Part shown: positions 1-32,420 of the stretch, in pieces
Numbering within the stretch: position 1 is the stretch's first letter
Layout: the number at the start of each line of letters is the position of its first letter
Virus record (IMG/VR): IMGVR_UViG_3300048573_000453
Coordinates: 1-32,420 of that record
Length of the DNA stretch: 32,420 nucleotides
From: a virus
Taxonomy: Duplodnaviria > Heunggongvirae > Uroviricota > Caudoviricetes
Reading direction: 5' to 3' (one strand)
Program-made: the position numbers and the translations under genes
The notes under the pieces: generated by a model
What the model saw: the letters and a program-made list of their open reading frames with translations, nothing else
Told to the model about the DNA's origin: nothing
Database searches by the model: none

Positions 1-212
1 CCAGCATCATTCAGAAGAACGATGTACCCAATTTTATTGACCCCAGAGGTCAGCTCAAGTCGCCGTTTGATATTCTCGATTTCGGCATTTTCGGTGAAAA
101 CAATTGAGTTTGCTGCCGCTTGTGCCTTATCAGACTCAACTGATTTTGCTGTTTGCTCCATGCAACCAGAAAGAACTACCGCGACGAGAATGGTAAAAAT
201 AAGTTTGATCAT
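1..212 (-). CDS. Putative lipoprotein, 5' part (runs off window start)
   Basis: Manual translation from ATG 212: MIKLIFTILVAVVLSGCMEQTAKSVESDKAQAAANSIVFTENAEIENIKRRLEL...; signal peptide with lipobox LSGC; ATGA overlap with the upstream gene stop at 209-211; not in ORF track. Confidence 0.75.
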   Translation of the reverse strand, partial: MIKLIFTILVAVVLSGCMEQTAKSVESDKAQAAANSIVFTENAEIENIKRRLELTSGVNKIGYIVLLNDA

Positions 213-583
213 TGGCAATCCATTTTAGAAAGAGTTTGTGGGAGATTTCCGTCTTGTGCCCACTTGGTAGTGAACTGAGCAGCACGGGCGTTGTATGCTT
301 CAACGCCATTGTAACATAGATTCTGAAGACCTGCAAGCTCTTGGCGAATTCGATATGCTTCGTCTTTATCATCCGTAGTCATAGTCTTTGCGGTTGCGAT
401 CTTGTTCACATAGGATCGATGAGAAGCATAAGACTGGTGAAACCACTCATAGTTTTCAATGATCTTTGTTGGCGACTTGAGGAAGAAAGTCCATACAACA
501 AAGAAAACGATAATTAGTGAAACTACAATTCCCATCCAGCGAAGAATTGAAAATGTATCGGTATAGTCAGATTTAGAAATCAT
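209..583 (-). CDS. Hypothetical membrane protein (single N-terminal TM helix)
   Basis: 124-aa ORF with hydrophobic stretch WMGIVVSLIIVFFVVWTFF; coupled to the lipoprotein gene. Confidence 0.7.
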   Translation of the reverse strand: MISKSDYTDTFSILRWMGIVVSLIIVFFVVWTFFLKSPTKIIENYEWFHQSYASHRSYVNKIATAKTMTTDDKDEAYRIRQELAGLQNLCYNGVEAYNARAAQFTTKWAQDGNLPQTLSKMDCQ

Positions 584-647
584 TCAGTAAATTCCTTTAA
601 AGTTTTCGGAGGTTTGGGGGTCCAGCCAACATCAAGTAATCGCTGGG

Positions 648-986
648 TCATTTTGATTCTGGTTTTTTGGTTGGCGATAGTCGATTGTTCCCTGTTGTCG
701 GGGACCATTCATTAAACGATGCATAGGGAAAGTTTGATGTCCAAATTTCCGTTTCTCCGATTCTGACTGTGTATTCATCTACAAAAACAATCGGTTCATC
801 AGAATCCAGTAACGCATTCAGTTTTACGTCCCATTTACCTGAAACAGGATGTTGCAGAAGAAATTCTGGGAATATCCAGACACACCATTTTGGAGGAAGA
901 AACCGAAGCGAGGTCATCACTATCAACAGCCATACAAATGCGGCTAAAGTAAAAACGAGCACGGCGAACAAAATAAATTCTAGCAT
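648..986 (-). CDS. Hypothetical membrane-anchored protein
   Basis: 112-aa ORF, N-terminal TM segment, AAGGGG RBS-like sequence upstream, promoter at 1012. Confidence 0.65.
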   Translation of the reverse strand: MLEFILFAVLVFTLAAFVWLLIVMTSLRFLPPKWCVWIFPEFLLQHPVSGKWDVKLNALLDSDEPIVFVDEYTVRIGETEIWTSNFPYASFNEWSPTTGNNRLSPTKKPESK

Positions 987-1002
987 TTAAAGCCCCTTAA
1001 AA

Positions 1003-1034
1003 GATAGTGCAATTATACTGCGAATTGCACTATC
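1003..1034. terminator. Perfect 12-bp inverted repeat; possible terminator/operator overlapping a -10 box
   Basis: GATAGTGCAATT-N8-AATTGCACTATC; on - strand followed by TTTT; contains TATAAT (1012-1017, - strand). Confidence 0.5.
1012..1020 (-). promoter_or_regulatory. Putative early promoter -10 element
   Basis: CAGTATAAT on - strand, 25 nt upstream of ATG 986. Confidence 0.5.
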
Positions 1035-1045
1035 TCGTTCAAGTT

Positions 1046-1655
1046 TTAATTTAAGATTTTGGCTTTAGACGCGGTATTGCGAGTTTCGGCATCAAGAAAA
1101 TATTCGATGACATCCCTTTTTGTGCTATCATCTTCACTACTTTTCGTGAAACCAGACATATTGATAGGAACCATTGTGGCTGCAACAACATGCTGCAGAT
1201 CAAAATACAGCTTGAATGAACCACCAGATTCGAAGTCAGAGATACCACGCTCGATACTATCAAGAATTTCAGAAATGGAAGACGCATAAGCAATTACTTG
1301 CTCTGGAGAAGGATGCCCAAGGAAATCAGACAAGCAAGCGCTGCCCGCCTGTTTGTAGCTGTCACCATTCTTAACGACGAACGTTGCATTACGCTTGCGA
1401 TCAATACCACAGTGTTCACAAGTCGAAGGACTGCTAAAACGATAGTGTTCCGGAACTGCTTGGCCGGCAATCGACTTTACGATTGCAGTTGCACCATCAG
1501 CTTCAATCTTACCCACAAAAGACCAACCGTTCAACTTCGGTGCTTCACCTTGAAATGCTACCTCAGTAAAAGACCGAATCGTATCATCTTTTTGCGTCAC
1601 CATCTTAGTGCCAAGCACTTCAACAGTAGGCAGGGGTGTTGAGTTTTGTGTTCAT
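1046..1655 (-). pseudogene. Truncated, frameshifted paralog of the 5219-6394 gene
   Basis: LGTKMVTQKDDTIRSFTEVAFQGEAPKLNGWSFVGKIEADGATAIVKS is near-identical to the full copy. ATG 1655 gives MNTKLN, then an ~23-codon deletion with frameshift. Similarity stops at RN, exactly where the 27-bp repeat begins. Confidence 0.85.
1055..1081 (+). repeat. 27-bp direct repeat, copy 1 (insertion boundary)
   Basis: GATTTTGGCTTTAGACGCGGTATTGCG, identical to 3474-3500. Confidence 0.95.
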
Positions 1656-1661
1656 GTAAGA

Positions 1662-1670
1662 ATTATACCA
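1662..1670 (-). promoter_or_regulatory. Extended -10 promoter, probably leaderless transcript
   Basis: TGGTATAAT-N6-ATG(1655); TTGAGA at 1684-1689 (16-nt spacer). Confidence 0.65.
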
Positions 1671-1732
1671 CGACTTTCAGCAATCTCAACCCCAGGGAAC
1701 ATTTTTAAACTCATACAATCCAGACTTCAGTT

Positions 1733-2566
1733 CTAAGCTACGCAGTTACTTAGATAGTATTCGTTATTTTCTTTTTCAATCTTTGAGACAGTTTTATAAA
1801 GGTCCCCAAAAAAATGAATTTTAACACTGGCGTTCTTAGAAAGGTTTTCAAAAAGCATATTTGGCTTTCCATTCAAAACCCCACTCAAGCCAAATTTGGT
1901 TTCTGTGGAAATCAAATTATTAATATACTGAAGAAGCCGGCAATCATCGTCACTAGACCAAGTGGTGTTATAACCCGCATTGGTATTGCTATAAGGCGGA
2001 TCAATATAGACAAATGAATTTTCCGGTATTTGGATTTTTTCATAAGAACCGGAAAAGAATTTAACATTATCTGGAACATACCGTTCTTTGTAAATTCGTA
2101 AGGTTTCTGCTTTAGAAATATTAAAACCCCTTTTACCCCAGGTCTGGTTAAACTTCCCAGTTTTATTGAAGCGCATAAAACCACTATTACATGACCAAAT
2201 TAATGCCAACAATTTGCATGGGGTTGGAGAAGTATTAAAACTGTCTCGCAGCCTATTATAGTTTTCTTGGCTATCTATCGTTGCTGTGGATAGGGCAATC
2301 GACCTATTAATGAACTCTTCATCTAACAAATTTTGATGAATTTGTATCAACATTTCTAGAGAATCATTTGCGATAATTTGTGGATAAATGTTTGACACAT
2401 TCATGTACACGCTTCCGCCACCCGCAAATAAATCCAAAAACGTATCAACGTCTTTTGGAAACAGTGGCAATAATTTATCCAAAAGGTTAAATTTGCTGCC
2501 AATATAATTGATTGGTGATTTAAACATACTTGGCTTAGTGATATAAATCGGCAAATTCACAGACAT
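1733..2566 (-). CDS. dam: N6-adenine DNA methyltransferase (Dam/D12 class)
   Basis: SPINYIGSK N-terminus, motif I DLFAGGGSV, motif IV DPPY; size typical of T4 Dam. Confidence 0.9.
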   Translation of the reverse strand: MSVNLPIYITKPSMFKSPINYIGSKFNLLDKLLPLFPKDVDTFLDLFAGGGSVYMNVSNIYPQIIANDSLEMLIQIHQNLLDEEFINRSIALSTATIDSQENYNRLRDSFNTSPTPCKLLALIWSCNSGFMRFNKTGKFNQTWGKRGFNISKAETLRIYKERYVPDNVKFFSGSYEKIQIPENSFVYIDPPYSNTNAGYNTTWSSDDDCRLLQYINNLISTETKFGLSGVLNGKPNMLFENLSKNASVKIHFFGDLYKTVSKIEKENNEYYLSNCVA

Positions 2567-3039
2567 TTACTGCCGCCTTCCCAATCTGTTACGCATAAAA
2601 AATTCCCAAATGCTGTAAAGACCCTATACATTCCTTTTGTGTCATCATCAGTAAAGAAACATCCCTGGCTTTGGCGGTTATAAAATTTTGATTCTAGTAG
2701 TTGAGCTTCTTCCGTATCCAGGAATTTTAATATTTTGCCATGTTCGCGAGCACATTCAATTTCGCCAGCGACACCCACAGATGAATCCCAACCAGAAAAC
2801 TTTAGAACCCAAACTTCATCGCAGCGTGCGATAATTGTTCTACGTGTCTTACCCCAATCACCCCATGTAGCAGTCACGCTCATGAATTTCAGAATTTGGT
2901 AATCCTGGACCATCGGTGCAATAAAAGTATGTTCTGGAAATTTAGTGTGAAGATCCGCAAGCATCTTTAGAAACTTGGGTGTTAATTGGCCATTTTCAAC
3001 TGTGCCGGCAGTAGGAATAGCGGTGAAAATGAGTGACAT
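2557..3039 (-). CDS. DUF1937-like / nucleoside 2-deoxyribosyltransferase-fold protein
   Basis: ..IIARCDEVWVLKFSGWDSSVGVAGEIECAREHGKILKFL matches this family pattern. Start reassigned to ATG 3039 (MSLIFTAIP) because AGGAG lies 6 nt upstream and two TATAAT promoters lie in the ORF-track extension (to 3198). Confidence 0.65.
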   Translation of the reverse strand: MSLIFTAIPTAGTVENGQLTPKFLKMLADLHTKFPEHTFIAPMVQDYQILKFMSVTATWGDWGKTRRTIIARCDEVWVLKFSGWDSSVGVAGEIECAREHGKILKFLDTEEAQLLESKFYNRQSQGCFFTDDDTKGMYRVFTAFGNFLCVTDWEGGSKCL

Positions 3040-3067
3040 GTGTTCTCCTGTAAAAGTGTTTAAAGAA

Positions 3068-3076
3068 ATTATACCG
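3068..3076 (-). promoter_or_regulatory. Putative early promoter -10
   Basis: CGGTATAAT upstream of the AGGAG RBS and ATG 3039. Confidence 0.55.
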
Positions 3077-3121
3077 CAAGCTTGGCCGTCTGGGTTCACT
3101 AACTTTTGTCCAGCTAGCATA

Positions 3122-3130
3122 ATTATACTA
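3122..3130 (-). promoter_or_regulatory. Second tandem -10 element
   Basis: TAGTATAAT 54 nt upstream of the 3068 element. Confidence 0.45.
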
Positions 3131-3173
3131 TCAACCAATTTGGGGACCCCATGAAACTGCTTTGCAGTTACTC

Positions 3174-3479
3174 GAAAATAAGCAACAATTTCCATCAACT
3201 AAAGAAGAAGTGGAGTGGAAATTAAAGAGGTTAGATGTAAAAAATACACCATCAACAGTGATTTGACAGTTGATGTAGATGGTGTTGTGAATCTTTCCTT
3301 GAAAAAGTTGTCATTCTTTTCCTGTAAAATTTGGGGTAGTTAGTGGAGACTTTGTCTGTTCTCAAAACCGATTGACCACTTTGCGTGGAGCACCCAGGGA
3401 AGTAGGTGGAAGTTTTTATTGCCATCGAAACCTATTGAAATCTCTTCTCGGTGCACCTAGAGAAGTAGGTGGGGATTTT
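3174..3479 (+). pseudogene. Remnant of LRR-array family gene
   Basis: Reads KQQFPSTKEEVE..LKRLDVK/YTINSDLTVDVDGVVNLS../PVKFGVVSGDFVCSQNRLTTLRGAPREVGGSFYCHRNLLKSLLGAPREVGGDF; frameshifts at A6 (3239-3244) and T4 (3317-3320); cut at the 27-bp repeat; no start codon. Confidence 0.85.
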
Positions 3480-3853
3480 GGCTTTAGACGCGGTATTGCG
3501 TTCCCACACATTTCTACAAAGTCATACTTTTCATGCATTGAACTTAATTCTGATTCCCACGCACGCAATATTTGAACCGATTCTCCACTAGTTTCATTCA
3601 TGAAAAAGACGGCCTTTTCGCCCCTATGAATTTCAAATTCCTTTATTTTGTTCTCAATTGATGCCCGCACTGAATTTTCACGTTCCTGTTTGGCTTCGGG
3701 CGCATCCATTTCATACAAGAAATCTAATTTCTTGTCGTATTGTTGCAATCTAATAGCGACTAATTCGTCAACAGTTGCGCCCTGTAGGTAGTCGCCATTA
3801 CAGGGTTCTGCTTCTTCAAGCTGTTCTTTAAAATATATTGCTGGATTTGTCAT
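3416..3853 (-). CDS. Hypothetical protein with C-terminus altered by the insertion
   Basis: 145-aa ORF directly downstream of nadV; last ~19 aa (PPTSLGAPRRD..) are antisense LRR sequence. Confidence 0.7.
   Translation of the reverse strand: MTNPAIYFKEQLEEAEPCNGDYLQGATVDELVAIRLQQYDKKLDFLYEMDAPEAKQERENSVRASIENKIKEFEIHRGEKAVFFMNETSGESVQILRAWESELSSMHEKYDFVEMCGNAIPRLKPKSPPTSLGAPRRDFNRFRWQ
3474..3500 (+). repeat. 27-bp direct repeat, copy 2 (insertion boundary)
   Basis: Identical to 1055-1081. Confidence 0.95.
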
Positions 3854-3864
3854 ATTTTGATGTT

Positions 3865-5184
3865 TTATAATTTCTGCACGTAGAATTTTGCTCGGTTGCT
3901 GATTACCTGCAAAGTAACATCCACAAGGAGTTTCCCGTTCTCATAGAAGGTTACCATTTCAGGAGAATCGAGGCGACCACCTTTTGACTTCTTACCGGGA
4001 TCAGTGATTGGATCTTTTACGGTATCTACCCAGACCCCATTGATCAAAACCGCAGAAGTTTTCTGAGCAAAGGAGTAGGTATCGCGATTTACTTTCTGCA
4101 ACAACCCACCGCCAGATCCATAGATAACACACTCAGGGGCAAAGCCTGCATCGTTTACCTTCTGCGCCAAAATTGCTAGAGTTGTTGAATCAATACCATC
4201 ACCCTGAATAACTGAAACATTGTTCAGGACATGCTTGCCCTTTGAGTTTACCGTAGTTCCAAATGCAGCCGCAAGTTTTCGGAGAATCTCGGGAACAATT
4301 TCCATCATGTCGCCACTGTCTGGACGGCACACCCATTTTGCCCCAGATGCAACGATACGATCTTTGAACTTGGTGCAAAGCAGTTCAACTTCGCGCATGA
4401 TATCGTAGCCATCCATCACCACTGAAACAATTGCGCCCGGCTTTGCATATGCATCAAGAATTCGATTGAAATATGCCTCTTGGTTATCTTTACCATAGGA
4501 ACACTGGAGAGAATGTTCCGTGGCGCAAACTGAGTAACCAGCCATATCACATGAATAATATTTTCGTGCTGCTTCAAGAGCAACCACATCATCAGTACCC
4601 ATGAAATAAACCAAGTGTGAAAGTCCGCCAATCTCAGCAGTTTCTTTTGAAGAAACCCCACGACTCCCAAATGAGTGCAGTGAAAATGGCAACATATCGG
4701 GATTATCTGATGCATGGTTATAGAACCATTCAAGCTGCTTATAGTTCTCTCGATCGCGAGATGCGATAGTTGTCGGATACCAGATGCCGCGTTGCAGCGA
4801 GGTTTCGATATAAGATGCGAGCCAGAACACACGGGAGTCAGTGCACTCAACAGTCACAAATGGGGTACCAGATGCAATCGGCACGCCTTCAGGCAAGCCT
4901 CGGATTTTGATAGGCAGATACCCTGCATGCTCTTCCAAAATATATTCCCAATCTTGGCGATTGAAAGGCACACCGTGTTTGCCGGCAATATCTGCTGCCT
5001 CATCAATGTCCGCTTGTGTAATTGGCACCAGCAAATTCTTCTTAATCCACATTTGCAGACCGAACGGGACAATAGTCTGACCCTTTGCTCGTGCTTCGAT
5101 ATAGGAAAACATCCCAGAAGTTCCTTCTGGGTATAAAGCAAAGTGCGAGAATTTATATGAATCGGTATCTGTAATAATTGACAT
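3865..5184 (-). CDS. nadV: Nicotinamide phosphoribosyltransferase (Nampt)
   Basis: DTDSYKFSH, LHSFGSRG, ATEHS, RPDSGD, IQGDG, GSGGGLLQKVNRDT, KDPITDPGKKSKGG motifs of the NAMPT family. Confidence 0.95.
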   Translation of the reverse strand: MSIITDTDSYKFSHFALYPEGTSGMFSYIEARAKGQTIVPFGLQMWIKKNLLVPITQADIDEAADIAGKHGVPFNRQDWEYILEEHAGYLPIKIRGLPEGVPIASGTPFVTVECTDSRVFWLASYIETSLQRGIWYPTTIASRDRENYKQLEWFYNHASDNPDMLPFSLHSFGSRGVSSKETAEIGGLSHLVYFMGTDDVVALEAARKYYSCDMAGYSVCATEHSLQCSYGKDNQEAYFNRILDAYAKPGAIVSVVMDGYDIMREVELLCTKFKDRIVASGAKWVCRPDSGDMMEIVPEILRKLAAAFGTTVNSKGKHVLNNVSVIQGDGIDSTTLAILAQKVNDAGFAPECVIYGSGGGLLQKVNRDTYSFAQKTSAVLINGVWVDTVKDPITDPGKKSKGGRLDSPEMVTFYENGKLLVDVTLQVISNRAKFYVQKL

Positions 5185-5218
5185 TTTTGATAACTCCTAT
5201 CAAGTTTAATTGCTGATT

Positions 5219-6394
5219 TTAAAGAGCCTCAGCGAACTCTTTCTTCGTAATTCGAGCACGAGGCTTGAACTTGTTGATAAGTTGACCTTTATATGCCGAC
5301 TTTTCAAATTTCTCAACTTCTGCAAAATCCAGCGTGCCCTTGATTATAACCGAATCGCCAGCTTCAATTTCCATATTCGAGGAAAACATTTTGATCAATT
5401 GGTCATCAGCCGTCCGCATCATCAGGATCTTCGACAGACCATTGTCATAGTAATGGTATGCATCACGTTGGAATGCAGTCGCTGAGATAACGATTGCATC
5501 AATTGCAACTTTTGAACCGGCTTCACCAATAGCAACGTCAGAGAATGGCTTTACTGTTGCAACTGGCTTTGTGCAAGAAAATGCACCTGCAACAACATAT
5601 CCAATATTTGCCAGTGAAACATAGGCGCTCTTTGCAATAGTGCTGACATTATGAGCAAACTTAGTTGTTGAACCCATTGCCTTCATTTTCTCGATGACTG
5701 CTTTGGCTTCTTCAAGATTTTTAGAGATTTCGCTATGAAAAGAATTGCGAACATTTGAACTCAGGAAATACTCAGTCACATCATTCTTGGTGCTATTCTG
5801 TTCGCTGCTTTTTACAAAGCCAAATTTCTTGATCGAAACAATCGTTGCAGCAACAACAAGTTCGATATCAAAGTACGACTTAAAAGAACCGCCAGACTCA
5901 AAATCAGAAATTTCTCCGCCGATTTGATCAAGAACTTCTACCAATGAAGATGCATAGGCAATGACTTGCTCTGGGGAAGAGTGTCCTAGGAAATCAGCCA
6001 TGCAACTTTTACCAACTTGTTTGAACTCTTCCCCGTTCTTGACAACGAAAGTTGCATTACGCTTGCGATCAATCCCACAGTGATCACAGTTCATTGGGTT
6101 GCTATAGCGATAATGCTCTGGAATTTCTTCTCCAGGAACAGACTTAACGATTGCAGTTGCACCATCAGCTTCGATCTTGCCAACAAAGGACCAACCATTT
6201 AGCTTTGGTGCATTACCCTGAAATGCGACTTCAGTAAAAGAACGAATTGACTCGTCCTTCTGCTTCACCATTTTCGTACCGAGGATCTGAATGGAAGGAA
6301 CAGCAACATTCAGTTTCTGTGCCTTCTTTATCAGTTTTCCAAAGGCGACTTGAACAGAAGGAAGCATTTCAGTGGGGATGAGTTTTGTTTGCAT
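5219..6394 (-). CDS. Conserved phage protein with CxxC motif and possible C-terminal OB-fold
   Basis: 391 aa from ATG 6394 (MQTKL); CDHCGIDRKRNATFVVK; beta-rich C-terminus; paralog remnant at 1046-1655. Confidence 0.75.
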   Translation of the reverse strand: MQTKLIPTEMLPSVQVAFGKLIKKAQKLNVAVPSIQILGTKMVKQKDESIRSFTEVAFQGNAPKLNGWSFVGKIEADGATAIVKSVPGEEIPEHYRYSNPMNCDHCGIDRKRNATFVVKNGEEFKQVGKSCMADFLGHSSPEQVIAYASSLVEVLDQIGGEISDFESGGSFKSYFDIELVVAATIVSIKKFGFVKSSEQNSTKNDVTEYFLSSNVRNSFHSEISKNLEEAKAVIEKMKAMGSTTKFAHNVSTIAKSAYVSLANIGYVVAGAFSCTKPVATVKPFSDVAIGEAGSKVAIDAIVISATAFQRDAYHYYDNGLSKILMMRTADDQLIKMFSSNMEIEAGDSVIIKGTLDFAEVEKFEKSAYKGQLINKFKPRARITKKEFAEAL

Positions 6395-6400
6395 GAGCAA

Positions 6401-6409
6401 ATTATACCA
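6401..6409 (-). promoter_or_regulatory. Extended -10 promoter, probably leaderless transcript
   Basis: AAAATCATGGTATAAT-N6-ATG(6394); no SD. Confidence 0.65.
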
Positions 6410-6419
6410 TGATTTTGAA

Positions 6420-6702
6420 TCAGATGGAGTTAAACTCTTCTTCGCTCATCGCCATGTATTCGAGTTCGGTGATTCCATTCCTGTCTACCCCGAAACAGCT
6501 ACCGACAAATTTCCCATCACTCGAATACGCTGAATAGCCATAGCGGTCGAAGCCGTCTTTATCGTAGCTGTCATTGTGGATTTGTTCATCATACGGCTCA
6601 TCCTTCATTTTTTTGCGGGGGAATTTCCCCCTTTGAGTTAAAACCGAACGACTGCTCATTGATATGATACGGCAAAGCTGGCGAGTATTTTCCTTTTGAC
6701 AT
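6420..6702 (-). pseudogene. Small acidic phage protein split by a +1 frameshift in an A7 run
   Basis: AAGGAG RBS then ATG 6702 MSKGKYSPALPYHINEQSFGFNSKGEIPPQK-NEG*; removing one A (T run 6608-6614 on +) fuses it in frame to MKDEPYDEQIHNDSYDKDGFDRYGYSAY. Confidence 0.7.
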
Positions 6703-6746
6703 GGCGAAACTCCTTAAAGTACTGTTGGATTTTGAGTTGATGCCCA

Positions 6747-6752
6747 ATTATA
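6747..6752 (-). promoter_or_regulatory. Putative -10 element for the 6702 gene
   Basis: TATAAT upstream of the RBS at ~6709-6714. Confidence 0.5.
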
Positions 6753-7016
6753 ACTCAGTATCTTGCCAAGTGGAAGGATTGGCCCCAAAATAATTCAGTC
6801 TTCTAAAGGCTAAACTGCGCTGAGTTTAACTCTCATGGATGAGCTGTGGTGAATCGCCCGGTAAAATGCTCGGACGTCTACTTTAGTTGCCACAAAAATT
6901 CTTGGTAAGCCCATTTAGGAGGAAAGGCACTTGATTTAGCTTTAGGATTGGCCCAGTTAAATGAAAAATTAGCACTACATAAGAAATTGCGTGTTTTGTA
7001 AAAACGTATGTGTTAG

Positions 7017-7024
7017 CATAAATA
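7017..7024 (+). promoter_or_regulatory. T4-like late promoter candidate for the LRR array
   Basis: CATAAATA (T4 late consensus TATAAATA) 28 nt upstream of ATG 7053. Confidence 0.45.
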
Positions 7025-7052
7025 CTAACAATCTATAATTTGGGGCAGTATC

Positions 7053-7886
7053 ATGAAATTAAAACAGTTGTTTGAATCAGTAACTAAACAAGACGTCGAA
7101 TCTATCCTTAAAAAATACGGAATTGAGAACTACACCATCAATGATGACTTGTCAGTAGATGTAGATGGTGATGTGTTCTTAAATGACCAGAACCTAAGTT
7201 CGATTCCAGTTAATTTTGGTAAGGTAAGCGGGGATTTTATCTGTTCTTCCAACCAATTAAAAACTTTAGAAGGCGCTCCAAGAGAAATCGGGGGGAAATT
7301 TGCCTGCTCTAACAACAAATTAACTTCTTTGCAAGGTGCACCTAGAGAAGTTGGTGGAGATTTTAATTGCTCTTACAACCGATTAACATCTTTACAAGGC
7401 GCACCAAGAGAAGTCGGCGGGCATTTTTATTGCTATCACAACAAATTAACTTCTCTGCAAGGTGCACCTAGAGAAGTCGGCGGGCATTTTTGGTGCTTTG
7501 CTAATCAATTAACATCTTTAGAAGGTGCACCTAGAGAAGTCGGCGGGCATTTTTGCTGCCGCAGCAACGAATTAACCTCTTTGCAAGGAGGTCCTAGAGA
7601 AGTAGGTAATGGTTTTGACTGTTCTCACAACCAATTAACCTCTTTACAAGGTGCTCCTAGAGAAGTAGGTGGTGTTTTTGATTGCTCTGAAAACCGATTA
7701 GCATCCTTACAAGGTGCACCTAGAGAAGTAGGTGAGGATTTTTTCGGCTCAAATAACCAATTAACCTCTTTACAAGGTGCACCTAGGGAAGTAGGCGGAG
7801 ATTTTAGGTGCCGTTGTAACCCAAATTTGACCTCTCTCGACGGAATCGGTAATGTCGCCGGGGAAATTAGAAGCGATCTATCATGA
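7053..7886 (+). CDS. LRR-like repeat protein 1 (10 x 21-aa units)
   Basis: MKLKQLFES leader, YTINDDLSVDVDGDV cap, repeats GGxFxCxxNxLTSLQGAPREV, C-cap LTSLDGIGNVAG. Confidence 0.9.
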   Translation: MKLKQLFESVTKQDVESILKKYGIENYTINDDLSVDVDGDVFLNDQNLSSIPVNFGKVSGDFICSSNQLKTLEGAPREIGGKFACSNNKLTSLQGAPREVGGDFNCSYNRLTSLQGAPREVGGHFYCYHNKLTSLQGAPREVGGHFWCFANQLTSLEGAPREVGGHFCCRSNELTSLQGGPREVGNGFDCSHNQLTSLQGAPREVGGVFDCSENRLASLQGAPREVGEDFFGSNNQLTSLQGAPREVGGDFRCRCNPNLTSLDGIGNVAGEIRSDLS

Positions 7887-8656
7887 AATTAAAACAATTA
7901 TTTGAATCAGTAACTTCTAAACAAGATGTGGAAACTATCTTAAAGAAGTATAAAATAACGAACTATACAATTAACGACGACTTGTCAGTTGACGTAGATG
8001 GTGATGTGTTCTTAAATGACCAGAACCTGAGTTCAATTCCTGTCAATTTCGGGAAGGTAAGCGGGGATTTTAATTGTTCTTACAGTCAATTAACTTCTTT
8101 AAAAGGGGTCCCTAGAGAAGTTGATGGTAATTTTAATTGTTATAGCAACCAATTAACTTCTTTGCAAGGTGCACCTAGAGAAGTCAGCGGGAGTTTTTAT
8201 TGCGGTAGCAATCATTTGTCCTCTTTGCAAGGTGCACCTAGAGAAGTTGGTGGGGATTTTTGGTGCTATAGCAGCCAATTAACCTCTTTGCAAGGAGGTC
8301 CTAAAGAAGTAGGTGGGGATTATGACTGCCATGACAACCAATTAACCTCTTTAAAAGGTGCACCTAGAGAAGTAGGTGAGAATTTTGATTGCTCTGAAAA
8401 CAAATTGACAACTTTAGAAGGTGCACCAAAAGAAGTCGGCGTGCATTTTTATTGCTATAACAACCAATTAACTTCCTTAAAAGGTGCACCTAGGGAAGTA
8501 GGCGGAGATTTTAGGTGCTCTACCAACAAATTAACTTCCCTACAGGGTGCTCCTAGAGAAGTCGGTGGAAATTTTTACTGCCGCAACAATGCGAATTTGA
8601 CCTCACTTGACGGGGTCGGCAATGTTGTCGGGTTCACTCTGAGCGATATATCATGA
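7883..8656 (+). CDS. LRR-like repeat protein 2 (9 units)
   Basis: Same architecture; ATGA overlap with previous gene. Confidence 0.9.
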   Translation: MKLKQLFESVTSKQDVETILKKYKITNYTINDDLSVDVDGDVFLNDQNLSSIPVNFGKVSGDFNCSYSQLTSLKGVPREVDGNFNCYSNQLTSLQGAPREVSGSFYCGSNHLSSLQGAPREVGGDFWCYSSQLTSLQGGPKEVGGDYDCHDNQLTSLKGAPREVGENFDCSENKLTTLEGAPKEVGVHFYCYNNQLTSLKGAPREVGGDFRCSTNKLTSLQGAPREVGGNFYCRNNANLTSLDGVGNVVGFTLSDIS

Positions 8657-9426
8657 AATTAAAACAGCTATTTGAATCAGTAACTAAACAAGAAGTAGAA
8701 TCCATCCTTAAAAAATACGGGATTAAGAGCTATGTCATTAATGACGACTTGTCAGTAGATGTTGATGGAGATGTGGATCTAAGTAATGAGAAGCTAAGTT
8801 CGATTCCCGTGAATTTCGGGAAAGTTAGTGGAAATTTTCGGTGCTTTGGTAACCAATTAACCTCCTTACAAGGTGCACCTAAAGAAGTCGGTGGCAGTTT
8901 TGATTGCTCTGACAACAAATTGACAACTTTAGAAGGTGCACCAAGAGAAGTCGGTGAAAATTTTTACTGCTATCACAATAAATTAACTTTTCTGCAAGGC
9001 GCTCCTGGGGAAGTTGGTGGAAATTTTTATTGCTTTCGCAACAAATTAACCTCTTTACAAGGTGCACCTAGAGAAGTTGGTAGGGTTTTTGATTGCTCTG
9101 AAAACCAATTAACTTCATTGCAAGGTGCACCGAGAGGAGCAGGTGAGGATTTTTACTGCCATTTGAACCAATTAACCTCTTTACGGGGTTCTCCTAGAGA
9201 AGTGGGTGGGGATTTTTACTGCAATGATAACCCAAATCTGATTTCCTTACAGGGTTCTCCTAGAGAAGTTGGCGGGAGTTTTTATTGCCATAATAGCCAA
9301 TTAACCTCTTTGCAAGGAGGTCCTAGAGAAGTAGGTAAGAATTTTAATTGTATTGATAACCCAAATTTGACCTCACTTGACGGAATCGGCAATGTTGCTG
9401 GGCATATTTTTAGCGACCTATCATGA
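8653..9426 (+). CDS. LRR-like repeat protein 3 (9 units, one internal cap-like unit)
   Basis: Same architecture; internal NDNPNLISL unit is 1 aa longer. Confidence 0.9.
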   Translation: MKLKQLFESVTKQEVESILKKYGIKSYVINDDLSVDVDGDVDLSNEKLSSIPVNFGKVSGNFRCFGNQLTSLQGAPKEVGGSFDCSDNKLTTLEGAPREVGENFYCYHNKLTFLQGAPGEVGGNFYCFRNKLTSLQGAPREVGRVFDCSENQLTSLQGAPRGAGEDFYCHLNQLTSLRGSPREVGGDFYCNDNPNLISLQGSPREVGGSFYCHNSQLTSLQGGPREVGKNFNCIDNPNLTSLDGIGNVAGHIFSDLS

Positions 9427-10256
9427 AATTAAAACAGCTATTTGAATCAACTTCTAAACAAGAAGTGGAATCTATCCTTAAAAAATACGGGATTGACAAC
9501 TACGTAATTAACGACGACTTGTCAATAGATGTCGATGGTGATGTGGATTTAAGTTATAGTGGGTTAAGTTCAATCCCTGTCAATTTTGGGAAAGTCGGTG
9601 GCTATTTTGATTGCTTTGATAACCAATTAACATCCCTACAAGGTGCACCTAGAGAAGTTGGTGGGGATTTTGCTTGTTATAACAACAGATTGACAACTTT
9701 AGAAGGTGCGCCTAGGGAAGTCAACGGGGATTTTGACTGCTCTTACAACCAATTAACCTCTTTGCGAGGCGGGCCTAGAGAAGTCAACGGGCGTTTTTGG
9801 TGCTATAGCAACCAATTGTCCTCTTTACAAGGCGCTCCAAGAGAAGTAGGTGGGGATTTTGATTGCTTTGACAATCAATTGTCATCCCTACAAGGTGCAC
9901 CTAGAGAAGTTGGTGGGGATTTTAATTGCTCTGATAACCAATTAACATCCTTACAGGGCGCACCTAGAGAAGTTGGTGGAGATTTTGATTGTAATCGCAA
10001 CAAATTAGTCTCCTTACAAGGTGCTCCGAGAGAAGTTGGCGGGTATTTTAGTTGCGCCTACAACCAATTAACTTCTTTGCAAGGTGCTCCTAGAGAAGTT
10101 GGCGGGTATTTTAACTGCTTTGCCAATCAATTGACCTCCTTACAAGGTGCTCCGAGAGAAGTTGGTGGGAACTTTGTATGCTCTAATAACTCAAATTTGG
10201 CTTCTCTTGACGGAATCGGCAATGTTGCCGGCAGAATTGAAAGCAACCTATCATGA
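9423..10256 (+). CDS. LRR-like repeat protein 4 (10 units)
   Basis: Same architecture; ATGA overlap. Confidence 0.9.
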   Translation: MKLKQLFESTSKQEVESILKKYGIDNYVINDDLSIDVDGDVDLSYSGLSSIPVNFGKVGGYFDCFDNQLTSLQGAPREVGGDFACYNNRLTTLEGAPREVNGDFDCSYNQLTSLRGGPREVNGRFWCYSNQLSSLQGAPREVGGDFDCFDNQLSSLQGAPREVGGDFNCSDNQLTSLQGAPREVGGDFDCNRNKLVSLQGAPREVGGYFSCAYNQLTSLQGAPREVGGYFNCFANQLTSLQGAPREVGGNFVCSNNSNLASLDGIGNVAGRIESNLS

Positions 10257-10960
10257 AATTAAAACAATTATTTGAATCAACTTCTAAACAAGAAGTAAAA
10301 ACAATCTTAAAGAAGTATAAAATAACGAACTATACAATTAACGATGACTTGTTAGTCGATGTCGATGGGAATGTGTTCTTAAATGACAAGAACCTGAGTT
10401 CGATTCCAGTTAATTTTGGGAAGGTAAGCGGCGATTTTAATTGCTCTTTGAACCAATTAACTTCTTTAAAAGGGGTTCCTAGAGAAGTTGATGGCAATTT
10501 TAATTGCGCTTACAGCCAATTAACTTCCCTACAAGGCGCGCCTAAAGAAGTTGGTGGAGATTTTATTTGCTCTCATAACCAATTAACTTCTTTACAAGGT
10601 TCACCTAGGGAAGTAGGTGGAAATTTTTATTGCTCTCATAACCAATTAACATCCTTACAAGGCGCACCTAGAGAAGTCGGTGGAAATTTTTATTGCTATC
10701 GCAACAAATTAACCTCTTTGCAAGGTGCATCTAGGGAAGTGGGTGGGAGTTTTGATTGCTCTGAAAACCAATTAACATCCTTACAAGGTGCACCGAGAGA
10801 AGTAGGCGGGGCTTTTAATTGCTCTGGCAACCAATTAACCTCTTTAGAAGGTGCACCTAGAGAAGTAGGTGGGGATTTTTATTGCCGTTTTAACCCAAAA
10901 TTGACTTCTCTTGACGGAATCGGCAATGTTGCTGGGCACATTTTTAGCGATATATCATGA
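10253..10960 (+). CDS. LRR-like repeat protein 5 (8 units)
   Basis: Same architecture; 235 aa = 277 minus 2 units. Confidence 0.9.
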   Translation: MKLKQLFESTSKQEVKTILKKYKITNYTINDDLLVDVDGNVFLNDKNLSSIPVNFGKVSGDFNCSLNQLTSLKGVPREVDGNFNCAYSQLTSLQGAPKEVGGDFICSHNQLTSLQGSPREVGGNFYCSHNQLTSLQGAPREVGGNFYCYRNKLTSLQGASREVGGSFDCSENQLTSLQGAPREVGGAFNCSGNQLTSLEGAPREVGGDFYCRFNPKLTSLDGIGNVAGHIFSDIS

Positions 10961-11792
10961 AATTAAAACAATTATTTGAATCAACTTCTAAACAAGAAGT
11001 AGAATCCATTTTAAAGAAATATAAAATAACAAACTATACAATTAACGATGACTTGTCTGTAGATGTGGATGGAGATGTGGATCTAAGTCATAAGATGTTA
11101 AGTTCAATTCCTGTCAATTTCGGGAAAGTTAGCGGGGGGTTTTGATTGCTATAACAACCAATTAACTTCTTTAAAAGGTGCACCGAGAGAAGTCGGCGGG
11201 AATTTTTATTGTTCTGAAAACAAATTAGCCTCTTTACAAGGGCACCTAGGGAAGTAGGTGGGGATTTTTATTGCAATAACAACCAATTAACCTCTTTAAA
11301 AGGTGCGCCTAGAGAAGTTATTAAAAGTTTTGGATGCGCTCACAACAGATTAACAACTTTAGAAGGTTGCCCTAAGGAAGTTAATGGACATTTTTTTGAT
11401 TGCTCTTATAACAAATTAACTTCTTTAAAAGGAGCGCCTAACGAAGCTTTTGGAAATTTTGATTGCAAAGATAACCAATTAACTTCCTTACAAGGTGCAC
11501 CTAGGGAAGTAGGCGGGTATTTTGATTGTAAAGATAACCAATTAACTTCTTTAAAAGGTGCACCTAGGGAAGTAGGCGGGTATTTTAAATGTCATAACAA
11601 CCAATTAACCTCTTTACAAGGAGCTCCTAGGGAAGTTGGTGGGCATTTTTTTTGCACTTACAACCAATTAACTTCTTTACAAGGTGCACCTAGAGAAGTC
11701 GGCGGGAATTTTATTGCTGTAACAATCCGATGCTGAAAATGCTTGACGGAATCGGCAATGTTGCCGGGGAAATTGAAAGCGACCTATCGTGA
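10957..11792 (+). pseudogene. LRR-like repeat protein 6 (10 units), three frameshifts
   Basis: Extra G in G6 at 11134-11139 gives TGA 11143-11145; -1 at CAAGGGCACCT (~11237-11247); missing T in AATTTTATTGC (~11707-11717); C-cap ..GEIESDLS* ends 11792. Confidence 0.9.
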
Positions 11793-12553
11793 AATTAAAA
11801 CAGTTATTCGAATCAGTGTCTAAACAGGATGTAGAATCCATCCTAAAGAAATACGGGATTAAAAATTACGCAATTAACGATGACTTGTCAGTCGATGTTG
11901 ATGGGGATGTGGATTTGCGTCATAGGCAATTAGAAGAAATCCCAGTCAATTTCAGCAAAGTCAGCGGGGATTTTTATTGCCAGTTTAGCAAATTAACTTC
12001 TTTGCAAGGTGCACCTAGAAAAGTCGGAGGGGATTTTATCTGCTCTTCCAACCAATTAAAAACTTTAGAAGGTGCACCTAGAGAAGTGGGCGGGGATTTT
12101 ATCTGCTCTTCCAACAAATTGGCCTCTCTAAAAGGCGCTCCTAAAGAAGTCGATGGAGATTTTTCATGCGCTGATAACCAATTAACTTCTTTACAAGGTG
12201 CTCCTAGAGAAGTCAACGGGCGTTTTTGGTGCTATAGCAACAAATTGACCTCTTTGCAAGAAGGTCCTAGAGAAGTAGGTGGGGAGTTTAACTGCTCTGC
12301 CAACAAATTGACCTCTTTGCAAGGAGGTCCTAGAGAAGTAGGCGGAGACTTTGAGTGCTTTGCAAATCTATTAGTATCTTTACAGGGGGCACCAAGAGCA
12401 GTTGGCGGACATTTCGTGTGCGCCGATAATCCACATTTGATTTCCTTGCAAGGCGCGCCTAGAGAAGTCGGTGGGGACTTTGTCTGCTTTGATACCCCAA
12501 ATTTGACTTCTCTTGACGGAATCGGCAATGTTTCCGGAAGAATTAAGCGTTAG
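11789..12553 (+). CDS. LRR-like repeat protein 7 (9 units)
   Basis: GTG start overlapping the previous TGA; C-terminus 3 aa shorter (GRIKR*). Confidence 0.9.
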   Translation: MKLKQLFESVSKQDVESILKKYGIKNYAINDDLSVDVDGDVDLRHRQLEEIPVNFSKVSGDFYCQFSKLTSLQGAPRKVGGDFICSSNQLKTLEGAPREVGGDFICSSNKLASLKGAPKEVDGDFSCADNQLTSLQGAPREVNGRFWCYSNKLTSLQEGPREVGGEFNCSANKLTSLQGGPREVGGDFECFANLLVSLQGAPRAVGGHFVCADNPHLISLQGAPREVGGDFVCFDTPNLTSLDGIGNVSGRIKR

Positions 12554-12581
12554 ATAAAAAGCAAGCGGGCCTAAAAGCTTA

Positions 12582-13565
12582 TCACGAACGAGTCAAAAAT
12601 GCAGGCATTGGTGATACGCCAGTCATAACTGAAATAATATGCAAATGGTCGTCATACAATTCTAAGGAATTCAGAACCGTAGTCAGAGGAAACCATTCGC
12701 ACTTTGCTGCATCATCTGCTCCATTAGCACGAGGTAGACTTCCATCTGGATTCGGGCTCACTCGAATGTATACGGCAAGTGTATTCCGTGGAATTCCAAA
12801 TGAGCGAGCGGGCGAATCAAATATTTGTGTTTTTACAATGCTTCCGCGAAGAATCTTCTCGGGCACTCGAACATTGGTTTCCTCTTTAAGTTCGCGAATG
12901 GCGCAATCAAGGAATGTCTCATTGCCATTTTTAAATCCACCAGGAAGTGCCCATTGACCTGCCCCAGGCGCCCGTGCTCGTTGGATCAATAGAACATGGC
13001 CCTGACACTCAAGCACGGTATCTCCGCAGTTGAAATTCAGGGTTTCTGGGTATGGATATGAAGCAAAGGTCTTGGTTTCTTTTTGATAGTAATCCCAATC
13101 CTGCTTGACCGATATAGGCATTGCTGGGTCATTTGATACAAACATTTCGTTGCGGATTTGAGTCGCATTGATATCAATTTCGGCTGTGATATCAGAAAAT
13201 TTCCAATCAGGAAACCATGACAAGTAGAGATTTCCATCTTTGTAGTGACCAAACAAAATTGGCTTTTCATCTTCTACAAAATGTTCTACTGTGGCCCGAA
13301 CATCTGTGATCCACTGGCTATCGCTATAAGGGTAGTCATTGAGCGGAACGATCTCAACGTTGGTGATACCGTGAGAATGCAGAATCATTGCGATGTATGC
13401 TTTTCGCTCTATGTATGACCAGGGGTTTTTGATGCTTCTACATTGATTTGCAGAGCCAACAAGAAGAATAAGCGTTTCTACTTGTGATGCAGCAACTGTG
13501 ATTGCATGGATATGACCATCATGCAGTGGCTGGAAACGACCGATTAGGAAACCGATTTTCGACAT
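12582..13565 (-). CDS. nadM: Bifunctional NMN adenylyltransferase / ADP-ribose pyrophosphatase (NadM-Nudix; KVP40 NatV-like)
   Basis: IGRFQPLHDGH (HxGH), VGSAN..KNPWS, ATQIR, Nudix box ALPGGFKNGNETFLDCAIRELKEET, GADDA. Confidence 0.95.
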   Translation of the reverse strand: MSKIGFLIGRFQPLHDGHIHAITVAASQVETLILLVGSANQCRSIKNPWSYIERKAYIAMILHSHGITNVEIVPLNDYPYSDSQWITDVRATVEHFVEDEKPILFGHYKDGNLYLSWFPDWKFSDITAEIDINATQIRNEMFVSNDPAMPISVKQDWDYYQKETKTFASYPYPETLNFNCGDTVLECQGHVLLIQRARAPGAGQWALPGGFKNGNETFLDCAIRELKEETNVRVPEKILRGSIVKTQIFDSPARSFGIPRNTLAVYIRVSPNPDGSLPRANGADDAAKCEWFPLTTVLNSLELYDDHLHIISVMTGVSPMPAFLTRS

Positions 13566-13600
13566 TTTTAAGCTCCTTTAGAATGTCTTTGTTATTTAAT

Positions 13601-13975
13601 TTATTTTTTCAACGATTTGAAAAAGTTTGCTGGTGCTGCTTTGAGCATTGCTTTGAAAACTGCTCTCGCTGGAAGTTCATATTGTTCCTCCGAAGGCCAA
13701 CCTGCAACTGTAGGATTTTCTGATGTCCGGCCACACCGAAGGGTCAATTGACTGTCAAGTGCTTCTTCGCCAATCATCACCATCTCAATAGATGGCTCAG
13801 GGACAACAAGGGCCTGTTCTGAACCAGTAAAGTTCATTTCACTGACATAGAAGCACTTGCGTTCGCCGTCTTGATACTCAATGCAAATACCATCTTCATC
13901 TTTCAAGATGTCAGTTGCATGTTCACATGGGAGAAAATCTTTACCTACACCAATAATTTTAGCAACAGTTTTCAT
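13601..13975 (-). CDS. Hypothetical protein
   Basis: 124-aa ORF downstream of the promoter at 14004, upstream of nadM. Confidence 0.65.
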   Translation of the reverse strand: MKTVAKIIGVGKDFLPCEHATDILKDEDGICIEYQDGERKCFYVSEMNFTGSEQALVVPEPSIEMVMIGEEALDSQLTLRCGRTSENPTVAGWPSEEQYELPARAVFKAMLKAAPANFFKSLKK

Positions 13976-14003
13976 GATTTTTCTTTCAGTGGCATTTTGA
14001 TTG

Positions 14004-14012
14004 ATTATACCA
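14004..14012 (-). promoter_or_regulatory. Extended -10 promoter for the 13975-nadM unit
   Basis: TGGTATAAT; TTCACT at 17-nt spacing; short uORF MPLKEKS* overlaps ATG 13975. Confidence 0.6.
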
Positions 14013-14092
14013 TCAAAATAGCCTCAAGTGAATTGAAGCATGAAGTTTTAGCTTTCTTTAGTAGAAAGAACACGTGCGGGTTGCCCCCAGTT

Positions 14093-15052
14093 TTACGATA
14101 GGTCGCCTTCAATTCGACCAGCTACATTGCCTATTCCGCCAAGTGAGGCCAAATTTGGGTTATCAAGGCAAATAAAATCTCCGCCTACTTCCTTAGGAGC
14201 GCCCTGCAAAGAGGTTAATTCGTTGCTGCGGCAGAAAAAATGCCCACCCACTTCTCTAGGCGCGCCTTCTAGGGATGTTAATTGGTTGTAAGAGCAATTG
14301 AAGCTCCCACCAACTTCCCTAGGCGCACCTTCTAAAGATGTTAATTGGTTTTCAGAGCAGTAAAACTCAAAATAAACTTTTCTAGGAGAACCTTTTAGCG
14401 AAGTTAATTTATTTTTACCACAACTAAAAGTCCCACCGACGTCTCTAGGCGCACCTTCTAGGGATGCCAATTTATTACTAAAGCAATAAAAATCCCCACC
14501 TACTTCCCTAGGTGCTCCTTGTAAAGAGGTTAATTTGTTTTCAGAACAATAAAAATTTCCACCGACTTCTCTAGGTGCACCTTTTAAAAAAGTTAATTGG
14601 TTTTGAGAACAATTAAAAGCCCCAAATACTTCCCTAGGCGCACCTTCTAGGGATGCCAATTTATTACTAAAGCAATAAAAATTCCCACCGACATCTCTAG
14701 GTGCACCTCCTAGAGATGTTAATTGGTTGAAAGAGCAATTAAAATCCCCGCCTACTTCTCTAGGTGCACCTTGTAGGGATGTTAATTGGTTGCCAGAGCA
14801 ATTAAAAGCCCCGCCTACTTCCCTAGGCACGCCTTTTAAAAAAGTTAATTTATTAAAAGCGCACTTAAAGTCTCCACTGACCTTCCCAAAATTGACAGGA
14901 ATTGAACTCAGGTTCTCGTCATTTAAGACCACATCCCCATCAACATCAACCGACAGGTCATCATTGATAACGTAGTTCTCTATCTTATATTTCTTTAAGA
15001 TGGACTCTACACCTTGTTTAGAAGTTGATTCAAATAAATGTTTTAATTTCAT
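14093..15052 (-). CDS. LRR-like repeat protein 8 (12 units)
   Basis: MKLKHLFES leader; 319 aa = 277 plus 2 units. Confidence 0.9.
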   Translation of the reverse strand: MKLKHLFESTSKQGVESILKKYKIENYVINDDLSVDVDGDVVLNDENLSSIPVNFGKVSGDFKCAFNKLTFLKGVPREVGGAFNCSGNQLTSLQGAPREVGGDFNCSFNQLTSLGGAPRDVGGNFYCFSNKLASLEGAPREVFGAFNCSQNQLTFLKGAPREVGGNFYCSENKLTSLQGAPREVGGDFYCFSNKLASLEGAPRDVGGTFSCGKNKLTSLKGSPRKVYFEFYCSENQLTSLEGAPREVGGSFNCSYNQLTSLEGAPREVGGHFFCRSNELTSLQGAPKEVGGDFICLDNPNLASLGGIGNVAGRIEGDLS

Positions 15053-15819
15053 GATAGATCGCTTCTAATTCGTCCGGTTATATTGCCGATTCCGTCAAGG
15101 GATTGTAAATTTGGGTTTTTAGCGCAATCAAAATGCCCGCCAACTTCTCTAGGAGCACCTTCTAAAGATGTTAATTGGTTGTAAGAGCAGTAAAAACCCC
15201 CACCGACTTCTCTAGGAGCACCTTCTAAAGATGTTAATTGGTTGTCGGTACAATAAAAATTTCCATCGACTTCCCTAGGTGCGCCTTGTAAAGAAGTTAA
15301 TTGGTTTTGAGAACAATTAAAATTCCCGCCAACTTCTCTCGGCCCGCCCTTCAAAGAAGTCAATTTGTTGTTATAACAATTAAAACTACCGCCGACTTCT
15401 CTAGGTGCACCTTGCAAAGAAGTTAATTTATTGTCAGAACAATAAAAATTCCCGCCGACTTCTCTAGGTGCACCTTGTAAAGAGACCAATTGGTTACGAG
15501 AGCAATCAAAACGCCCGCTAATTTCCCTAGGCGCACCTTGTAAAGAAGCAAATTTATTAAAAGAGCAATTAAAATTACCGCCAACTTCCCCAGGCGCACC
15601 TTGTAAAGATGTTAATTTATTGTCAGAACACTTAAAGTCTCCACTGACTTTCCCAAAATTAATAGGAATTGAACTCAGGTTCTCGTCATTTAAATTCACA
15701 TCTCCATCGACATCTACAGACAAGTCATCATTGATAACGTAGTTCTCGATCTTATATTTCTTTAAGATAGATTCTACATCTTCTTTAGAAGTAGATTCGA
15801 ATAATTGCCTTAATTTCAT
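15049..15819 (-). CDS. LRR-like repeat protein 9 (9 units)
   Basis: Start reassigned to ATG 15819 (MKLRQLFES), 1 nt after the upstream stop. Confidence 0.9.
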   Translation of the reverse strand: MKLRQLFESTSKEDVESILKKYKIENYVINDDLSVDVDGDVNLNDENLSSIPINFGKVSGDFKCSDNKLTSLQGAPGEVGGNFNCSFNKFASLQGAPREISGRFDCSRNQLVSLQGAPREVGGNFYCSDNKLTSLQGAPREVGGSFNCYNNKLTSLKGGPREVGGNFNCSQNQLTSLQGAPREVDGNFYCTDNQLTSLEGAPREVGGGFYCSYNQLTSLEGAPREVGGHFDCAKNPNLQSLDGIGNITGRIRSDLS

Positions 15820-15820
15820 T

Positions 15821-17662
15821 TTACTGACCGCGCAAAGATCTATCAATTATGGGTTTTTTATTATCTGTTGATGGCCATGAATAAATGTACTCGCCTGCAT
15901 GATCTTTAACAATTAGGAAGGTATAGTTTGCAAAAGTATAAACCTTCATATCTGCTTTATATCCAGGAATACGTTCTTGGAATTCCATTGTTGCGTCAGT
16001 GACTTTAGTTCCAAACTTGACCAAAAACGATGCAACTGAATCGATTTCTTTTTTGGAGTTGGGGCCTCCGCCAATATGAGCAACGACCTGAATGTCTTCA
16101 ATTCGGGTCGTAGTAAAAGGTGAAAACACTTGGCGACCAATCGCGCGGATGCCCTGACTCATATACCCCGGGAGATTGCGAACCATATGCCATTTGGGAT
16201 CTTCTTTGCCAGCAGCTTTCAATGCAGTGTTAATGACCCGTGGCAAATCAGCTGCGGTGGGAATCATGACATCATAGCTAGCATCAATTATGTCTTCGAG
16301 CCCTGATAGATCCATGCCCATAAACAAGAGCAACGATTCCATATCCATGCGAATATTTTTAGTTGCATTTCCTGTGTCAGCAGCCGAAGCAGTGTTAAAC
16401 TTTATAGACCTTTTTGCATCTCCACCAAAAGGCTTGCTTTTTGCAGCTGGTGCATTTTTACCATCAGTGCTTGAGAATTTAATGTCATCTAGCTTGGCAC
16501 GAAACGTGTCTTTCGGGATTGTACGCTTTGGACCAGGGCCATCATCGGCTTCCGCCATAAATTTTAAAAATTTGGTTCGATAAGATTCTTTAACGGCCGC
16601 AGTTTCTAAGGGTTTGACAGAGTAATCCGAATTCAAATCTTTGCTTGTTAAGCCCATTAATTTGTAGTCACCTGAACCATAGCCACCGCCCTGAAATTTG
16701 AGGTTTTTGCTAACAATGATTGTTCTTAGTACAGAGTGAAACTCGGGCTCAATGGCGCCATTGTGTTTACCTTTTAGTTGAGCTATAGTTTTTAGGTTTT
16801 TTGTCAACTCGAAAGTTGCCCCTGGCAAACCTTCTGGGCCCTGAAGCGACCAAATTACCAAACTTCCATTTGTTACGTCTTTTGCATAAGTTCCTACACA
16901 GTGGGCCATGACTTCGCCCTCAGTTTTAACAAACTCTGCAGACAGAGCCTTTACTAATCGGAAACCAGGCGGCAATGGTTGCTCCATATGAACAATTTCG
17001 AAATCTTCGTCCCGCTTTAGCAATTTAAACTTCTGCTTCGCTATGTCTTTTGATAACTTTGCAGATTTGCGGCTTAGATACGCGTGATACGCCCGTGCAT
17101 TACCAATAGCAACAACTGGTGAAACCTTTGTGAAGTCTTTTAAGAAATACAGGTCGGGTAAGATTTCAACGTTGCGGTCTTCTTGATTTATCGCAACAGC
17201 ATTCAAATAGTCTATTAGCTCATCAGTTACTTTTTGTAAGATGCGCGGCATGCGAATTTTGCGGCCACCGGCAAAAATGTGTGCTGTATCCGGGCTTTTG
17301 CGAATGTATTCTGGAAACATTGCTAAAAAGTTTCCGCGCTCAATATGCGGGAACTCTTCTTCCAGGTCATCAATCACCGCATTAAATTCAGGGTACAACA
17401 TGCTTTTAAATTTTTCTTCACTGGCGTATGCACCACCATGAGAGTCGTACCCGACTGCTTCGTTTTTGATCCAGTTCTTAAAGTTTGAATTAAACCATGT
17501 TCTGACTTTGGCTTGATTAGAACGCGGCTCAACACTCTTCTTCATAAACGTGTTAAAAATTTCGTTAAATGACGCAAAGCGTTCAATTACATCGCCAGAT
17601 GGGTCGGTGAGTTCGATTTCGACGCTACCGCCATTTGCAAAATTGGCTTCGAATAAATGCAT
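15821..17662 (-). CDS. 613-aa protein with PcfJ-like domain; putative head-packaged protein
   Basis: KTEGEVMAHCVGTY..IWSL..ATFEL..IAQLKGKHN is the PcfJ-like pattern; N-terminal MHLFEA; internal KFLKFMAEA; upstream TAAATA. Confidence 0.65.
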   Translation of the reverse strand: MHLFEANFANGGSVEIELTDPSGDVIERFASFNEIFNTFMKKSVEPRSNQAKVRTWFNSNFKNWIKNEAVGYDSHGGAYASEEKFKSMLYPEFNAVIDDLEEEFPHIERGNFLAMFPEYIRKSPDTAHIFAGGRKIRMPRILQKVTDELIDYLNAVAINQEDRNVEILPDLYFLKDFTKVSPVVAIGNARAYHAYLSRKSAKLSKDIAKQKFKLLKRDEDFEIVHMEQPLPPGFRLVKALSAEFVKTEGEVMAHCVGTYAKDVTNGSLVIWSLQGPEGLPGATFELTKNLKTIAQLKGKHNGAIEPEFHSVLRTIIVSKNLKFQGGGYGSGDYKLMGLTSKDLNSDYSVKPLETAAVKESYRTKFLKFMAEADDGPGPKRTIPKDTFRAKLDDIKFSSTDGKNAPAAKSKPFGGDAKRSIKFNTASAADTGNATKNIRMDMESLLLFMGMDLSGLEDIIDASYDVMIPTAADLPRVINTALKAAGKEDPKWHMVRNLPGYMSQGIRAIGRQVFSPFTTTRIEDIQVVAHIGGGPNSKKEIDSVASFLVKFGTKVTDATMEFQERIPGYKADMKVYTFANYTFLIVKDHAGEYIYSWPSTDNKKPIIDRSLRGQ

Positions 17663-17696
17663 AATAAGATCCCTTGTAAAAAAATTGACATAAATG

Positions 17697-17704
17697 TATT
17701 TATT
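17697..17704 (-). promoter_or_regulatory. T4-like late promoter candidate
   Basis: AATAAATA on - strand 34 nt upstream of ATG 17662, just downstream of a strong terminator. Confidence 0.5.
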
Positions 17705-17714
17705 AGGGAAGTAA

Positions 17715-17750
17715 AAAGAAGGCCCGACAACGAATTGTCGGGCCTTCTTT
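17715..17750 (-). terminator. Rho-independent terminator
   Basis: AAAGAAGGCCCGACAA-TTCG-TTGTCGGGCCTTCTTT perfect 16-bp stem followed by more T on - strand. Confidence 0.9.
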
Positions 17751-17771
17751 AAAGCTTTGCTTACTTAGAAA

Positions 17772-18008
17772 TTAAGTCGTGTTTCTAGGAACGGTTTCAC
17801 TTCCAAAACATGGAACCCCATTTTCATGGTAGTTTTTCCATTTGTCGGTATAGTAACCGATCTCTCCACACTGAGTGCATTTAAACGCGCCAATTGAAAT
17901 GTCTGCTTGTGTCGATTTTCCCTCAACCCATTCTTCGGTATAGTAAGATGGGTCCCAATCATCCTCAACATAGACATATTTTCCTGGTTCCCTATGAGTG
18001 CAGCTCAT
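17772..18008 (-). CDS. Small hypothetical protein with CxxC
   Basis: MSCTHREPGK..FKCTQCGEIG; ATGA-coupled start at 18008. Confidence 0.65.
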   Translation of the reverse strand: MSCTHREPGKYVYVEDDWDPSYYTEEWVEGKSTQADISIGAFKCTQCGEIGYYTDKWKNYHENGVPCFGSETVPRNTT

Positions 18009-18169
18009 TTCTTCATCCAATTTCCACAAGTGTTTTTGATCACTCCATAGAATTGTCCATGTTGCTTGTCACTCCAATTCTTCTTGCATTCTTGCCAGGG
18101 ATAATTGAAACTTGTGCCCTGGTCATGATGCTTGCAGTTTTGGCATACTGGTTCAATTTTTTGTGTCAT
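18005..18169 (-). CDS. Small Cys-rich hypothetical protein
   Basis: AGGAG RBS, MTQKIEPVCQNCKHH..CKK..TCGNW. Confidence 0.65.
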   Translation of the reverse strand: MTQKIEPVCQNCKHHDQGTSFNYPWQECKKNWSDKQHGQFYGVIKNTCGNWMKK

Positions 18170-18237
18170 ATCACTCCTACGAATGACTACCGAAATATGG
18201 CCGCCCAATGTTTGATCTCTTACTTAAACAGGTGTAG

Positions 18238-18410
18238 TCAGTATGTGTCCTTTGATTCCAAGGAAATTTCCGCAATAATGAATATAGCAACGCATGCAAG
18301 AAAAAATCTTGCATGCGGTTTCCAGGCGGCAAAATTAAAATCCGCAAAAACGAACGCACCAAACAAATAAGATGATAAGATTACCAAAAAGGCTTTGATG
18401 GGGTTTTCAT
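18238..18410 (-). pseudogene. Small membrane protein with frameshift after the start codon
   Basis: ATG 18410 directly after the upstream TAA gives MKTPSKPFW*; adding one base in the AAAA/CCCC run gives M-K-x-PIKAFLVILSSYLFGAFVFADFNFAAWKPHARFFLACVAIFIIAEISLESKDTY*. Confidence 0.55.
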
Positions 18411-18566
18411 TTACATTCCAAACTGCTTACGAACTTCAGCTTCTACGGCACGAGCAATATCAAGCCCATCTGAAATGATATCAGAATTACTTTTCCACGA
18501 ACCCAAGTTGGCTATAGCGATGATTGCATCATCGCTCAATAATGGTGGCGATGTAGGATTGCTCAT
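18411..18566 (-). CDS. 51-aa standalone LSDxxI..ARAVEAEVRKQ module protein
   Basis: MSNPTSPPLLSDDAIIAIANLGSWKSNSDIISDGLDIARAVEAEVRKQFGM*; resembles the C-termini of the 28049 and 29578 genes; not in ORF track. Confidence 0.65.
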   Translation of the reverse strand: MSNPTSPPLLSDDAIIAIANLGSWKSNSDIISDGLDIARAVEAEVRKQFGM

Positions 18567-18567
18567 T

Positions 18568-18738
18568 TCAGCCCTCAATCAAATCAGAAAATACCCGAGG
18601 GGAAATCCTCCGTGCAGCCTTACGTCGAGCTGCATCATTGCTCTTCCTTGCATCCCGCTGCTTACCTGCATCTGGTTTGGTGCAACAACCAAACCGACAC
18701 TCAAGTTTAGCATTACGAGAATAACCATAAGCTTTCAT
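18568..18738 (-). CDS. 56-aa basic Cys-containing protein
   Basis: GGAGA RBS; MKAYGYSRNAKLECRFGCCTKPDAGKQRDARKSNDAARRKAARRISPRVFSDLIEG*; not in ORF track. Confidence 0.65.
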   Translation of the reverse strand: MKAYGYSRNAKLECRFGCCTKPDAGKQRDARKSNDAARRKAARRISPRVFSDLIEG

Positions 18739-18770
18739 ACAGTCTCCGATTTATGTTAGGGCAGTTTCAG

Positions 18771-18965
18771 TTACTTATCTTTAGTCTCGTAAACAGAGAT
18801 CACAGAAAACATCCCAAGAATCCACATTGAGGTATCAGAAAGCATCGCCATAACAGCACGCTCATAGCTACCGGTTTCACCCAGCGTAGCGACTCCAACA
18901 TACAGAATGGAAAAGATACTTAGGTAACGGTAAAGAAGATGTTGCTGGATCATATTATTTTCCAA
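18771..18965 (-). CDS. Small hypothetical membrane protein
   Basis: 64-aa ORF with two hydrophobic segments; start may be 18953. Confidence 0.5.
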   Translation of the reverse strand: MENNMIQQHLLYRYLSIFSILYVGVATLGETGSYERAVMAMLSDTSMWILGMFSVISVYETKDK

Positions 18966-19104
18966 GTTGTAATTTTTCAGGGTTCAGCAGAATATCAGGA
19001 GTATTATACAACATTTTCTCGCTATGTGCAAGCGAATCCTTCAAAGATTGCTGGTACATTTCTTTGTATTTCCCCGAGTAGGGCTTTTTAAAATTTGTGT
19101 TCAT
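18955..19104 (-). CDS. 49-aa hypothetical protein
   Basis: MNTNFKKPYSGKYKEM..; ATGA overlap with the stop at 19101. Confidence 0.45.
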   Translation of the reverse strand: MNTNFKKPYSGKYKEMYQQSLKDSLAHSEKMLYNTPDILLNPEKLQLGK

Positions 19105-19454
19105 ACAATTTCCCAGTGATGTTTCCGCTGAACAATCTTCTTCCCATTTAGCTTGAGAAGCGTCACAACATCCTTTGGAATCGAATAGACTTTGACCACC
19201 CAATGAGTAGGCGTGATAGTAATTTTTGGATCCTTCTTCACTCGTCCAGTTGGGGTATATTGACTTTCCCGAACCGTTCGCTTGTTGAACTTCTGCATAT
19301 GGTAAACGTAGATGCATCCATCATTTCTGCGCCCAATACCTGAAGATTCGGTCATAACAAAACCACGTGCTTGAGCATTTGTTGTTGGTCGGTTACAGAA
19401 ATCGAAACCGCTTTTCTCTGCATACACCGGAAGCTTGAGTTTGATAGTTGCCAT
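19101..19454 (-). CDS. Basic hypothetical protein
   Basis: MATIKLKLPVY.. start at 19454 downstream of the -10 at 19486. Confidence 0.6.
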   Translation of the reverse strand: MATIKLKLPVYAEKSGFDFCNRPTTNAQARGFVMTESSGIGRRNDGCIYVYHMQKFNKRTVRESQYTPTGRVKKDPKITITPTHWVVKVYSIPKDVVTLLKLNGKKIVQRKHHWEIV

Positions 19455-19485
19455 GGTTAAAATCCCAATTTGATTTGATAGACGA

Positions 19486-19494
19486 ATTATACTA
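19486..19494 (-). promoter_or_regulatory. Putative early promoter -10
   Basis: TAGTATAAT. Confidence 0.5.
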
Positions 19495-19510
19495 CGAAAA
19501 CGCTGCAATT

Positions 19511-19981
19511 TTACTTACAGGACATTTTATTGATGTGAATATTACTTGGCTTATTTTTGCCGGCCAAAATAGATTTCTGTGAACGTGGCTTATCATTCAG
19601 ATATATCCAAAAGAACGAAACGCTTGGAAATCTAACCGCAAGATTTATCAAGATCTCTAAGGTATCCCCGTCGCTAGATACAATATGCAACTCTCGCAAC
19701 GATTTGTTGTTGCAACATTCTTGCATTGCCAGCATTGCGATTAACATATCTACTGATTCCTTCCCGATATTGGGGGAAGAAACAACTTCGCAGCCATTCG
19801 ACTTTACCTTTTTAGGTAAAGAGGCACCTTCAGTATTAACCCATACGTATTTGATTTCTGAGGAAATCTTTTGCGCAAGCTTAACAAACGAGGTCATATT
19901 TACCGAGTCACCGTCAAAGAAGACAATGATTCCCGGTTTAAACCCATTGAAAAAGCTGCGAAAGTATTTTTTAAAGTTCAT
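19511..19981 (-). CDS. NYN/PIN-like domain protein
   Basis: IVFFDGDS, GKESVDMLI, LHIVSSDGD acidic motifs in NYN order; AGGAG RBS supports start 19981. Confidence 0.6.
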   Translation of the reverse strand: MNFKKYFRSFFNGFKPGIIVFFDGDSVNMTSFVKLAQKISSEIKYVWVNTEGASLPKKVKSNGCEVVSSPNIGKESVDMLIAMLAMQECCNNKSLRELHIVSSDGDTLEILINLAVRFPSVSFFWIYLNDKPRSQKSILAGKNKPSNIHINKMSCK

Positions 19982-20004
19982 TTTGTCTCCTGCAAAAAGC
20001 AAGC

Positions 20005-20196
20005 TTAAAGTTGACTTTGTTTGGCAAGAGACAATTTACGAGCAAGAAGACCTGCGTCACCTAGCCAACCATCTTTGTGTTCATTGATGAAGTTATCAAC
20101 GTCAGATTAAGTGAAGGAAAAAAGAATAGTCCAGACAAGATGGGTTTGATCTTGAAAGGACTTTTCGGTGAAGTTGAGTGAGTATTTTTTAATCAT
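20005..20196 (-). pseudogene. 63-codon duplicate of the C-terminal half of the 22680-23036 gene, with premature TAA
   Basis: MIKKYSLNFTEKSFQDQTHLVWTILFSFT*SDVDNFINEHKDGWLGDAGLLARKLSLAKQSQL*; TAA at 20107-20109 replaces Arg30. Confidence 0.85.
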
Positions 20197-20202
20197 GGGG
20201 AG

Positions 20203-20211
20203 ATTGTACCA
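20203..20211 (-). promoter_or_regulatory. Extended -10 promoter, probably leaderless transcript
   Basis: GAAATCATGGTACAAT-N6-ATG(20196). Confidence 0.6.
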
Positions 20212-20239
20212 TGATTTCGGAAGCATCCACTACTTTAAG

Positions 20240-20854
20240 CTATAATTTTAGGCTTGTCAGGTAAAACCTCGCCAATGATTCCAAGTACGGATCATTACGG
20301 GCATAGTCATCTTCAATTCCTAGGATTTTCTTTTTCTCATCGATGTTGGAAACCCAATCCACCGGCTCAAATGTTTCTTTAGCCTCTAGATAATTTTCGG
20401 TATTCATAAAAACTATCTTATCAGCCCAAAGAATTAAATTTACGCTAAGTGGGATTAAAGCTTCTTTTGACGTTCCGCAACTACGTGCGTTAAACCCCAT
20501 TTTTGTAGCAACATCAGCGAAAGTTGGGCTGCGCAACATTCCAACGCTGCAAACAAACAGCAACCGCTTTTCTGGCCCCTGAAACTTATTCGCATATGGA
20601 ACAGTCTCAAGAAAAATCTTCTGAGTCAAATGCTGCCGACTTTTTGGTTTCAAGTCTGAGAGTTTTGGCTCTTGTTTTACTACAGAGACGCAGTGCGGTT
20701 CAAACGAATCGTGGAATTCAAATTCAATCAGTTGGTCGGGATTATCTGGGTGCTGATAAGTTTGGGAAAAATAATTTGCCGTGAATTGGCCATCATTGGC
20801 ACTTACTGGGTCAAGATGCTTGACGCGATTCCAAAGATCTTCAAGGTTTAGCAT
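20240..20854 (-). CDS. Low-molecular-weight protein-tyrosine-phosphatase-like protein with N-terminal extension
   Basis: LLFVCSVGMLRSPT CX5R P-loop, ARSCGT, LILWADKIVFM, LGIEDDY. Confidence 0.8.
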   Translation of the reverse strand: MLNLEDLWNRVKHLDPVSANDGQFTANYFSQTYQHPDNPDQLIEFEFHDSFEPHCVSVVKQEPKLSDLKPKSRQHLTQKIFLETVPYANKFQGPEKRLLFVCSVGMLRSPTFADVATKMGFNARSCGTSKEALIPLSVNLILWADKIVFMNTENYLEAKETFEPVDWVSNIDEKKKILGIEDDYARNDPYLESLARFYLTSLKL

Positions 20855-21248
20855 TTTGTTTATAGAGTATTGCTGTTGAAGGGAAAACTTGTCCAGGAGA
20901 ACGTTGGTAAATCACTTCTCCCTCTGGGACTTTGTAAACTACAAAATTTCCAGTCACCATTGAACTTCTTTTACCGCTTCTAACTTCATAGTTTTCATCA
21001 AAGGCCGTAGTCATTTTAGCAATCACGGGTTCATTCAACGGCATGGGCACTGGCGCAAACGAAAGAAGCCAGACGATGGTAAGAATTGCCACAGAAAATG
21101 GAGCATGGAATTTTAATTCGCCAAAAAACTGTTCACGATCGCTATTGTCGAACAATGCGATCGTGAACAAAAGAACTAATCCTAGAACGAGGTAAAACCC
21201 GAAATGCGAAGCGTTTGGGTCTGGAAGCATTTCGGTGGTGTAGTACAT
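20841..21248 (-). CDS. Hypothetical membrane protein (2 TM)
   Basis: Two hydrophobic segments in the N-terminal half. Confidence 0.65.
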   Translation of the reverse strand: MYYTTEMLPDPNASHFGFYLVLGLVLLFTIALFDNSDREQFFGELKFHAPFSVAILTIVWLLSFAPVPMPLNEPVIAKMTTAFDENYEVRSGKRSSMVTGNFVVYKVPEGEVIYQRSPGQVFPSTAILYKQNAKP

Positions 21249-21270
21249 TGTTTATTTTCCTTGGTATGAC

Positions 21271-21609
21271 TTAAAACTGGTCTTTTTTGACTAAGCATAT
21301 TGACAGTACTTTTCCGCCGGTGACACAATGAACACTCCAGCCTTCAAATTCTGGGAAATAAACTTCAGAGAAATCGCTTTCGAATTCATCGCCGTTATCA
21401 AGCGTTATGCCTGGAAAACGCTTCCATTGCTCAATTTCCGGAATGTAAACTTCCCTACATGTAGATACTGGATACGCCCTGCCGCTATCTGTCCAGACGT
21501 CCAAGTAAAAAGCGATAATGTTTTCGGCACGAACCCTGACATATCCGGCATCTCCAATTTTAATGGGCTTGCCGAAATGTTTTATTTCTACTTTAATTTC
21601 ATCACTCAT
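21271..21609 (-). CDS. Hypothetical protein
   Basis: 112-aa ORF in an operon-like run. Confidence 0.65.
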   Translation of the reverse strand: MSDEIKVEIKHFGKPIKIGDAGYVRVRAENIIAFYLDVWTDSGRAYPVSTCREVYIPEIEQWKRFPGITLDNGDEFESDFSEVYFPEFEGWSVHCVTGGKVLSICLVKKDQF

Positions 21610-22074
21610 TTAGCGGCCTTCATTAGCCCAGTCAATTACCAACTTTGGCTTTGCAATAACTTCATTGAACTTATGGTCCCAAGTAGTGCCGTCGTATGAA
21701 CAATAAGCCCCAGTGATTTCAACTGAGCCAACGAATATATCCATATCCCCATCATATTTAAAGAGCCCTATGATGCGCTGGACAAATTCTCCATCACCCT
21801 CGCATCCACCATCACTATCTAAAAGGCCAATCCAATATTTGTCACCTTCTGGAGTGCTTGCTGAGTACTTCTCAAATTCCCATTCACTGCTGTACTCGTT
21901 AGGAAACTGTTTTTTAAAAGCTTGGCGAATACCTAACTTTGACCCCTTAGTCATTTCTAAGATTGCTTCAACAGACATCACCATATGAACGCATTTGCGT
22001 TCTGCAATATCAACAATTTCATAGGTTTCTAGAGGGAAAACAAGTTTTAATTTTTCTAGTGCTGACATAATCAA
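21610..22074 (-). CDS. Hypothetical acidic protein, paralog of 22083-22598
   Basis: Shares KYW..D..GGxEGxGE..(V)EITG.Y.S..GT.WD....EVI.KP..VI.W. Confidence 0.75.
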   Translation of the reverse strand: MIMSALEKLKLVFPLETYEIVDIAERKCVHMVMSVEAILEMTKGSKLGIRQAFKKQFPNEYSSEWEFEKYSASTPEGDKYWIGLLDSDGGCEGDGEFVQRIIGLFKYDGDMDIFVGSVEITGAYCSYDGTTWDHKFNEVIAKPKLVIDWANEGR

Positions 22075-22082
22075 TCCTTAAT

Positions 22083-22598
22083 TTATTTTTTGCCCCATTT
22101 GATTACTGTTACCGGCTTGGGGATTACTTCATCGTAATCAGTATCCCATTCTGTTCCACTTTCCGAAGCGTAAAACCCTGTAATTCTTACGAGCCCGACC
22201 AACAGATCGGACGGGTCCTGGTATTCAAGCACGGCAATTACTTGTTCAGCATGCTCTCCTGCGCCCTCATACCCGCCTTTACAATCAATTGCGCAGAACC
22301 AATATTTTGTGCCATCGCCCCTGGTAAATGCAAAGCCTTCTCCATCAGAAGCATCTTCCCAAGTTTTGGCCAATAATTGGACATAATTTCCGTTGCAATT
22401 TGCCGAAAGATTTGGGGGAATATTTCCGCTCGTAATTTGCTGTCGAATCAGAATTGGGCATTGATCGCTTGAACCAAAAGAAAGTTTCTGTTCAAACGTA
22501 AAGGTAATTCCATTATCCAAGATCTCAAAAACCTCGTCGATACTAATGTCTTCTTGGGATTCAACAAACTCTTTGAAAATCTTTACTGCTTTGCTCAT
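22083..22598 (-). CDS. Hypothetical acidic protein, paralog of 21610-22074
   Basis: KYWFCAIDCKGGYEGAGE..RITGFYASESGTEWD..EVIPKPVTVIKW. Confidence 0.75.
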   Translation of the reverse strand: MSKAVKIFKEFVESQEDISIDEVFEILDNGITFTFEQKLSFGSSDQCPILIRQQITSGNIPPNLSANCNGNYVQLLAKTWEDASDGEGFAFTRGDGTKYWFCAIDCKGGYEGAGEHAEQVIAVLEYQDPSDLLVGLVRITGFYASESGTEWDTDYDEVIPKPVTVIKWGKK

Positions 22599-22679
22599 GA
22601 TCTGCTCCTTAAAATTACAAAAAACATGCTCATTATGAGCTTCTTAATTTACTAGAACTGTTTTTAGCAACATTCTAAA

Positions 22680-23036
22680 TTACAACTGGCTCTGAATCGC
22701 CAATGAAAGTTTGCGGGCAAGAAGACCTGCGTCACCATTCCAGCCATCTTTACGTTCATTGATGAAATTGTCAACGTCAGATCGGGTGAAAGAAAAGAGA
22801 ATAGTCCAGACAATACGCATCTGCTCCTGTTCGGATTTCTCTGGGAAATTTAGAGAATACGGCTTGATCATAGCTGATTCCAAATCTTTATCAAGCAAAT
22901 ACAGGGGCTTCAATCCCTCAAAAAAATCCGTAGGATCAATGCCCGGTTTGAAGTCACTTTCGTCATAGTAAACCCATCTAGGTTTATCATTTATCGGATC
23001 TTCATCCCAAAGTCGCCATGCAATAGGTTTAATCAT
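22680..23036 (-). CDS. Two-module hypothetical protein (PxAW..PLY module plus 63-aa module)
   Basis: N-terminal KPIAW..KPLY module; C-terminal 63 aa duplicated at 20005-20196. Confidence 0.7.
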   Translation of the reverse strand: MIKPIAWRLWDEDPINDKPRWVYYDESDFKPGIDPTDFFEGLKPLYLLDKDLESAMIKPYSLNFPEKSEQEQMRIVWTILFSFTRSDVDNFINERKDGWNGDAGLLARKLSLAIQSQL

Positions 23037-23040
23037 GATT

Positions 23041-24096
23041 TTACCCCAGATTGACAGATTCTTCTACTTTCTTAAACCAGAACTCTCGCGCCTTTGTCGC
23101 AAGAGGACCACCGATATCCTTGGGTTCAATTTGCGAGGCCGCCATCACATCTAATTCTTCCTTCAAAATATCACCTACCACAAGCTTGATATATGCACCA
23201 GTGGACTTCGCACTAATCTCAAGTTGCAATTCTACAGCCTTTTGGAACATCTGCTCAAGTCGATTTTCAGTTGCTGCATACTCAATGAAGTCAGCAATAC
23301 TCTTAACTTTTTCGACATCTACTTCAGCAACAGTCTTGACTTTAGAAACACTATGTTTTTCTCCCTTTATCTTCATCATCACCGACAAAACATCAAAGCC
23401 ACAGTCCTGACCTTCTTCGACAACCCATACTACGCCTTCGCCGATAAGGGAACCAATTTCTGCATCGGGCTTGAAGTAGCGAGCAACAGGGCAATCAGCT
23501 TCAACTTCTTGAGTAATACGAACCAACTCATTTTGCATCAGTGCCGGATTGGAAAAGTCGATTTCGATTTTCCATGTCTTAAAGAAATACTTGTCAAAGA
23601 CAGAAGGATGAACTTCGAACTTAAAGACTTCATCATAGACTACTTTTGGTTCCCAGTCGGTGCACTCAGCATCTTCAGAAACGCGAATACCGAATACCAT
23701 GAAGAATTTGTCGAGGCCAGTCAAACCGACGCCGGATTGGATACTACCACCCGCCCATTCGCCGAATACTTGAATATAACCAGTTTTGCCCGGACATGCC
23801 TTTTCGATTCGATTGAACATGTCATTCAGTTCAGCACGAATGGAATTCCCCCAGAACCAGAAACCTGCATTATCTGATTCCAGCGACAGAATGCGTTCGC
23901 GAGACTGGAAGTAAATGTCTTCGGCAGTTCCGCCGACTTTGCGGACAATTCCACCATTGGACCCGTGTGCCTTGATAAAACCGACCATTTTCAGTTTCGG
24001 TACTGGCTTCCCGTGGTACTTGGCGCTAGATTGAATCTGCTTGATAGCATCGCGAAATTGGCCGATGCTTGGGAATTTAATCATAGGGTTTGTCAT
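23041..24096 (-). CDS. rnl2: RNA ligase, Rnl2 family
   Basis: Nucleotidyltransferase motifs I KAHGSN, III QVFGEW, IIIa FMVFGI, IV EGVVW, V KIKGEKH; C-terminal Rnl2-like helical domain (TENRLEQ..). Confidence 0.8.
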   Translation of the reverse strand: MTNPMIKFPSIGQFRDAIKQIQSSAKYHGKPVPKLKMVGFIKAHGSNGGIVRKVGGTAEDIYFQSRERILSLESDNAGFWFWGNSIRAELNDMFNRIEKACPGKTGYIQVFGEWAGGSIQSGVGLTGLDKFFMVFGIRVSEDAECTDWEPKVVYDEVFKFEVHPSVFDKYFFKTWKIEIDFSNPALMQNELVRITQEVEADCPVARYFKPDAEIGSLIGEGVVWVVEEGQDCGFDVLSVMMKIKGEKHSVSKVKTVAEVDVEKVKSIADFIEYAATENRLEQMFQKAVELQLEISAKSTGAYIKLVVGDILKEELDVMAASQIEPKDIGGPLATKAREFWFKKVEESVNLG

Positions 24097-24124
24097 GATA
24101 TAAGTTTTTGTTTAAAGTTGAATT

Positions 24125-24850
24125 TTACACTGTTTTCCGATACTTGTCAATCCCGGCTTTCACAATTGCAGCGAATTCTACGTACCATGATTCAGGCAAC
24201 CCAGTCTCTTTGACTGCGAATTCGCGATCGTCGTCAAACTCAATAGTATGCATGGAATCATCAGGCGCTTCGAGACTGACTTCGCCATCAAGAACCCTAA
24301 GATTGATAACCGCGAGGCGCTCAGGCGCAAGTCGCTCATCATTCATCAGAGTGACAGTCAAGTCAAGAAACGGGAACTTCTTGGCAACTTCTGACCACTC
24401 AGCATAGACCTGTTCAATTGACGGCCACTTACCAATGTTGTCTTCATAATGAATCCTACCATCGGGATGGCACCAACCATGAGGGCCATAGATGAAGCAG
24501 CTCGATCCCCAGTCAGTCGCAACGTATTCGTGAGCGAATACGCCAAGAATTTTCCGAAGTTCCTCTACTGCGTCCCAGTCCGTCTGGGGATCGGCAGCAT
24601 CGTGTGGTTCGCCGTCAACAACAAGAGTATCGAGACCAGAGATCTTGCGATAGTTTTCATTGAATTTTTTATCGTTGCCGCCAGAGTAACAGTAGGCATC
24701 AGTAAAAAATGGATCAGTACAAAAGATTATTTCTTTTGCTTGATCCACAGTCACATTCTTCCCAGTAACTAGCATCTGGGGCCACTTACCAAGACCATGC
24801 TTAGCAATGGTTTTGATTTTGATATTCAGTTCTTGTTCAGTCATTTGCAT
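24125..24850 (-). CDS. Hypothetical phage protein
   Basis: 241-aa ORF (GPHGWCHPDG, NIGKWPS) in an operon run. Confidence 0.7.
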   Translation of the reverse strand: MQMTEQELNIKIKTIAKHGLGKWPQMLVTGKNVTVDQAKEIIFCTDPFFTDAYCYSGGNDKKFNENYRKISGLDTLVVDGEPHDAADPQTDWDAVEELRKILGVFAHEYVATDWGSSCFIYGPHGWCHPDGRIHYEDNIGKWPSIEQVYAEWSEVAKKFPFLDLTVTLMNDERLAPERLAVINLRVLDGEVSLEAPDDSMHTIEFDDDREFAVKETGLPESWYVEFAAIVKAGIDKYRKTV

Positions 24851-24853
24851 ATT

Positions 24854-25375
24854 CTACTCCAGAAAATCGCATTTTACGCCACGTCTCTCAAGAAAATCCA
24901 GTCCTCTTCGATCTCGGTATTCTTCGCCATAAACAATACGAACAAATCCAGCAGAAAACATCATTCTGGAACATGGTACACAAGGTGACATTGTAACATA
25001 CATTGTTGCACCGACACAAGAGCTATTGCTTCGGGCCATTTTCATCAAACAGTTTTCTTCTGCATGAATGACATTATCTTTGGTCGTTAGATAATACTTG
25101 CCCTTTTCATCCTCAAATGGATAGTCCGTTGGATCTGGGATATACTGACCGCCCCAATGGTCATCGACTGGAACACCGGAATAATAAACCCTGTCTTCGC
25201 AGGTATTATTCTCTCCAGACGGGGTTCCATTAAACCCGATAGCAAGAATGTTGCCGTCTTTTTCCACAATTGAACCTACCTTACGCCTTTCGGCATAAGA
25301 CAGAAGTGCAGTGCGTTTTGCGACGTCCATAAAATAACGATCAAATTTTTCTTGCTTATCCATAACTAGCCCCAA
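24854..25375 (-). CDS. cd: dCMP deaminase
   Basis: KVGSIV, GFNGTPSG, HAEEN and SPCVPC zinc ligands, YGEEYRD. Confidence 0.92.
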   Translation of the reverse strand: MGLVMDKQEKFDRYFMDVAKRTALLSYAERRKVGSIVEKDGNILAIGFNGTPSGENNTCEDRVYYSGVPVDDHWGGQYIPDPTDYPFEDEKGKYYLTTKDNVIHAEENCLMKMARSNSSCVGATMYVTMSPCVPCSRMMFSAGFVRIVYGEEYRDRRGLDFLERRGVKCDFLE

Positions 25376-25376
25376 T

Positions 25377-25565
25377 TTAAAGCTTTAAGACGTCTAGTGT
25401 TTTTCTTGCCAGAATTTGGCATGCCTTACGATCTCGATTCCAAGTTCCGTCAGCTCGCTGATCAGTTGCAATTAACTCGAGAACATCCATGCAATGGCCC
25501 AATTTAATTTGAGCGGTAATCAATTCATGCGTGAGATGTTCTTTAGTTTCAGGTAATTCAAGCAT
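25377..25565 (-). CDS. Small hypothetical protein
   Basis: 62-aa ORF coupled to its neighbours. Confidence 0.6.
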   Translation of the reverse strand: MLELPETKEHLTHELITAQIKLGHCMDVLELIATDQRADGTWNRDRKACQILARKTLDVLKL

Positions 25566-25971
25566 GCTTATGTTCGATATAGGAAATCATGCTTTCAATC
25601 TCTTCAGAACATACTAGCACGCAGAACTTTTTAATTGCAATACTGGGCATTTGAATCTGGTCGGTAAACGTTCGAATGTATACAAGGGCACAGGCTGCCC
25701 GGGCAGTCTCAACCAAGGATGCTTCTGGATCATACAGATTCCATTCTACTTCAATACTTTTCCCGGTTGCCAAAGCTTCAGCAGCAGTTTTATTACCGAT
25801 ACTCTTACAGAAGTTTTCATCATCACGGCAGGCAGCGACTGCAATACGAATGTTTTTGCCAAAATTCAGTTCAAACACGAGAACGAATCCGCCTTTTGCA
25901 AAAAGTTGCCCGTCTTCATTACGGGGACGGACATGGCGAAAGACGGTTACGGTTTCTGTGGAATTTTTCAT
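25558..25971 (-). CDS. Hypothetical protein
   Basis: 137 aa, AACRDDENFCKSIG motif; first gene after the promoter at 26047. Confidence 0.65.
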   Translation of the reverse strand: MKNSTETVTVFRHVRPRNEDGQLFAKGGFVLVFELNFGKNIRIAVAACRDDENFCKSIGNKTAAEALATGKSIEVEWNLYDPEASLVETARAACALVYIRTFTDQIQMPSIAIKKFCVLVCSEEIESMISYIEHKHA

Positions 25972-26023
25972 GAGTGGCTTTCTTAAATGAGTTTGGTTAG
26001 GGGCAAGTTATTCGCATGGTTTA

Positions 26024-26031
26024 GGTAAATA
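26024..26031 (+). promoter_or_regulatory. Late promoter candidate for the ART gene
   Basis: GGTAAATA 43 nt upstream of ATG 26075. Confidence 0.35.
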
Positions 26032-26046
26032 ACTTAAACACGAGTT

Positions 26047-26055
26047 ATTATACCA
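26047..26055 (-). promoter_or_regulatory. Extended -10 early promoter
   Basis: TGGTATAAT. Confidence 0.6.
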
Positions 26056-26074
26056 CAGCAATTTTGGGAACTTC

Positions 26075-26851
26075 ATGAAACCGCAAAATATTTTTCTTTC
26101 TCTTAGCGAAGCCTACGAAACTGCAAAGTTTCCAAAAATTACGGTAAACGGAGTTCTTAAGCATGAGAATAATTCGCAAGGCAAACCTATACACCACACT
26201 TACGAAGGCATACAACACTTTTACAAATGGTTTGGCAAATCCAAGGCTGTTGATAAACATGGTCGCCCAGAAGTCTTTTACCACGGAACAAAAGCGGAAA
26301 TTCAAGCTTTTTCGAATGCTTTTATTGGCAAAGGAACAGATGCATATGGAATGGGCCATTATTTCATAAATGACCCAAACGCTGCGAGTGCTTATGCAAC
26401 AAATAATAATTTGGGAACTCCAAATGTGGTACCAGTTTACATCAAAATGGAGTCGCCAATAGTGTATGGCGATGACAGTTCGTTTTCTGCCTCAATAATT
26501 AAGAAACTGATTGTTGGTTCAAATAAGCATAAAGAGGTTTTAAATGATTTTGGCGAAGTCTCTAGAGAAGGACTTGAAAAGGTTTTAGCAAATGCAGTTT
26601 CTAATTATGAGGACTTCCCAAAATTGCAACAGATGTTTATGCTGTTTAACGATTTCTATGATGAACGGGATGCTGAAACGTTTGTTGCGAATCTTCAGAG
26701 AGCCTCTAAGCATGACGGGGTTTTAGTAAATTTTGGAACAAACACCATTTTGACCGTCTTTGATCCCGGGAATGTCAAGTCTGCTATTGGAAATCGTGGC
26801 ACTTATTCAAGAAAATCTCATGACTTATCAGAAGCAAGCAGAGCTGCATGA
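26075..26851 (+). CDS. ADP-ribosyltransferase-like protein (ART-PolyVal type)
   Basis: SKAVDKHGRPEVFYHGT, GMGHYF, A..YA, VPVYIKMESP, HDGVLV, VFDPGNVKSAIGNRGTYS match the ART domain of polyvalent proteins; isolated on + strand. Confidence 0.7.
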   Translation: MKPQNIFLSLSEAYETAKFPKITVNGVLKHENNSQGKPIHHTYEGIQHFYKWFGKSKAVDKHGRPEVFYHGTKAEIQAFSNAFIGKGTDAYGMGHYFINDPNAASAYATNNNLGTPNVVPVYIKMESPIVYGDDSSFSASIIKKLIVGSNKHKEVLNDFGEVSREGLEKVLANAVSNYEDFPKLQQMFMLFNDFYDERDAETFVANLQRASKHDGVLVNFGTNTILTVFDPGNVKSAIGNRGTYSRKSHDLSEASRAA

Positions 26852-27135
26852 ACAATGACCCTTCGGGTTGCCGCAACGGGATCATTACCGTGATCTTCAT
26901 GCAGTTCATCTCCGAGTTCTGAAAACCCAGAGCATGAGGAATAACCTTGATGTACGCCTACGATGAGGCCCAATTTAATTTGCAACTCAAATGCATCTGA
27001 ATTACAAGTTAATGGGTTCCAATGGAATGTATTGCCACCCTTCAAACATACAATTTTTCCATGCTGAATGGTAATCACAGGGTAGCCAAGCGACTTGGCT
27101 AAGGTCAGCAGAATTGTTTTACCTTGTTCGTTCAT
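26818..27135 (-). CDS. WNPL..D family small phage protein, paralog of 30486-30809
   Basis: HWNPLTCNSDAFELQIKL..AATRRVIVHAA; likely start MNEQ at 27135. Confidence 0.7.
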   Translation of the reverse strand: MNEQGKTILLTLAKSLGYPVITIQHGKIVCLKGGNTFHWNPLTCNSDAFELQIKLGLIVGVHQGYSSCSGFSELGDELHEDHGNDPVAATRRVIVHAALLASDKS

Positions 27136-27323
27136 TATTTTATCGACTATATGCATCACCCGCGACTGCGAAAACCGCGATAAATCCAACAAACGAAATA
27201 AACATTCGGATAGGAACATACCAGTTGAAAATGTTAAAATCGGCATGAGCAAATGCGCCTAAAAGATATATGCTCAGAATTGAAAATGCAAATATGACCA
27301 ATGTTTTCATTTTTGTACCTGAC

Positions 27324-27863
27324 TTAAAGTTCTAGTCCTAGAGCCAGTAGACCTTCTTGGTGATTACCTTCTGCTTGTGCGACAGCTTCGGCTCCTGCCA
27401 TGCCAGCAAAAGCTTTTGCATGAAACTCTTCATCTGGCAGTATTTTCTGAAATACGTCACGAATGTCCTGATCAATTCCAGAGTCTTCAGCCAGTGCCCT
27501 AATGCGATGAAGTCGCATCTCTTCAGCATGCGCCCCTGCAGCCATTAGCTGAGTCGCGGTCATTTCAATTTTCAGAATTGGTTCCCAGTAGCGAGTACCT
27601 TCATAAGTTGCTTCTGGTATCGGCATTCCTCTAGTCACAAGAAGTTCTTTTACCCATGAAGCATGTTTAGCTTCATCATCAGCAATGCGTTGCAAGATTG
27701 GTTTTTGCTTTTGTGGGGAAATAACAACCAGTTCCCGAATGCGGGATGCCGCAAGCATCTCCCCCACGTACTGTCGAGTCAGCCAATGGTTTAGTTTTTC
27801 AGTAGACTCTTTGATTGATGCTATCCAAGTTTCTACAGTTGTTGGAGTTTTGTTTATAGTCAT
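27324..27863 (-). CDS. Ferritin-like (di-iron carboxylate) protein
   Basis: Paired E..DEAKH and EE..DEEFH motifs in a four-helix pattern. Confidence 0.75.
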   Translation of the reverse strand: MTINKTPTTVETWIASIKESTEKLNHWLTRQYVGEMLAASRIRELVVISPQKQKPILQRIADDEAKHASWVKELLVTRGMPIPEATYEGTRYWEPILKIEMTATQLMAAGAHAEEMRLHRIRALAEDSGIDQDIRDVFQKILPDEEFHAKAFAGMAGAEAVAQAEGNHQEGLLALGLEL

Positions 27864-28052
27864 TTAGTTTCTTTCTTTACCATCCAAATAGCCACGCTGA
27901 TATGCGGAAATTTTTTCTTCTGTAATTTTTTCAAGGACAGACTTCAAAGCTTCTTCAGAATTGCAAACGTGGCAATCTTGCACATATGCGGCATCGCATT
28001 TTAGCAATGCGATCTCGTTCAAAGCAAATTCAATTGTTTCGATTGCGGTCAT
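27864..28052 (-). CDS. Small hypothetical protein
   Basis: 62-aa ORF, coupled. Confidence 0.55.
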   Translation of the reverse strand: MTAIETIEFALNEIALLKCDAAYVQDCHVCNSEEALKSVLEKITEEKISAYQRGYLDGKERN

Positions 28053-28582
28053 TCCTCCGCTCCTAACTGTCTGCGAACTTCAGCTTCGATGGCACGGCCA
28101 TAGGCGTGAACATTCGGTGGGGTGCTGATAGCAATGTCACTAATTTGCTCATCACTCAACCATGGCGGCGTTTTTTGTGCTGGGGGTGGGACAGCGTAGA
28201 CGGTGTGGCACTCATCGGCATTGTCAATATACGGTAACTCAGGGTGGCGATAGAACCAGTGCTGGTCTGCACATCCTGGGCGTTTCACTACCGTCACGCA
28301 CCCATATGGTTCCACCGGCTTCAGCGCAGCTTCACGCTGGCAGTTCAAGCAGCCGGCATCAGGAATAACTGCTTTCCATCCGCAATCATTGCACAATTCA
28401 AGTGCTTGTTGGTCATAAGTCACCGTAGCTATGCTTTGAAGCGCATTGCGAAGGTCTTTCACTGCCTGATCAAGTTTACAGCATTGAGAATCGCTCAGGA
28501 AGTCTCTGTCGTTATCGGCTTGGTCAATGTCCACTAGAACAGTTAGCGCCTGTTCCGCTGCTTTACGTAATTCACTCATCAT
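28049..28582 (-). CDS. Modular hypothetical protein
   Basis: LRKAAEQAL / CxxC..CxxC / AALKP / PAQ / LSDEQI..GRAIEAEVRRQ modules. Confidence 0.7.
   Translation of the reverse strand: MMSELRKAAEQALTVLVDIDQADNDRDFLSDSQCCKLDQAVKDLRNALQSIATVTYDQQALELCNDCGWKAVIPDAGCLNCQREAALKPVEPYGCVTVVKRPGCADQHWFYRHPELPYIDNADECHTVYAVPPPAQKTPPWLSDEQISDIAISTPPNVHAYGRAIEAEVRRQLGAEE
28085..28160. repeat. 76-bp near-identical module, copy 1
   Basis: 3 mismatches versus 29626-29701. Confidence 0.9.
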
Positions 28583-28718
28583 TCACCTCGTATTCAATGA
28601 CCATGTGCATAAAATAAACAACCCCTTGTGGTACGCCTTGCGCCCAATTTATCGCGGCGATGGTGGCTGCTGTGAGCGTGTCGCAGCCCATGCGTTTAAG
28701 GGCTTGGTAGCGCGTCAC
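28572..28718 (-). CDS. 48-aa hypothetical protein
   Basis: GTG start: MTRYQALKRMGCDTLTAATIAAINWAQGVPQGVVYFMHMVIEYEVNDE*; fills the gap; not in ORF track. Confidence 0.55.
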   Translation of the reverse strand: MTRYQALKRMGCDTLTAATIAAINWAQGVPQGVVYFMHMVIEYEVNDE

Positions 28719-28732
28719 TCAGGCCGCCCCGC

Positions 28733-29011
28733 TTACCATAAATCCTCCGAATAAAGTTCTGGTTCTGGATACCCACCGGGACGACGGTTTAGTTGACCAT
28801 TTACTGCAGCAAGCGCCATTGCCGCTTTTCGATTCAGGAACTCACCATTGTTCGTGATAAATCCCTGCACATCAGGACCATTAATACCGGTCCCTGTTTC
28901 TGTGGCAATATGGCGGATGACGTTGTGGTGGCGATTTGGCTTTGGTAAAGACCAAACCTTTCCGTCATACTTGACCGCCACCCCTGTTATTTGGGTGCTT
29001 TCATCCATCAT
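28733..29011 (-). CDS. Conserved small phage protein
   Basis: SLPKPNRHHNVI..QGFITNNGEFLNR..LYSEDLW. Confidence 0.7.
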   Translation of the reverse strand: MMDESTQITGVAVKYDGKVWSLPKPNRHHNVIRHIATETGTGINGPDVQGFITNNGEFLNRKAAMALAAVNGQLNRRPGGYPEPELYSEDLW

Positions 29012-29026
29012 TCTACTCCAAACTGT

Positions 29027-29581
29027 TTAATGTTTACTCGATGCGGCTTCCCATACGCGCCAGTAGTTCTGGATCTTCGGGCTGATGTATCGGCCGGCAT
29101 CCATCACTGCAATGTCGCCCATCTCAGATTTTACGAACTCCTCAAAGGCTTTGCGGTTTTGTGTCTCAGTCAACCGTTCTGGTGTTTGTGCTGGCGATGT
29201 TTTTGACATGCATCCGCTGTGCTCAGGCAAGCTTGGGTCATTGAACAGTTCAAGCAATTTAATTGCTTTTTTTACCATCGCATCAGGAACTTGTGCTGGT
29301 GGTGCAGCACGATAAAAAATTGCCACCTCATACAGGTTTGGCATGCCTTGAAAATCAAGGTATCTGCTCTCTTTGCATGTGCAGAAGTCATCAAGACCTT
29401 TGCGACGGAATGCGTAAACAGGCTTTAGCGCATCAGATGTTTGCTCCGGCTGCGCAGTGTAAAGAGGTATGCCCCTTGCGTATGCAGTTGGGTCAGTTGT
29501 GACACAAGATGCATTTGCAGGATGCATCCATGCCACCGGATCAGATTTGTGCGTCATTTCGATGATTTCACGTTGATTCAT
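29027..29581 (-). CDS. Modular hypothetical protein (PVAW..PLY modules)
   Basis: DPVAW..IPLY, LKPVY..FY, two PAQ junctions. Confidence 0.7.
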   Translation of the reverse strand: MNQREIIEMTHKSDPVAWMHPANASCVTTDPTAYARGIPLYTAQPEQTSDALKPVYAFRRKGLDDFCTCKESRYLDFQGMPNLYEVAIFYRAAPPAQVPDAMVKKAIKLLELFNDPSLPEHSGCMSKTSPAQTPERLTETQNRKAFEEFVKSEMGDIAVMDAGRYISPKIQNYWRVWEAASSKH

Positions 29582-29994
29582 TTATTTTGCCCCAAATTGT
29601 TAAACATTTGTTTACGCACTGCGGTTTCGATGGCACGACCATAGGCGTGAACATTCGGTGGGGTACTGATAGCAATGTCACTGATTTGCTCATCACTCAA
29701 CTGTGGCGGTGGTGTTTGTGCTGGTAGTGCGTCTAGGTATTGGTCTGGGTATCCATCACCGCAATGATTGCAAGGCTCCATGCTGAAGTTTTCAAAGCAC
29801 TTCATGCATTTATCCCATCCATGTGAAGGCTTCCAAGGGTACTTTGGGTTTCTCGTTTTACTGGCTACATTCCCCGGCTTCAGCGCAGCCTCAAGTGCGG
29901 TGCGCAACGCCTGACTTTTCTTTTTGCGTAAATGGTTTGGGGCGAATAAGAGATCGTTCACAAGCGCCATTAATTCGTCAATTTGCTTAGTCAT
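29578..29994 (-). CDS. Modular hypothetical protein
   Basis: QIDELM / LRTALEAALKP / CxxC..CxxC / PAQTP / LSDEQI..GRAIE. Confidence 0.7.
   Translation of the reverse strand: MTKQIDELMALVNDLLFAPNHLRKKKSQALRTALEAALKPGNVASKTRNPKYPWKPSHGWDKCMKCFENFSMEPCNHCGDGYPDQYLDALPAQTPPPQLSDEQISDIAISTPPNVHAYGRAIETAVRKQMFNNLGQNK
29626..29701. repeat. 76-bp near-identical module, copy 2
   Basis: Encodes LSDEQISDIAISTPPNVHAYGRAIE in both genes. Confidence 0.9.
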
Positions 29995-30482
29995 TTATTT
30001 TGCTCCAAACGCTGTTTACGCATTCCAATTTTGACAGCTTGGGTTGCTATCTCGGCAATCTGATCAATTTCCGCATCTGTCAAATGTAGCGGTTTTTGTG
30101 CTGCGCGAATACAACCCATATGTTCTCGGTGATACGTCATATAGCCGCAACATTCACAACGTACATCTTGCAAGTTGTGCTCTTTTACCATCGAATCCAA
30201 CTCTTTCAACCGCGATTGGCCTTCTTGGACACCAGGGAGCTCTGTTTGAGGTTCAGTATAGAGCGGGATTAGTTTTTGACCAGGAGAATGACGCTCTGCA
30301 TACCCCCTCGTTGCACTTAGTTGGCCGTGCTCATTTAGCCAAAATGCAGGTTCATGTTTCTCGGCTCGGTCAATAGCGCTACGTAATGCTGTGATTTCAA
30401 TATCAAATGAATAAATTCCAGAGTCGTGGTCAGCTAACACTAGCGCTTCTAGCGCCATTTTCATTACATCAATTTGTGTCAT
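29991..30482 (-). CDS. Modular hypothetical protein
   Basis: MKMALEAL / EPAFW..IPLY / CECCG / LTDAEIDQIA. Confidence 0.7.
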   Translation of the reverse strand: MTQIDVMKMALEALVLADHDSGIYSFDIEITALRSAIDRAEKHEPAFWLNEHGQLSATRGYAERHSPGQKLIPLYTEPQTELPGVQEGQSRLKELDSMVKEHNLQDVRCECCGYMTYHREHMGCIRAAQKPLHLTDAEIDQIAEIATQAVKIGMRKQRLEQNK

Positions 30483-30485
30483 AAT

Positions 30486-30809
30486 TTACTTTCTCCCGAG
30501 TTCGGCCGCAGCACGGACGATAGCGCGACGAGTAGCCGCTAGGTACTCGATTCGATTTGTCTCAGTGTACTCTAGGTCACTATGACCATCACCGACAATA
30601 GTCACCCCATTGCAAATCTTTAATTCCATATTCAGCTTTGCAGCCAACCTCAGTGCGTCACCATCATCAGTTAGTGGGTTCCAGTAGCGTTCAAAATAAC
30701 AATCTTGATTTACCCAACGCATACCTTTATGCGTTTCGACCGACCACCCATTAATTTCCCAATAACCAGCGGCTTTAGCAGCCAGCTCAAGTAATTCATA
30801 GTCTGTCAT
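30486..30809 (-). CDS. WNPL..DGD family small phage protein
   Basis: LLELAAKAAG..YWNPLTDDGDALRLAAKL..AATRRAIVRAAAE. Confidence 0.75.
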   Translation of the reverse strand: MTDYELLELAAKAAGYWEINGWSVETHKGMRWVNQDCYFERYWNPLTDDGDALRLAAKLNMELKICNGVTIVGDGHSDLEYTETNRIEYLAATRRAIVRAAAELGRK

Positions 30810-31007
30810 TTATTCCCCCTTAAAAATAGCAAACAACACTCGACATACAGCGGCAAAAACAATCAAGCCAAAAGTAAACGCCGGAGAAATGATCAAAAGG
30901 ATAACCGTTAATGTAATTACAACTATCAAAATTGAAATGAATAGTGATAGCCCCCCTATAAAAGACTCCGAGTCTTCGAGAACTTCTTGAATATTGTGCA
31001 GTTTCAT
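30810..31007 (-). CDS. Small membrane protein (2 TM)
   Basis: Long hydrophobic stretches. Confidence 0.6.
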   Translation of the reverse strand: MKLHNIQEVLEDSESFIGGLSLFISILIVVITLTVILLIISPAFTFGLIVFAAVCRVLFAIFKGE

Positions 31008-31061
31008 TGTATGAAGGGTTAATTAATTCGGAATTAAGCGAGATTGCCTGCGTGTAAAAGA

Positions 31062-31067
31062 ATTATA
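31062..31067 (-). promoter_or_regulatory. Putative -10 element
   Basis: GTGTATAAT upstream of the 31007 gene. Confidence 0.45.
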
Positions 31068-31103
31068 CACTGTTGTTGACACTGTCGGTCGCTAGCTCAG
31101 AAA

Positions 31104-31658
31104 TTATTTAGTAAAAGGGTTTTCTCCTTTGACTGCATGCTTTTCATTATTTCCTAAGTCACAACCTGGTTCCCACTCGCCAGGGCAATCACTAAGCAGT
31201 CGTTGCTTACACATGCATAGTTCTGAACTACTTGGGAAAGGTAGCACATCACGATGGATTAATTTCATTTGGCTGGTATTGTCAAGTGCTTTACTCACAG
31301 AAGGCGTGTCGAATCTGCCACAGTCATTTGCAAGAACTGCTATAACTTGGTAACTTTGCGCAATAATCTGCTGAAGCTCATCTGTTACTTGAGTTAGATG
31401 AACATCTTTAAGTTCGCCATTTTTAGGAAGTATTGTCTGGTTGGCAAAAATTTCGCCAAGATTTAGTAGAACATATGAGCTTTCAGTTTTAACCAGAGTT
31501 AAACCATTGTGCTTAATGGCGGCCAGAGCCCCTTGCAATTTTCTACTGTGCATCAGCAAAATTTCAATTTCAGCTTGTAGGCGGGCACGATTATGCGTAC
31601 CTTCTGTTTCATTCTTCCATTGATCTGCAATATTCATTAATTCATCAATTTTATTCAT
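31104..31658 (-). CDS. Modular hypothetical protein
   Basis: Starts NKIDELM like the 29994 gene; C-terminal CPGEWEPGCDLGNN. Confidence 0.65.
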   Translation of the reverse strand: MNKIDELMNIADQWKNETEGTHNRARLQAEIEILLMHSRKLQGALAAIKHNGLTLVKTESSYVLLNLGEIFANQTILPKNGELKDVHLTQVTDELQQIIAQSYQVIAVLANDCGRFDTPSVSKALDNTSQMKLIHRDVLPFPSSSELCMCKQRLLSDCPGEWEPGCDLGNNEKHAVKGENPFTK

Positions 31659-31923
31659 TTTGTAAACCTTAAATCAAAACATGAATCATATTCAAAAACA
31701 CCTGAATGCTCTTGAATATGACTCCGACTCCCTAAAGTCAGAACCATACTGTCTTTGATGTTTACTCTCGGAAGACGATCCTCAAGCTAGAAGTCCGTGC
31801 TCCATGTCGCTACCCATGGATACATTTTACCTATGGCGGACATAGCCAGCCATAGCGCCGAAGTGTGCTGTCTTTACTAGGGATTTGCAAAGTCAAGCAT
31901 GGCGGGACATGTTACCGGTACTT

Positions 31924-31932
31924 AGTATACCA
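31924..31932 (-). promoter_or_regulatory. Extended -10 promoter
   Basis: AAAATCGTGGTATACT, same upstream context as 6401 and 20203. Confidence 0.55.
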
Positions 31933-31945
31933 CGATTTTAGTGAT

Positions 31946-32368
31946 TTACTCTTTTCCTGTCAGTTTCTCGTATAGATGCTGTTCAAGAACGGCCCTAAGA
32001 TCTTCGATGTCACAAACCGAATATGATTTGCCACCATGCATGGTCACGTTTCGCATTCGTTTTGCCAGTTGACTAAACAGAATTCGATCATCAAGCCTTG
32101 AGAAAAGAAGATCAAATTCTCCTTCGCTAATATAACCTTCAGGTGCGGTTTTGGTTACATGCTCACAAAGTTCGTTTAAATCAGCTTCAGGAGTTCCAGG
32201 CCAAATTCCATCAATGATGGATTGAAGTCTTGCAACTTCATTCTCCAGGTCCATGATATGATCAGCAGCAGAAAGCAATAATTCAGAAGTTTCCTCCTGA
32301 TTCATTTTCTGAATTGTATTTTTGAGAATTAGAGAACTAATCTGAAGTTTTTCAACTAGGGATGTCAT
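31946..32368 (-). CDS. Hypothetical protein
   Basis: 140-aa ORF, LLLSAADHIMDLENEV coiled segment. Confidence 0.65.
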   Translation of the reverse strand: MTSLVEKLQISSLILKNTIQKMNQEETSELLLSAADHIMDLENEVARLQSIIDGIWPGTPEADLNELCEHVTKTAPEGYISEGEFDLLFSRLDDRILFSQLAKRMRNVTMHGGKSYSVCDIEDLRAVLEQHLYEKLTGKE

Positions 32369-32420
32369 TTCGATTCGCTTCCTTCTAAAGATTTCAAAAG
32401 ATCTTGGCGCTTACCGGTCC

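Follow-up and report, generated by a model that had tools for sequence, protein, structure and literature searches.

A 2.4-kb cassette with an orphan dam gene, probably present in some and absent from other members of a natural T4-related phage population

Novel joints in mosaic phage genomes form inside genes at a few shared bases, with no dedicated recombinase involved. A module gained in this way spreads later through its flanking homology, while the fragments that are not under selection decay. In the hyperplastic regions of T4-type phages, indels and PeSL-mediated modular shuffling are described (Arbiol et al. 2010, PMC2839356; Comeau et al. 2014, PMC4122927). Mosaicism that arises by illegitimate or short-homology recombination and is followed by homologous or homeologous exchange of the flanks is discussed by Martinsohn et al. 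(2008, PMC2327257). The locus considered here lies in the window, meaning the whole stretch of 32,420 nt that was analysed, and can be set beside both systems.

As in PeSL shuffling, close T4-type phages differ here by an indel of small accessory genes, the site adjoins an intergenic cassette with a PeSL layout (stop codon, AT-rich spacer, sigma-70-like promoter with a -35 box and a stem-loop over the -10 box, SD and ATG), and the insert brings its own promoter. However, the repeats are 27 bp of coding sequence rather than two PeSLs, the motif stands on the left flank only, the right junction falling within a gene and a broken LRR fragment, and the hairpin is not repeated in the 96-kb record, where a search for a second copy allowed up to 3 mismatches. 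Since the ends of the insert cut through genes, illegitimate joining appears to fit better than homologous exchange from PeSL to PeSL. Unlike in the described cases of mosaicism, one natural population here shows both alleles together with a stand-in for the donor locus and a linked tract of very short length, and the duplication happens to preserve the whole target ORF. The methylase resembles orphan T4-like Dam proteins (T4 Dam; TIGR00571 / PF02086), scoring above the cut-off, carrying FxGxG and DPPY motifs and lacking a restriction partner, yet it sits in a movable accessory cassette found in only part of the population. The case is well documented but ordinary phage gene shuffling, and it leaves current views of phage mosaicism unchanged. 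Its value is a base-level record of accessory-gene gain by a large T4-like phage in the wild, in which co-occurring alleles, a donor-locus proxy, junction scars, decayed non-selected ends and a short linked tract are visible together.

Table 1. Features of the filled allele and of the resident homologous locus, with positions in the window
Feature	Positions	Strand	Description
Downstream gene	648-986	-	112 aa
Promoter hairpin	1002-1035	-	perfect 13-bp; overlaps -10 box TATAAT (1012-1017) of 648-986 gene
42-nt patch	1022-1063		all 8 filled/empty differences outside the insert: 6 substitutions and 2 single-base indels
Left 27-bp repeat copy	1055-1081		original 3' end of the 127-aa gene
phrog_2319 paralog pseudogene fragment	1076-1655	-	roughly the N-terminal 215 of 391 residues
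Cassette proper	1082-3473		2,392 bp, unique to the filled allele; missing from seven empty-site contigs
Paralog-fragment promoter	1662-1689	-	sigma-70-like: TTGAGA, 16-nt spacer, TG-TATAAT; 11/12 matches
Dam-family N6-adenine DNA methyltransferase gene	1733-2566	-	intact, 277 aa; FAGGG at residue 47, DPPY at 189
DUF1937/DUF4406-like gene	2557-3039	-	intact, 160 aa; nucleoside 2-deoxyribosyltransferase-like PHROG
Decayed LRR gene start	3151-3479	+	ATG 3151, N-terminal cap, two 63-nt units
Target gene	3416-3853	-	145 aa in the filled allele, 127 aa in empty-site alleles
Right 27-bp repeat copy	3474-3500		within the 3416-3853 gene
Resident homologous locus	5219-7886		phrog_2319 gene, 79-aa ORF, first LRR gene
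Resident phrog_2319 gene	5219-6394	-	
Resident 79-aa ORF	6420-6659	-	
First resident LRR gene	7053-7886	+	

A sequence-only reading had claimed an exact direct repeat at the borders of the insert, and comparison bears this out. The two copies of GATTTTGGCTTTAGACGCGGTATTGCG are identical at 27/27 positions, and beyond them similarity between the flanks ends abruptly on both sides; by estimate, about 3e-8 exact pairs of this kind would be expected by chance in 32 kb. The left copy encodes AIPRLKPK together with the last two bases of an N codon and the first two of an S codon, and the original stop of the 127-aa gene (TAA 1051-1053) lies directly past it. Its reading frame has been switched, and it now forms the tail of the paralog fragment. 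The present target product consists of the 127 original residues followed by 18 residues from the antisense strand of the LRR fragment. Deleting the interval plus one repeat copy in silico yields, as had been foreseen, a 127-aa ORF ending GNAIPRLKPKS* and then the hairpin and promoter of the downstream gene, but the real empty-site relatives end PRLKPKT*. The KPKS ending of the 127-aa form occurs neither in the protein collection nor among the seven empty contigs.

Metagenome contigs show that the empty site exists. In seven contigs from near-identical relatives (L010 to L016) the 127-aa gene is followed at once by the hairpin and promoter of the downstream gene, as the same reading had predicted, and at this junction the repeat is present as a single-copy target-site sequence (25/27 identical). 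In these alleles 62 nt separate the 127-aa gene from the downstream gene, and more distant homologs of the target (65% and 58% aa identity) share this end point. The 127-aa protein form is recorded on 11 contigs, with DNA at hand for seven. The filled allele recurs in at least seven independent assemblies (L017 to L022, L032), each of which spans one of the two junctions or both, with 0 differences. Three samples (3300046359, 3300046093 and 3300046367) hold filled and empty alleles together. Because of this co-occurrence and the agreement among independent filled assemblies from other samples, the repeat is not an assembly chimera, an objection that had been raised beforehand and is now ruled out. 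The Logan unitig L019 spans 3512 to 992, reaching 30 nt past the outermost allele differences, as expected for one branch of a k=31 bubble on our reading of the k value.

Apart from the 42-nt patch, no difference separates the filled from the empty flanks across 7,302 nt to the right and 1,885 nt to the left (about 9.2 kb). The seven filled and seven empty contigs are thus alleles of one site with otherwise collinear flanks, and we consider it likely that a natural population of an uncultured T4-related phage is polymorphic for the presence of this 2.4-kb accessory cassette. A pattern scan of IMG/VR for an empty junction of either type gave no match, IMG/VR scans with the 145-aa, phrog_2319 and DUF1937-like proteins gave no relatives, and the GenBank phage collection, searched at the nucleotide level in both a near and a distant mode, also yielded no match. 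A separate scan with NAMPT returned a single unrelated context (L009).

The content of the insert agrees largely with what had been read from the letters. Broken homologs do lie at its ends, a phrog_2319 paralog on the minus strand at the left and an LRR gene start on the plus strand at the right, with the correction that both are pseudogenes. The ATG of the paralog fragment at 1655 opens a frame that ends after 11 codons, owing to a 69-nt deletion and a frameshift placed after codon 8, and the remainder stays open between a GTG at 1618 and the stop at 1046. The LRR fragment is readable only with at least three frame changes and is cut after GGTGGG-GATTTT. Judged by these lesions, both end fragments are dead. 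The number of frame-breaking lesions suggests age, though the repeats are still 27/27 identical. The promoter that the paralog fragment has kept shares homology with the region around 6400 that holds the promoter of the resident gene, and it now points through the pseudogene towards the downstream gene.

Between these remnants lie the two cargo genes that had been proposed. The Dam protein scores 123.7 bits against TIGR00571 (cut-off 114.85) and 118 bits against PF02086 (cut-off 22; E 7e-34). Its partner falls just under the Pfam thresholds, with 21.7 bits against 23 for DUF1937 and 18.2 against 22 for DUF4406; it matches phrog_355 at E 2e-7, and the nearest Atlas clusters are viral DUF1937/DUF4406 (score 0.92). 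Both genes are intact and run in the same direction as the genes around the cassette, which comes with a promoter. Their expression is therefore probable, and they probably explain why the cassette is retained. The dam gene has a GC content of 0.35 against about 0.44 in its neighbours and is missing from the related phage contig L029, which points to a nested acquisition that probably preceded the assembly of the cassette.

Comparison with L029 also supports the earlier proposal that the insert was captured from a homologous locus of a related phage. L029 carries a divergent LRR / DUF1937-like / phrog_2319 arrangement in the order and orientation of the insert, and its phrog_2319 gene stands in the orthologous position, beside an LRR gene and near NAMPT. 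The insert paralog shares 86% aa and 82.8% nt identity with the L029 gene, against 73% aa and 74% nt with the resident gene, and in a tree it joins the L029 gene rather than the resident one with support of 98/99. It is this arrangement and this grouping that support capture from a relative. The first ~100 residues of the DUF1937-like protein are homologous to a 117-aa gene of L029 (79% nt), which also matches DUF1937/DUF4406 weakly, while its C-terminal 60 residues are unrelated to L029.

The full order paralog-dam-DUF1937-LRR, which had been named as a thing to look for, was found in no phage in IMG/VR, the metagenome contigs or the protein collection. The nearest donor proxy is L029, 83% nt identical and without dam, with nothing closer in the scans; a metagenome-contig scan with the paralog alignment gave no match. 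A scan with dam gave relatives at 71% only, and the nearest relative of the methylase (72% aa) lies between topoisomerase II subunit genes in another T4-like phage from the same sample series. Among LRR matches of the insert longer than 50 nt none exceeds 80%, and a match of 83% is 48 nt long. The idea that the insert is a recent copy of the resident locus was rejected on these LRR matches and on a paralog identity of 74%, against 100% for the repeat.

The putative 6-nt microhomologies at the junctions are read from paralogs only. Homology of the paralog fragment to the resident gene reaches the R-N codons CGCAAT, which are present at the homologous codons of the resident paralog, and L029 has CTTAAC there. 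At the other end, homology to LRR units extends to GATTTT, which follows GGNGGN codons in many resident LRR units. The interval between phrog_2319 and the LRR gene appears in three states, with a 79-aa ORF in the resident locus, a DUF1937-like gene in L029, and a DUF1937-like gene plus dam in the insert. Going by these three states, the interval may act as a cargo slot. The idea that phrog_2319 genes and LRR arrays stay linked in distant relatives was rejected, since the context of the distant homolog P0133 has no LRR neighbour.

The 42-nt patch beside the left repeat adds a further layer. It takes in some of the left repeat, all of this together with the AT-rich spacer and the hairpin's 5' arm, and two of its variants recur in the right repeat copy, at 3475 and 3482, when compared with the empty-site alleles. 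All sampled empty sites carry the other 42-nt haplotype. An empty site with the window-type patch would read AAAGCCAAAATC followed by TTAAATTAAAAC, and the window-type variants at an empty site would appear as …AAAGCCAAAATCTTAAATTAAAAC…. Because eight differences fall in the patch, two of them in both repeats, the sampled empty allele is neither the direct parent of the filled allele nor its excision product, and no excision through the repeats is seen among the sampled empty sites. This suggests that the capture did not take place in this exact genome background. Instead, the haplotypes indicate that the cassette probably formed in another lineage and entered the present one by homologous recombination, and the very short linked tract hints at intense recombination. 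Alternatively, the patch could reflect standing variation in an intergenic hairpin that evolves fast. This hairpin is less perfect in the empty allele; three or four of the eight changes make it perfect or lengthen it, and one templated mutation could also account for the changes that perfect it.

These observations lead us to infer an origin in two steps, an account that as a whole we regard as probable. The donor would be a relative of the L029-like clade whose divergent LRR / DUF1937-like / phrog_2319 junction already held the low-GC dam. A piece cut inside the LRR gene and the phrog_2319 gene would then have been joined by illegitimate recombination into the last codons of the 127-aa gene, at GATTTT on one side and CGCAAT on the other. 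Re-entry into the target 27 nt upstream of the exit point would create the 27-nt duplication, which would keep all 127 target codons and add 18. During co-infection, two template switches or two short-homology joins would suffice. In the second step, deduced from the haplotypes, homologous recombination would have brought the cassette into the present background along with both repeats and about 40 nt of the original left flank, possibly through repeated co-infections, so that only the linked 42-nt patch still differs. Against this account, no sampled lineage has the postulated original flanks, and the second step is drawn from eight differences in a single patch.

The simpler model of the sequence-only reading, direct capture in this strain with the patch as standing variation or as mutation from the same repair, seems unlikely. 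It gains from the exact match of the flanks outside the patch to the empty allele and from the identical repeat copies, which fit duplication of a single target. Templated mutagenesis occurs in T4, and one quasipalindrome-templated event could produce the three or four changes that perfect or extend the hairpin. But coincidence hardly explains why eight differences crowd into 42 nt when about 9.2 kb shows none, and variants shared by both repeat copies are older than the duplication, yet no empty site of that kind appears in the seven contigs or the protein collection. We rate as very improbable an intragenomic source for the insert, namely a second and diverged phrog_2319/LRR locus that would lie in an unsampled part of the same genome. 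With 96 kb available (CheckV 27% complete) and many LRR genes in two arrays, there would be room for such a source; however, the 96-kb record contains no other copy of dam, DUF1937 or the paralog, the insert paralog groups with the orthologously placed L029 gene rather than the resident one, and otherwise identical genomes lack the cassette. The reverse history, in which an ancestral cassette was deleted between its repeats, is largely refuted along with an assembly artefact, and together they keep almost no probability. Mechanistically, T4-type phages could recombine repeats of 27 bp, but the distant target-gene homologs stop where the empty-site genes stop, the empty alleles depart from both copies of the repeat at two positions and also carry a different adjacent patch, and the insert ends are truncated copies of genes located elsewhere; an artefact is contradicted by at least seven independent assemblies that agree at every base.

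Self-mobility would read the repeat as a target duplication or attachment site and the patch as a co-conversion tract, whether the element were transposon-like, an att-site element, a PeSL mini-circle or a homing element. The clustered flank changes do resemble such a tract, although this alone is not diagnostic, and the left junction adjoins the PeSL-like promoter hairpin. Transposase, integrase, recombinase and nuclease domains (HNH, GIY-YIG, LAGLIDADG) are nevertheless absent from the insert ORFs and the nearby genes, the insert has no terminal inverted repeats, the PeSL-like motif is one-sided and unique in the record, and the insert ends fall within two broken genes, which makes self-mobility highly improbable. 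Integration of a circle by a single crossover into the sampled empty allele, of the Campbell type, predicts chimeric repeats and an empty-type patch; neither is observed, and this route was rejected. A related proposal, which we rate as quite improbable, is that the cassette, rather than being a passive relic, spreads through the phage population by homing-like gene conversion that acts as a drive: the empty site is broken, a filled genome serves as the repair template, and the patch and the two shared repeat variants mark the co-conversion tract. The cut would come either from a nuclease whose gene lies elsewhere in the phage or from a host restriction enzyme blocked by the Dam of the cassette; in the latter case dam would be a self-promoting cargo.

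On the two-step account, the benefit of the cassette is a matter for speculation, methylation of phage DNA against host restriction being one example. An orphan Dam methylase that is polymorphic within a population may represent an anti-restriction trait. The motif GATC is mildly under-represented in the window, at 0.72 of expectation, which says little on the role of dam.

The window covers the opening 32 kb of an IMG/VR virus record of 96,420 bp (CheckV completeness 27%) and contains an exact 27-bp direct repeat, GATTTTGGCTTTAGACGCGGTATTGCG. Similarity ends abruptly beyond the 27 bp, and we estimate the chance expectation for such exact pairs in 32 kb at about 3e-8. The two copies enclose a 2,392-bp insert that interrupts the 3' end of a target gene. 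As sequenced, this gene encodes 145 aa, and the 18 additional C-terminal residues come from the antisense strand of an LRR fragment. When the interval and one repeat copy are removed in silico, a 127-aa ORF ending in GNAIPRLKPKS* results, and the downstream gene's hairpin and promoter come next, exactly as the sequence-only reading had described.

Features of the insert and its surroundings (window coordinates)
Feature	Position	Strand	Remarks
Downstream gene	648-986	-	112 aa
27-bp repeat, left copy	1055-1081		
phrog_2319 paralog fragment	left end of insert 1082-3473	-	74% nt, 73% aa identical to resident 5219-6394 gene
Strong sigma-70-like promoter	1689-1662	-	upstream of paralog fragment
dam	1733-2566	-	intact; PF02086 E 7e-34; TIGR00571 123.7 bits vs cut-off 114.85; FAGGG and DPPY motifs
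DUF1937/DUF4406-like gene	2557-3039	-	intact; 160 aa; phrog_355 E 2e-7
LRR gene start (cap and two 63-nt units)	ATG at 3151, to right end of insert	+	homology to LRR units stops at GATTTT
Target gene	3416-3853	-	145 aa
27-bp repeat, right copy	3474-3500		
Resident phrog_2319 gene	5219-6394	-	
79-aa ORF	6420-6659	-	

A protein search with the 145-aa product revealed a 99% identical protein of 127 aa, whose gene is present on 11 contigs. In the seven metagenome contigs whose DNA was compared (L010 to L016), a single copy of the repeat region leads directly into the hairpin and promoter, so the empty site predicted for relatives does occur. The 112-aa gene is called 62 nt past the 127-aa gene in L010, L013 and L015, the contigs that reach far enough. 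The relatives' gene stops at the predicted point, but its end reads PRLKPKT rather than the predicted PRLKPKS. Homologs at 65% and 58% identity share this end point (IPFLKLK* and IPHLKSKC*), so the short form is ancestral. Among the empty-site contigs, L013 encodes the resident phrog_2319 protein (735-1907) in a version of 390 aa instead of 391 aa, a small indel polymorphism within the population. In another empty-site contig, a Logan contig from SRR35180666 (genes 1923-2306 and 2772-3146), the 112-aa gene is uncalled at unchanged spacing and may be a variant or broken copy.

Exact look-ups with the Dam and 145-aa proteins returned seven more filled-allele contigs from other samples, all 100% identical to the window over the compared stretches. 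L017 runs from window position 3604 down to 1 and past it, L018 and L019 cover both junctions, L020 the left junction, and L032, coming from the NAMPT side, the right junction; L021 and L022 fall entirely within the insert. Given this agreement among independent contigs, the structure is not an assembly chimera, a possibility raised when it was first noticed. Both alleles are present in samples 3300046359, 3300046093 and 3300046367. Additionally, the Logan unitig L019 terminates 30 nt past the outermost allele differences on both sides and L016 at the corresponding place of the empty allele, as would be expected from a k=31 graph bubble (k being our reading).

Outside the insert, the filled (window, L017) and empty (L010) alleles match at every position across 7,302 nt to its right and 1,885 nt to its left, except for eight differences, all within 1022-1063: 1063 and 1056 in the left repeat, then 1047, 1036, 1035, 1033, 1026 and 1022. 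Both in-repeat variants, one of which is the S/T difference of the last codon, are also present in the right copy (3482 and 3475) and so are older than the duplication. The patch and the shared repeat variants mean that the sampled empty allele is neither the immediate parent of this filled allele nor its excision product. No 127-aa form with a KPKS end was found in a collection of 15 billion proteins. A model in which an excised circle integrates into the empty allele by a single crossover was rejected, because it predicts chimeric repeats and an empty-type patch. On the simplest reading, the cassette comes from a somewhat different lineage and entered the present background by homologous recombination; recombination would also have cut back the linked foreign flank, leaving about 40-60 nt of it at the left end and less than about 20 nt at the right end. 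Alternatively, the hairpin is a fast-changing one and the patch reflects variation that was standing or linked to the event; of the eight changes, three or four perfect the stem (13 bp; -28.8 vs -21.2 kcal/mol in a 100-nt context).

The promoter of the downstream gene has a -35/-10 spacing of 19 nt in the filled allele (window 1012-1043) versus 18 nt in the empty one (L010, about 7325-7360). The perfect hairpin lies over the -10 element in the filled allele, and a weaker one occupies this place in the empty allele. The insert also puts its own strong promoter about 650 nt upstream of this gene. With the spacer, hairpin and promoter changed, the two alleles may express the downstream gene differently.

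Both insert ends are broken homologs of resident-type genes, as proposed. Homology of the paralog fragment extends to the R-N codons CGCAAT, also present in the resident gene. The fragment is cut off after about residue 215 of 391; compared with the resident gene and that of the related phage contig L029, it has a frameshift and a gap of 69 nt bounded by two K-L codon pairs, and the ORF that starts from its ATG at 1655 ends after just 11 codons. The LRR fragment is readable only with at least three frame changes. For the DUF1937/DUF4406-like gene, Pfam scores fall slightly below gathering thresholds; in the Atlas, its closest clusters are those of viral DUF1937/DUF4406.

The 96-kb record contains no second copy of dam or the DUF1937-like gene. 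Its sole match to the paralog fragment is the resident gene (74%), and no LRR match longer than 50 nt exceeds 80% identity, with one 48-nt stretch at 83%; recent copying of resident DNA therefore did not produce the insert. When longer homologs of the fragment were sought, a 388-aa protein on L029 was identified, 86% identical over the fragment versus 73% for the resident protein, and a maximum-likelihood tree groups the insert fragment and this protein with 98/99 support, separate from the resident gene. L029 has an LRR start on the opposite strand, a DUF1937/DUF4406-like gene (117 aa), phrog_2319, other genes and NAMPT, in the same order and orientation as the insert and at a position corresponding to the resident locus. 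At the nucleotide level, L029 is 82.8% identical to the insert over the paralog and 79% over the initial 308 nt of the DUF1937-like gene. The dam gene is absent from L029, and between about 1690 and 2740, where dam and the last 60 codons of the DUF1937-like gene lie, GC content is 0.35-0.375 versus about 0.44 on either side; this suggests that the donor lineage had gained the stretch earlier, as a nested acquisition. The closest Dam (72% aa) belongs to another T4-like phage of the same sample series, in which the topoisomerase II subunit genes flank it. Capture of a homologous locus from a related phage is thus supported by the L029 arrangement and the tree, while database scans found no donor with dam in the paralog/DUF1937/LRR arrangement.

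Read on the minus strand, the target would have been exited at AAAATC into the LRR fragment and regained through CGCAAT of the paralog fragment, at a point 27 nt upstream of the exit. Exactly this duplication would result if the template switched twice, or if co-infecting genomes were joined twice through short homology. Putative 6-nt microhomologies at the junctions are plausible, as the resident paralog carries CGCAAT and many LRR units have GATTTT after GGNGGN, but at the left junction point L029 reads CTTAAC. Among described processes, indel formation in T4-type hyperplastic regions comes closest, notably PeSL-mediated shuffling (PMC2839356, PMC4122927). The left flank has a PeSL-like layout, but the cassette does not lie between a pair of PeSLs, the 96-kb record contains the hairpin only once and the insert ends cut through genes, so PeSL shuffling was rejected. 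A transposon, integrative element or homing cassette was likewise rejected, since transposase, integrase and nuclease domains are missing from all insert ORFs and no inverted repeats were found at the insert ends. We infer ordinary illegitimate recombination followed by homologous spread, a mechanism of an already known kind.

The phrog_2319/NAMPT neighbourhood is strongly mosaic. The NAMPT genes of L029 (4981-6396) and the window (3865-5184) are just 37.6% identical despite phrog_2319 at 73% aa, and L029 has three extra genes between phrog_2319 and NAMPT and lacks the 127-, 112- and 124-aa genes. Cultured phrog_2319 relatives, such as those of Aeromonas phage phiAS5 and Cronobacter phage S13, are distant (<30% aa). 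The 79-aa ORF fills the resident interval from the phrog_2319 gene to the LRR array and is gene-called in related contigs; it has no family match and is unrelated to the DUF1937-like gene at the equivalent L029 position. The phage with the closest Dam (L023) carries IS605 OrfB/TnpB (Cas12f-like) and SegE-type GIY-YIG genes (15649-16872) among its replication genes. Across the whole window, the tetranucleotides GTAC (0.32), ACGT (0.45) and TATA (0.39) are markedly rare relative to expectation and TGCA and AATT common (about 1.8 times), a bias that may come from restriction avoidance or codon effects.

Follow-up and report, generated by a model that had tools for sequence, protein, structure and literature searches.

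Few protein-binding scaffolds in biology are as adaptable as LRR solenoids; in LRR proteins the concave ligand face is made up of the x positions of the strand, and it is at such positions that lamprey VLRs vary. The SspH/IpaH/YopM effectors recognise their targets through the LRR, which is also the part that differs between members of paralog families. A Cys-containing LRR class, IRREKO, has a unit of 21 residues (LxxLxCxxNxLxxLDLxx...) and has been reported almost exclusively from bacteria (PMC2946307). In phages, LRR domains are present in predicted host-recognition virion fibre proteins of phage Goslar (preprint), and the T-even internal proteins constitute a diverse group of defence proteins with only the capsid-targeting sequence (CTS) in common; those of the T4 type counteract host defence and vary from one related phage to another (PMC3012670). 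The first 10 residues of the CTS suffice for packaging, positions 4 and 7 being important for targeting and positions 8 and 10 for processing (PMC9026906). In amoebal viruses, the number of repeat genes scales with genome size (PMC5753266).

The analysed DNA (the window, i.e., the whole stretch of 32,420 nucleotides) originates from an uncultured large freshwater phage, whose record spans 96 kb and is estimated to be 27% complete. The array consists of eight intact genes encoding small LRR proteins (235–319 aa) and one broken copy (Table 1). The original prediction placed nine genes here, and ORFs were found at all of these positions, the ninth being a pseudogene (psi6) with three frameshifts: around positions 11134–11140 (a G run), 11240 and 11715. 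In a variant from run X13, a 1-nt deletion at 11134 would remove the first of them. The nine genes do not form one unbroken tandem: the two minus-strand genes are set apart from the plus-strand block by two unrelated genes. All eight intact frames are translationally coupled, with complete caps, and the ORF lengths differ, as anticipated, by whole 21-aa units. The intact genes contain 76 units and psi6 adds 10, in agreement with the 86 counted before. The neighbours of the array are accessory/conflict genes (Nampt, NMNAT-Nudix and ART-PolyVal). ATAAATA motifs are located upstream of both LRR operons and show no genome-wide enrichment.

Table 1. LRR genes, remnants and adjacent genes of the analysed window.
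Feature	Coordinates	Strand	Evidence or location
g1, LRR binder gene, 277 aa, 10 units	7053..7886	+	ORF; Pfam LRR_4 37.1 bits vs cut-off 27
g2, LRR binder gene, 257 aa, 9 units	7883..8656	+	ORF, unit count; ATGA stop/start overlap with g1
g3, LRR binder gene, 257 aa, 9 units including one internal 22-aa unit	8653..9426	+	ORF, unit count
g4, LRR binder gene, 277 aa, 10 units	9423..10256	+	AF2-modelled protein, pLDDT 94.8; fold matches
g5, LRR binder gene, 235 aa, 8 units	10253..10960	+	ORF, unit count, Pfam scan
psi6, frameshifted LRR copy, N-cap and 10 units across three frames	10957..11789	+	
g7, LRR binder gene, 254 aa, 9 units, GTG start overlapping psi6 stop	11789..12553	+	ORF, unit count
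g8, LRR binder gene, 319 aa, 12 units	14093..15052	-	ORF, unit count, Pfam scan
g9, LRR binder gene, 256 aa, 9 units, start abutting PcfJ-like gene stop	15049..15819	-	ORF, unit count, Pfam scan
Decayed LRR gene fragment, N-cap and about 2 units, several stops	3180..3482	+	
PcfJ-like gene, 613 aa, head of minus-strand operon	15821..17662	-	Pfam PcfJ 40.7 bits vs cut-off 25
NatV-like gene, unrelated to LRR genes	12582..13565		Between plus-strand LRR block and g8/g9
ORF unrelated to LRR genes	13601..13975		Between plus-strand LRR block and g8/g9

A 63-bp period was detected in every gene with Tandem Repeats Finder, and the Pfam LRR_4 model scored above its cut-off in four of the five genes scanned. 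The 76 units of the intact genes have the pattern F4-x-C6-x-x-N9-x-L11, the counterpart of LxxLxLxxNxL in the tandem 20–30-residue units of LRR proteins. Conservation and entropy were computed for those 66 units that measure exactly 21 aa: F4, C6, N9, L11, L14, G16, P18 and V21 are conserved at 92–100%, positions 3, 5, 7 and 8 reach 2.85, 2.93, 2.33 and 3.52 bits, respectively (10–14 residue types each), and all remaining positions stay at or below 1.54 bits. The near-invariant scaffold with variable x positions, originally noticed by eye of a model, is confirmed by these values, the variation being confined to positions 3, 5, 7 and 8.

The AlphaFold (AF2) model of the g4 protein is an LRR solenoid with strands every 21 residues (pLDDT 94.8), as had been expected. 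It matches many LRR structures with a Foldseek probability of 1.00, the best PDB matches being the LRR domains of YopM, SspH1/2 and IpaH, plus InlJ; for the SspH/IpaH/YopM group, which ranks first, the E values are 7e-5 to 4e-4, with TM-scores of only 0.3–0.6. In phmmer searches the phage Cys, Asn and Leu are in register with those of InlJ (E 4.4e-13), and SspH2 is matched with E 2.4e-12, while NCBIfam returned local matches to SspH2 and InlJ only. Because of the in-register InlJ/SspH2 alignment and the strand periodicity of the model, positions 3, 5, 7 and 8 are assigned to the x sites of the LxCxxN strand and loop, on the concave side; this register predicts that they are surface-exposed and gathered on one face, as proposed originally. 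The natural reading of the array is a repertoire of differently tuned putative binders. No hydrophobic N-terminus, signal peptide or membrane segment was recognized in the LRR protein sequences, which stop 8 residues after the C-cap unit and have nothing past the C-cap.

The paralogs are old, with synonymous sites near saturation and purifying selection maintaining the scaffold and caps. Between paralogs the N-cap has a pS of 0.63 and a pN/pS of 0.18; the units average 73.6% DNA identity, within-gene pairs are no more alike than between-gene pairs, and only three blocks of at least 90 nt reach 84% identity. Since the scaffold and N-cap are conserved despite near-saturated synonymous sites, the copies must have been maintained over a long time. 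At the variable sites pN is 0.44–0.64, a value indistinguishable from neutral under synonymous saturation, and for this reason positive selection is undemonstrable there.

Related phages give a divided picture. Compared with a sister phage, the array has very different numbers of genes and units, but within one related ortholog group all 20 variable positions are unchanged, though non-LRR pS reaches 0.27–0.41; specificity is retained there rather than turned over. A tandem paralog pair of a related phage shows specialisation, with a pN/pS of 1.26 at variable sites versus 0.30 in the scaffold, and it is the orthologs of that gene that keep all 20 variable residues. One ortholog pair has nine nonsynonymous and no synonymous changes at variable sites, clustered like exchanged cassettes. 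Differences between strains within one metagenome fall together in the variable portion of individual units, whereas the contigs of runs X1 and X4 listed for both flanks and parts of the array are identical to the window (zero differences). Reverse transcriptase is the marker of DGRs, and no RVT_1 match was obtained across the 96-kb record (estimated as 27% complete), although control genomes did match; on this ground the genes were not classed as DGR targets, though the rest of the genome may still encode a reverse transcriptase. A somatic system of the lamprey VLR type was rejected as well, all eight genes being complete with caps and the units old and diverged. The terms "hypervariable", "diversifying library" and "antibody-like" of the original prediction are therefore too strong for ancient paralogs without reverse transcriptase in 96 kb and with ortholog residues kept, and a new diversification mechanism is not revealed by the finding.

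The array is an inherited multigene family, drawn from a very large phage family and growing and shrinking by gene gain and loss. In the sister phage L061, a single LRR gene (110 aa, two units) occupies the place corresponding to the nine genes found here. Searches recovered more than 23,000 sequence clusters of this family at 50% identity, mostly viral and nearly all labelled "hypothetical"; among its closest Atlas clusters, too, hardly any are non-viral. This ranks the subtype with the more abundant of the uncharacterised families that large phages encode; it is often arrayed in tandem, and array size shifts between sister phages. The size and spread of the family had been overlooked in the original prediction.

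We consider it somewhat probable that this old LRR family supplies intracellular binders, most likely a set acting in phage-host conflict. Its members are small soluble proteins of a putatively binder-only, cap-LRR-cap type with a common rigid solenoid, in which 21-residue units stack a buried Phe/Cys/Asn/Leu ladder between conserved N- and C-caps, and each paralog has its own set of side chains at positions 3, 5, 7 and 8 of the predicted concave face. Distinct concave side chains imply that each paralog most likely binds a different protein target, and the missing signal peptides and membrane segments place these targets probably within the infected cell. As to where and when the LRR proteins act, we infer this from the missing export signals and the neighbouring genes only. 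Candidate targets are host proteins, plausibly defence or regulatory ones, or proteins of rival elements. Should these targets prove to be defence or regulatory proteins of the host, nature would have supplied in each paralog an inhibitor or probe ready for use, and such arrays would record the host factors important to large phages.

The common caps and leader suggest a shared handling step or partner, for which the PcfJ-like protein encoded directly upstream is the best candidate. An LRR gene directly follows the PcfJ-like gene both here and in L061, and in more distant relatives it is located about 2.6 kb downstream. Moreover, 3 of 88 LRR homologs match Pfam PcfJ (best E 3.2e-10), and five of the proteins recovered with the LRR search align in their N-terminal part with the PcfJ protein of the window; four of these five contain repeat units (by motif). 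The locus thus belongs to a PcfJ-associated LRR module (a grouping proposed here, not a curated family), recognized by fusion or adjacency of the two components. The fused PcfJ-LRR proteins resemble long LRR proteins on gut Alphaproteobacteria MAG contigs, and because of this likeness they may be of non-phage origin. PcfJ has no known activity, and its model gave no PDB fold match. With a PcfJ partner, the LRR paralogs would serve as exchangeable subunits for recognising targets; alternatively, they may act alone, sequestering their targets.

A refinement of this intracellular reading, possible though unlikely, is that the LRR proteins are capsid-packaged, injected effectors, with their leader MKLKQLFE serving as a T4-like CTS. 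In this scenario the prohead would be loaded with the LRR proteins and possibly also with the PcfJ-like one, a T4-type prohead protease would cut the leader after Glu, and the proteins would enter the cell together with the DNA and be active from time zero, like T4 IPI* against a restriction enzyme. A CTS was taken to be a shared leader of about ten amino acids that ends in Glu and has a hydrophobic residue at the second position before this Glu. T4 IPII and IPIII begin with MKTYQEFIAE, with which MKLKQLFE shares M1, K2, Q5 and F7; the phage leader itself ends in L-F-E, but the motif is short and its Glu is at position 8, not 10. The leader is conserved although it is modelled with low confidence (mean pLDDT 55 for residues 1–10), it occurs in 26 of 255 homologs compared with 0.5 in shuffled N-termini, and in one relative about 165 residues lie between leader and N-cap, suggesting a separable module; still, it could simply belong to the N-cap. 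The PcfJ orthologs retain an N-terminal LFE with E5 invariant. The nearest LRR homolog, which is 66% identical and has this leader too, shares its contig with a capsid gene of the T4 Gp23 type (E 2.8e-94), and a second LRR-bearing contig carries Gp23 and Peptidase_S77, whereas the 96-kb fragment (27% complete by estimate), searched for Gp23 and Peptidase_S77, contains neither a head nor a protease gene. Also against the idea, the ATAAATA motifs upstream of both operons are not enriched genome-wide. More doubtful still is the fuller form, in which a capsid-loaded panel of at least eight binders, each with its own specificity, is injected, recognises different host defence or regulatory proteins at the very onset of infection and possibly hands them to the PcfJ-like protein; if true, the large unnamed phage LRR family would represent a widespread type of modular effector that is injected and recognises targets. 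The PcfJ-like and T4-like leader links provide two concrete, testable ideas on the deployment of LRR proteins.

It is improbable that the paralogs are virion-surface adhesins or host-range factors, exposed on the tail or fibres and binding different surface receptors. The predicted Goslar fibre proteins with LRR domains set a precedent, InlJ, the closest solved sequence relative, is a surface adhesin, and paralog sets are typical for receptor-binding proteins, but the proteins described here are cap-LRR-cap only, with no fibre, baseplate or attachment domain recognised, their neighbours are genes of nucleotide/NAD metabolism and accessory genes, and PHROG searches, run with selected ORFs from the window and from beyond it, assigned a structural function to none of them. 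A selfish or neutral repeat expansion without specific function would account for the pseudogene copy, the remnant and the copy number varying between sister phages, but is highly improbable given that scaffold and caps are under strong purifying selection while synonymous divergence is saturated, and given eight intact, translationally coupled frames and retention of the family across thousands of phage lineages. Least credible, and already largely refuted, is an actively diversifying antibody- or VLR-like system making binders at a high rate: the VLR-like location of the variation (a comparison from general knowledge), unit cassettes recurring between genes with up to 94% DNA identity, the strain differences within single units and the cassette-like patches of one ortholog pair speak for it, but they are opposed by the age of paralogs and units, the 96 kb without reverse transcriptase, the unchanged X1 and X4 contigs, the ortholog residues conserved elsewhere and the completeness of all genes, none of which is an incomplete "germline" gene with donor cassettes.

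Among known systems, InlJ (PDB 3bz5) and its IRREKO class share with the phage proteins the 21-residue unit and the Cys at the second core strand position (LxCxxNxL). InlJ has a signal peptide, an internalin cap, an Ig-like inter-repeat region and an LPXTG anchor, all missing from the phage proteins, and the nested LDL motif of IRREKO is replaced by a second half-unit LTSLxGAPxEV with Gly16 and Pro18. Assignment to the internalins (InlJ type) was rejected, as the N-terminus is hydrophilic and NCBIfam internalin_J scores 43–62 bits against a cut-off of 1700. The "Bacterial" LRR class of SspH1/SspH2, IpaH and YopM (LxxLxVxxNxLxxLPxLPxx) resembles the phage proteins in its short units of 20–22 residues of the NQLTSLP..P type and extended convex side; the phage unit is one residue longer, with a Cys ladder, and the proteins are phage-encoded in tandem, end after the C-cap and have neither a NEL E3-ligase domain nor a secretion signal. 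A NEL E3 ligase of the IpaH/SspH type was likewise rejected, the NCBIfam SspH2 match covering the LRR part only (307–381 of 788) with 56 bits against a cut-off of 1243.

T4 IPI, IPII and IPIII are likewise small diverse proteins with a common short leader (MK..Q.F, ending in Glu), but they are unrelated basic proteins, while the mature phage parts are homologous LRR solenoids, the leader Glu is at position 8, unlike in T4, and packaging and cleavage are putative. Lamprey VLRs and plant NLR/RLP clusters share the concave-position variation, and the tandem arrays of plants also change through gene gain and loss and unit exchange; the phage array differs from VLRs in having no somatic assembly, donor cassettes or disulfide-bonded LRRNT/LRRCT caps, and from NLR/RLP proteins in having no NB-ARC or kinase signalling domain. 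The LRR, FNIP/FGxxFN and ankyrin expansions of giant eukaryotic viruses and the ankyrin host-range families of poxviruses likewise combine a large viral genome with numerous solenoid binders that are paralogs of one another, and BFVD fold matches include marseillevirus, mimivirid and entomopoxvirus LRR proteins; compared with the giant virus expansions, the phage array is distinguished by its bacterial host, another LRR subtype, a tightly coupled tandem operon and the PcfJ-like link.

The window array is a tandem family of LRR binder genes, shaped by gene gain and loss and plastic in copy number. The window forms the first 32.4 kb of a 96.4-kb IMG/VR contig with a CheckV completeness of 27%, which implies a genome of about 350 kb; the contig was found again in freshwater metagenomes, in 24 runs at least, no RNA run was among those listed, and near-identical DNA was not found in the cultured-phage collection. 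The eight intact genes (g1, g2, g3, g4, g5, g7, g8 and g9) encode proteins of 277, 257, 257, 277, 235, 254, 319 and 256 aa, with 10, 9, 9, 10, 8, 9, 12 and 9 units, respectively. The original prediction was of nine genes with 86 units, and this total stands if the 10 units of psi6 are counted in; the ninth gene does not, psi6 being a broken copy. A further, decayed LRR remnant (region 1055-3500) adjoins a DNA methyltransferase gene and a nucleoside 2-deoxyribosyltransferase-like gene.

Features of the LRR array and its surroundings (window positions)
Feature	Position	Strand	Remark
DNA methyltransferase	1733-2566		
Nucleoside 2-deoxyribosyltransferase-like gene	2557-3198		
LRR gene fragment	3180-3482	+	decayed
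Nampt (NadV)	3865-5184	-	
g1-g5, five LRR genes	7053-10960	+	ATGA stop/start overlaps
APREVGG hairpin, examples	7717-7734, 10854-10871, 11243-11260		
psi6, frameshifted LRR copy	10957-11789	+	N-cap and 10 units over three reading frames
g7, LRR gene	11789-12553	+	sixth intact plus-strand LRR gene; GTG start
NatV (NMNAT-Nudix)	12582-13565	-	unrelated to LRR genes
ORF	13601-13975	-	unrelated to LRR genes
g8, LRR gene	14093-15052	-	
g9, LRR gene	15049-15819	-	
PcfJ-like gene	15821-17662	-	directly upstream of the minus-strand LRR pair g9/g8
NYN-domain protein	19511-20002	-	weak match; ordinary auxiliary gene
dCMP deaminase	24854-25375	-	ordinary large-phage auxiliary gene
ART-PolyVal ADP-ribosyltransferase	26075-26851	+	stand-alone; Pfam E 2.8e-24
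Rubrerythrin/ferritin-like protein	27324-27863	-	ordinary auxiliary gene

The contig of a sister phage (L061) is collinear with the window, the encoded proteins sharing 82% (Nampt), 80% (NatV), 73% (393-aa ORF), 70% (PcfJ) and 86% (204-aa ORF) identity. Its gene order is PcfJ, a 110-aa two-unit LRR gene, NatV, a 388-aa ORF and Nampt, and LRR units beyond the 110-aa gene are absent from it. In the window, by comparison, PcfJ is followed by two long LRR genes, and a block of six genes and the pseudogene lies inverted between NatV and the 393-aa ORF. Nampt and NatV form a NAD salvage/reconstitution pair, separated by one gene in the sister phage and by the inverted LRR block as well in the window. 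The number of genes and units is thus highly plastic between sister phages.

The repeat unit (GGxFxCxxNxLTSLQGAPREV, 21 aa) combines an almost invariant scaffold with variable residues, and per-position entropy, computed from the 66 units that are exactly 21 residues long, showed the pattern originally described to be accurate. Conservation is 92-100% at F4, C6, N9, L11, L14, G16, P18 and V21, whereas positions 3, 5, 7 and 8 each accommodate 10-14 residue types (2.3-3.5 bits), and none of the remaining positions exceeds 1.54 bits. An AlphaFold2 model of g4 (24 aligned sequences; mean pLDDT 94.8, pTM 0.89) has a two-helix N-terminal cap and, with a period of 21 residues, short strands at E20-V21 and F4-x5; its confidence is low in the leader and the C-terminal end only. 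The top-ranked Foldseek matches in the PDB were YopM, SspH1, IpaH7.8, IpaH3, SspH2, SDS22 and InlJ, and phmmer against PDB sequences retrieved InlJ (E 4.4e-13) and SspH2 (E 2.4e-12), so that the predicted LRR solenoid is supported by model, fold and sequence searches. The phmmer alignments are in register, and place the phage Cys on the InlJ "cysteine ladder" and NQLTSL on NQLTSLP of SspH2. In this register, the variable positions coincide with the x positions of the concave strand and of the loop after it, from which we infer that they probably share a single exposed face. The conserved half of the phage unit is similar to the Cys-containing IRREKO class and its second half to the "Bacterial" LRR class, as these classes are defined in PMC2946307. 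Pfam gave only a weak LRR_4 match, and NCBIfam only local, far sub-threshold matches to SspH2 and InlJ. Where it encodes APREVGG, the DNA of every LRR unit carries an inverted repeat of 6 bp (CACCTA...TAGGTG) with a T run behind it, and this hairpin inside the unit accounts for an excess of spurious terminator-like matches. Matches to sigma-70-type promoters were at chance level, and the ATAAATA motif showed no genome-wide enrichment.

The original prediction saw in the array an antibody-like, diversifying system. Unit-to-unit DNA identity averages 73.6% (maximum 94%), units are no more similar within a gene than between genes, nor at equal ordinal position, and only three blocks of at least 90 nt reach at least 84% identity. 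Pairwise means for the N-cap are pS 0.63 and pN 0.116 (ratio 0.18), and in scaffold codons pN is close to zero at a pS of 0.5-1.0. This divergence and these ratios indicate that the copies are old and have been kept by selection; to judge from the sequences, they are neither a recent burst nor homogenised. At the variable positions pN is 0.44-0.64, a value in which positive and neutral evolution are inseparable because synonymous sites are saturated; for the same reason per-site pN/pS over all units is uninformative, codon bias further distorting single columns. A few cassettes recur across genes and ordinal positions, e.g., GGAFNCSGNQLTSL in unit 7 of g5 and unit 2 of g8 (94% DNA identity), which points to past shuffling of units. 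A DGR was rejected for the 96-kb contig, on which no reverse transcriptase is present.

Three comparisons among relatives bear on the same question: (i) in an ortholog group of animal-gut phages, none of 20 variable positions had changed, with non-LRR pS as high as 0.27-0.41; (ii) in a neighbouring tandem paralog of that group, pN/pS was 1.26 at variable sites vs. 0.30 in the scaffold; and (iii) in a second ortholog pair, the variable positions had undergone nine nonsynonymous and no synonymous changes, clustered in two or three units and resembling exchanged cassettes. These results agree with specialisation after duplication and an occasional exchange of units, and not with continual hypervariation. 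Hence, with old copies under selection, no reverse transcriptase in 96 kb and variable residues conserved in an ortholog group, an antibody-like diversifying system is not supported; what survives of the idea of diversification is the copy-number plasticity between sister phages.

The population data consist of assembled contigs (Logan), which are fragmented inside the array. Those listed from two metagenome runs (X1 and X4) for the flanks and parts of the array show zero differences from the window. In a more distant strain (run X13), mostly nonsynonymous differences cluster at positions 1, 3, 5 and 7 in unit 4 of g4 and at positions 3 and 5 in unit 1 of g2; of the differences in its flanking genes, 9 are synonymous and 3 nonsynonymous. 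The first frameshift of psi6 would disappear with a 1-nt deletion variant seen in the G run at 11134. Since paralog cross-mapping is possible, the X13 differences and this variant are suggestive only, and clustered X1 differences in the g8 C-cap, which resemble such cross-mapping, were not counted as a rearrangement. Contig joints included a 63-bp (one-unit) skip in g3 at 8832/8896 and the opposite-strand joins 7174/14910 (between LRR N-caps) and 6589/17700 (across the whole block). The sides of many joints between LRR genes are short, and these joints might thus be assembly-graph artefacts; the three joints named and the G-run length variant may be either such artefacts or real rearrangements.

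The parent family of the array is vast, unnamed and mostly phage-borne. At least 3,646 homologs were obtained at E<=1e-5 (8,000 candidates scored), and among representatives at 50% identity there were 23,739 matches at E<=1e-3 and 2,836 at E<=1e-30; all source names among the matches listed read "hypothetical protein". Viral sequences make up 98-100% of the nearest Atlas clusters, and contigs attributed to Chlorobiaceae, gut Alphaproteobacteria, Aliarcobacter and Methylophilus carry homologs too. Among cultured phages, Vibrio phage VB_VaC_SRILMA (host Vibrio alginolyticus) encodes one homolog, at 56% identity. Tandem arrays were found on other phage contigs too, one of them with 13 adjacent paralogs that have a different C-terminal domain. 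In many homologs the same LRR and C-cap are joined to unrelated N- or C-terminal domains, which argues for the LRR array as a portable recognition module. No paper describing a phage LRR multigene family of this kind was found in the literature, and the family is unmentioned in a jumbo-phage review, huge-phage preprints and the polyvalent-protein paper (PMC5512222).

With hydrophilic N-termini and without membrane segments, the LRR proteins are probably soluble and intracellular. Their array is surrounded by accessory genes, i.e., Nampt and NMNAT-Nudix (NAD salvage), ART-PolyVal and PcfJ-like; the ART-PolyVal domain family was described from the "polyvalent" proteins that phages and conjugative elements inject (PMC5512222). 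In some homologs, the LRR module and PcfJ-like domains are fused in one protein. Pfam detected PcfJ in 3 of 88 LRR homologs (best E 3.2e-10), and five proteins from the LRR search, four of them with repeat units by motif, are matched in their N-terminal part by the window PcfJ protein. An LRR gene immediately follows PcfJ in both the window and the sister phage. The N-domains of fused homologs had no significant BLASTP match to the window PcfJ and ART proteins, and Pfam returned nothing for them when cut out; another fused N-domain may be ART-like, to judge from a hint in Atlas (score 0.86). The AlphaFold2 model of the PcfJ-like protein is moderate (pLDDT 70.8) and had no fold match in the PDB at E<=0.001; its core, at about residues 200-330, is confident, residues 349-436 form a disordered linker, and the C-terminal domain is rich in beta structure. 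PcfJ orthologs keep an N-terminal LFE, and a His-Cys pair (H254/C255) is invariant. In two loci of more distant relatives (L060 and L062), the PcfJ ortholog is followed by two paralogous ~218-aa proteins with hydrophobic N-termini and then by Nudix and HNH genes; an LRR gene lies ~2.6 kb downstream, with a Gp38-like adhesin gene and a tail sheath gene nearby.

All nine LRR copies start with MKLKQLFES, and similar leaders were found in 26 of 255 homologs vs. 0.5 in shuffled N-termini; in one relative, ~165 residues separate leader and N-cap. Elsewhere on the 96-kb record, genes at 62077-62682 (-) and 67978-68385 (-) start with the LRR-type leaders MKLSTLFE and MKTQELFE, and for one of them the sole match is a PHROG of unknown function. 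The 96-kb fragment lacks capsid and protease families, and PHROG searches with other large ORFs gave neither structural genes nor a lineage clue. Contigs of LRR-bearing relatives encode a T4-type Gp23, one of them together with a prohead protease. In T4, the internal proteins, a diverse anti-restriction set, are loaded into the head by a capsid-targeting sequence (PMC3012670; PMC9026906). The phage LRR leader is alike to this sequence (MKTYQEFIAE in the T4 record), in a motif that is short and differs in spacing. This likeness and the T4-type head genes of relatives make it a real, if rather unlikely, possibility that the LRR proteins are injected with the phage DNA by means of a T4-like leader.

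Follow-up and report, generated by a model that had tools for sequence, protein, structure and literature searches.

The analysed window is a stretch of 32,420 nucleotides from a virus (IMGVR_UViG_3300048573_000453), and it contains nine neighbouring LRR genes (g1 to g9) that together comprise 86 units of 63 nt and form two inverted sub-arrays, g1-g7 on the plus strand and g8-g9 on the minus strand (Table 1). They constitute a multigene family of small cysteine-ladder LRR proteins carried by an uncultured jumbo phage. Common to all nine genes are a 56-residue N-terminal domain, the caps and ATGA stop/start overlaps. Each encoded protein has 8-12 repeats of 21 residues between an N-terminal and a C-terminal cap, one unit corresponding to exactly 21 codons. 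Eight of the nine copies are intact ORFs that retain a start codon, the caps and the coupled stop/start overlaps. The sole broken copy is g6, whose frameshifts are also present in three independent assemblies (L110, L111 and L126, identical across g6); in strain contig L126, g2 is in addition frameshifted by a 1-nt indel at position 8538. Every LRR gene product starts with MKL[KR][QH]LF[ED]S, which we take to resemble the T4 leader MKTYQEFIAE. In T4-type internal (capsid-targeted) proteins, which are found in virions, the prohead protease removes an N-terminal targeting sequence by cutting after LxE. A Peptidase_S77 profile search yielded no match here, nor in any control genome. The literature search retrieved no published description of this kind of phage LRR array.

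Table 1. Coordinates of the LRR genes and of the shared tracts in the window.
Feature	Position	Strand	Remarks
Tenth LRR gene, degraded 5' fragment	3151..3480	+	Frameshifts, ~2 units; edge of 2.4-kb strain-specific insertion
g1, LRR gene, 277 aa	7053..7886	+	56-aa N-terminal cap, 9 units, terminal unit and tail; ORF/unit parse
g2, LRR gene, 257 aa	7883..8656	+	9 units; ORF/unit parse
g3, LRR gene, 257 aa	8653..9426	+	9 units; ORF/unit parse
g4, LRR gene, 277 aa	9423..10256	+	10 units; ORF/unit parse; AlphaFold2 model predicts an LRR solenoid
g5, LRR gene, 235 aa	10253..10960	+	8 units; clearest mosaic
g6, LRR pseudogene	10957..11792	+	10 units; three 1-nt frameshifts
g7, LRR gene, 254 aa	11789..12553	+	9 units; GTG start overlapping g6 stop
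g8, LRR gene, 319 aa	14093..15052	-	12 units; strain contig L112 has another mosaic allele
g9, LRR gene, 256 aa	15049..15819	-	9 units (8 in strain contig L137)
228-nt tract of g2	7912..8139	+	N-terminal domain to unit 2; 89.5% identical to g5 10279-10506
34-nt stretch in g2	8151..8184	+	Identical to 7318-7351 in g1
30-nt exact match, cassette CRSNELTSL	7556..7585; 14205..14234	+; -	g1 unit 6; g8 unit 11
39-nt exact match, cassette EVNGRFWCYSN	9774..9812; 12203..12241	+; +	g4 unit 4; g7 unit 5
161-nt tract of g5	10679..10839	+	Identical to h8 of second array; spans codon 3 of unit 5 through codon 14 of unit 7
41-nt exact match, cassette AFNCSGN	10799..10839; 14781..14821	+; -	g5 unit 7; g8 unit 2; also identical in h8 unit 6
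86-nt tract, g6 units 1-2	11156..11241	+	94% identical to g8 14517-14602 (units 5-6)
40-nt direct repeat in g9	15143..15245	-	Copies at 15143-15182 and 15206-15245, constant parts of units 8 and 7; L137 deletion between copies

Pfam LRR_4 matches reached 37.1 bits (g1) and 31.5 bits in profile searches, where the cut-off is 27. Residues F6, C8, N11, L13, L16, G18 and P20 of the unit are conserved at 92-100%, and the F6-x-C8-x-x-N11-x-L13 core (99, 99, 93 and 99% over 132 units) follows the repeat pattern of the LRR superfamily (LxxLxLxxNxL, 20-30 residues). Of the 132 units, 131 carry C8, with a period of 21 residues, which places the proteins among cysteine-ladder LRRs of the InlJ type. Codons 5, 7, 9 and 10 are hypervariable, with an entropy of 2.6-3.5 bits; they encode the four x positions in xFxCxxN, which are situated on the predicted concave binding face, while the remainder of the 63-nt unit stays constant. 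The AlphaFold2 model of g4 (pLDDT 94.2, pTM 0.88) is a curved solenoid that makes one turn in each repeat, with short strands recurring every 21 residues. All 50 hits listed by Foldseek against the PDB were LRR proteins, YopM, IpaH3 and SspH1/2 being the top matches among those listed. Membership of the cysteine-ladder type need not imply common descent with InlJ.

Shared tracts in a repetitive array could reflect faulty assembly. The longest exact repeat in the window array is 49 nt, contigs from other samples (L109, L110, L111, L115, L116, L126, L131 and L138) jointly cover positions 7053-15819 at 100% or near-100% identity, and the array is base-identical in at least seven independent samples. 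Because these independent assemblies match base for base, the window array is not misassembled.

The first-pass annotation had described identical variable cassettes in different LRR genes, and these proved genuine. The EVNGRFWCYSN identity between 9780-9812 and 12209-12241 is exact and extends to 39 nt, the CRSNELTSL string of g1 recurs as its reverse complement in g8, and each of these two nucleotide strings is found only at its two places. DFICSSNQLKTLEGAPRE is located in g1 unit 1 and g7 unit 2, which differ at 8 of 63 nt. AFNCSGNQLTSL is shared by g5 unit 7 and g8 unit 2 (41 nt exact, 4 differences), and VFDCSEN recurs in unit 8 of g1 and unit 5 of g3. The unit indices of shared units differ, and the cassettes thus occupy different places in different genes, as had been noted. 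A chance model was obtained by shuffling codon columns among the 77 internal window units. Twelve unit pairs had six or fewer differences, compared with 0.57 expected (maximum of 5 in 300 shuffles), and four cross-gene pairs had nucleotide-identical codons 5-10, compared with 0.29 expected (none of 1000 shuffles reached four). Three of these four had been reported in the annotation; the fourth joins g6 unit 2 to g8 unit 6, which differ at 3 sites, fewer than any other unit pair in the window. Differences inside units were mildly clustered (12.8% of close pairs at p<0.05); taken singly, the annotated pairs gave p = 0.03, 0.026 and 0.037, values that are nominal only as 234 pairs were tested. 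The in-window cassettes would not by themselves prove conversion, because PHI within the 63-column unit alignment gave no signal (p = 0.64 and 0.99) and the AU tests described below have low power.

Comparison of the paralogs within the window provides moderate evidence of recombination. The PHI test on the unambiguously alignable 5' part, which consists of the N-terminal domain and unit 1, gave p = 0.003 for the window alone, 0.004 for the second array and 0.005 for all genes together. AU tests of N-terminal versus C-terminal trees had little power: the (g2,g5) grouping was not rejected by the C-terminal data (p = 0.43), and only (g3,g5) was rejected, by the N-terminal data (p = 0.012). Similarity flanking close unit pairs falls to background within two units. 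The composite nature of g5 is the most evident, with a 5' end like g2 and g6, a g3-like unit 5, a g8-like unit 7 and the tract identical to h8; its significant matches lie in g2, g3, g4 and g8 at non-collinear positions, and its similarity to g2 drops to background beyond unit 2. In a triplet test of g5 against g2 and h8, informative sites were distributed 41:11 (g2:h8) in the 5' part and 8:61 in the 3' part, a value reached by none of 20000 permutations. For the in-window triplet of g5 against g2 and g3, the register was picked after viewing the data and the p value is therefore inflated.

The gene h8 belongs to a second LRR array (h genes), which always co-occurs with the window array. The 161-nt tract identical in g5 and h8 is located within complete genes on both sides (full-length h8 was recovered in two assemblies, L133 and L143), both of its ends fall in constant segments, and its flanks are 16-28% diverged. 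The hypergeometric chance of such an undifferentiated tract is ~3e-8 when calculated from the upstream repeat flank alone, and 2e-9 for the longer version in L016. Together with the PHI result and the non-collinear unit matches, this tract is of the mosaic kind found in families with unequal crossing-over or gene conversion. Whole-gene and unit duplication without any intergenic exchange, with the shared cassettes as ancestral units that diverged less, would agree with the conserved order of the YCYHNK, YC[YF]RNK and DCSEN blocks in g3, g5 and h8, with 22 concordant versus 6 discordant orderings, with AU tests that do not reject congruence for most clades and with the non-significant unit-level PHI. 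This reading is nevertheless already disfavoured, and we regard it as very improbable: it does not account for the 5' PHI signal, for a difference-free stretch within diverged flanks, for unit 7 (of 8) of g5 matching unit 2 (of 12) of g8 next to neighbours at 25 differences, or for the different gene that strain contig L112 carries at one position of an otherwise identical backbone.

Near-identical strain contigs settle that recombination takes place through the constant part of the unit, since it is directly visible in them. In L137, exactly one unit (63 nt) of g9 is missing at a site internal to the contig, and the deletion junction falls inside the 40-nt constant-part repeat. The h5 gene of L018 likewise lacks one unit (63 nt), with its junction in a 24-nt constant stretch and the rest of the 6.9 kb free of mismatches; h8 of L134 lacks two units (126 nt), ~100 nt from the contig end and possibly by an assembler walk. 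Closely related haplotypes thus differ in unit number, the junctions falling in repeated sequence, and in L112 a whole allele is replaced. This contig is 99.7-100% identical to the window over NadM and orf124, but only ~72% identical for the gene at the g8 position, which has a four-unit block in common with h8 at the protein level and a g7-like end. Beyond the array, L112 also carries dispersed substitutions and an indel of 1 nt, and it is therefore a distinct strain. Together with candidate hybrids at contig ends, in L018 (an h6::h7 join) and in L120, which passes from g2 to g1-like units 3-4 at 8151..8184 and is ambiguous, the block replacement in L112 indicates exchange between genes. The contig-end recombinants (L016, L117, L120, L018 h6::h7 and L134) could be assembler walks across shared repeats. 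Extending this explanation to all shared tracts and variant structures, as short-read chimeras from repetitive mixed populations, would fit with the three second-array contigs (L016, L018 and L020) and several window-type contigs that end within arrays, with the presence of both array types in the same samples, and with the reciprocal joins across the 161-nt tract, where L016 runs on as g5 for 77 nt and L117 as h8 for ~71 nt exactly at the contig ends. Such an artefact is extremely unlikely, however, given that exact repeats within the window array do not exceed 49 nt, that this array recurs in independent assemblies, that the events in L137, L018 (h5), L112, L126 and L133/L143 are all contig-internal, that L112 differs outside the array, and that the 9 nt shared at the h6::h7 junction are too short for a k-mer join.

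The annotation had attributed the diversity to recombination through the constant part of each unit rather than to whole-gene duplication. The first half of this proposal is borne out by L137, L018 (h5), the ends of the g5/h8 tract and L112. The second half does not hold, as the N-terminal domain, caps and ATGA overlaps common to the nine genes indicate that the array itself arose by gene duplication. Nor is recombination the main origin of the cassette diversity: ~18 of 63 sites differ in most unit pairs, and four-fold sites are near saturation. Because synonymous sites are saturated in most unit pairs and the four hypervariable codons evolve at 0.7-1.0 times the synonymous rate, it is point substitution that creates the cassette variety, and recombination reassorts the cassettes and alters unit number.

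Given the observed unit anatomy, mosaic tracts, unit indels between strains and allele replacement, we consider it likely that the locus as a whole is a multigene LRR family whose units are reshuffled by misaligned homologous pairing. Units of any gene have 24-49 nt of exact identity in the constant part, and because of this shared sequence and the unit length of exactly 21 codons, misaligned pairing during phage replication or recombination would give in-frame products. These may be genes with units gained or lost, hybrid genes, or paralogs between which one to several units have passed, including between the window array and the second array. Out-of-register events and small indels would generate pseudogenes, such as g6 and, in one strain, g2. 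The outcome would be a strain-specific, shuffled repertoire of binding surfaces; the LRR proteins may bind host or rival-phage proteins, and variation in their units is probably under selection.

We infer that the agent is ordinary homologous recombination and not a programmed system, because neither a reverse transcriptase on the 96-kb contig nor a silent-cassette layout turned up. A dedicated cassette mechanism or a diversity-generating retroelement with g6 as silent donor would match the modular units with constant flanks, the NNT pattern at hypervariable codons 5 and 9, and a stable pseudogene that holds one unit of the window's closest pair, but is hardly credible here: the reverse transcriptase profile (PF00078) is absent from the 96-kb contig (~27% of the genome; controls matched), the 572 differences between close units are led by transitions (AG 196, CT 138) and not confined to adenines (61% involve A), the base-identical array in independent samples speaks against frequent switching, and a hairpin in the constant part of the unit shows no covariation. 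Lamprey VLR assembly, Borrelia vls and Neisseria pilS likewise obtain binding diversity when cassettes the size of a repeat are copied by way of short stretches of common sequence. They rely on a single site of expression with silent donors, and on machinery that is either dedicated or induced. Cassette switching of this type needs one expression locus fed by silent, incomplete, promoterless donors, whereas eight of the nine phage copies are complete ORFs with starts and caps; all copies have the form of expressed genes, and the events resemble general recombination that occurs rarely.

In fold, the best structural matches are the type III effector LRRs YopM, IpaH and SspH (Foldseek E 3.5e-5 to 4e-4), short bacterial LRRs of 20-22 residues that bind host proteins. 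The resemblance is one of fold and not of family: identity is 16-25%, and the phage proteins have no LxxLPxLPxx segment, E3 ligase domain or secretion signal. The 'Bacterial' LRR class is defined by LxxLPxLPxx, and the units here, with a single proline (P20) in xGAPR and no LPxLP, fall outside it. IRREKO proteins, described as almost exclusively bacterial, also have 21-residue repeats with a cysteine subtype LxxLxCxxNxLxxL, and the short strands modelled in both repeat halves are as predicted for this class (Matsushima et al. 2010, PMC2946307). Its second half LxxLDLxx(N/L/Q)xx is nevertheless replaced by L-T-S-L-x-G-A-P-R-E-V, without LDLxx(N/L), and G or V takes the place of L at the first core position; the units are thus not assigned to it. 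InlJ of Listeria monocytogenes (PDB 3bz5) shares the 21-residue repeat and an LxxLxLxxN core in which a leucine is replaced by cysteine to form a stacked ladder. Its Foldseek probability is 1.00, but it appears at rank 39 with a TM-score of ~0.48 and 18% identity, its variable half is unlike the xGAPREVGG found here, and the phage proteins are multicopy without signal peptide or wall anchor.

A close parallel in evolution is provided by tandem LRR paralogs in plant NLR/R-gene clusters, for example the RPP8 family (PMC6771003) and the coffee SH3 and potato R2 loci (PMC3113787, PMC4619397). There, too, variation is focused on solvent-exposed xLxLxxN positions, point mutation acts together with intergenic exchange and unequal crossing-over, and gene and repeat number vary between haplotypes. 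The phage proteins differ in being bare LRRs of ~250 residues with caps and without NB-ARC or signalling domain, their 21-residue repeats are uniform and keep an exact 63-nt register, and exchange may also cross two arrays or two phages. With 63-base units gained, lost and moved between genes, the phage array appears to evolve much like plant resistance-gene clusters.

The window covers the opening 32.4 kb of an IMG/VR contig of 96.4 kb whose CheckV completeness is 27%, which implies a jumbo phage source of roughly 350 kb. Nine paralogous LRR genes (g1-g9) were located within 7053-15819, and all follow one protein plan: a conserved 56-residue N-terminal domain, 8-12 units, a terminal unit of the NPNLTSLDGIG type and an 11-residue tail. 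The nine genes hold 86 units of 21 residues (63 nt) each. All start with MKL[KR][QH]LF[ED]S, which we take to resemble the T4 capsid-targeting leader with its LxE cleavage site. An unrelated ORF, at 67978-68385 of the 96.4-kb contig, starts with MKTQELFEG. Assemblies from three further samples carry g6 without a base changed, which makes it a fixed pseudogene and not a sequencing error; even so, its unit 2 takes part in the closest unit match of the window. The Nampt and NMNAT/Nudix pair that flanks the plus-strand array here is likewise found in KVP40-like vibriophages, and together with the PcfJ-like and ART-PolyVal genes it looks like an accessory or counter-defence neighbourhood. Two strain contigs (L115 and L118) lack a 2.4-kb segment (1082-3475), 1081 being joined to 3476 through a 27-bp repeat (1055-1081 and 3474-3500); this segment is an insertion polymorphism with a piece of an LRR locus (3151-3480) aboard.

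Features of the LRR locus and its surroundings in the window
Feature	Position	Strand	Remarks
Partial copy of the 5219-6400 gene	1095-1615		74% identical; inside segment 1082-3475
Dam-type methyltransferase	1733-2566		Inside segment 1082-3475
Weak DUF1937-like ORF	2557-3198		Inside segment 1082-3475
Degraded tenth LRR copy	3151-3480		Broken fragment
Nampt (NAPRTase + NAMPT_N)	3865-5184		With NMNAT/Nudix, flanks the plus-strand array
g1-g7	7053-12553	+	Each stop overlaps the next start (ATGA; GTGA for g7)
g6 pseudogene	10957-11792		Three 1-nt frameshifts, two in G or T runs
NadM/Nudix NMN adenylyltransferase (NMNAT/Nudix, bifunctional)	12582-13565		Point where both LRR groups converge
orf124 (124-aa ORF)			Beside NadM, between the converging LRR groups
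g9 and g8	15819-14093	-	LRR genes
PcfJ-like gene	15821-17662		
ART-PolyVal (ADP-ribosyltransferase)	26075-26851		

The unit consensus is E-V-G-G-x-F-x-C-x-x-N-x-L-T-S-L-x-G-A-P-R, in which F6, C8, N11, L13, L16, G18 and P20 are conserved at 92-100%. Codons 5, 7, 9 and 10 are hypervariable, with an amino-acid entropy of 2.6-3.5 bits and a richness in D, N, H, S, Y and W. If the unit is read as xLxLxxN, the motif and established LRR structure would place these four positions on the solvent-facing concave sheet. An AlphaFold2 model of g4, built on 15 paralogs, reached a pLDDT of 94.2 with short strands every 21 residues; the top Foldseek matches in the PDB were LRR proteins throughout (YopM, IpaH3, SspH1/2), and InlJ, with its cysteine ladder, followed at rank 39. 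Pfam LRR_4 scored above its cut-off for LRR proteins of the array. In structural kind, the phage proteins are InlJ-like cysteine-ladder LRR proteins with repeats of 21 residues; the variable half of their repeat fits neither the IRREKO nor the 'Bacterial' LRR class consensus. The family is widespread in metagenomes (>7000 protein-search matches), and rows of 8-12 such genes are present in many IMG/VR contigs.

The first-pass annotation had noted that different LRR genes share identical cassettes, the variable parts of the unit, and had attributed the diversity to recombination or gene conversion through the constant part of the unit rather than to whole-gene duplication. The two exact matches lie where it had placed them, as do the three shared peptides, and the first match (9780-9812 and 12209-12241) extends to 39 nt. 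That cassettes occupy different unit indices was also borne out, for example by unit 7/8 of g5 versus unit 2/12 of g8. The null model shuffled codon columns among the 77 internal units. Unit pairs with six or fewer differences numbered 12 versus 0.57 expected, and different-gene pairs with nucleotide-identical codons 5-10 numbered four versus 0.29 expected, a count reached in 0 of 1000 shuffles. Three of these four pairs had been named in the annotation; for its pairs, clustering of differences gave only p = 0.03-0.04 before correction for 234 tests. The mean difference between units is 18 of 63 sites, with four-fold sites close to saturation, which makes most units old and marks the few close pairs as recent copies. 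Next to close pairs, neighbouring units stand at 14-16 differences and units two away at background. The clearest mosaic is g5, with close matches to g2, g3, g4 and g8 at non-collinear positions. A weak three-unit (189-nt) higher-order periodicity in g8 (lag-3 mean of 15.5 differences versus about 18 at other lags) is driven by one pair.

PHI was applied to the N-terminal domain and unit 1, the unambiguously alignable part, and returned p = 0.003 for the window, 0.004 for a second array (genes h1-h8) and 0.005 for both. AU tests of N-terminal versus C-terminal trees were too weak to reveal incongruence, the terminal segments being short. On window data alone, recombination among the paralogs is likely, as the annotation proposed, but exchange of parts of units lacks support, PHI on the 63-column unit alignment having found no signal within the unit (p = 0.64). 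Misassembly, which the annotation had named as a possible source of shared tracts, does not explain the array: its longest exact repeat is 49 nt and independent contigs agree. Contigs assembled independently from other samples reproduce 7053-15819, including all three g6 frameshifts, with no differences beyond those given below.

Exact-protein look-ups yielded numerous contigs of this phage, assembled from a set of JGI samples, and pattern scans of IMG/VR and metagenomes returned the group of contig L016, which carries the second array, as the only close relative. No near relatives at the DNA level were present in the GenBank phage collection, where the best protein matches reached 57% (Vibrio phage VB_VaC_SRILMA) and 41% (735-kb uncultured phages). 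Most window-type strain contigs were 100% identical to the window, and the exceptions noted sit in the arrays. In L137, g9 is shorter by exactly one unit, with the junction inside a 40-nt direct repeat (15143-15182 and 15206-15245) in the constant part of the unit; in L126, a 1-nt indel at 8538 truncates g2. Contig L112 is 99.7-100% identical to the window in NadM and orf124 and has a different gene, about 72% identical, at the g8 position. Units AFNCSGN, FYCYHNK, VFDCSYNELM and NFVCSHN of this gene match, at the protein level, a four-unit block of h8, while the two final units are similar to the end of g7. Contig L110, from a second sample, is identical to the window through 5.5 kb; its final 70 nt, within the terminal unit of g8 (14128-14169), contain 6 differences and possibly belong to an L112-type allele at the g8 position.

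The eight genes of the second array adjoin a T4-type large terminase on L016. Over 6.9 kb, L018 was without mismatch to L016 except for an 11-nt intergenic indel, one substitution and a one-unit deletion in h5, whose junction falls within a 24-nt constant stretch. L018 further contains, near its contig end, an h6::h7 hybrid gene whose two parts meet at 9 shared bases, and L134 has an h8 shorter by two units close to the contig end. The 11-nt indel, upstream of the terminase (L016 about 3869), separates the otherwise identical L016, L018 and L020. The terminase itself (L016 3873-5864; 663 aa) has a weak mid-protein match to intein splicing (27 bits, under its Pfam cut-off, 35.8) and may thus contain an intein. 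A further 46-nt exact match links unit 3 of g2 (8187-8232; SFYCGSNHLSS) to unit 10 of h8, the cassette lying at a different position.

The last 238 nt of L016 match g5 exactly. However, the complete h8 (298 aa; L133 and again L143) continues differently, and the match was therefore revised to 161 nt (window 10679-10839), after which h8 has 62 nt exactly as in unit 2 of g8 and then its own units. For its last 77 nt, L016 follows g5; reciprocally, the window-type L117 has h8 sequence over its last 71 nt or so. As both joins are at contig ends, they are taken to be either assembler walks or rare recombinants, and the 77-nt end of L016 is either a contig-end mis-walk or such a recombinant. In practice, LRR arrays like these are places where assemblies break off and are at times joined wrongly. 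Judged from the contigs, the 161-nt tract is secure, being internal to complete genes on both sides. Differences between g5 and h8 amount to 0 of 161 sites in the tract versus 20 of 126 in the upstream repeats (hypergeometric estimate about 3e-8, calculated by hand) and 36 of 168 in the N-terminal domains. Each end of the tract lies in a constant segment (codon 2-3 of g5 unit 5; codon 14 of g5 unit 7).

Every sample checked (3300046366, -367, 3300047476, 3300046086, 3300046330, 3300046314 and SRR35434495) contained both array types. Because the terminase and all flanks of the second array are missing from the 96-kb contig, that array may lie at a different locus of this genome or in a relative that occurs alongside it. 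Whether one genome or two, the tract is a record of exchange between LRR genes, and at the sequence level the strain contigs capture the loss of units, the replacement of an allele and the transfer of a tract as these occurred.

The favoured mechanism is one in which general homologous recombination and replication slippage would act on identical constant segments of 24-49 nt, the 21-codon register would keep the products in frame, and point substitution at four near-neutral codons would supply new surfaces. Duplication and divergence alone cannot account for the 161-nt tract, the L112 allele or the PHI result. A silent-cassette system is a misfit with nine full genes stable across samples. 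Within the 96-kb contig, where no reverse transcriptase was found, a diversity-generating retroelement can be excluded, and the substitution spectrum is ordinary. The hypervariable codons change at 0.7-1.0 of the four-fold synonymous rate, a ratio that leaves dN/dS above 1 unsupported at these codons. A constant-part hairpin (CACCTA..TAGGTG), picked up through terminator-like matches, is incidental, pairing being at the shuffled expectation (P = 0.62) and third-position partners showing no covariation.

Any function assigned to the LRR proteins is inferred from their fold and neighbourhood (the NAD-salvage genes Nampt and NMNAT-Nudix, PcfJ-like, ART-PolyVal). If their targets are components of host defence, the arrays would amount to a naturally occurring library of compact, stable binders whose variable positions are known, and would also mark phage-host arms races in metagenomes. 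A joint reading, which we consider rather improbable as a whole, is that the LRR genes are a communal binder library at the population level. Units and blocks would pass between the window array and the terminase-side array (in the same roughly 350-kb genome or a co-infecting relative), and strains would hence differ in binding surfaces; the T4-like MKLKQLFE|S leader would direct the proteins into the capsid and, once injected, they would neutralise variable defence proteins of the host, the 63-nt in-register unit being an adaptation that keeps recombinants in frame. No published description of such phage LRR arrays was found in the literature, as far as searched. Immune receptors of plants and animals are the textbook case of clustered LRR genes that combine binding-face substitution with intergenic exchange; here a phage, the attacker in the conflict, carries the same design. 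In mode of evolution, the closest match is the plant R-gene cluster (PMC6771003, PMC3113787, PMC4619397).

Follow-up and report, generated by a model that had tools for sequence, protein, structure and literature searches.

Introduction

Transcription of the late genes of bacteriophage T4 starts at promoters of the form TATAAATA, read by gp55 and gp33 together with the sliding clamp. The ADP-ribosyltransferases (ARTs) of the same phage, Alt, ModA and ModB, belong to the R-S-E type, characterized by R, S-x-S and E-x-E catalytic motifs. Capsid targeting sequences of T4 have a length of 10-19 residues, and the prohead protease gp21 cleaves behind L/I-x-E (PMC9026906). Gp21 removes these sequences from the proteins IPI, IPII, IPIII and Alt, as well as the short propeptides of gp24, gp22 and gp21 (PMC9026906; PMC3012670). 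Examples of such N-termini in the T4 genome (NC_000866) are MKTYQEFIAE/A, MAKINELLRE/S, MLKEQLIAE/A and MELITELFDE, where the slash marks the cut. In phiKZ-like phages (phiKZ, 201phi2-1, SPN3US), a protease related to gp21 processes the propeptides of ejection proteins (PMC5694885). Entry together with invading DNA has also been predicted for the ART-PolyVal family (PMC5512222), which is defined by an H-Y-D triad (Iyer et al., 2017, PMC5512222).

Here we describe a 32,420-nt stretch of DNA (the window) that is part of a 96-kb contig (G000) from an uncultured giant (jumbo) T4-related phage. Three of its units are of interest: a run of seven leucine-rich repeat (LRR) genes (LRR1-7), a unit consisting of a gene for a PcfJ-like protein followed by LRR9 and LRR8, and a single ART-PolyVal gene. 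By analogy with T4, the LRR, PcfJ-like and ART products are predicted to be packaged in the capsid and injected, a reading to which we assign a probability of about 0.5. Capsid loading appears probable because a T4-style late promoter is combined with a floppy leader that ends in a head-protease cut motif.

The Source Phage and its Relative

A 292-kb relative (G001) has 34 ORFs in common with the contig at ~50% identity, and the replication modules of the two are collinear. This relative encodes a Peptidase_S77/gp21 prohead protease (E 5.6e-28), a gp23-type capsid protein (Gp23, E 2e-89) and a homolog of the gp55-like late sigma factor (E 1.9e-9). Its scaffold homolog contains 19 [LI]xE sites, and the propeptide of its capsid protein contains four, the last of which (LVE/T) lies at the position of the T4 gp23 cut. 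Head genes, a prohead protease and gp55 were not found on the 96-kb contig, which is ~27% complete, so that the capsid machinery is deduced from a relative that is only ~50% identical.

Gene Content of the Three Units

The first unit, on the + strand, comprises LRR1 (7053..7886, 277 aa, starting MKLKQLFES and matching LRR_4), LRR2 (7883..8656, 257 aa), LRR3 (8653..9426, 257 aa), LRR4 (9423..10256, 277 aa), LRR5 (10253..10960, 235 aa), LRR6 (10957..11792) and LRR7 (11789..12553, 254 aa, with a GTG start), translationally coupled into one operon by ATGA overlaps between the genes; the intact members all carry the same type of leader. LRR6 is a broken copy, a frameshifted pseudogene in which the leader and the first 62 codons are in frame, after which the LRR units go on with at least three shifts of frame. 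Two further members are found on the - strand: LRR9 (15049..15819, 256 aa from the ATG at 15819, starting MKLRQLFES), which starts one base past the stop codon of the PcfJ-like gene, and LRR8 (14093..15052, 319 aa, starting MKLKHLFES), the last gene of that operon. The LRR proteins are acidic (pI 4.4-5.9, 25-34 kDa) and of the short bacterial type (LRR_4, 37.1 bits against a cut-off of 27); LxxLxxN-type units of 20-22 residues follow one another in tandem and curve into a solenoid in the AF2 model of LRR1 (pLDDT 95). The structures nearest to this model in Foldseek are YopM, IpaH (IpaH3) and SspH (SspH2), with E values from 3e-5 to 1e-4.

The PcfJ-like gene (15821..17662, - strand) encodes a protein of 613 aa that starts MHLFEANFANGG and matches PF14284 over residues 199-303 (40.7 bits, curated cut-off 25 bits). 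A disordered linker (349-436) separates its N-domain from its C-domain, and comparison of its model with solved structures gave no fold match. The ART-PolyVal gene (26075..26851, + strand, 258 aa) stands by itself on the + strand with - strand genes around it, both here and in ortholog loci. Its product starts MKPQNIFLSLSEA, as first reported, and matches PF18760 with E 2.8e-24 (86.9 bits against a curated cut-off of 31.2); in 15 sequences H70 and Y107 of the catalytic triad are invariant and D214 is nearly so. The preliminary description had likened this enzyme to T4 Alt. Membership of the R-S-E group formed by Alt, ModA and ModB is rejected, since the protein falls in the H-Y-D ART-PolyVal clade; by analogy it may nevertheless work like Alt, though outside the Alt family.

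Late-Promoter-Like Elements

A TAAATA element precedes each of the three units, at exactly the positions originally noted: at 7019..7024 (+ strand, context cATAAATAc), 34 nt 5' of the first LRR gene; at 17697..17702 (- strand, context aATAAATAcatttat), 40 nt 5' of the PcfJ-like start; and at 26026..26031 (+ strand, context gGTAAATAa), 49 nt 5' of the ART start. The full T4 octamer is present at none of the three sites, which read cATAAATA, aATAAATA and gGTAAATA, and in complete form it occurs at only five sites in the whole contig. TAAATA itself is depleted in the contig (40 copies observed against ~127 expected from composition), and 16 of the 40 copies lie in sense orientation at -12..-70 before ORFs, zones that make up 4.2% of the sequence and hold only three copies of the reverse complement. 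No other sense hexamer is as strongly enriched before the ORFs of the contig as TAAATA (9.5-fold), and it also ranks first in G001, where 49 of 131 copies are located at -12..-70 (11.8-fold).

The elements are also conserved. PcfJ orthologs of 47-70% identity retain the one at 17697..17702 in front of their genes, where L005 has TATAAATAcatttat and L008, L009 and L012 have cTAAATAg, and the ART orthologs (63-65% identity) have cATAAATAa at about -62. Sheath, tube-like, fibre-like and head-protease genes are preceded by TAAATA in L008, L009 and G001. Motif enrichment, conservation before orthologs, siting before structural genes and the gp55 homolog of the relative together make the predicted late transcription of the three units from a T4-type promoter well supported, as the initial proposal had it.

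The motif had also been described as setting these units apart from the other genes, which holds in part: (G)GTATAAT extended -10 elements do precede most other units (29 of 32 on the - strand), but TAAATA is not confined to the three units, at least 10 further genes elsewhere in the contig being preceded by it. A further copy within the window (13593..13598, - strand, context tTAAATAa) lies 33 nt 5' of an NMNAT-Nudix gene (13565..12582), and its status is uncertain because TAAATA was not found before the ortholog of this gene in L005. A GTATAAT extended -10 element at 26047..26053 (- strand) serves a divergent early-type unit (25971..) and is kept in the ART ortholog loci, and a plain TATAAT is situated at 7035-7040, between TAAATA and the first LRR gene. 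Note also that a GC-rich hairpin followed by a T-run, with the shape of an intrinsic terminator, lies directly upstream of the PcfJ promoter (17713..17747, - strand; read from the sequence, and absent from the pattern-scan list); it would shield the PcfJ unit from upstream transcription.

N-Terminal Leaders

The start MKL(K/R)(Q/H)LFES was correctly attributed to the LRR genes and is present in all nine, eight of them intact and one frameshifted. Residues 1-8 are the only part of the LRR1 model with pLDDT below 50, and the disorder ends exactly at the fold boundary. Across 30 LRR homologs (39-78% identity), conservation of M1, K2 and E8 reaches 90% or more, and [LI]xE occurs within the first 16 residues of 76 of 101 LRR homologs, as compared with 12.5% of control windows; in the homolog tags the E is mostly at position 8 and is followed by S or N. 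Some family members are without the tag, and the LRR fold therefore does not need it. Where ~150 residues or other domains come behind the tag (P0015, P0039, P0114, P0120, P0122), it still occupies the N-terminus, and its codons differ among the LRR genes by synonymous changes, which indicates selection on the peptide. As a family feature, the LRR leader exceeds chance.

Instead of being loaded inside the capsid, the LRR proteins could be external virion parts for host recognition or decoration, an N-module of ~60 residues docking on fibres or capsid and the variable surface binding the host, with the PcfJ-like and ART genes as unrelated late genes. Such a role, which we consider improbable, would fit the late promoters of the LRR genes, the many paralogs with their variable repeat surfaces, the position of PcfJ/LRR genes among fibre-like and sheath genes in L007-L009, and the fusion of one G001 member to a GH19 wall hydrolase. 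However, the proteins are small single solenoids devoid of a trimerisation or baseplate-attachment domain and of a signal peptide, residues 1-8 are unstructured and not part of a docking domain, and in G001 the same tag heads non-LRR proteins, including a probable acetyltransferase-like protein. A scan for the leader motif found 11 such non-LRR matches in G001 against 0.29 expected. With regard to capsid loading, the sequence comparisons make the case for a capsid tag a good one for the LRR family, the strongest of the three.

The 613-aa ORF (17662..15821) begins MHLFEA, in agreement with the earlier reading. Residues 1-11 of its AF2 model have pLDDT below 50, and E5 is invariant in 13 PcfJ orthologs, as are A9, N10 and G12. 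Among unrelated proteins of the contig, L[FL]E[ASNT] is expected 0.29 times within the first 12 residues, so that the motif match alone is weak and could be due to chance; moreover, the tag has five residues and is shorter than any T4 capsid targeting sequence. Judged from its sequence, the PcfJ-like protein makes an intermediate candidate for a capsid tag. The ART tag has 12 residues and ends LSLSE/A. It has only L-x-E-A in common with the other leaders, a likeness that by itself is within chance, and conservation of the ART N-terminus is limited to close orthologs, several distant ones being without it. The ART is accordingly the weakest of the three candidates, and the case for it is weak.

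Common to the three families is an N-terminal L-x-E-(S/A) end, identical to the cut motif of T4 gp21: MKLKQLFE/S in the LRR proteins (eight residues), MHLFE/A in the PcfJ-like protein and LSE/A in the ART. Thus, of the single shared leader proposed in the preliminary description, this end stands, with a strong LRR tag and a similar one in the PcfJ-like protein, but one common leader was an overstatement for the ART. The proposal that these leaders act in capsid targeting fares alike: the tags are N-terminal, unstructured and conserved and end in L/I-x-E, the LRR tag is portable and the clade has the protease, but the ART tag is poorly conserved. Among TAAATA-led contig genes, five of 14 have [LI]xE[AS] in the first 16 residues, as compared with nine of 128 others, a contrast for which [AS] after E was set once the data had been seen and the Fisher test is post hoc; six of the nine non-TAAATA-led carriers are LRR genes located further down in the same operons.

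These data also bear on the reading that there is no system at all, the LRR N-termini being alike as those of recent paralogs, the PcfJ and ART likenesses arising by chance and TAAATA being an AT-rich accident. The nine paralogs do conserve the entire ~60-residue N-module and not the tag alone, and the chance expectation for the PcfJ motif and the short ART likeness point the same way. This reading is nevertheless highly improbable and already largely refuted by the roughly 10-fold enrichment that TAAATA shows in two genomes at the expected position and in the expected orientation, its retention before the PcfJ and ART orthologs, and the conservation of the tag over 101 distant homologs and differing architectures.

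A more serious contender, though still an unlikely one, is that these are late genes whose products are not packaged but act inside the infected cell, for example late against host defence or in the timing of lysis, the N-terminal peptide being, for instance, a degron or stability signal, a partner contact or an aid to translation initiation, and its L-x-E end a coincidence. The late promoter supports this explanation equally well, and the acidity of the LRR proteins and the poor conservation of the ART tag are in line with it; A-rich second and third codons (ATGAAA...) are, moreover, common in well-translated genes. However, what is conserved is E8 with L/I at -2, a protease motif and more than an A-rich start, the disorder of the LRR tag stops where the fold begins, unrelated G001 proteins are headed by the tag, and the tagged LRR genes adjoin the head module in G001.

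A Model for Capsid Loading

In the capsid-loading model, the three units would be transcribed late from gp55-type promoters with the lineage core (A/G)TAAATA, and their products would start with a short, unstructured and conserved peptide that has L-x-E at its end and S or A as the next residue. This leader would act like a T4 capsid targeting sequence and keep the protein on the scaffold core during prohead formation, after which a gp21-type prohead protease would cut it off behind the Glu, and the mature protein would remain in the head and exit with the DNA at infection. We infer each of these elements, namely late promoter use, core binding, cleavage, packaging, ejection and an anti-defence role; that delivery would come ahead of the host's defence response is purely conjectural. 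A more elaborate version, which we put forward only tentatively, would see the capsid in this clade of giant T4-related phages preloaded with a diversified panel of LRR binders, ADP-ribosyltransferases and the PcfJ-like protein, all carrying one short cleavable tag and injected with the DNA as first-strike inhibitors of varied host defence proteins; the panel, here of nine LRR paralogs, would then have its variable repeat surfaces exchanged by recombination.

Comparison with Known Systems

The LRR proteins belong to the same solenoid class as YopM, IpaH and SspH (PDB 4ow2, 3cvr, 3g06), with repeats of ~20-22 residues. They differ from these in being phage-encoded, in having a conserved Cys per repeat, in an identity of 18-28% and in lacking an E3 ligase domain and a type III secretion signal. 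The ART is of the same H-Y-D family as that of the polyvalent proteins (PMC5512222), but its domain stands alone in 258 aa and not in a giant multidomain protein, and delivery would use a short tag in place of a MuF or polyvalent scaffold. The phiKZ-like phages are likewise giant phages that load many proteins into the head by N-terminal propeptides cut after Glu; however, their propeptides are mostly longer than 100 residues with the motif S/A/G-x-E, and they form a separate lineage with a virion RNA polymerase and a phage nucleus.

The closest parallels are with T4. As in T4 late promoters, the TAAATA core lies ~27-55 nt 5' of start codons without a -35 partner, although the lineage consensus reads (A/G)TAAATA here but CTAAATA for G001 and L008, and the full octamer is restricted to few sites. 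Like the T4 tags, the candidate leaders are short, sit at the N-terminus, open with MK.. and have L/I-x-E at their end with a small residue behind it, but their consensus is MKLKQLFE/S and not MKTYQEFIAE/A and they are shorter (eight residues, or five in the PcfJ-like protein). Like those of the T4 internal proteins, they are borne by predicted late genes in a clade that has a protease of the gp21 type and a capsid of the gp23 type; differently from these small basic proteins, the cargo would consist of acidic LRR solenoids encoded in a tandem array, together with the PcfJ-like protein and the H-Y-D ART. As at the polymorphic ip loci of T-even phages, one tag is found on proteins that are otherwise unrelated or vary greatly, and a diversified LRR panel, should it indeed be preloaded, would amount to T4 IPI much expanded into a library of binders.

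Arrangement of the LRR, PcfJ-like and ART genes

We give a probability of about one half to a reading in which the leucine-rich-repeat (LRR), PcfJ-like and ADP-ribosyltransferase (ART) products of the window are late, tagged, head-packaged and injected. On this reading the tagged genes would be transcribed late from (A/G)TAAATA, the scaffold core would be bound through the N-terminal tag, cleavage by the prohead protease would fall just behind the Glu of the tag, and the mature proteins would stay in the head and exit with the DNA. All literal statements of the preliminary description on the sequence (N-termini, TAAATA positions) are correct. The N-terminus MKL(K/R)(Q/H)LFES was recovered in nine LRR genes linked by ATGA stop-start overlaps, of which seven form an operon on the plus strand (7053-12553) and two a pair on the minus strand (15819-14093). 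LRR7 starts with GTG, and LRR6 (10957-11792, plus strand) is broken by frame changes, its leader and 62 codons in frame being followed by intact-looking repeats in two other frames and a normal C-terminal end. The 613-aa PcfJ-like protein (17662-15821, minus strand; match to PcfJ, PF14284) does start with MHLFEA, and LRR9 starts one base past the PcfJ stop codon, so that PcfJ, LRR9 and LRR8 constitute one unit. The 258-aa ART-PolyVal enzyme (26075-26851, plus strand; PF18760, E 2.8e-24) has the N-terminus MKPQNIFLSLSEA, as described.

TAAATA as a candidate late promoter

TAAATA lies at 7019-7024 (plus), 17702-17697 (minus) and 26026-26031 (plus), as the preliminary description had it; its restriction to these three units did not hold, since at least 10 further contig genes carry it, and a fourth copy stands at 13598-13593 (minus) upstream of the NMNAT-Nudix gene. 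On both strands of the 96,420-bp contig the hexamer occurs 40 times versus ~127 expected from base composition, and 26 of the 40 copies are intergenic. Sixteen lie in sense orientation at -12 to -70 before ORFs, in windows covering 4.2% of the sequence (a 9.5-fold excess); it is the top enriched hexamer there, and its reverse complement occurs three times in the same windows. The 292-kb IMG/VR relative G001 likewise has 49 of 131 copies in pre-ORF windows (11.8-fold). The second enriched class, (G)GTATAAT, has 29 of 32 copies on the minus strand, which holds most genes of the contig, before the bulk gene clusters; both promoter classes proposed earlier are therefore present. The enriched hexamers TGACGG, ACGGAA and AATCGG were rejected as promoters, being conserved 3' coding ends of LRR genes, and a generic sigma-70 and terminator scan gave promoter counts at chance level.

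The motif persists where its flanks have diverged. Upstream of PcfJ, orthologs of 70% identity carry TATAAATAcatttat and those of 47-52% identity carry cTAAATAg at about -37, while ART orthologs of 63-65% identity keep both an upstream cATAAATAa and the divergent GTATAAT, the ART being the lone plus-strand gene within a minus-strand, early-type block at every locus seen. At L008 and L009 (loci of relatives) and in G001, TAAATA is found upstream of sheath, tube-like, fibre-like and head-protease genes, and gp55, the late sigma factor of T4, has a homolog in G001 (E 1.9e-9). TAAATA is a real signal and, because of its enrichment, its conservation before orthologs, the structural genes and the gp55 homolog, (A/G)TAAATA is very probably this lineage's version of the T4 late promoter TATAAATA. 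A plain TATAAT between TAAATA and LRR1 counts against the late reading. A hairpin and T-run (17747-17713, minus), missed by the generic scan, would keep the PcfJ unit insulated from upstream transcription.

Elsewhere on the contig, two full TATAAATA octamers (67952-67966, minus) directly precede an IS607-type serine recombinase gene, and the G001 copy of this element (proteins 85-88% identical) also has TAAATA. A 138-aa gene (contig 77186-77602, plus; L003:4766-5182) stands behind cATAAATA in opposite orientation within the replication module, and its G001 homolog is TAAATA-led as well.

A conserved N-terminal tag

The leader described as shared is common only in part, namely as an N-terminal L-x-E followed by a small residue (LFE/S, LFE/A and LSE/A in the LRR, PcfJ-like and ART proteins). 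The T4 prohead protease gp21 cuts after the same type of ending. T4 capsid targeting sequences have 10-19 residues (PMC9026906); N-termini taken from NC_000866 are MKTYQEFIAE/A (IPII/IPIII), MAKINELLRE/S (gp24), MLKEQLIAE/A (gp22), MNEPQLLIE/T (gp21) and MELITELFDE (Alt, the head-packaged ART). Across the contig, [LI]xE[AS] N-termini occur in 5 of 14 TAAATA-led genes versus 9 of 128 others, the Fisher test and its [AS] rule both being post hoc, and six of these nine are downstream LRR genes.

In the AlphaFold model of the LRR protein (30 homologs; mean pLDDT 95), the sole low-confidence segment is residues 1-8, MKLKQLFE, of which M1, K2 and E8 show 90% or higher conservation across homologs of 39-78% identity. 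Among 101 metagenomic proteins with the LRR N-terminal module, 76 have [LI]xE within the first 16 residues, compared with 12.5% of control windows, with E chiefly at position 8 and then S or N. In some members the tag is missing and the first fold helix stands at the very start; the fold therefore does not need the tag. In several homologs (P0015, P0039, P0114, P0120 and P0122) an insertion of ~150 residues or of other domains follows the tag, which stays at the extreme N-terminus, and P0015 (MKLKSLFEN) is TAAATA-led. G001 has 14 genes headed by the tag, including non-LRR proteins and an LRR-GH19 hydrolase fusion, and has 11 N-terminal L[FL]E[ASNT] versus 0.29 expected. The tag codons of the window vary synonymously (CAG/CAA, TTG/CTA/TTA, TTT/TTC), which indicates selection on the peptide. 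The case for LRR residues 1-8 as a functional signal in their own right is thus good. Paralogy plus chance could account for tags on neighbouring LRR copies and for the PcfJ tag, whose match alone could be chance within the contig (0.29 expected); given the enrichment of TAAATA and the conservation of the tag across distant homologs and differing architectures, we regard this explanation as highly improbable.

The G001 fusion (L025:12117-13616, plus) joins a tagged LRR protein to a GH19 domain of chitinase/lysozyme type and a hydrophobic segment, and is possibly a wall-degrading cargo or a lysis protein.

The PcfJ-like protein, the ART and further candidates

In 13 PcfJ orthologs (42-71% identity) E5, A9, N10 and G12 are invariant, and the model shows disorder over residues 1-11, a pairing characteristic of linear motifs. 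A tagged LRR gene directly follows PcfJ in three lineages (this contig, L005 and G001/L012). The model has two folded parts with a disordered linker between them, and Foldseek returned no match at E <= 0.001, hence no solved look-alike.

The ART keeps FLSL(S/C)E(A/T) at its N-terminus among close orthologs, and several distant orthologs have no N-terminal extension; the capsid-tag case for this protein is weak. Its triad is H-Y-D (H70, Y107, D214). Homology to Alt was rejected because the catalytic clade differs; the H-Y-D clade has reportedly been predicted by Iyer et al. to be delivered with the invading DNA.

Further genes led by TAAATA or with a similar N-terminus were seen beyond the window. 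A 372-aa protein behind cATAAATA (contig 56585-57703, minus; L002:4165-5283) starts MGRFIDFLKES (LKE/S), and its YRG, SxS and ExE-like motifs succeed one another as in R-S-E ARTs; Atlas feature and structure searches pointed to ADPrib_exo_Tox and Mod-like families (ART folds), Pfam, PHROGs and PDB sequence searches gave no match, and it is possibly an Alt-like second ART. A 204-aa protein behind gTAAATA (contig 61224-61838, minus; L002:8804-9418), starting MLLKEIL with FRG and SWS motifs, may be a small Mod-like ART. A 333-aa protein behind cATAAATA (contig 52672-53673, minus; L002:252-1253) has INYLSE/AG near its N-terminus and then a very acidic low-complexity stretch; it matched no family, and the Atlas model available for it is of low confidence. 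Small, apparently acetyltransferase-like paralogs amid tRNA genes (contig 59776-65788 in L002; G001 5872-6402) have N-termini of the same flavour (MKLSTLFEM, MKLSEIARV, MLLFELLGIQES), the G001 member being TAAATA-led with MKLTDLFET.

Relatives and head machinery

CheckV estimates the contig, which opens with the 32,420 bases of the window, to be ~27% complete, and it holds no head genes or late-sigma gene. It carries T4-type replication genes (clamp loader, ligase) and tRNA enzymes, and its clamp loader comes closest to the jumbo-phage proteins of RsoM2USA, Atu_ph07, PA5oct and XacN1 (37-43% identity). No match to positions 7000-18000 (megablast) or to the PcfJ-like protein (tblastn) came up in the phage collection, and LRR1 matched distant LRR genes only (tblastn); the LRR copy of Vibrio phage SRILMA starts MCTFEEWF, without the tag. 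A viral-contig scan with a single PcfJ protein found no match; an alignment-based scan succeeded. L005 (8676-14776), from a relative with a 70% identical PcfJ, has PcfJ, one 110-aa mini-LRR gene, NMNAT-Nudix, a 388-aa gene and Nampt, an order from which the large LRR arrays of the window look like an expansion placed within an NAD-salvage neighbourhood.

The best relative reached, G001, has 34 ORFs in common with the contig at ~50% identity and a collinear replication module, and the head machinery is known from it, the present contig being without that region. It encodes a gp21-type protease (Peptidase_S77, E 5.6e-28); its capsid protein is of the Gp23 type (E 2e-89) and closest to that of RsoM2USA (53%). 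The capsid propeptide has four [LI]xE sites, the last of which, LVE/T, corresponds to the maturation site of T4 gp23 when aligned by eye, and the scaffold homolog has 19. When this protease was paired with residues 1-65 of a tagged LRR protein from G001, complex prediction gave a score of 0.01 (mark 0.34). Behind the capsid gene, and oriented like it, stand three tagged LRR genes led by TAAATA. A rival reading makes the LRR proteins external virion adhesins; the unstructured residues 1-8 and the tag on non-LRR proteins of G001 speak against it, and we consider it quite improbable.

Packaging and comparison with T4

With masses of 25-34 kDa, the LRR proteins form acidic solenoids whose 21-residue repeats each have a conserved Cys; YopM, IpaH3 and SspH2, the nearest solved structures, resemble them in fold class only. 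Their acidity sets them apart from T4 internal proteins and counts against packaging. Late effectors acting in the cytoplasm would share the promoter and be free of this difficulty, and would leave the separate N-terminal signal without its gp21-type role; we judge them unlikely. Returning to head packaging, the balance tips slightly in its favour for the LRR proteins; for the PcfJ-like protein it is a tentative proposal, and for the ART it is doubtful.

The late-promoter consensus is directly useful to annotate this phage group. If the tag truly targets the head, the set of proteins that many uncultured giant phages inject could be read from metagenomes by a late promoter plus MKLxxL(F/L)E, tandem LRR arrays would be a new class of delivered host-binding proteins, and the tag would be a handle to load foreign proteins into such capsids, a use to which the T4 capsid targeting sequence has already been put. 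This sequence and the polymorphic internal-protein loci are textbook T4 biology; our literature search found no paper on the present tag or on virion-borne LRR arrays in jumbo phages. [quoted passage not shown]
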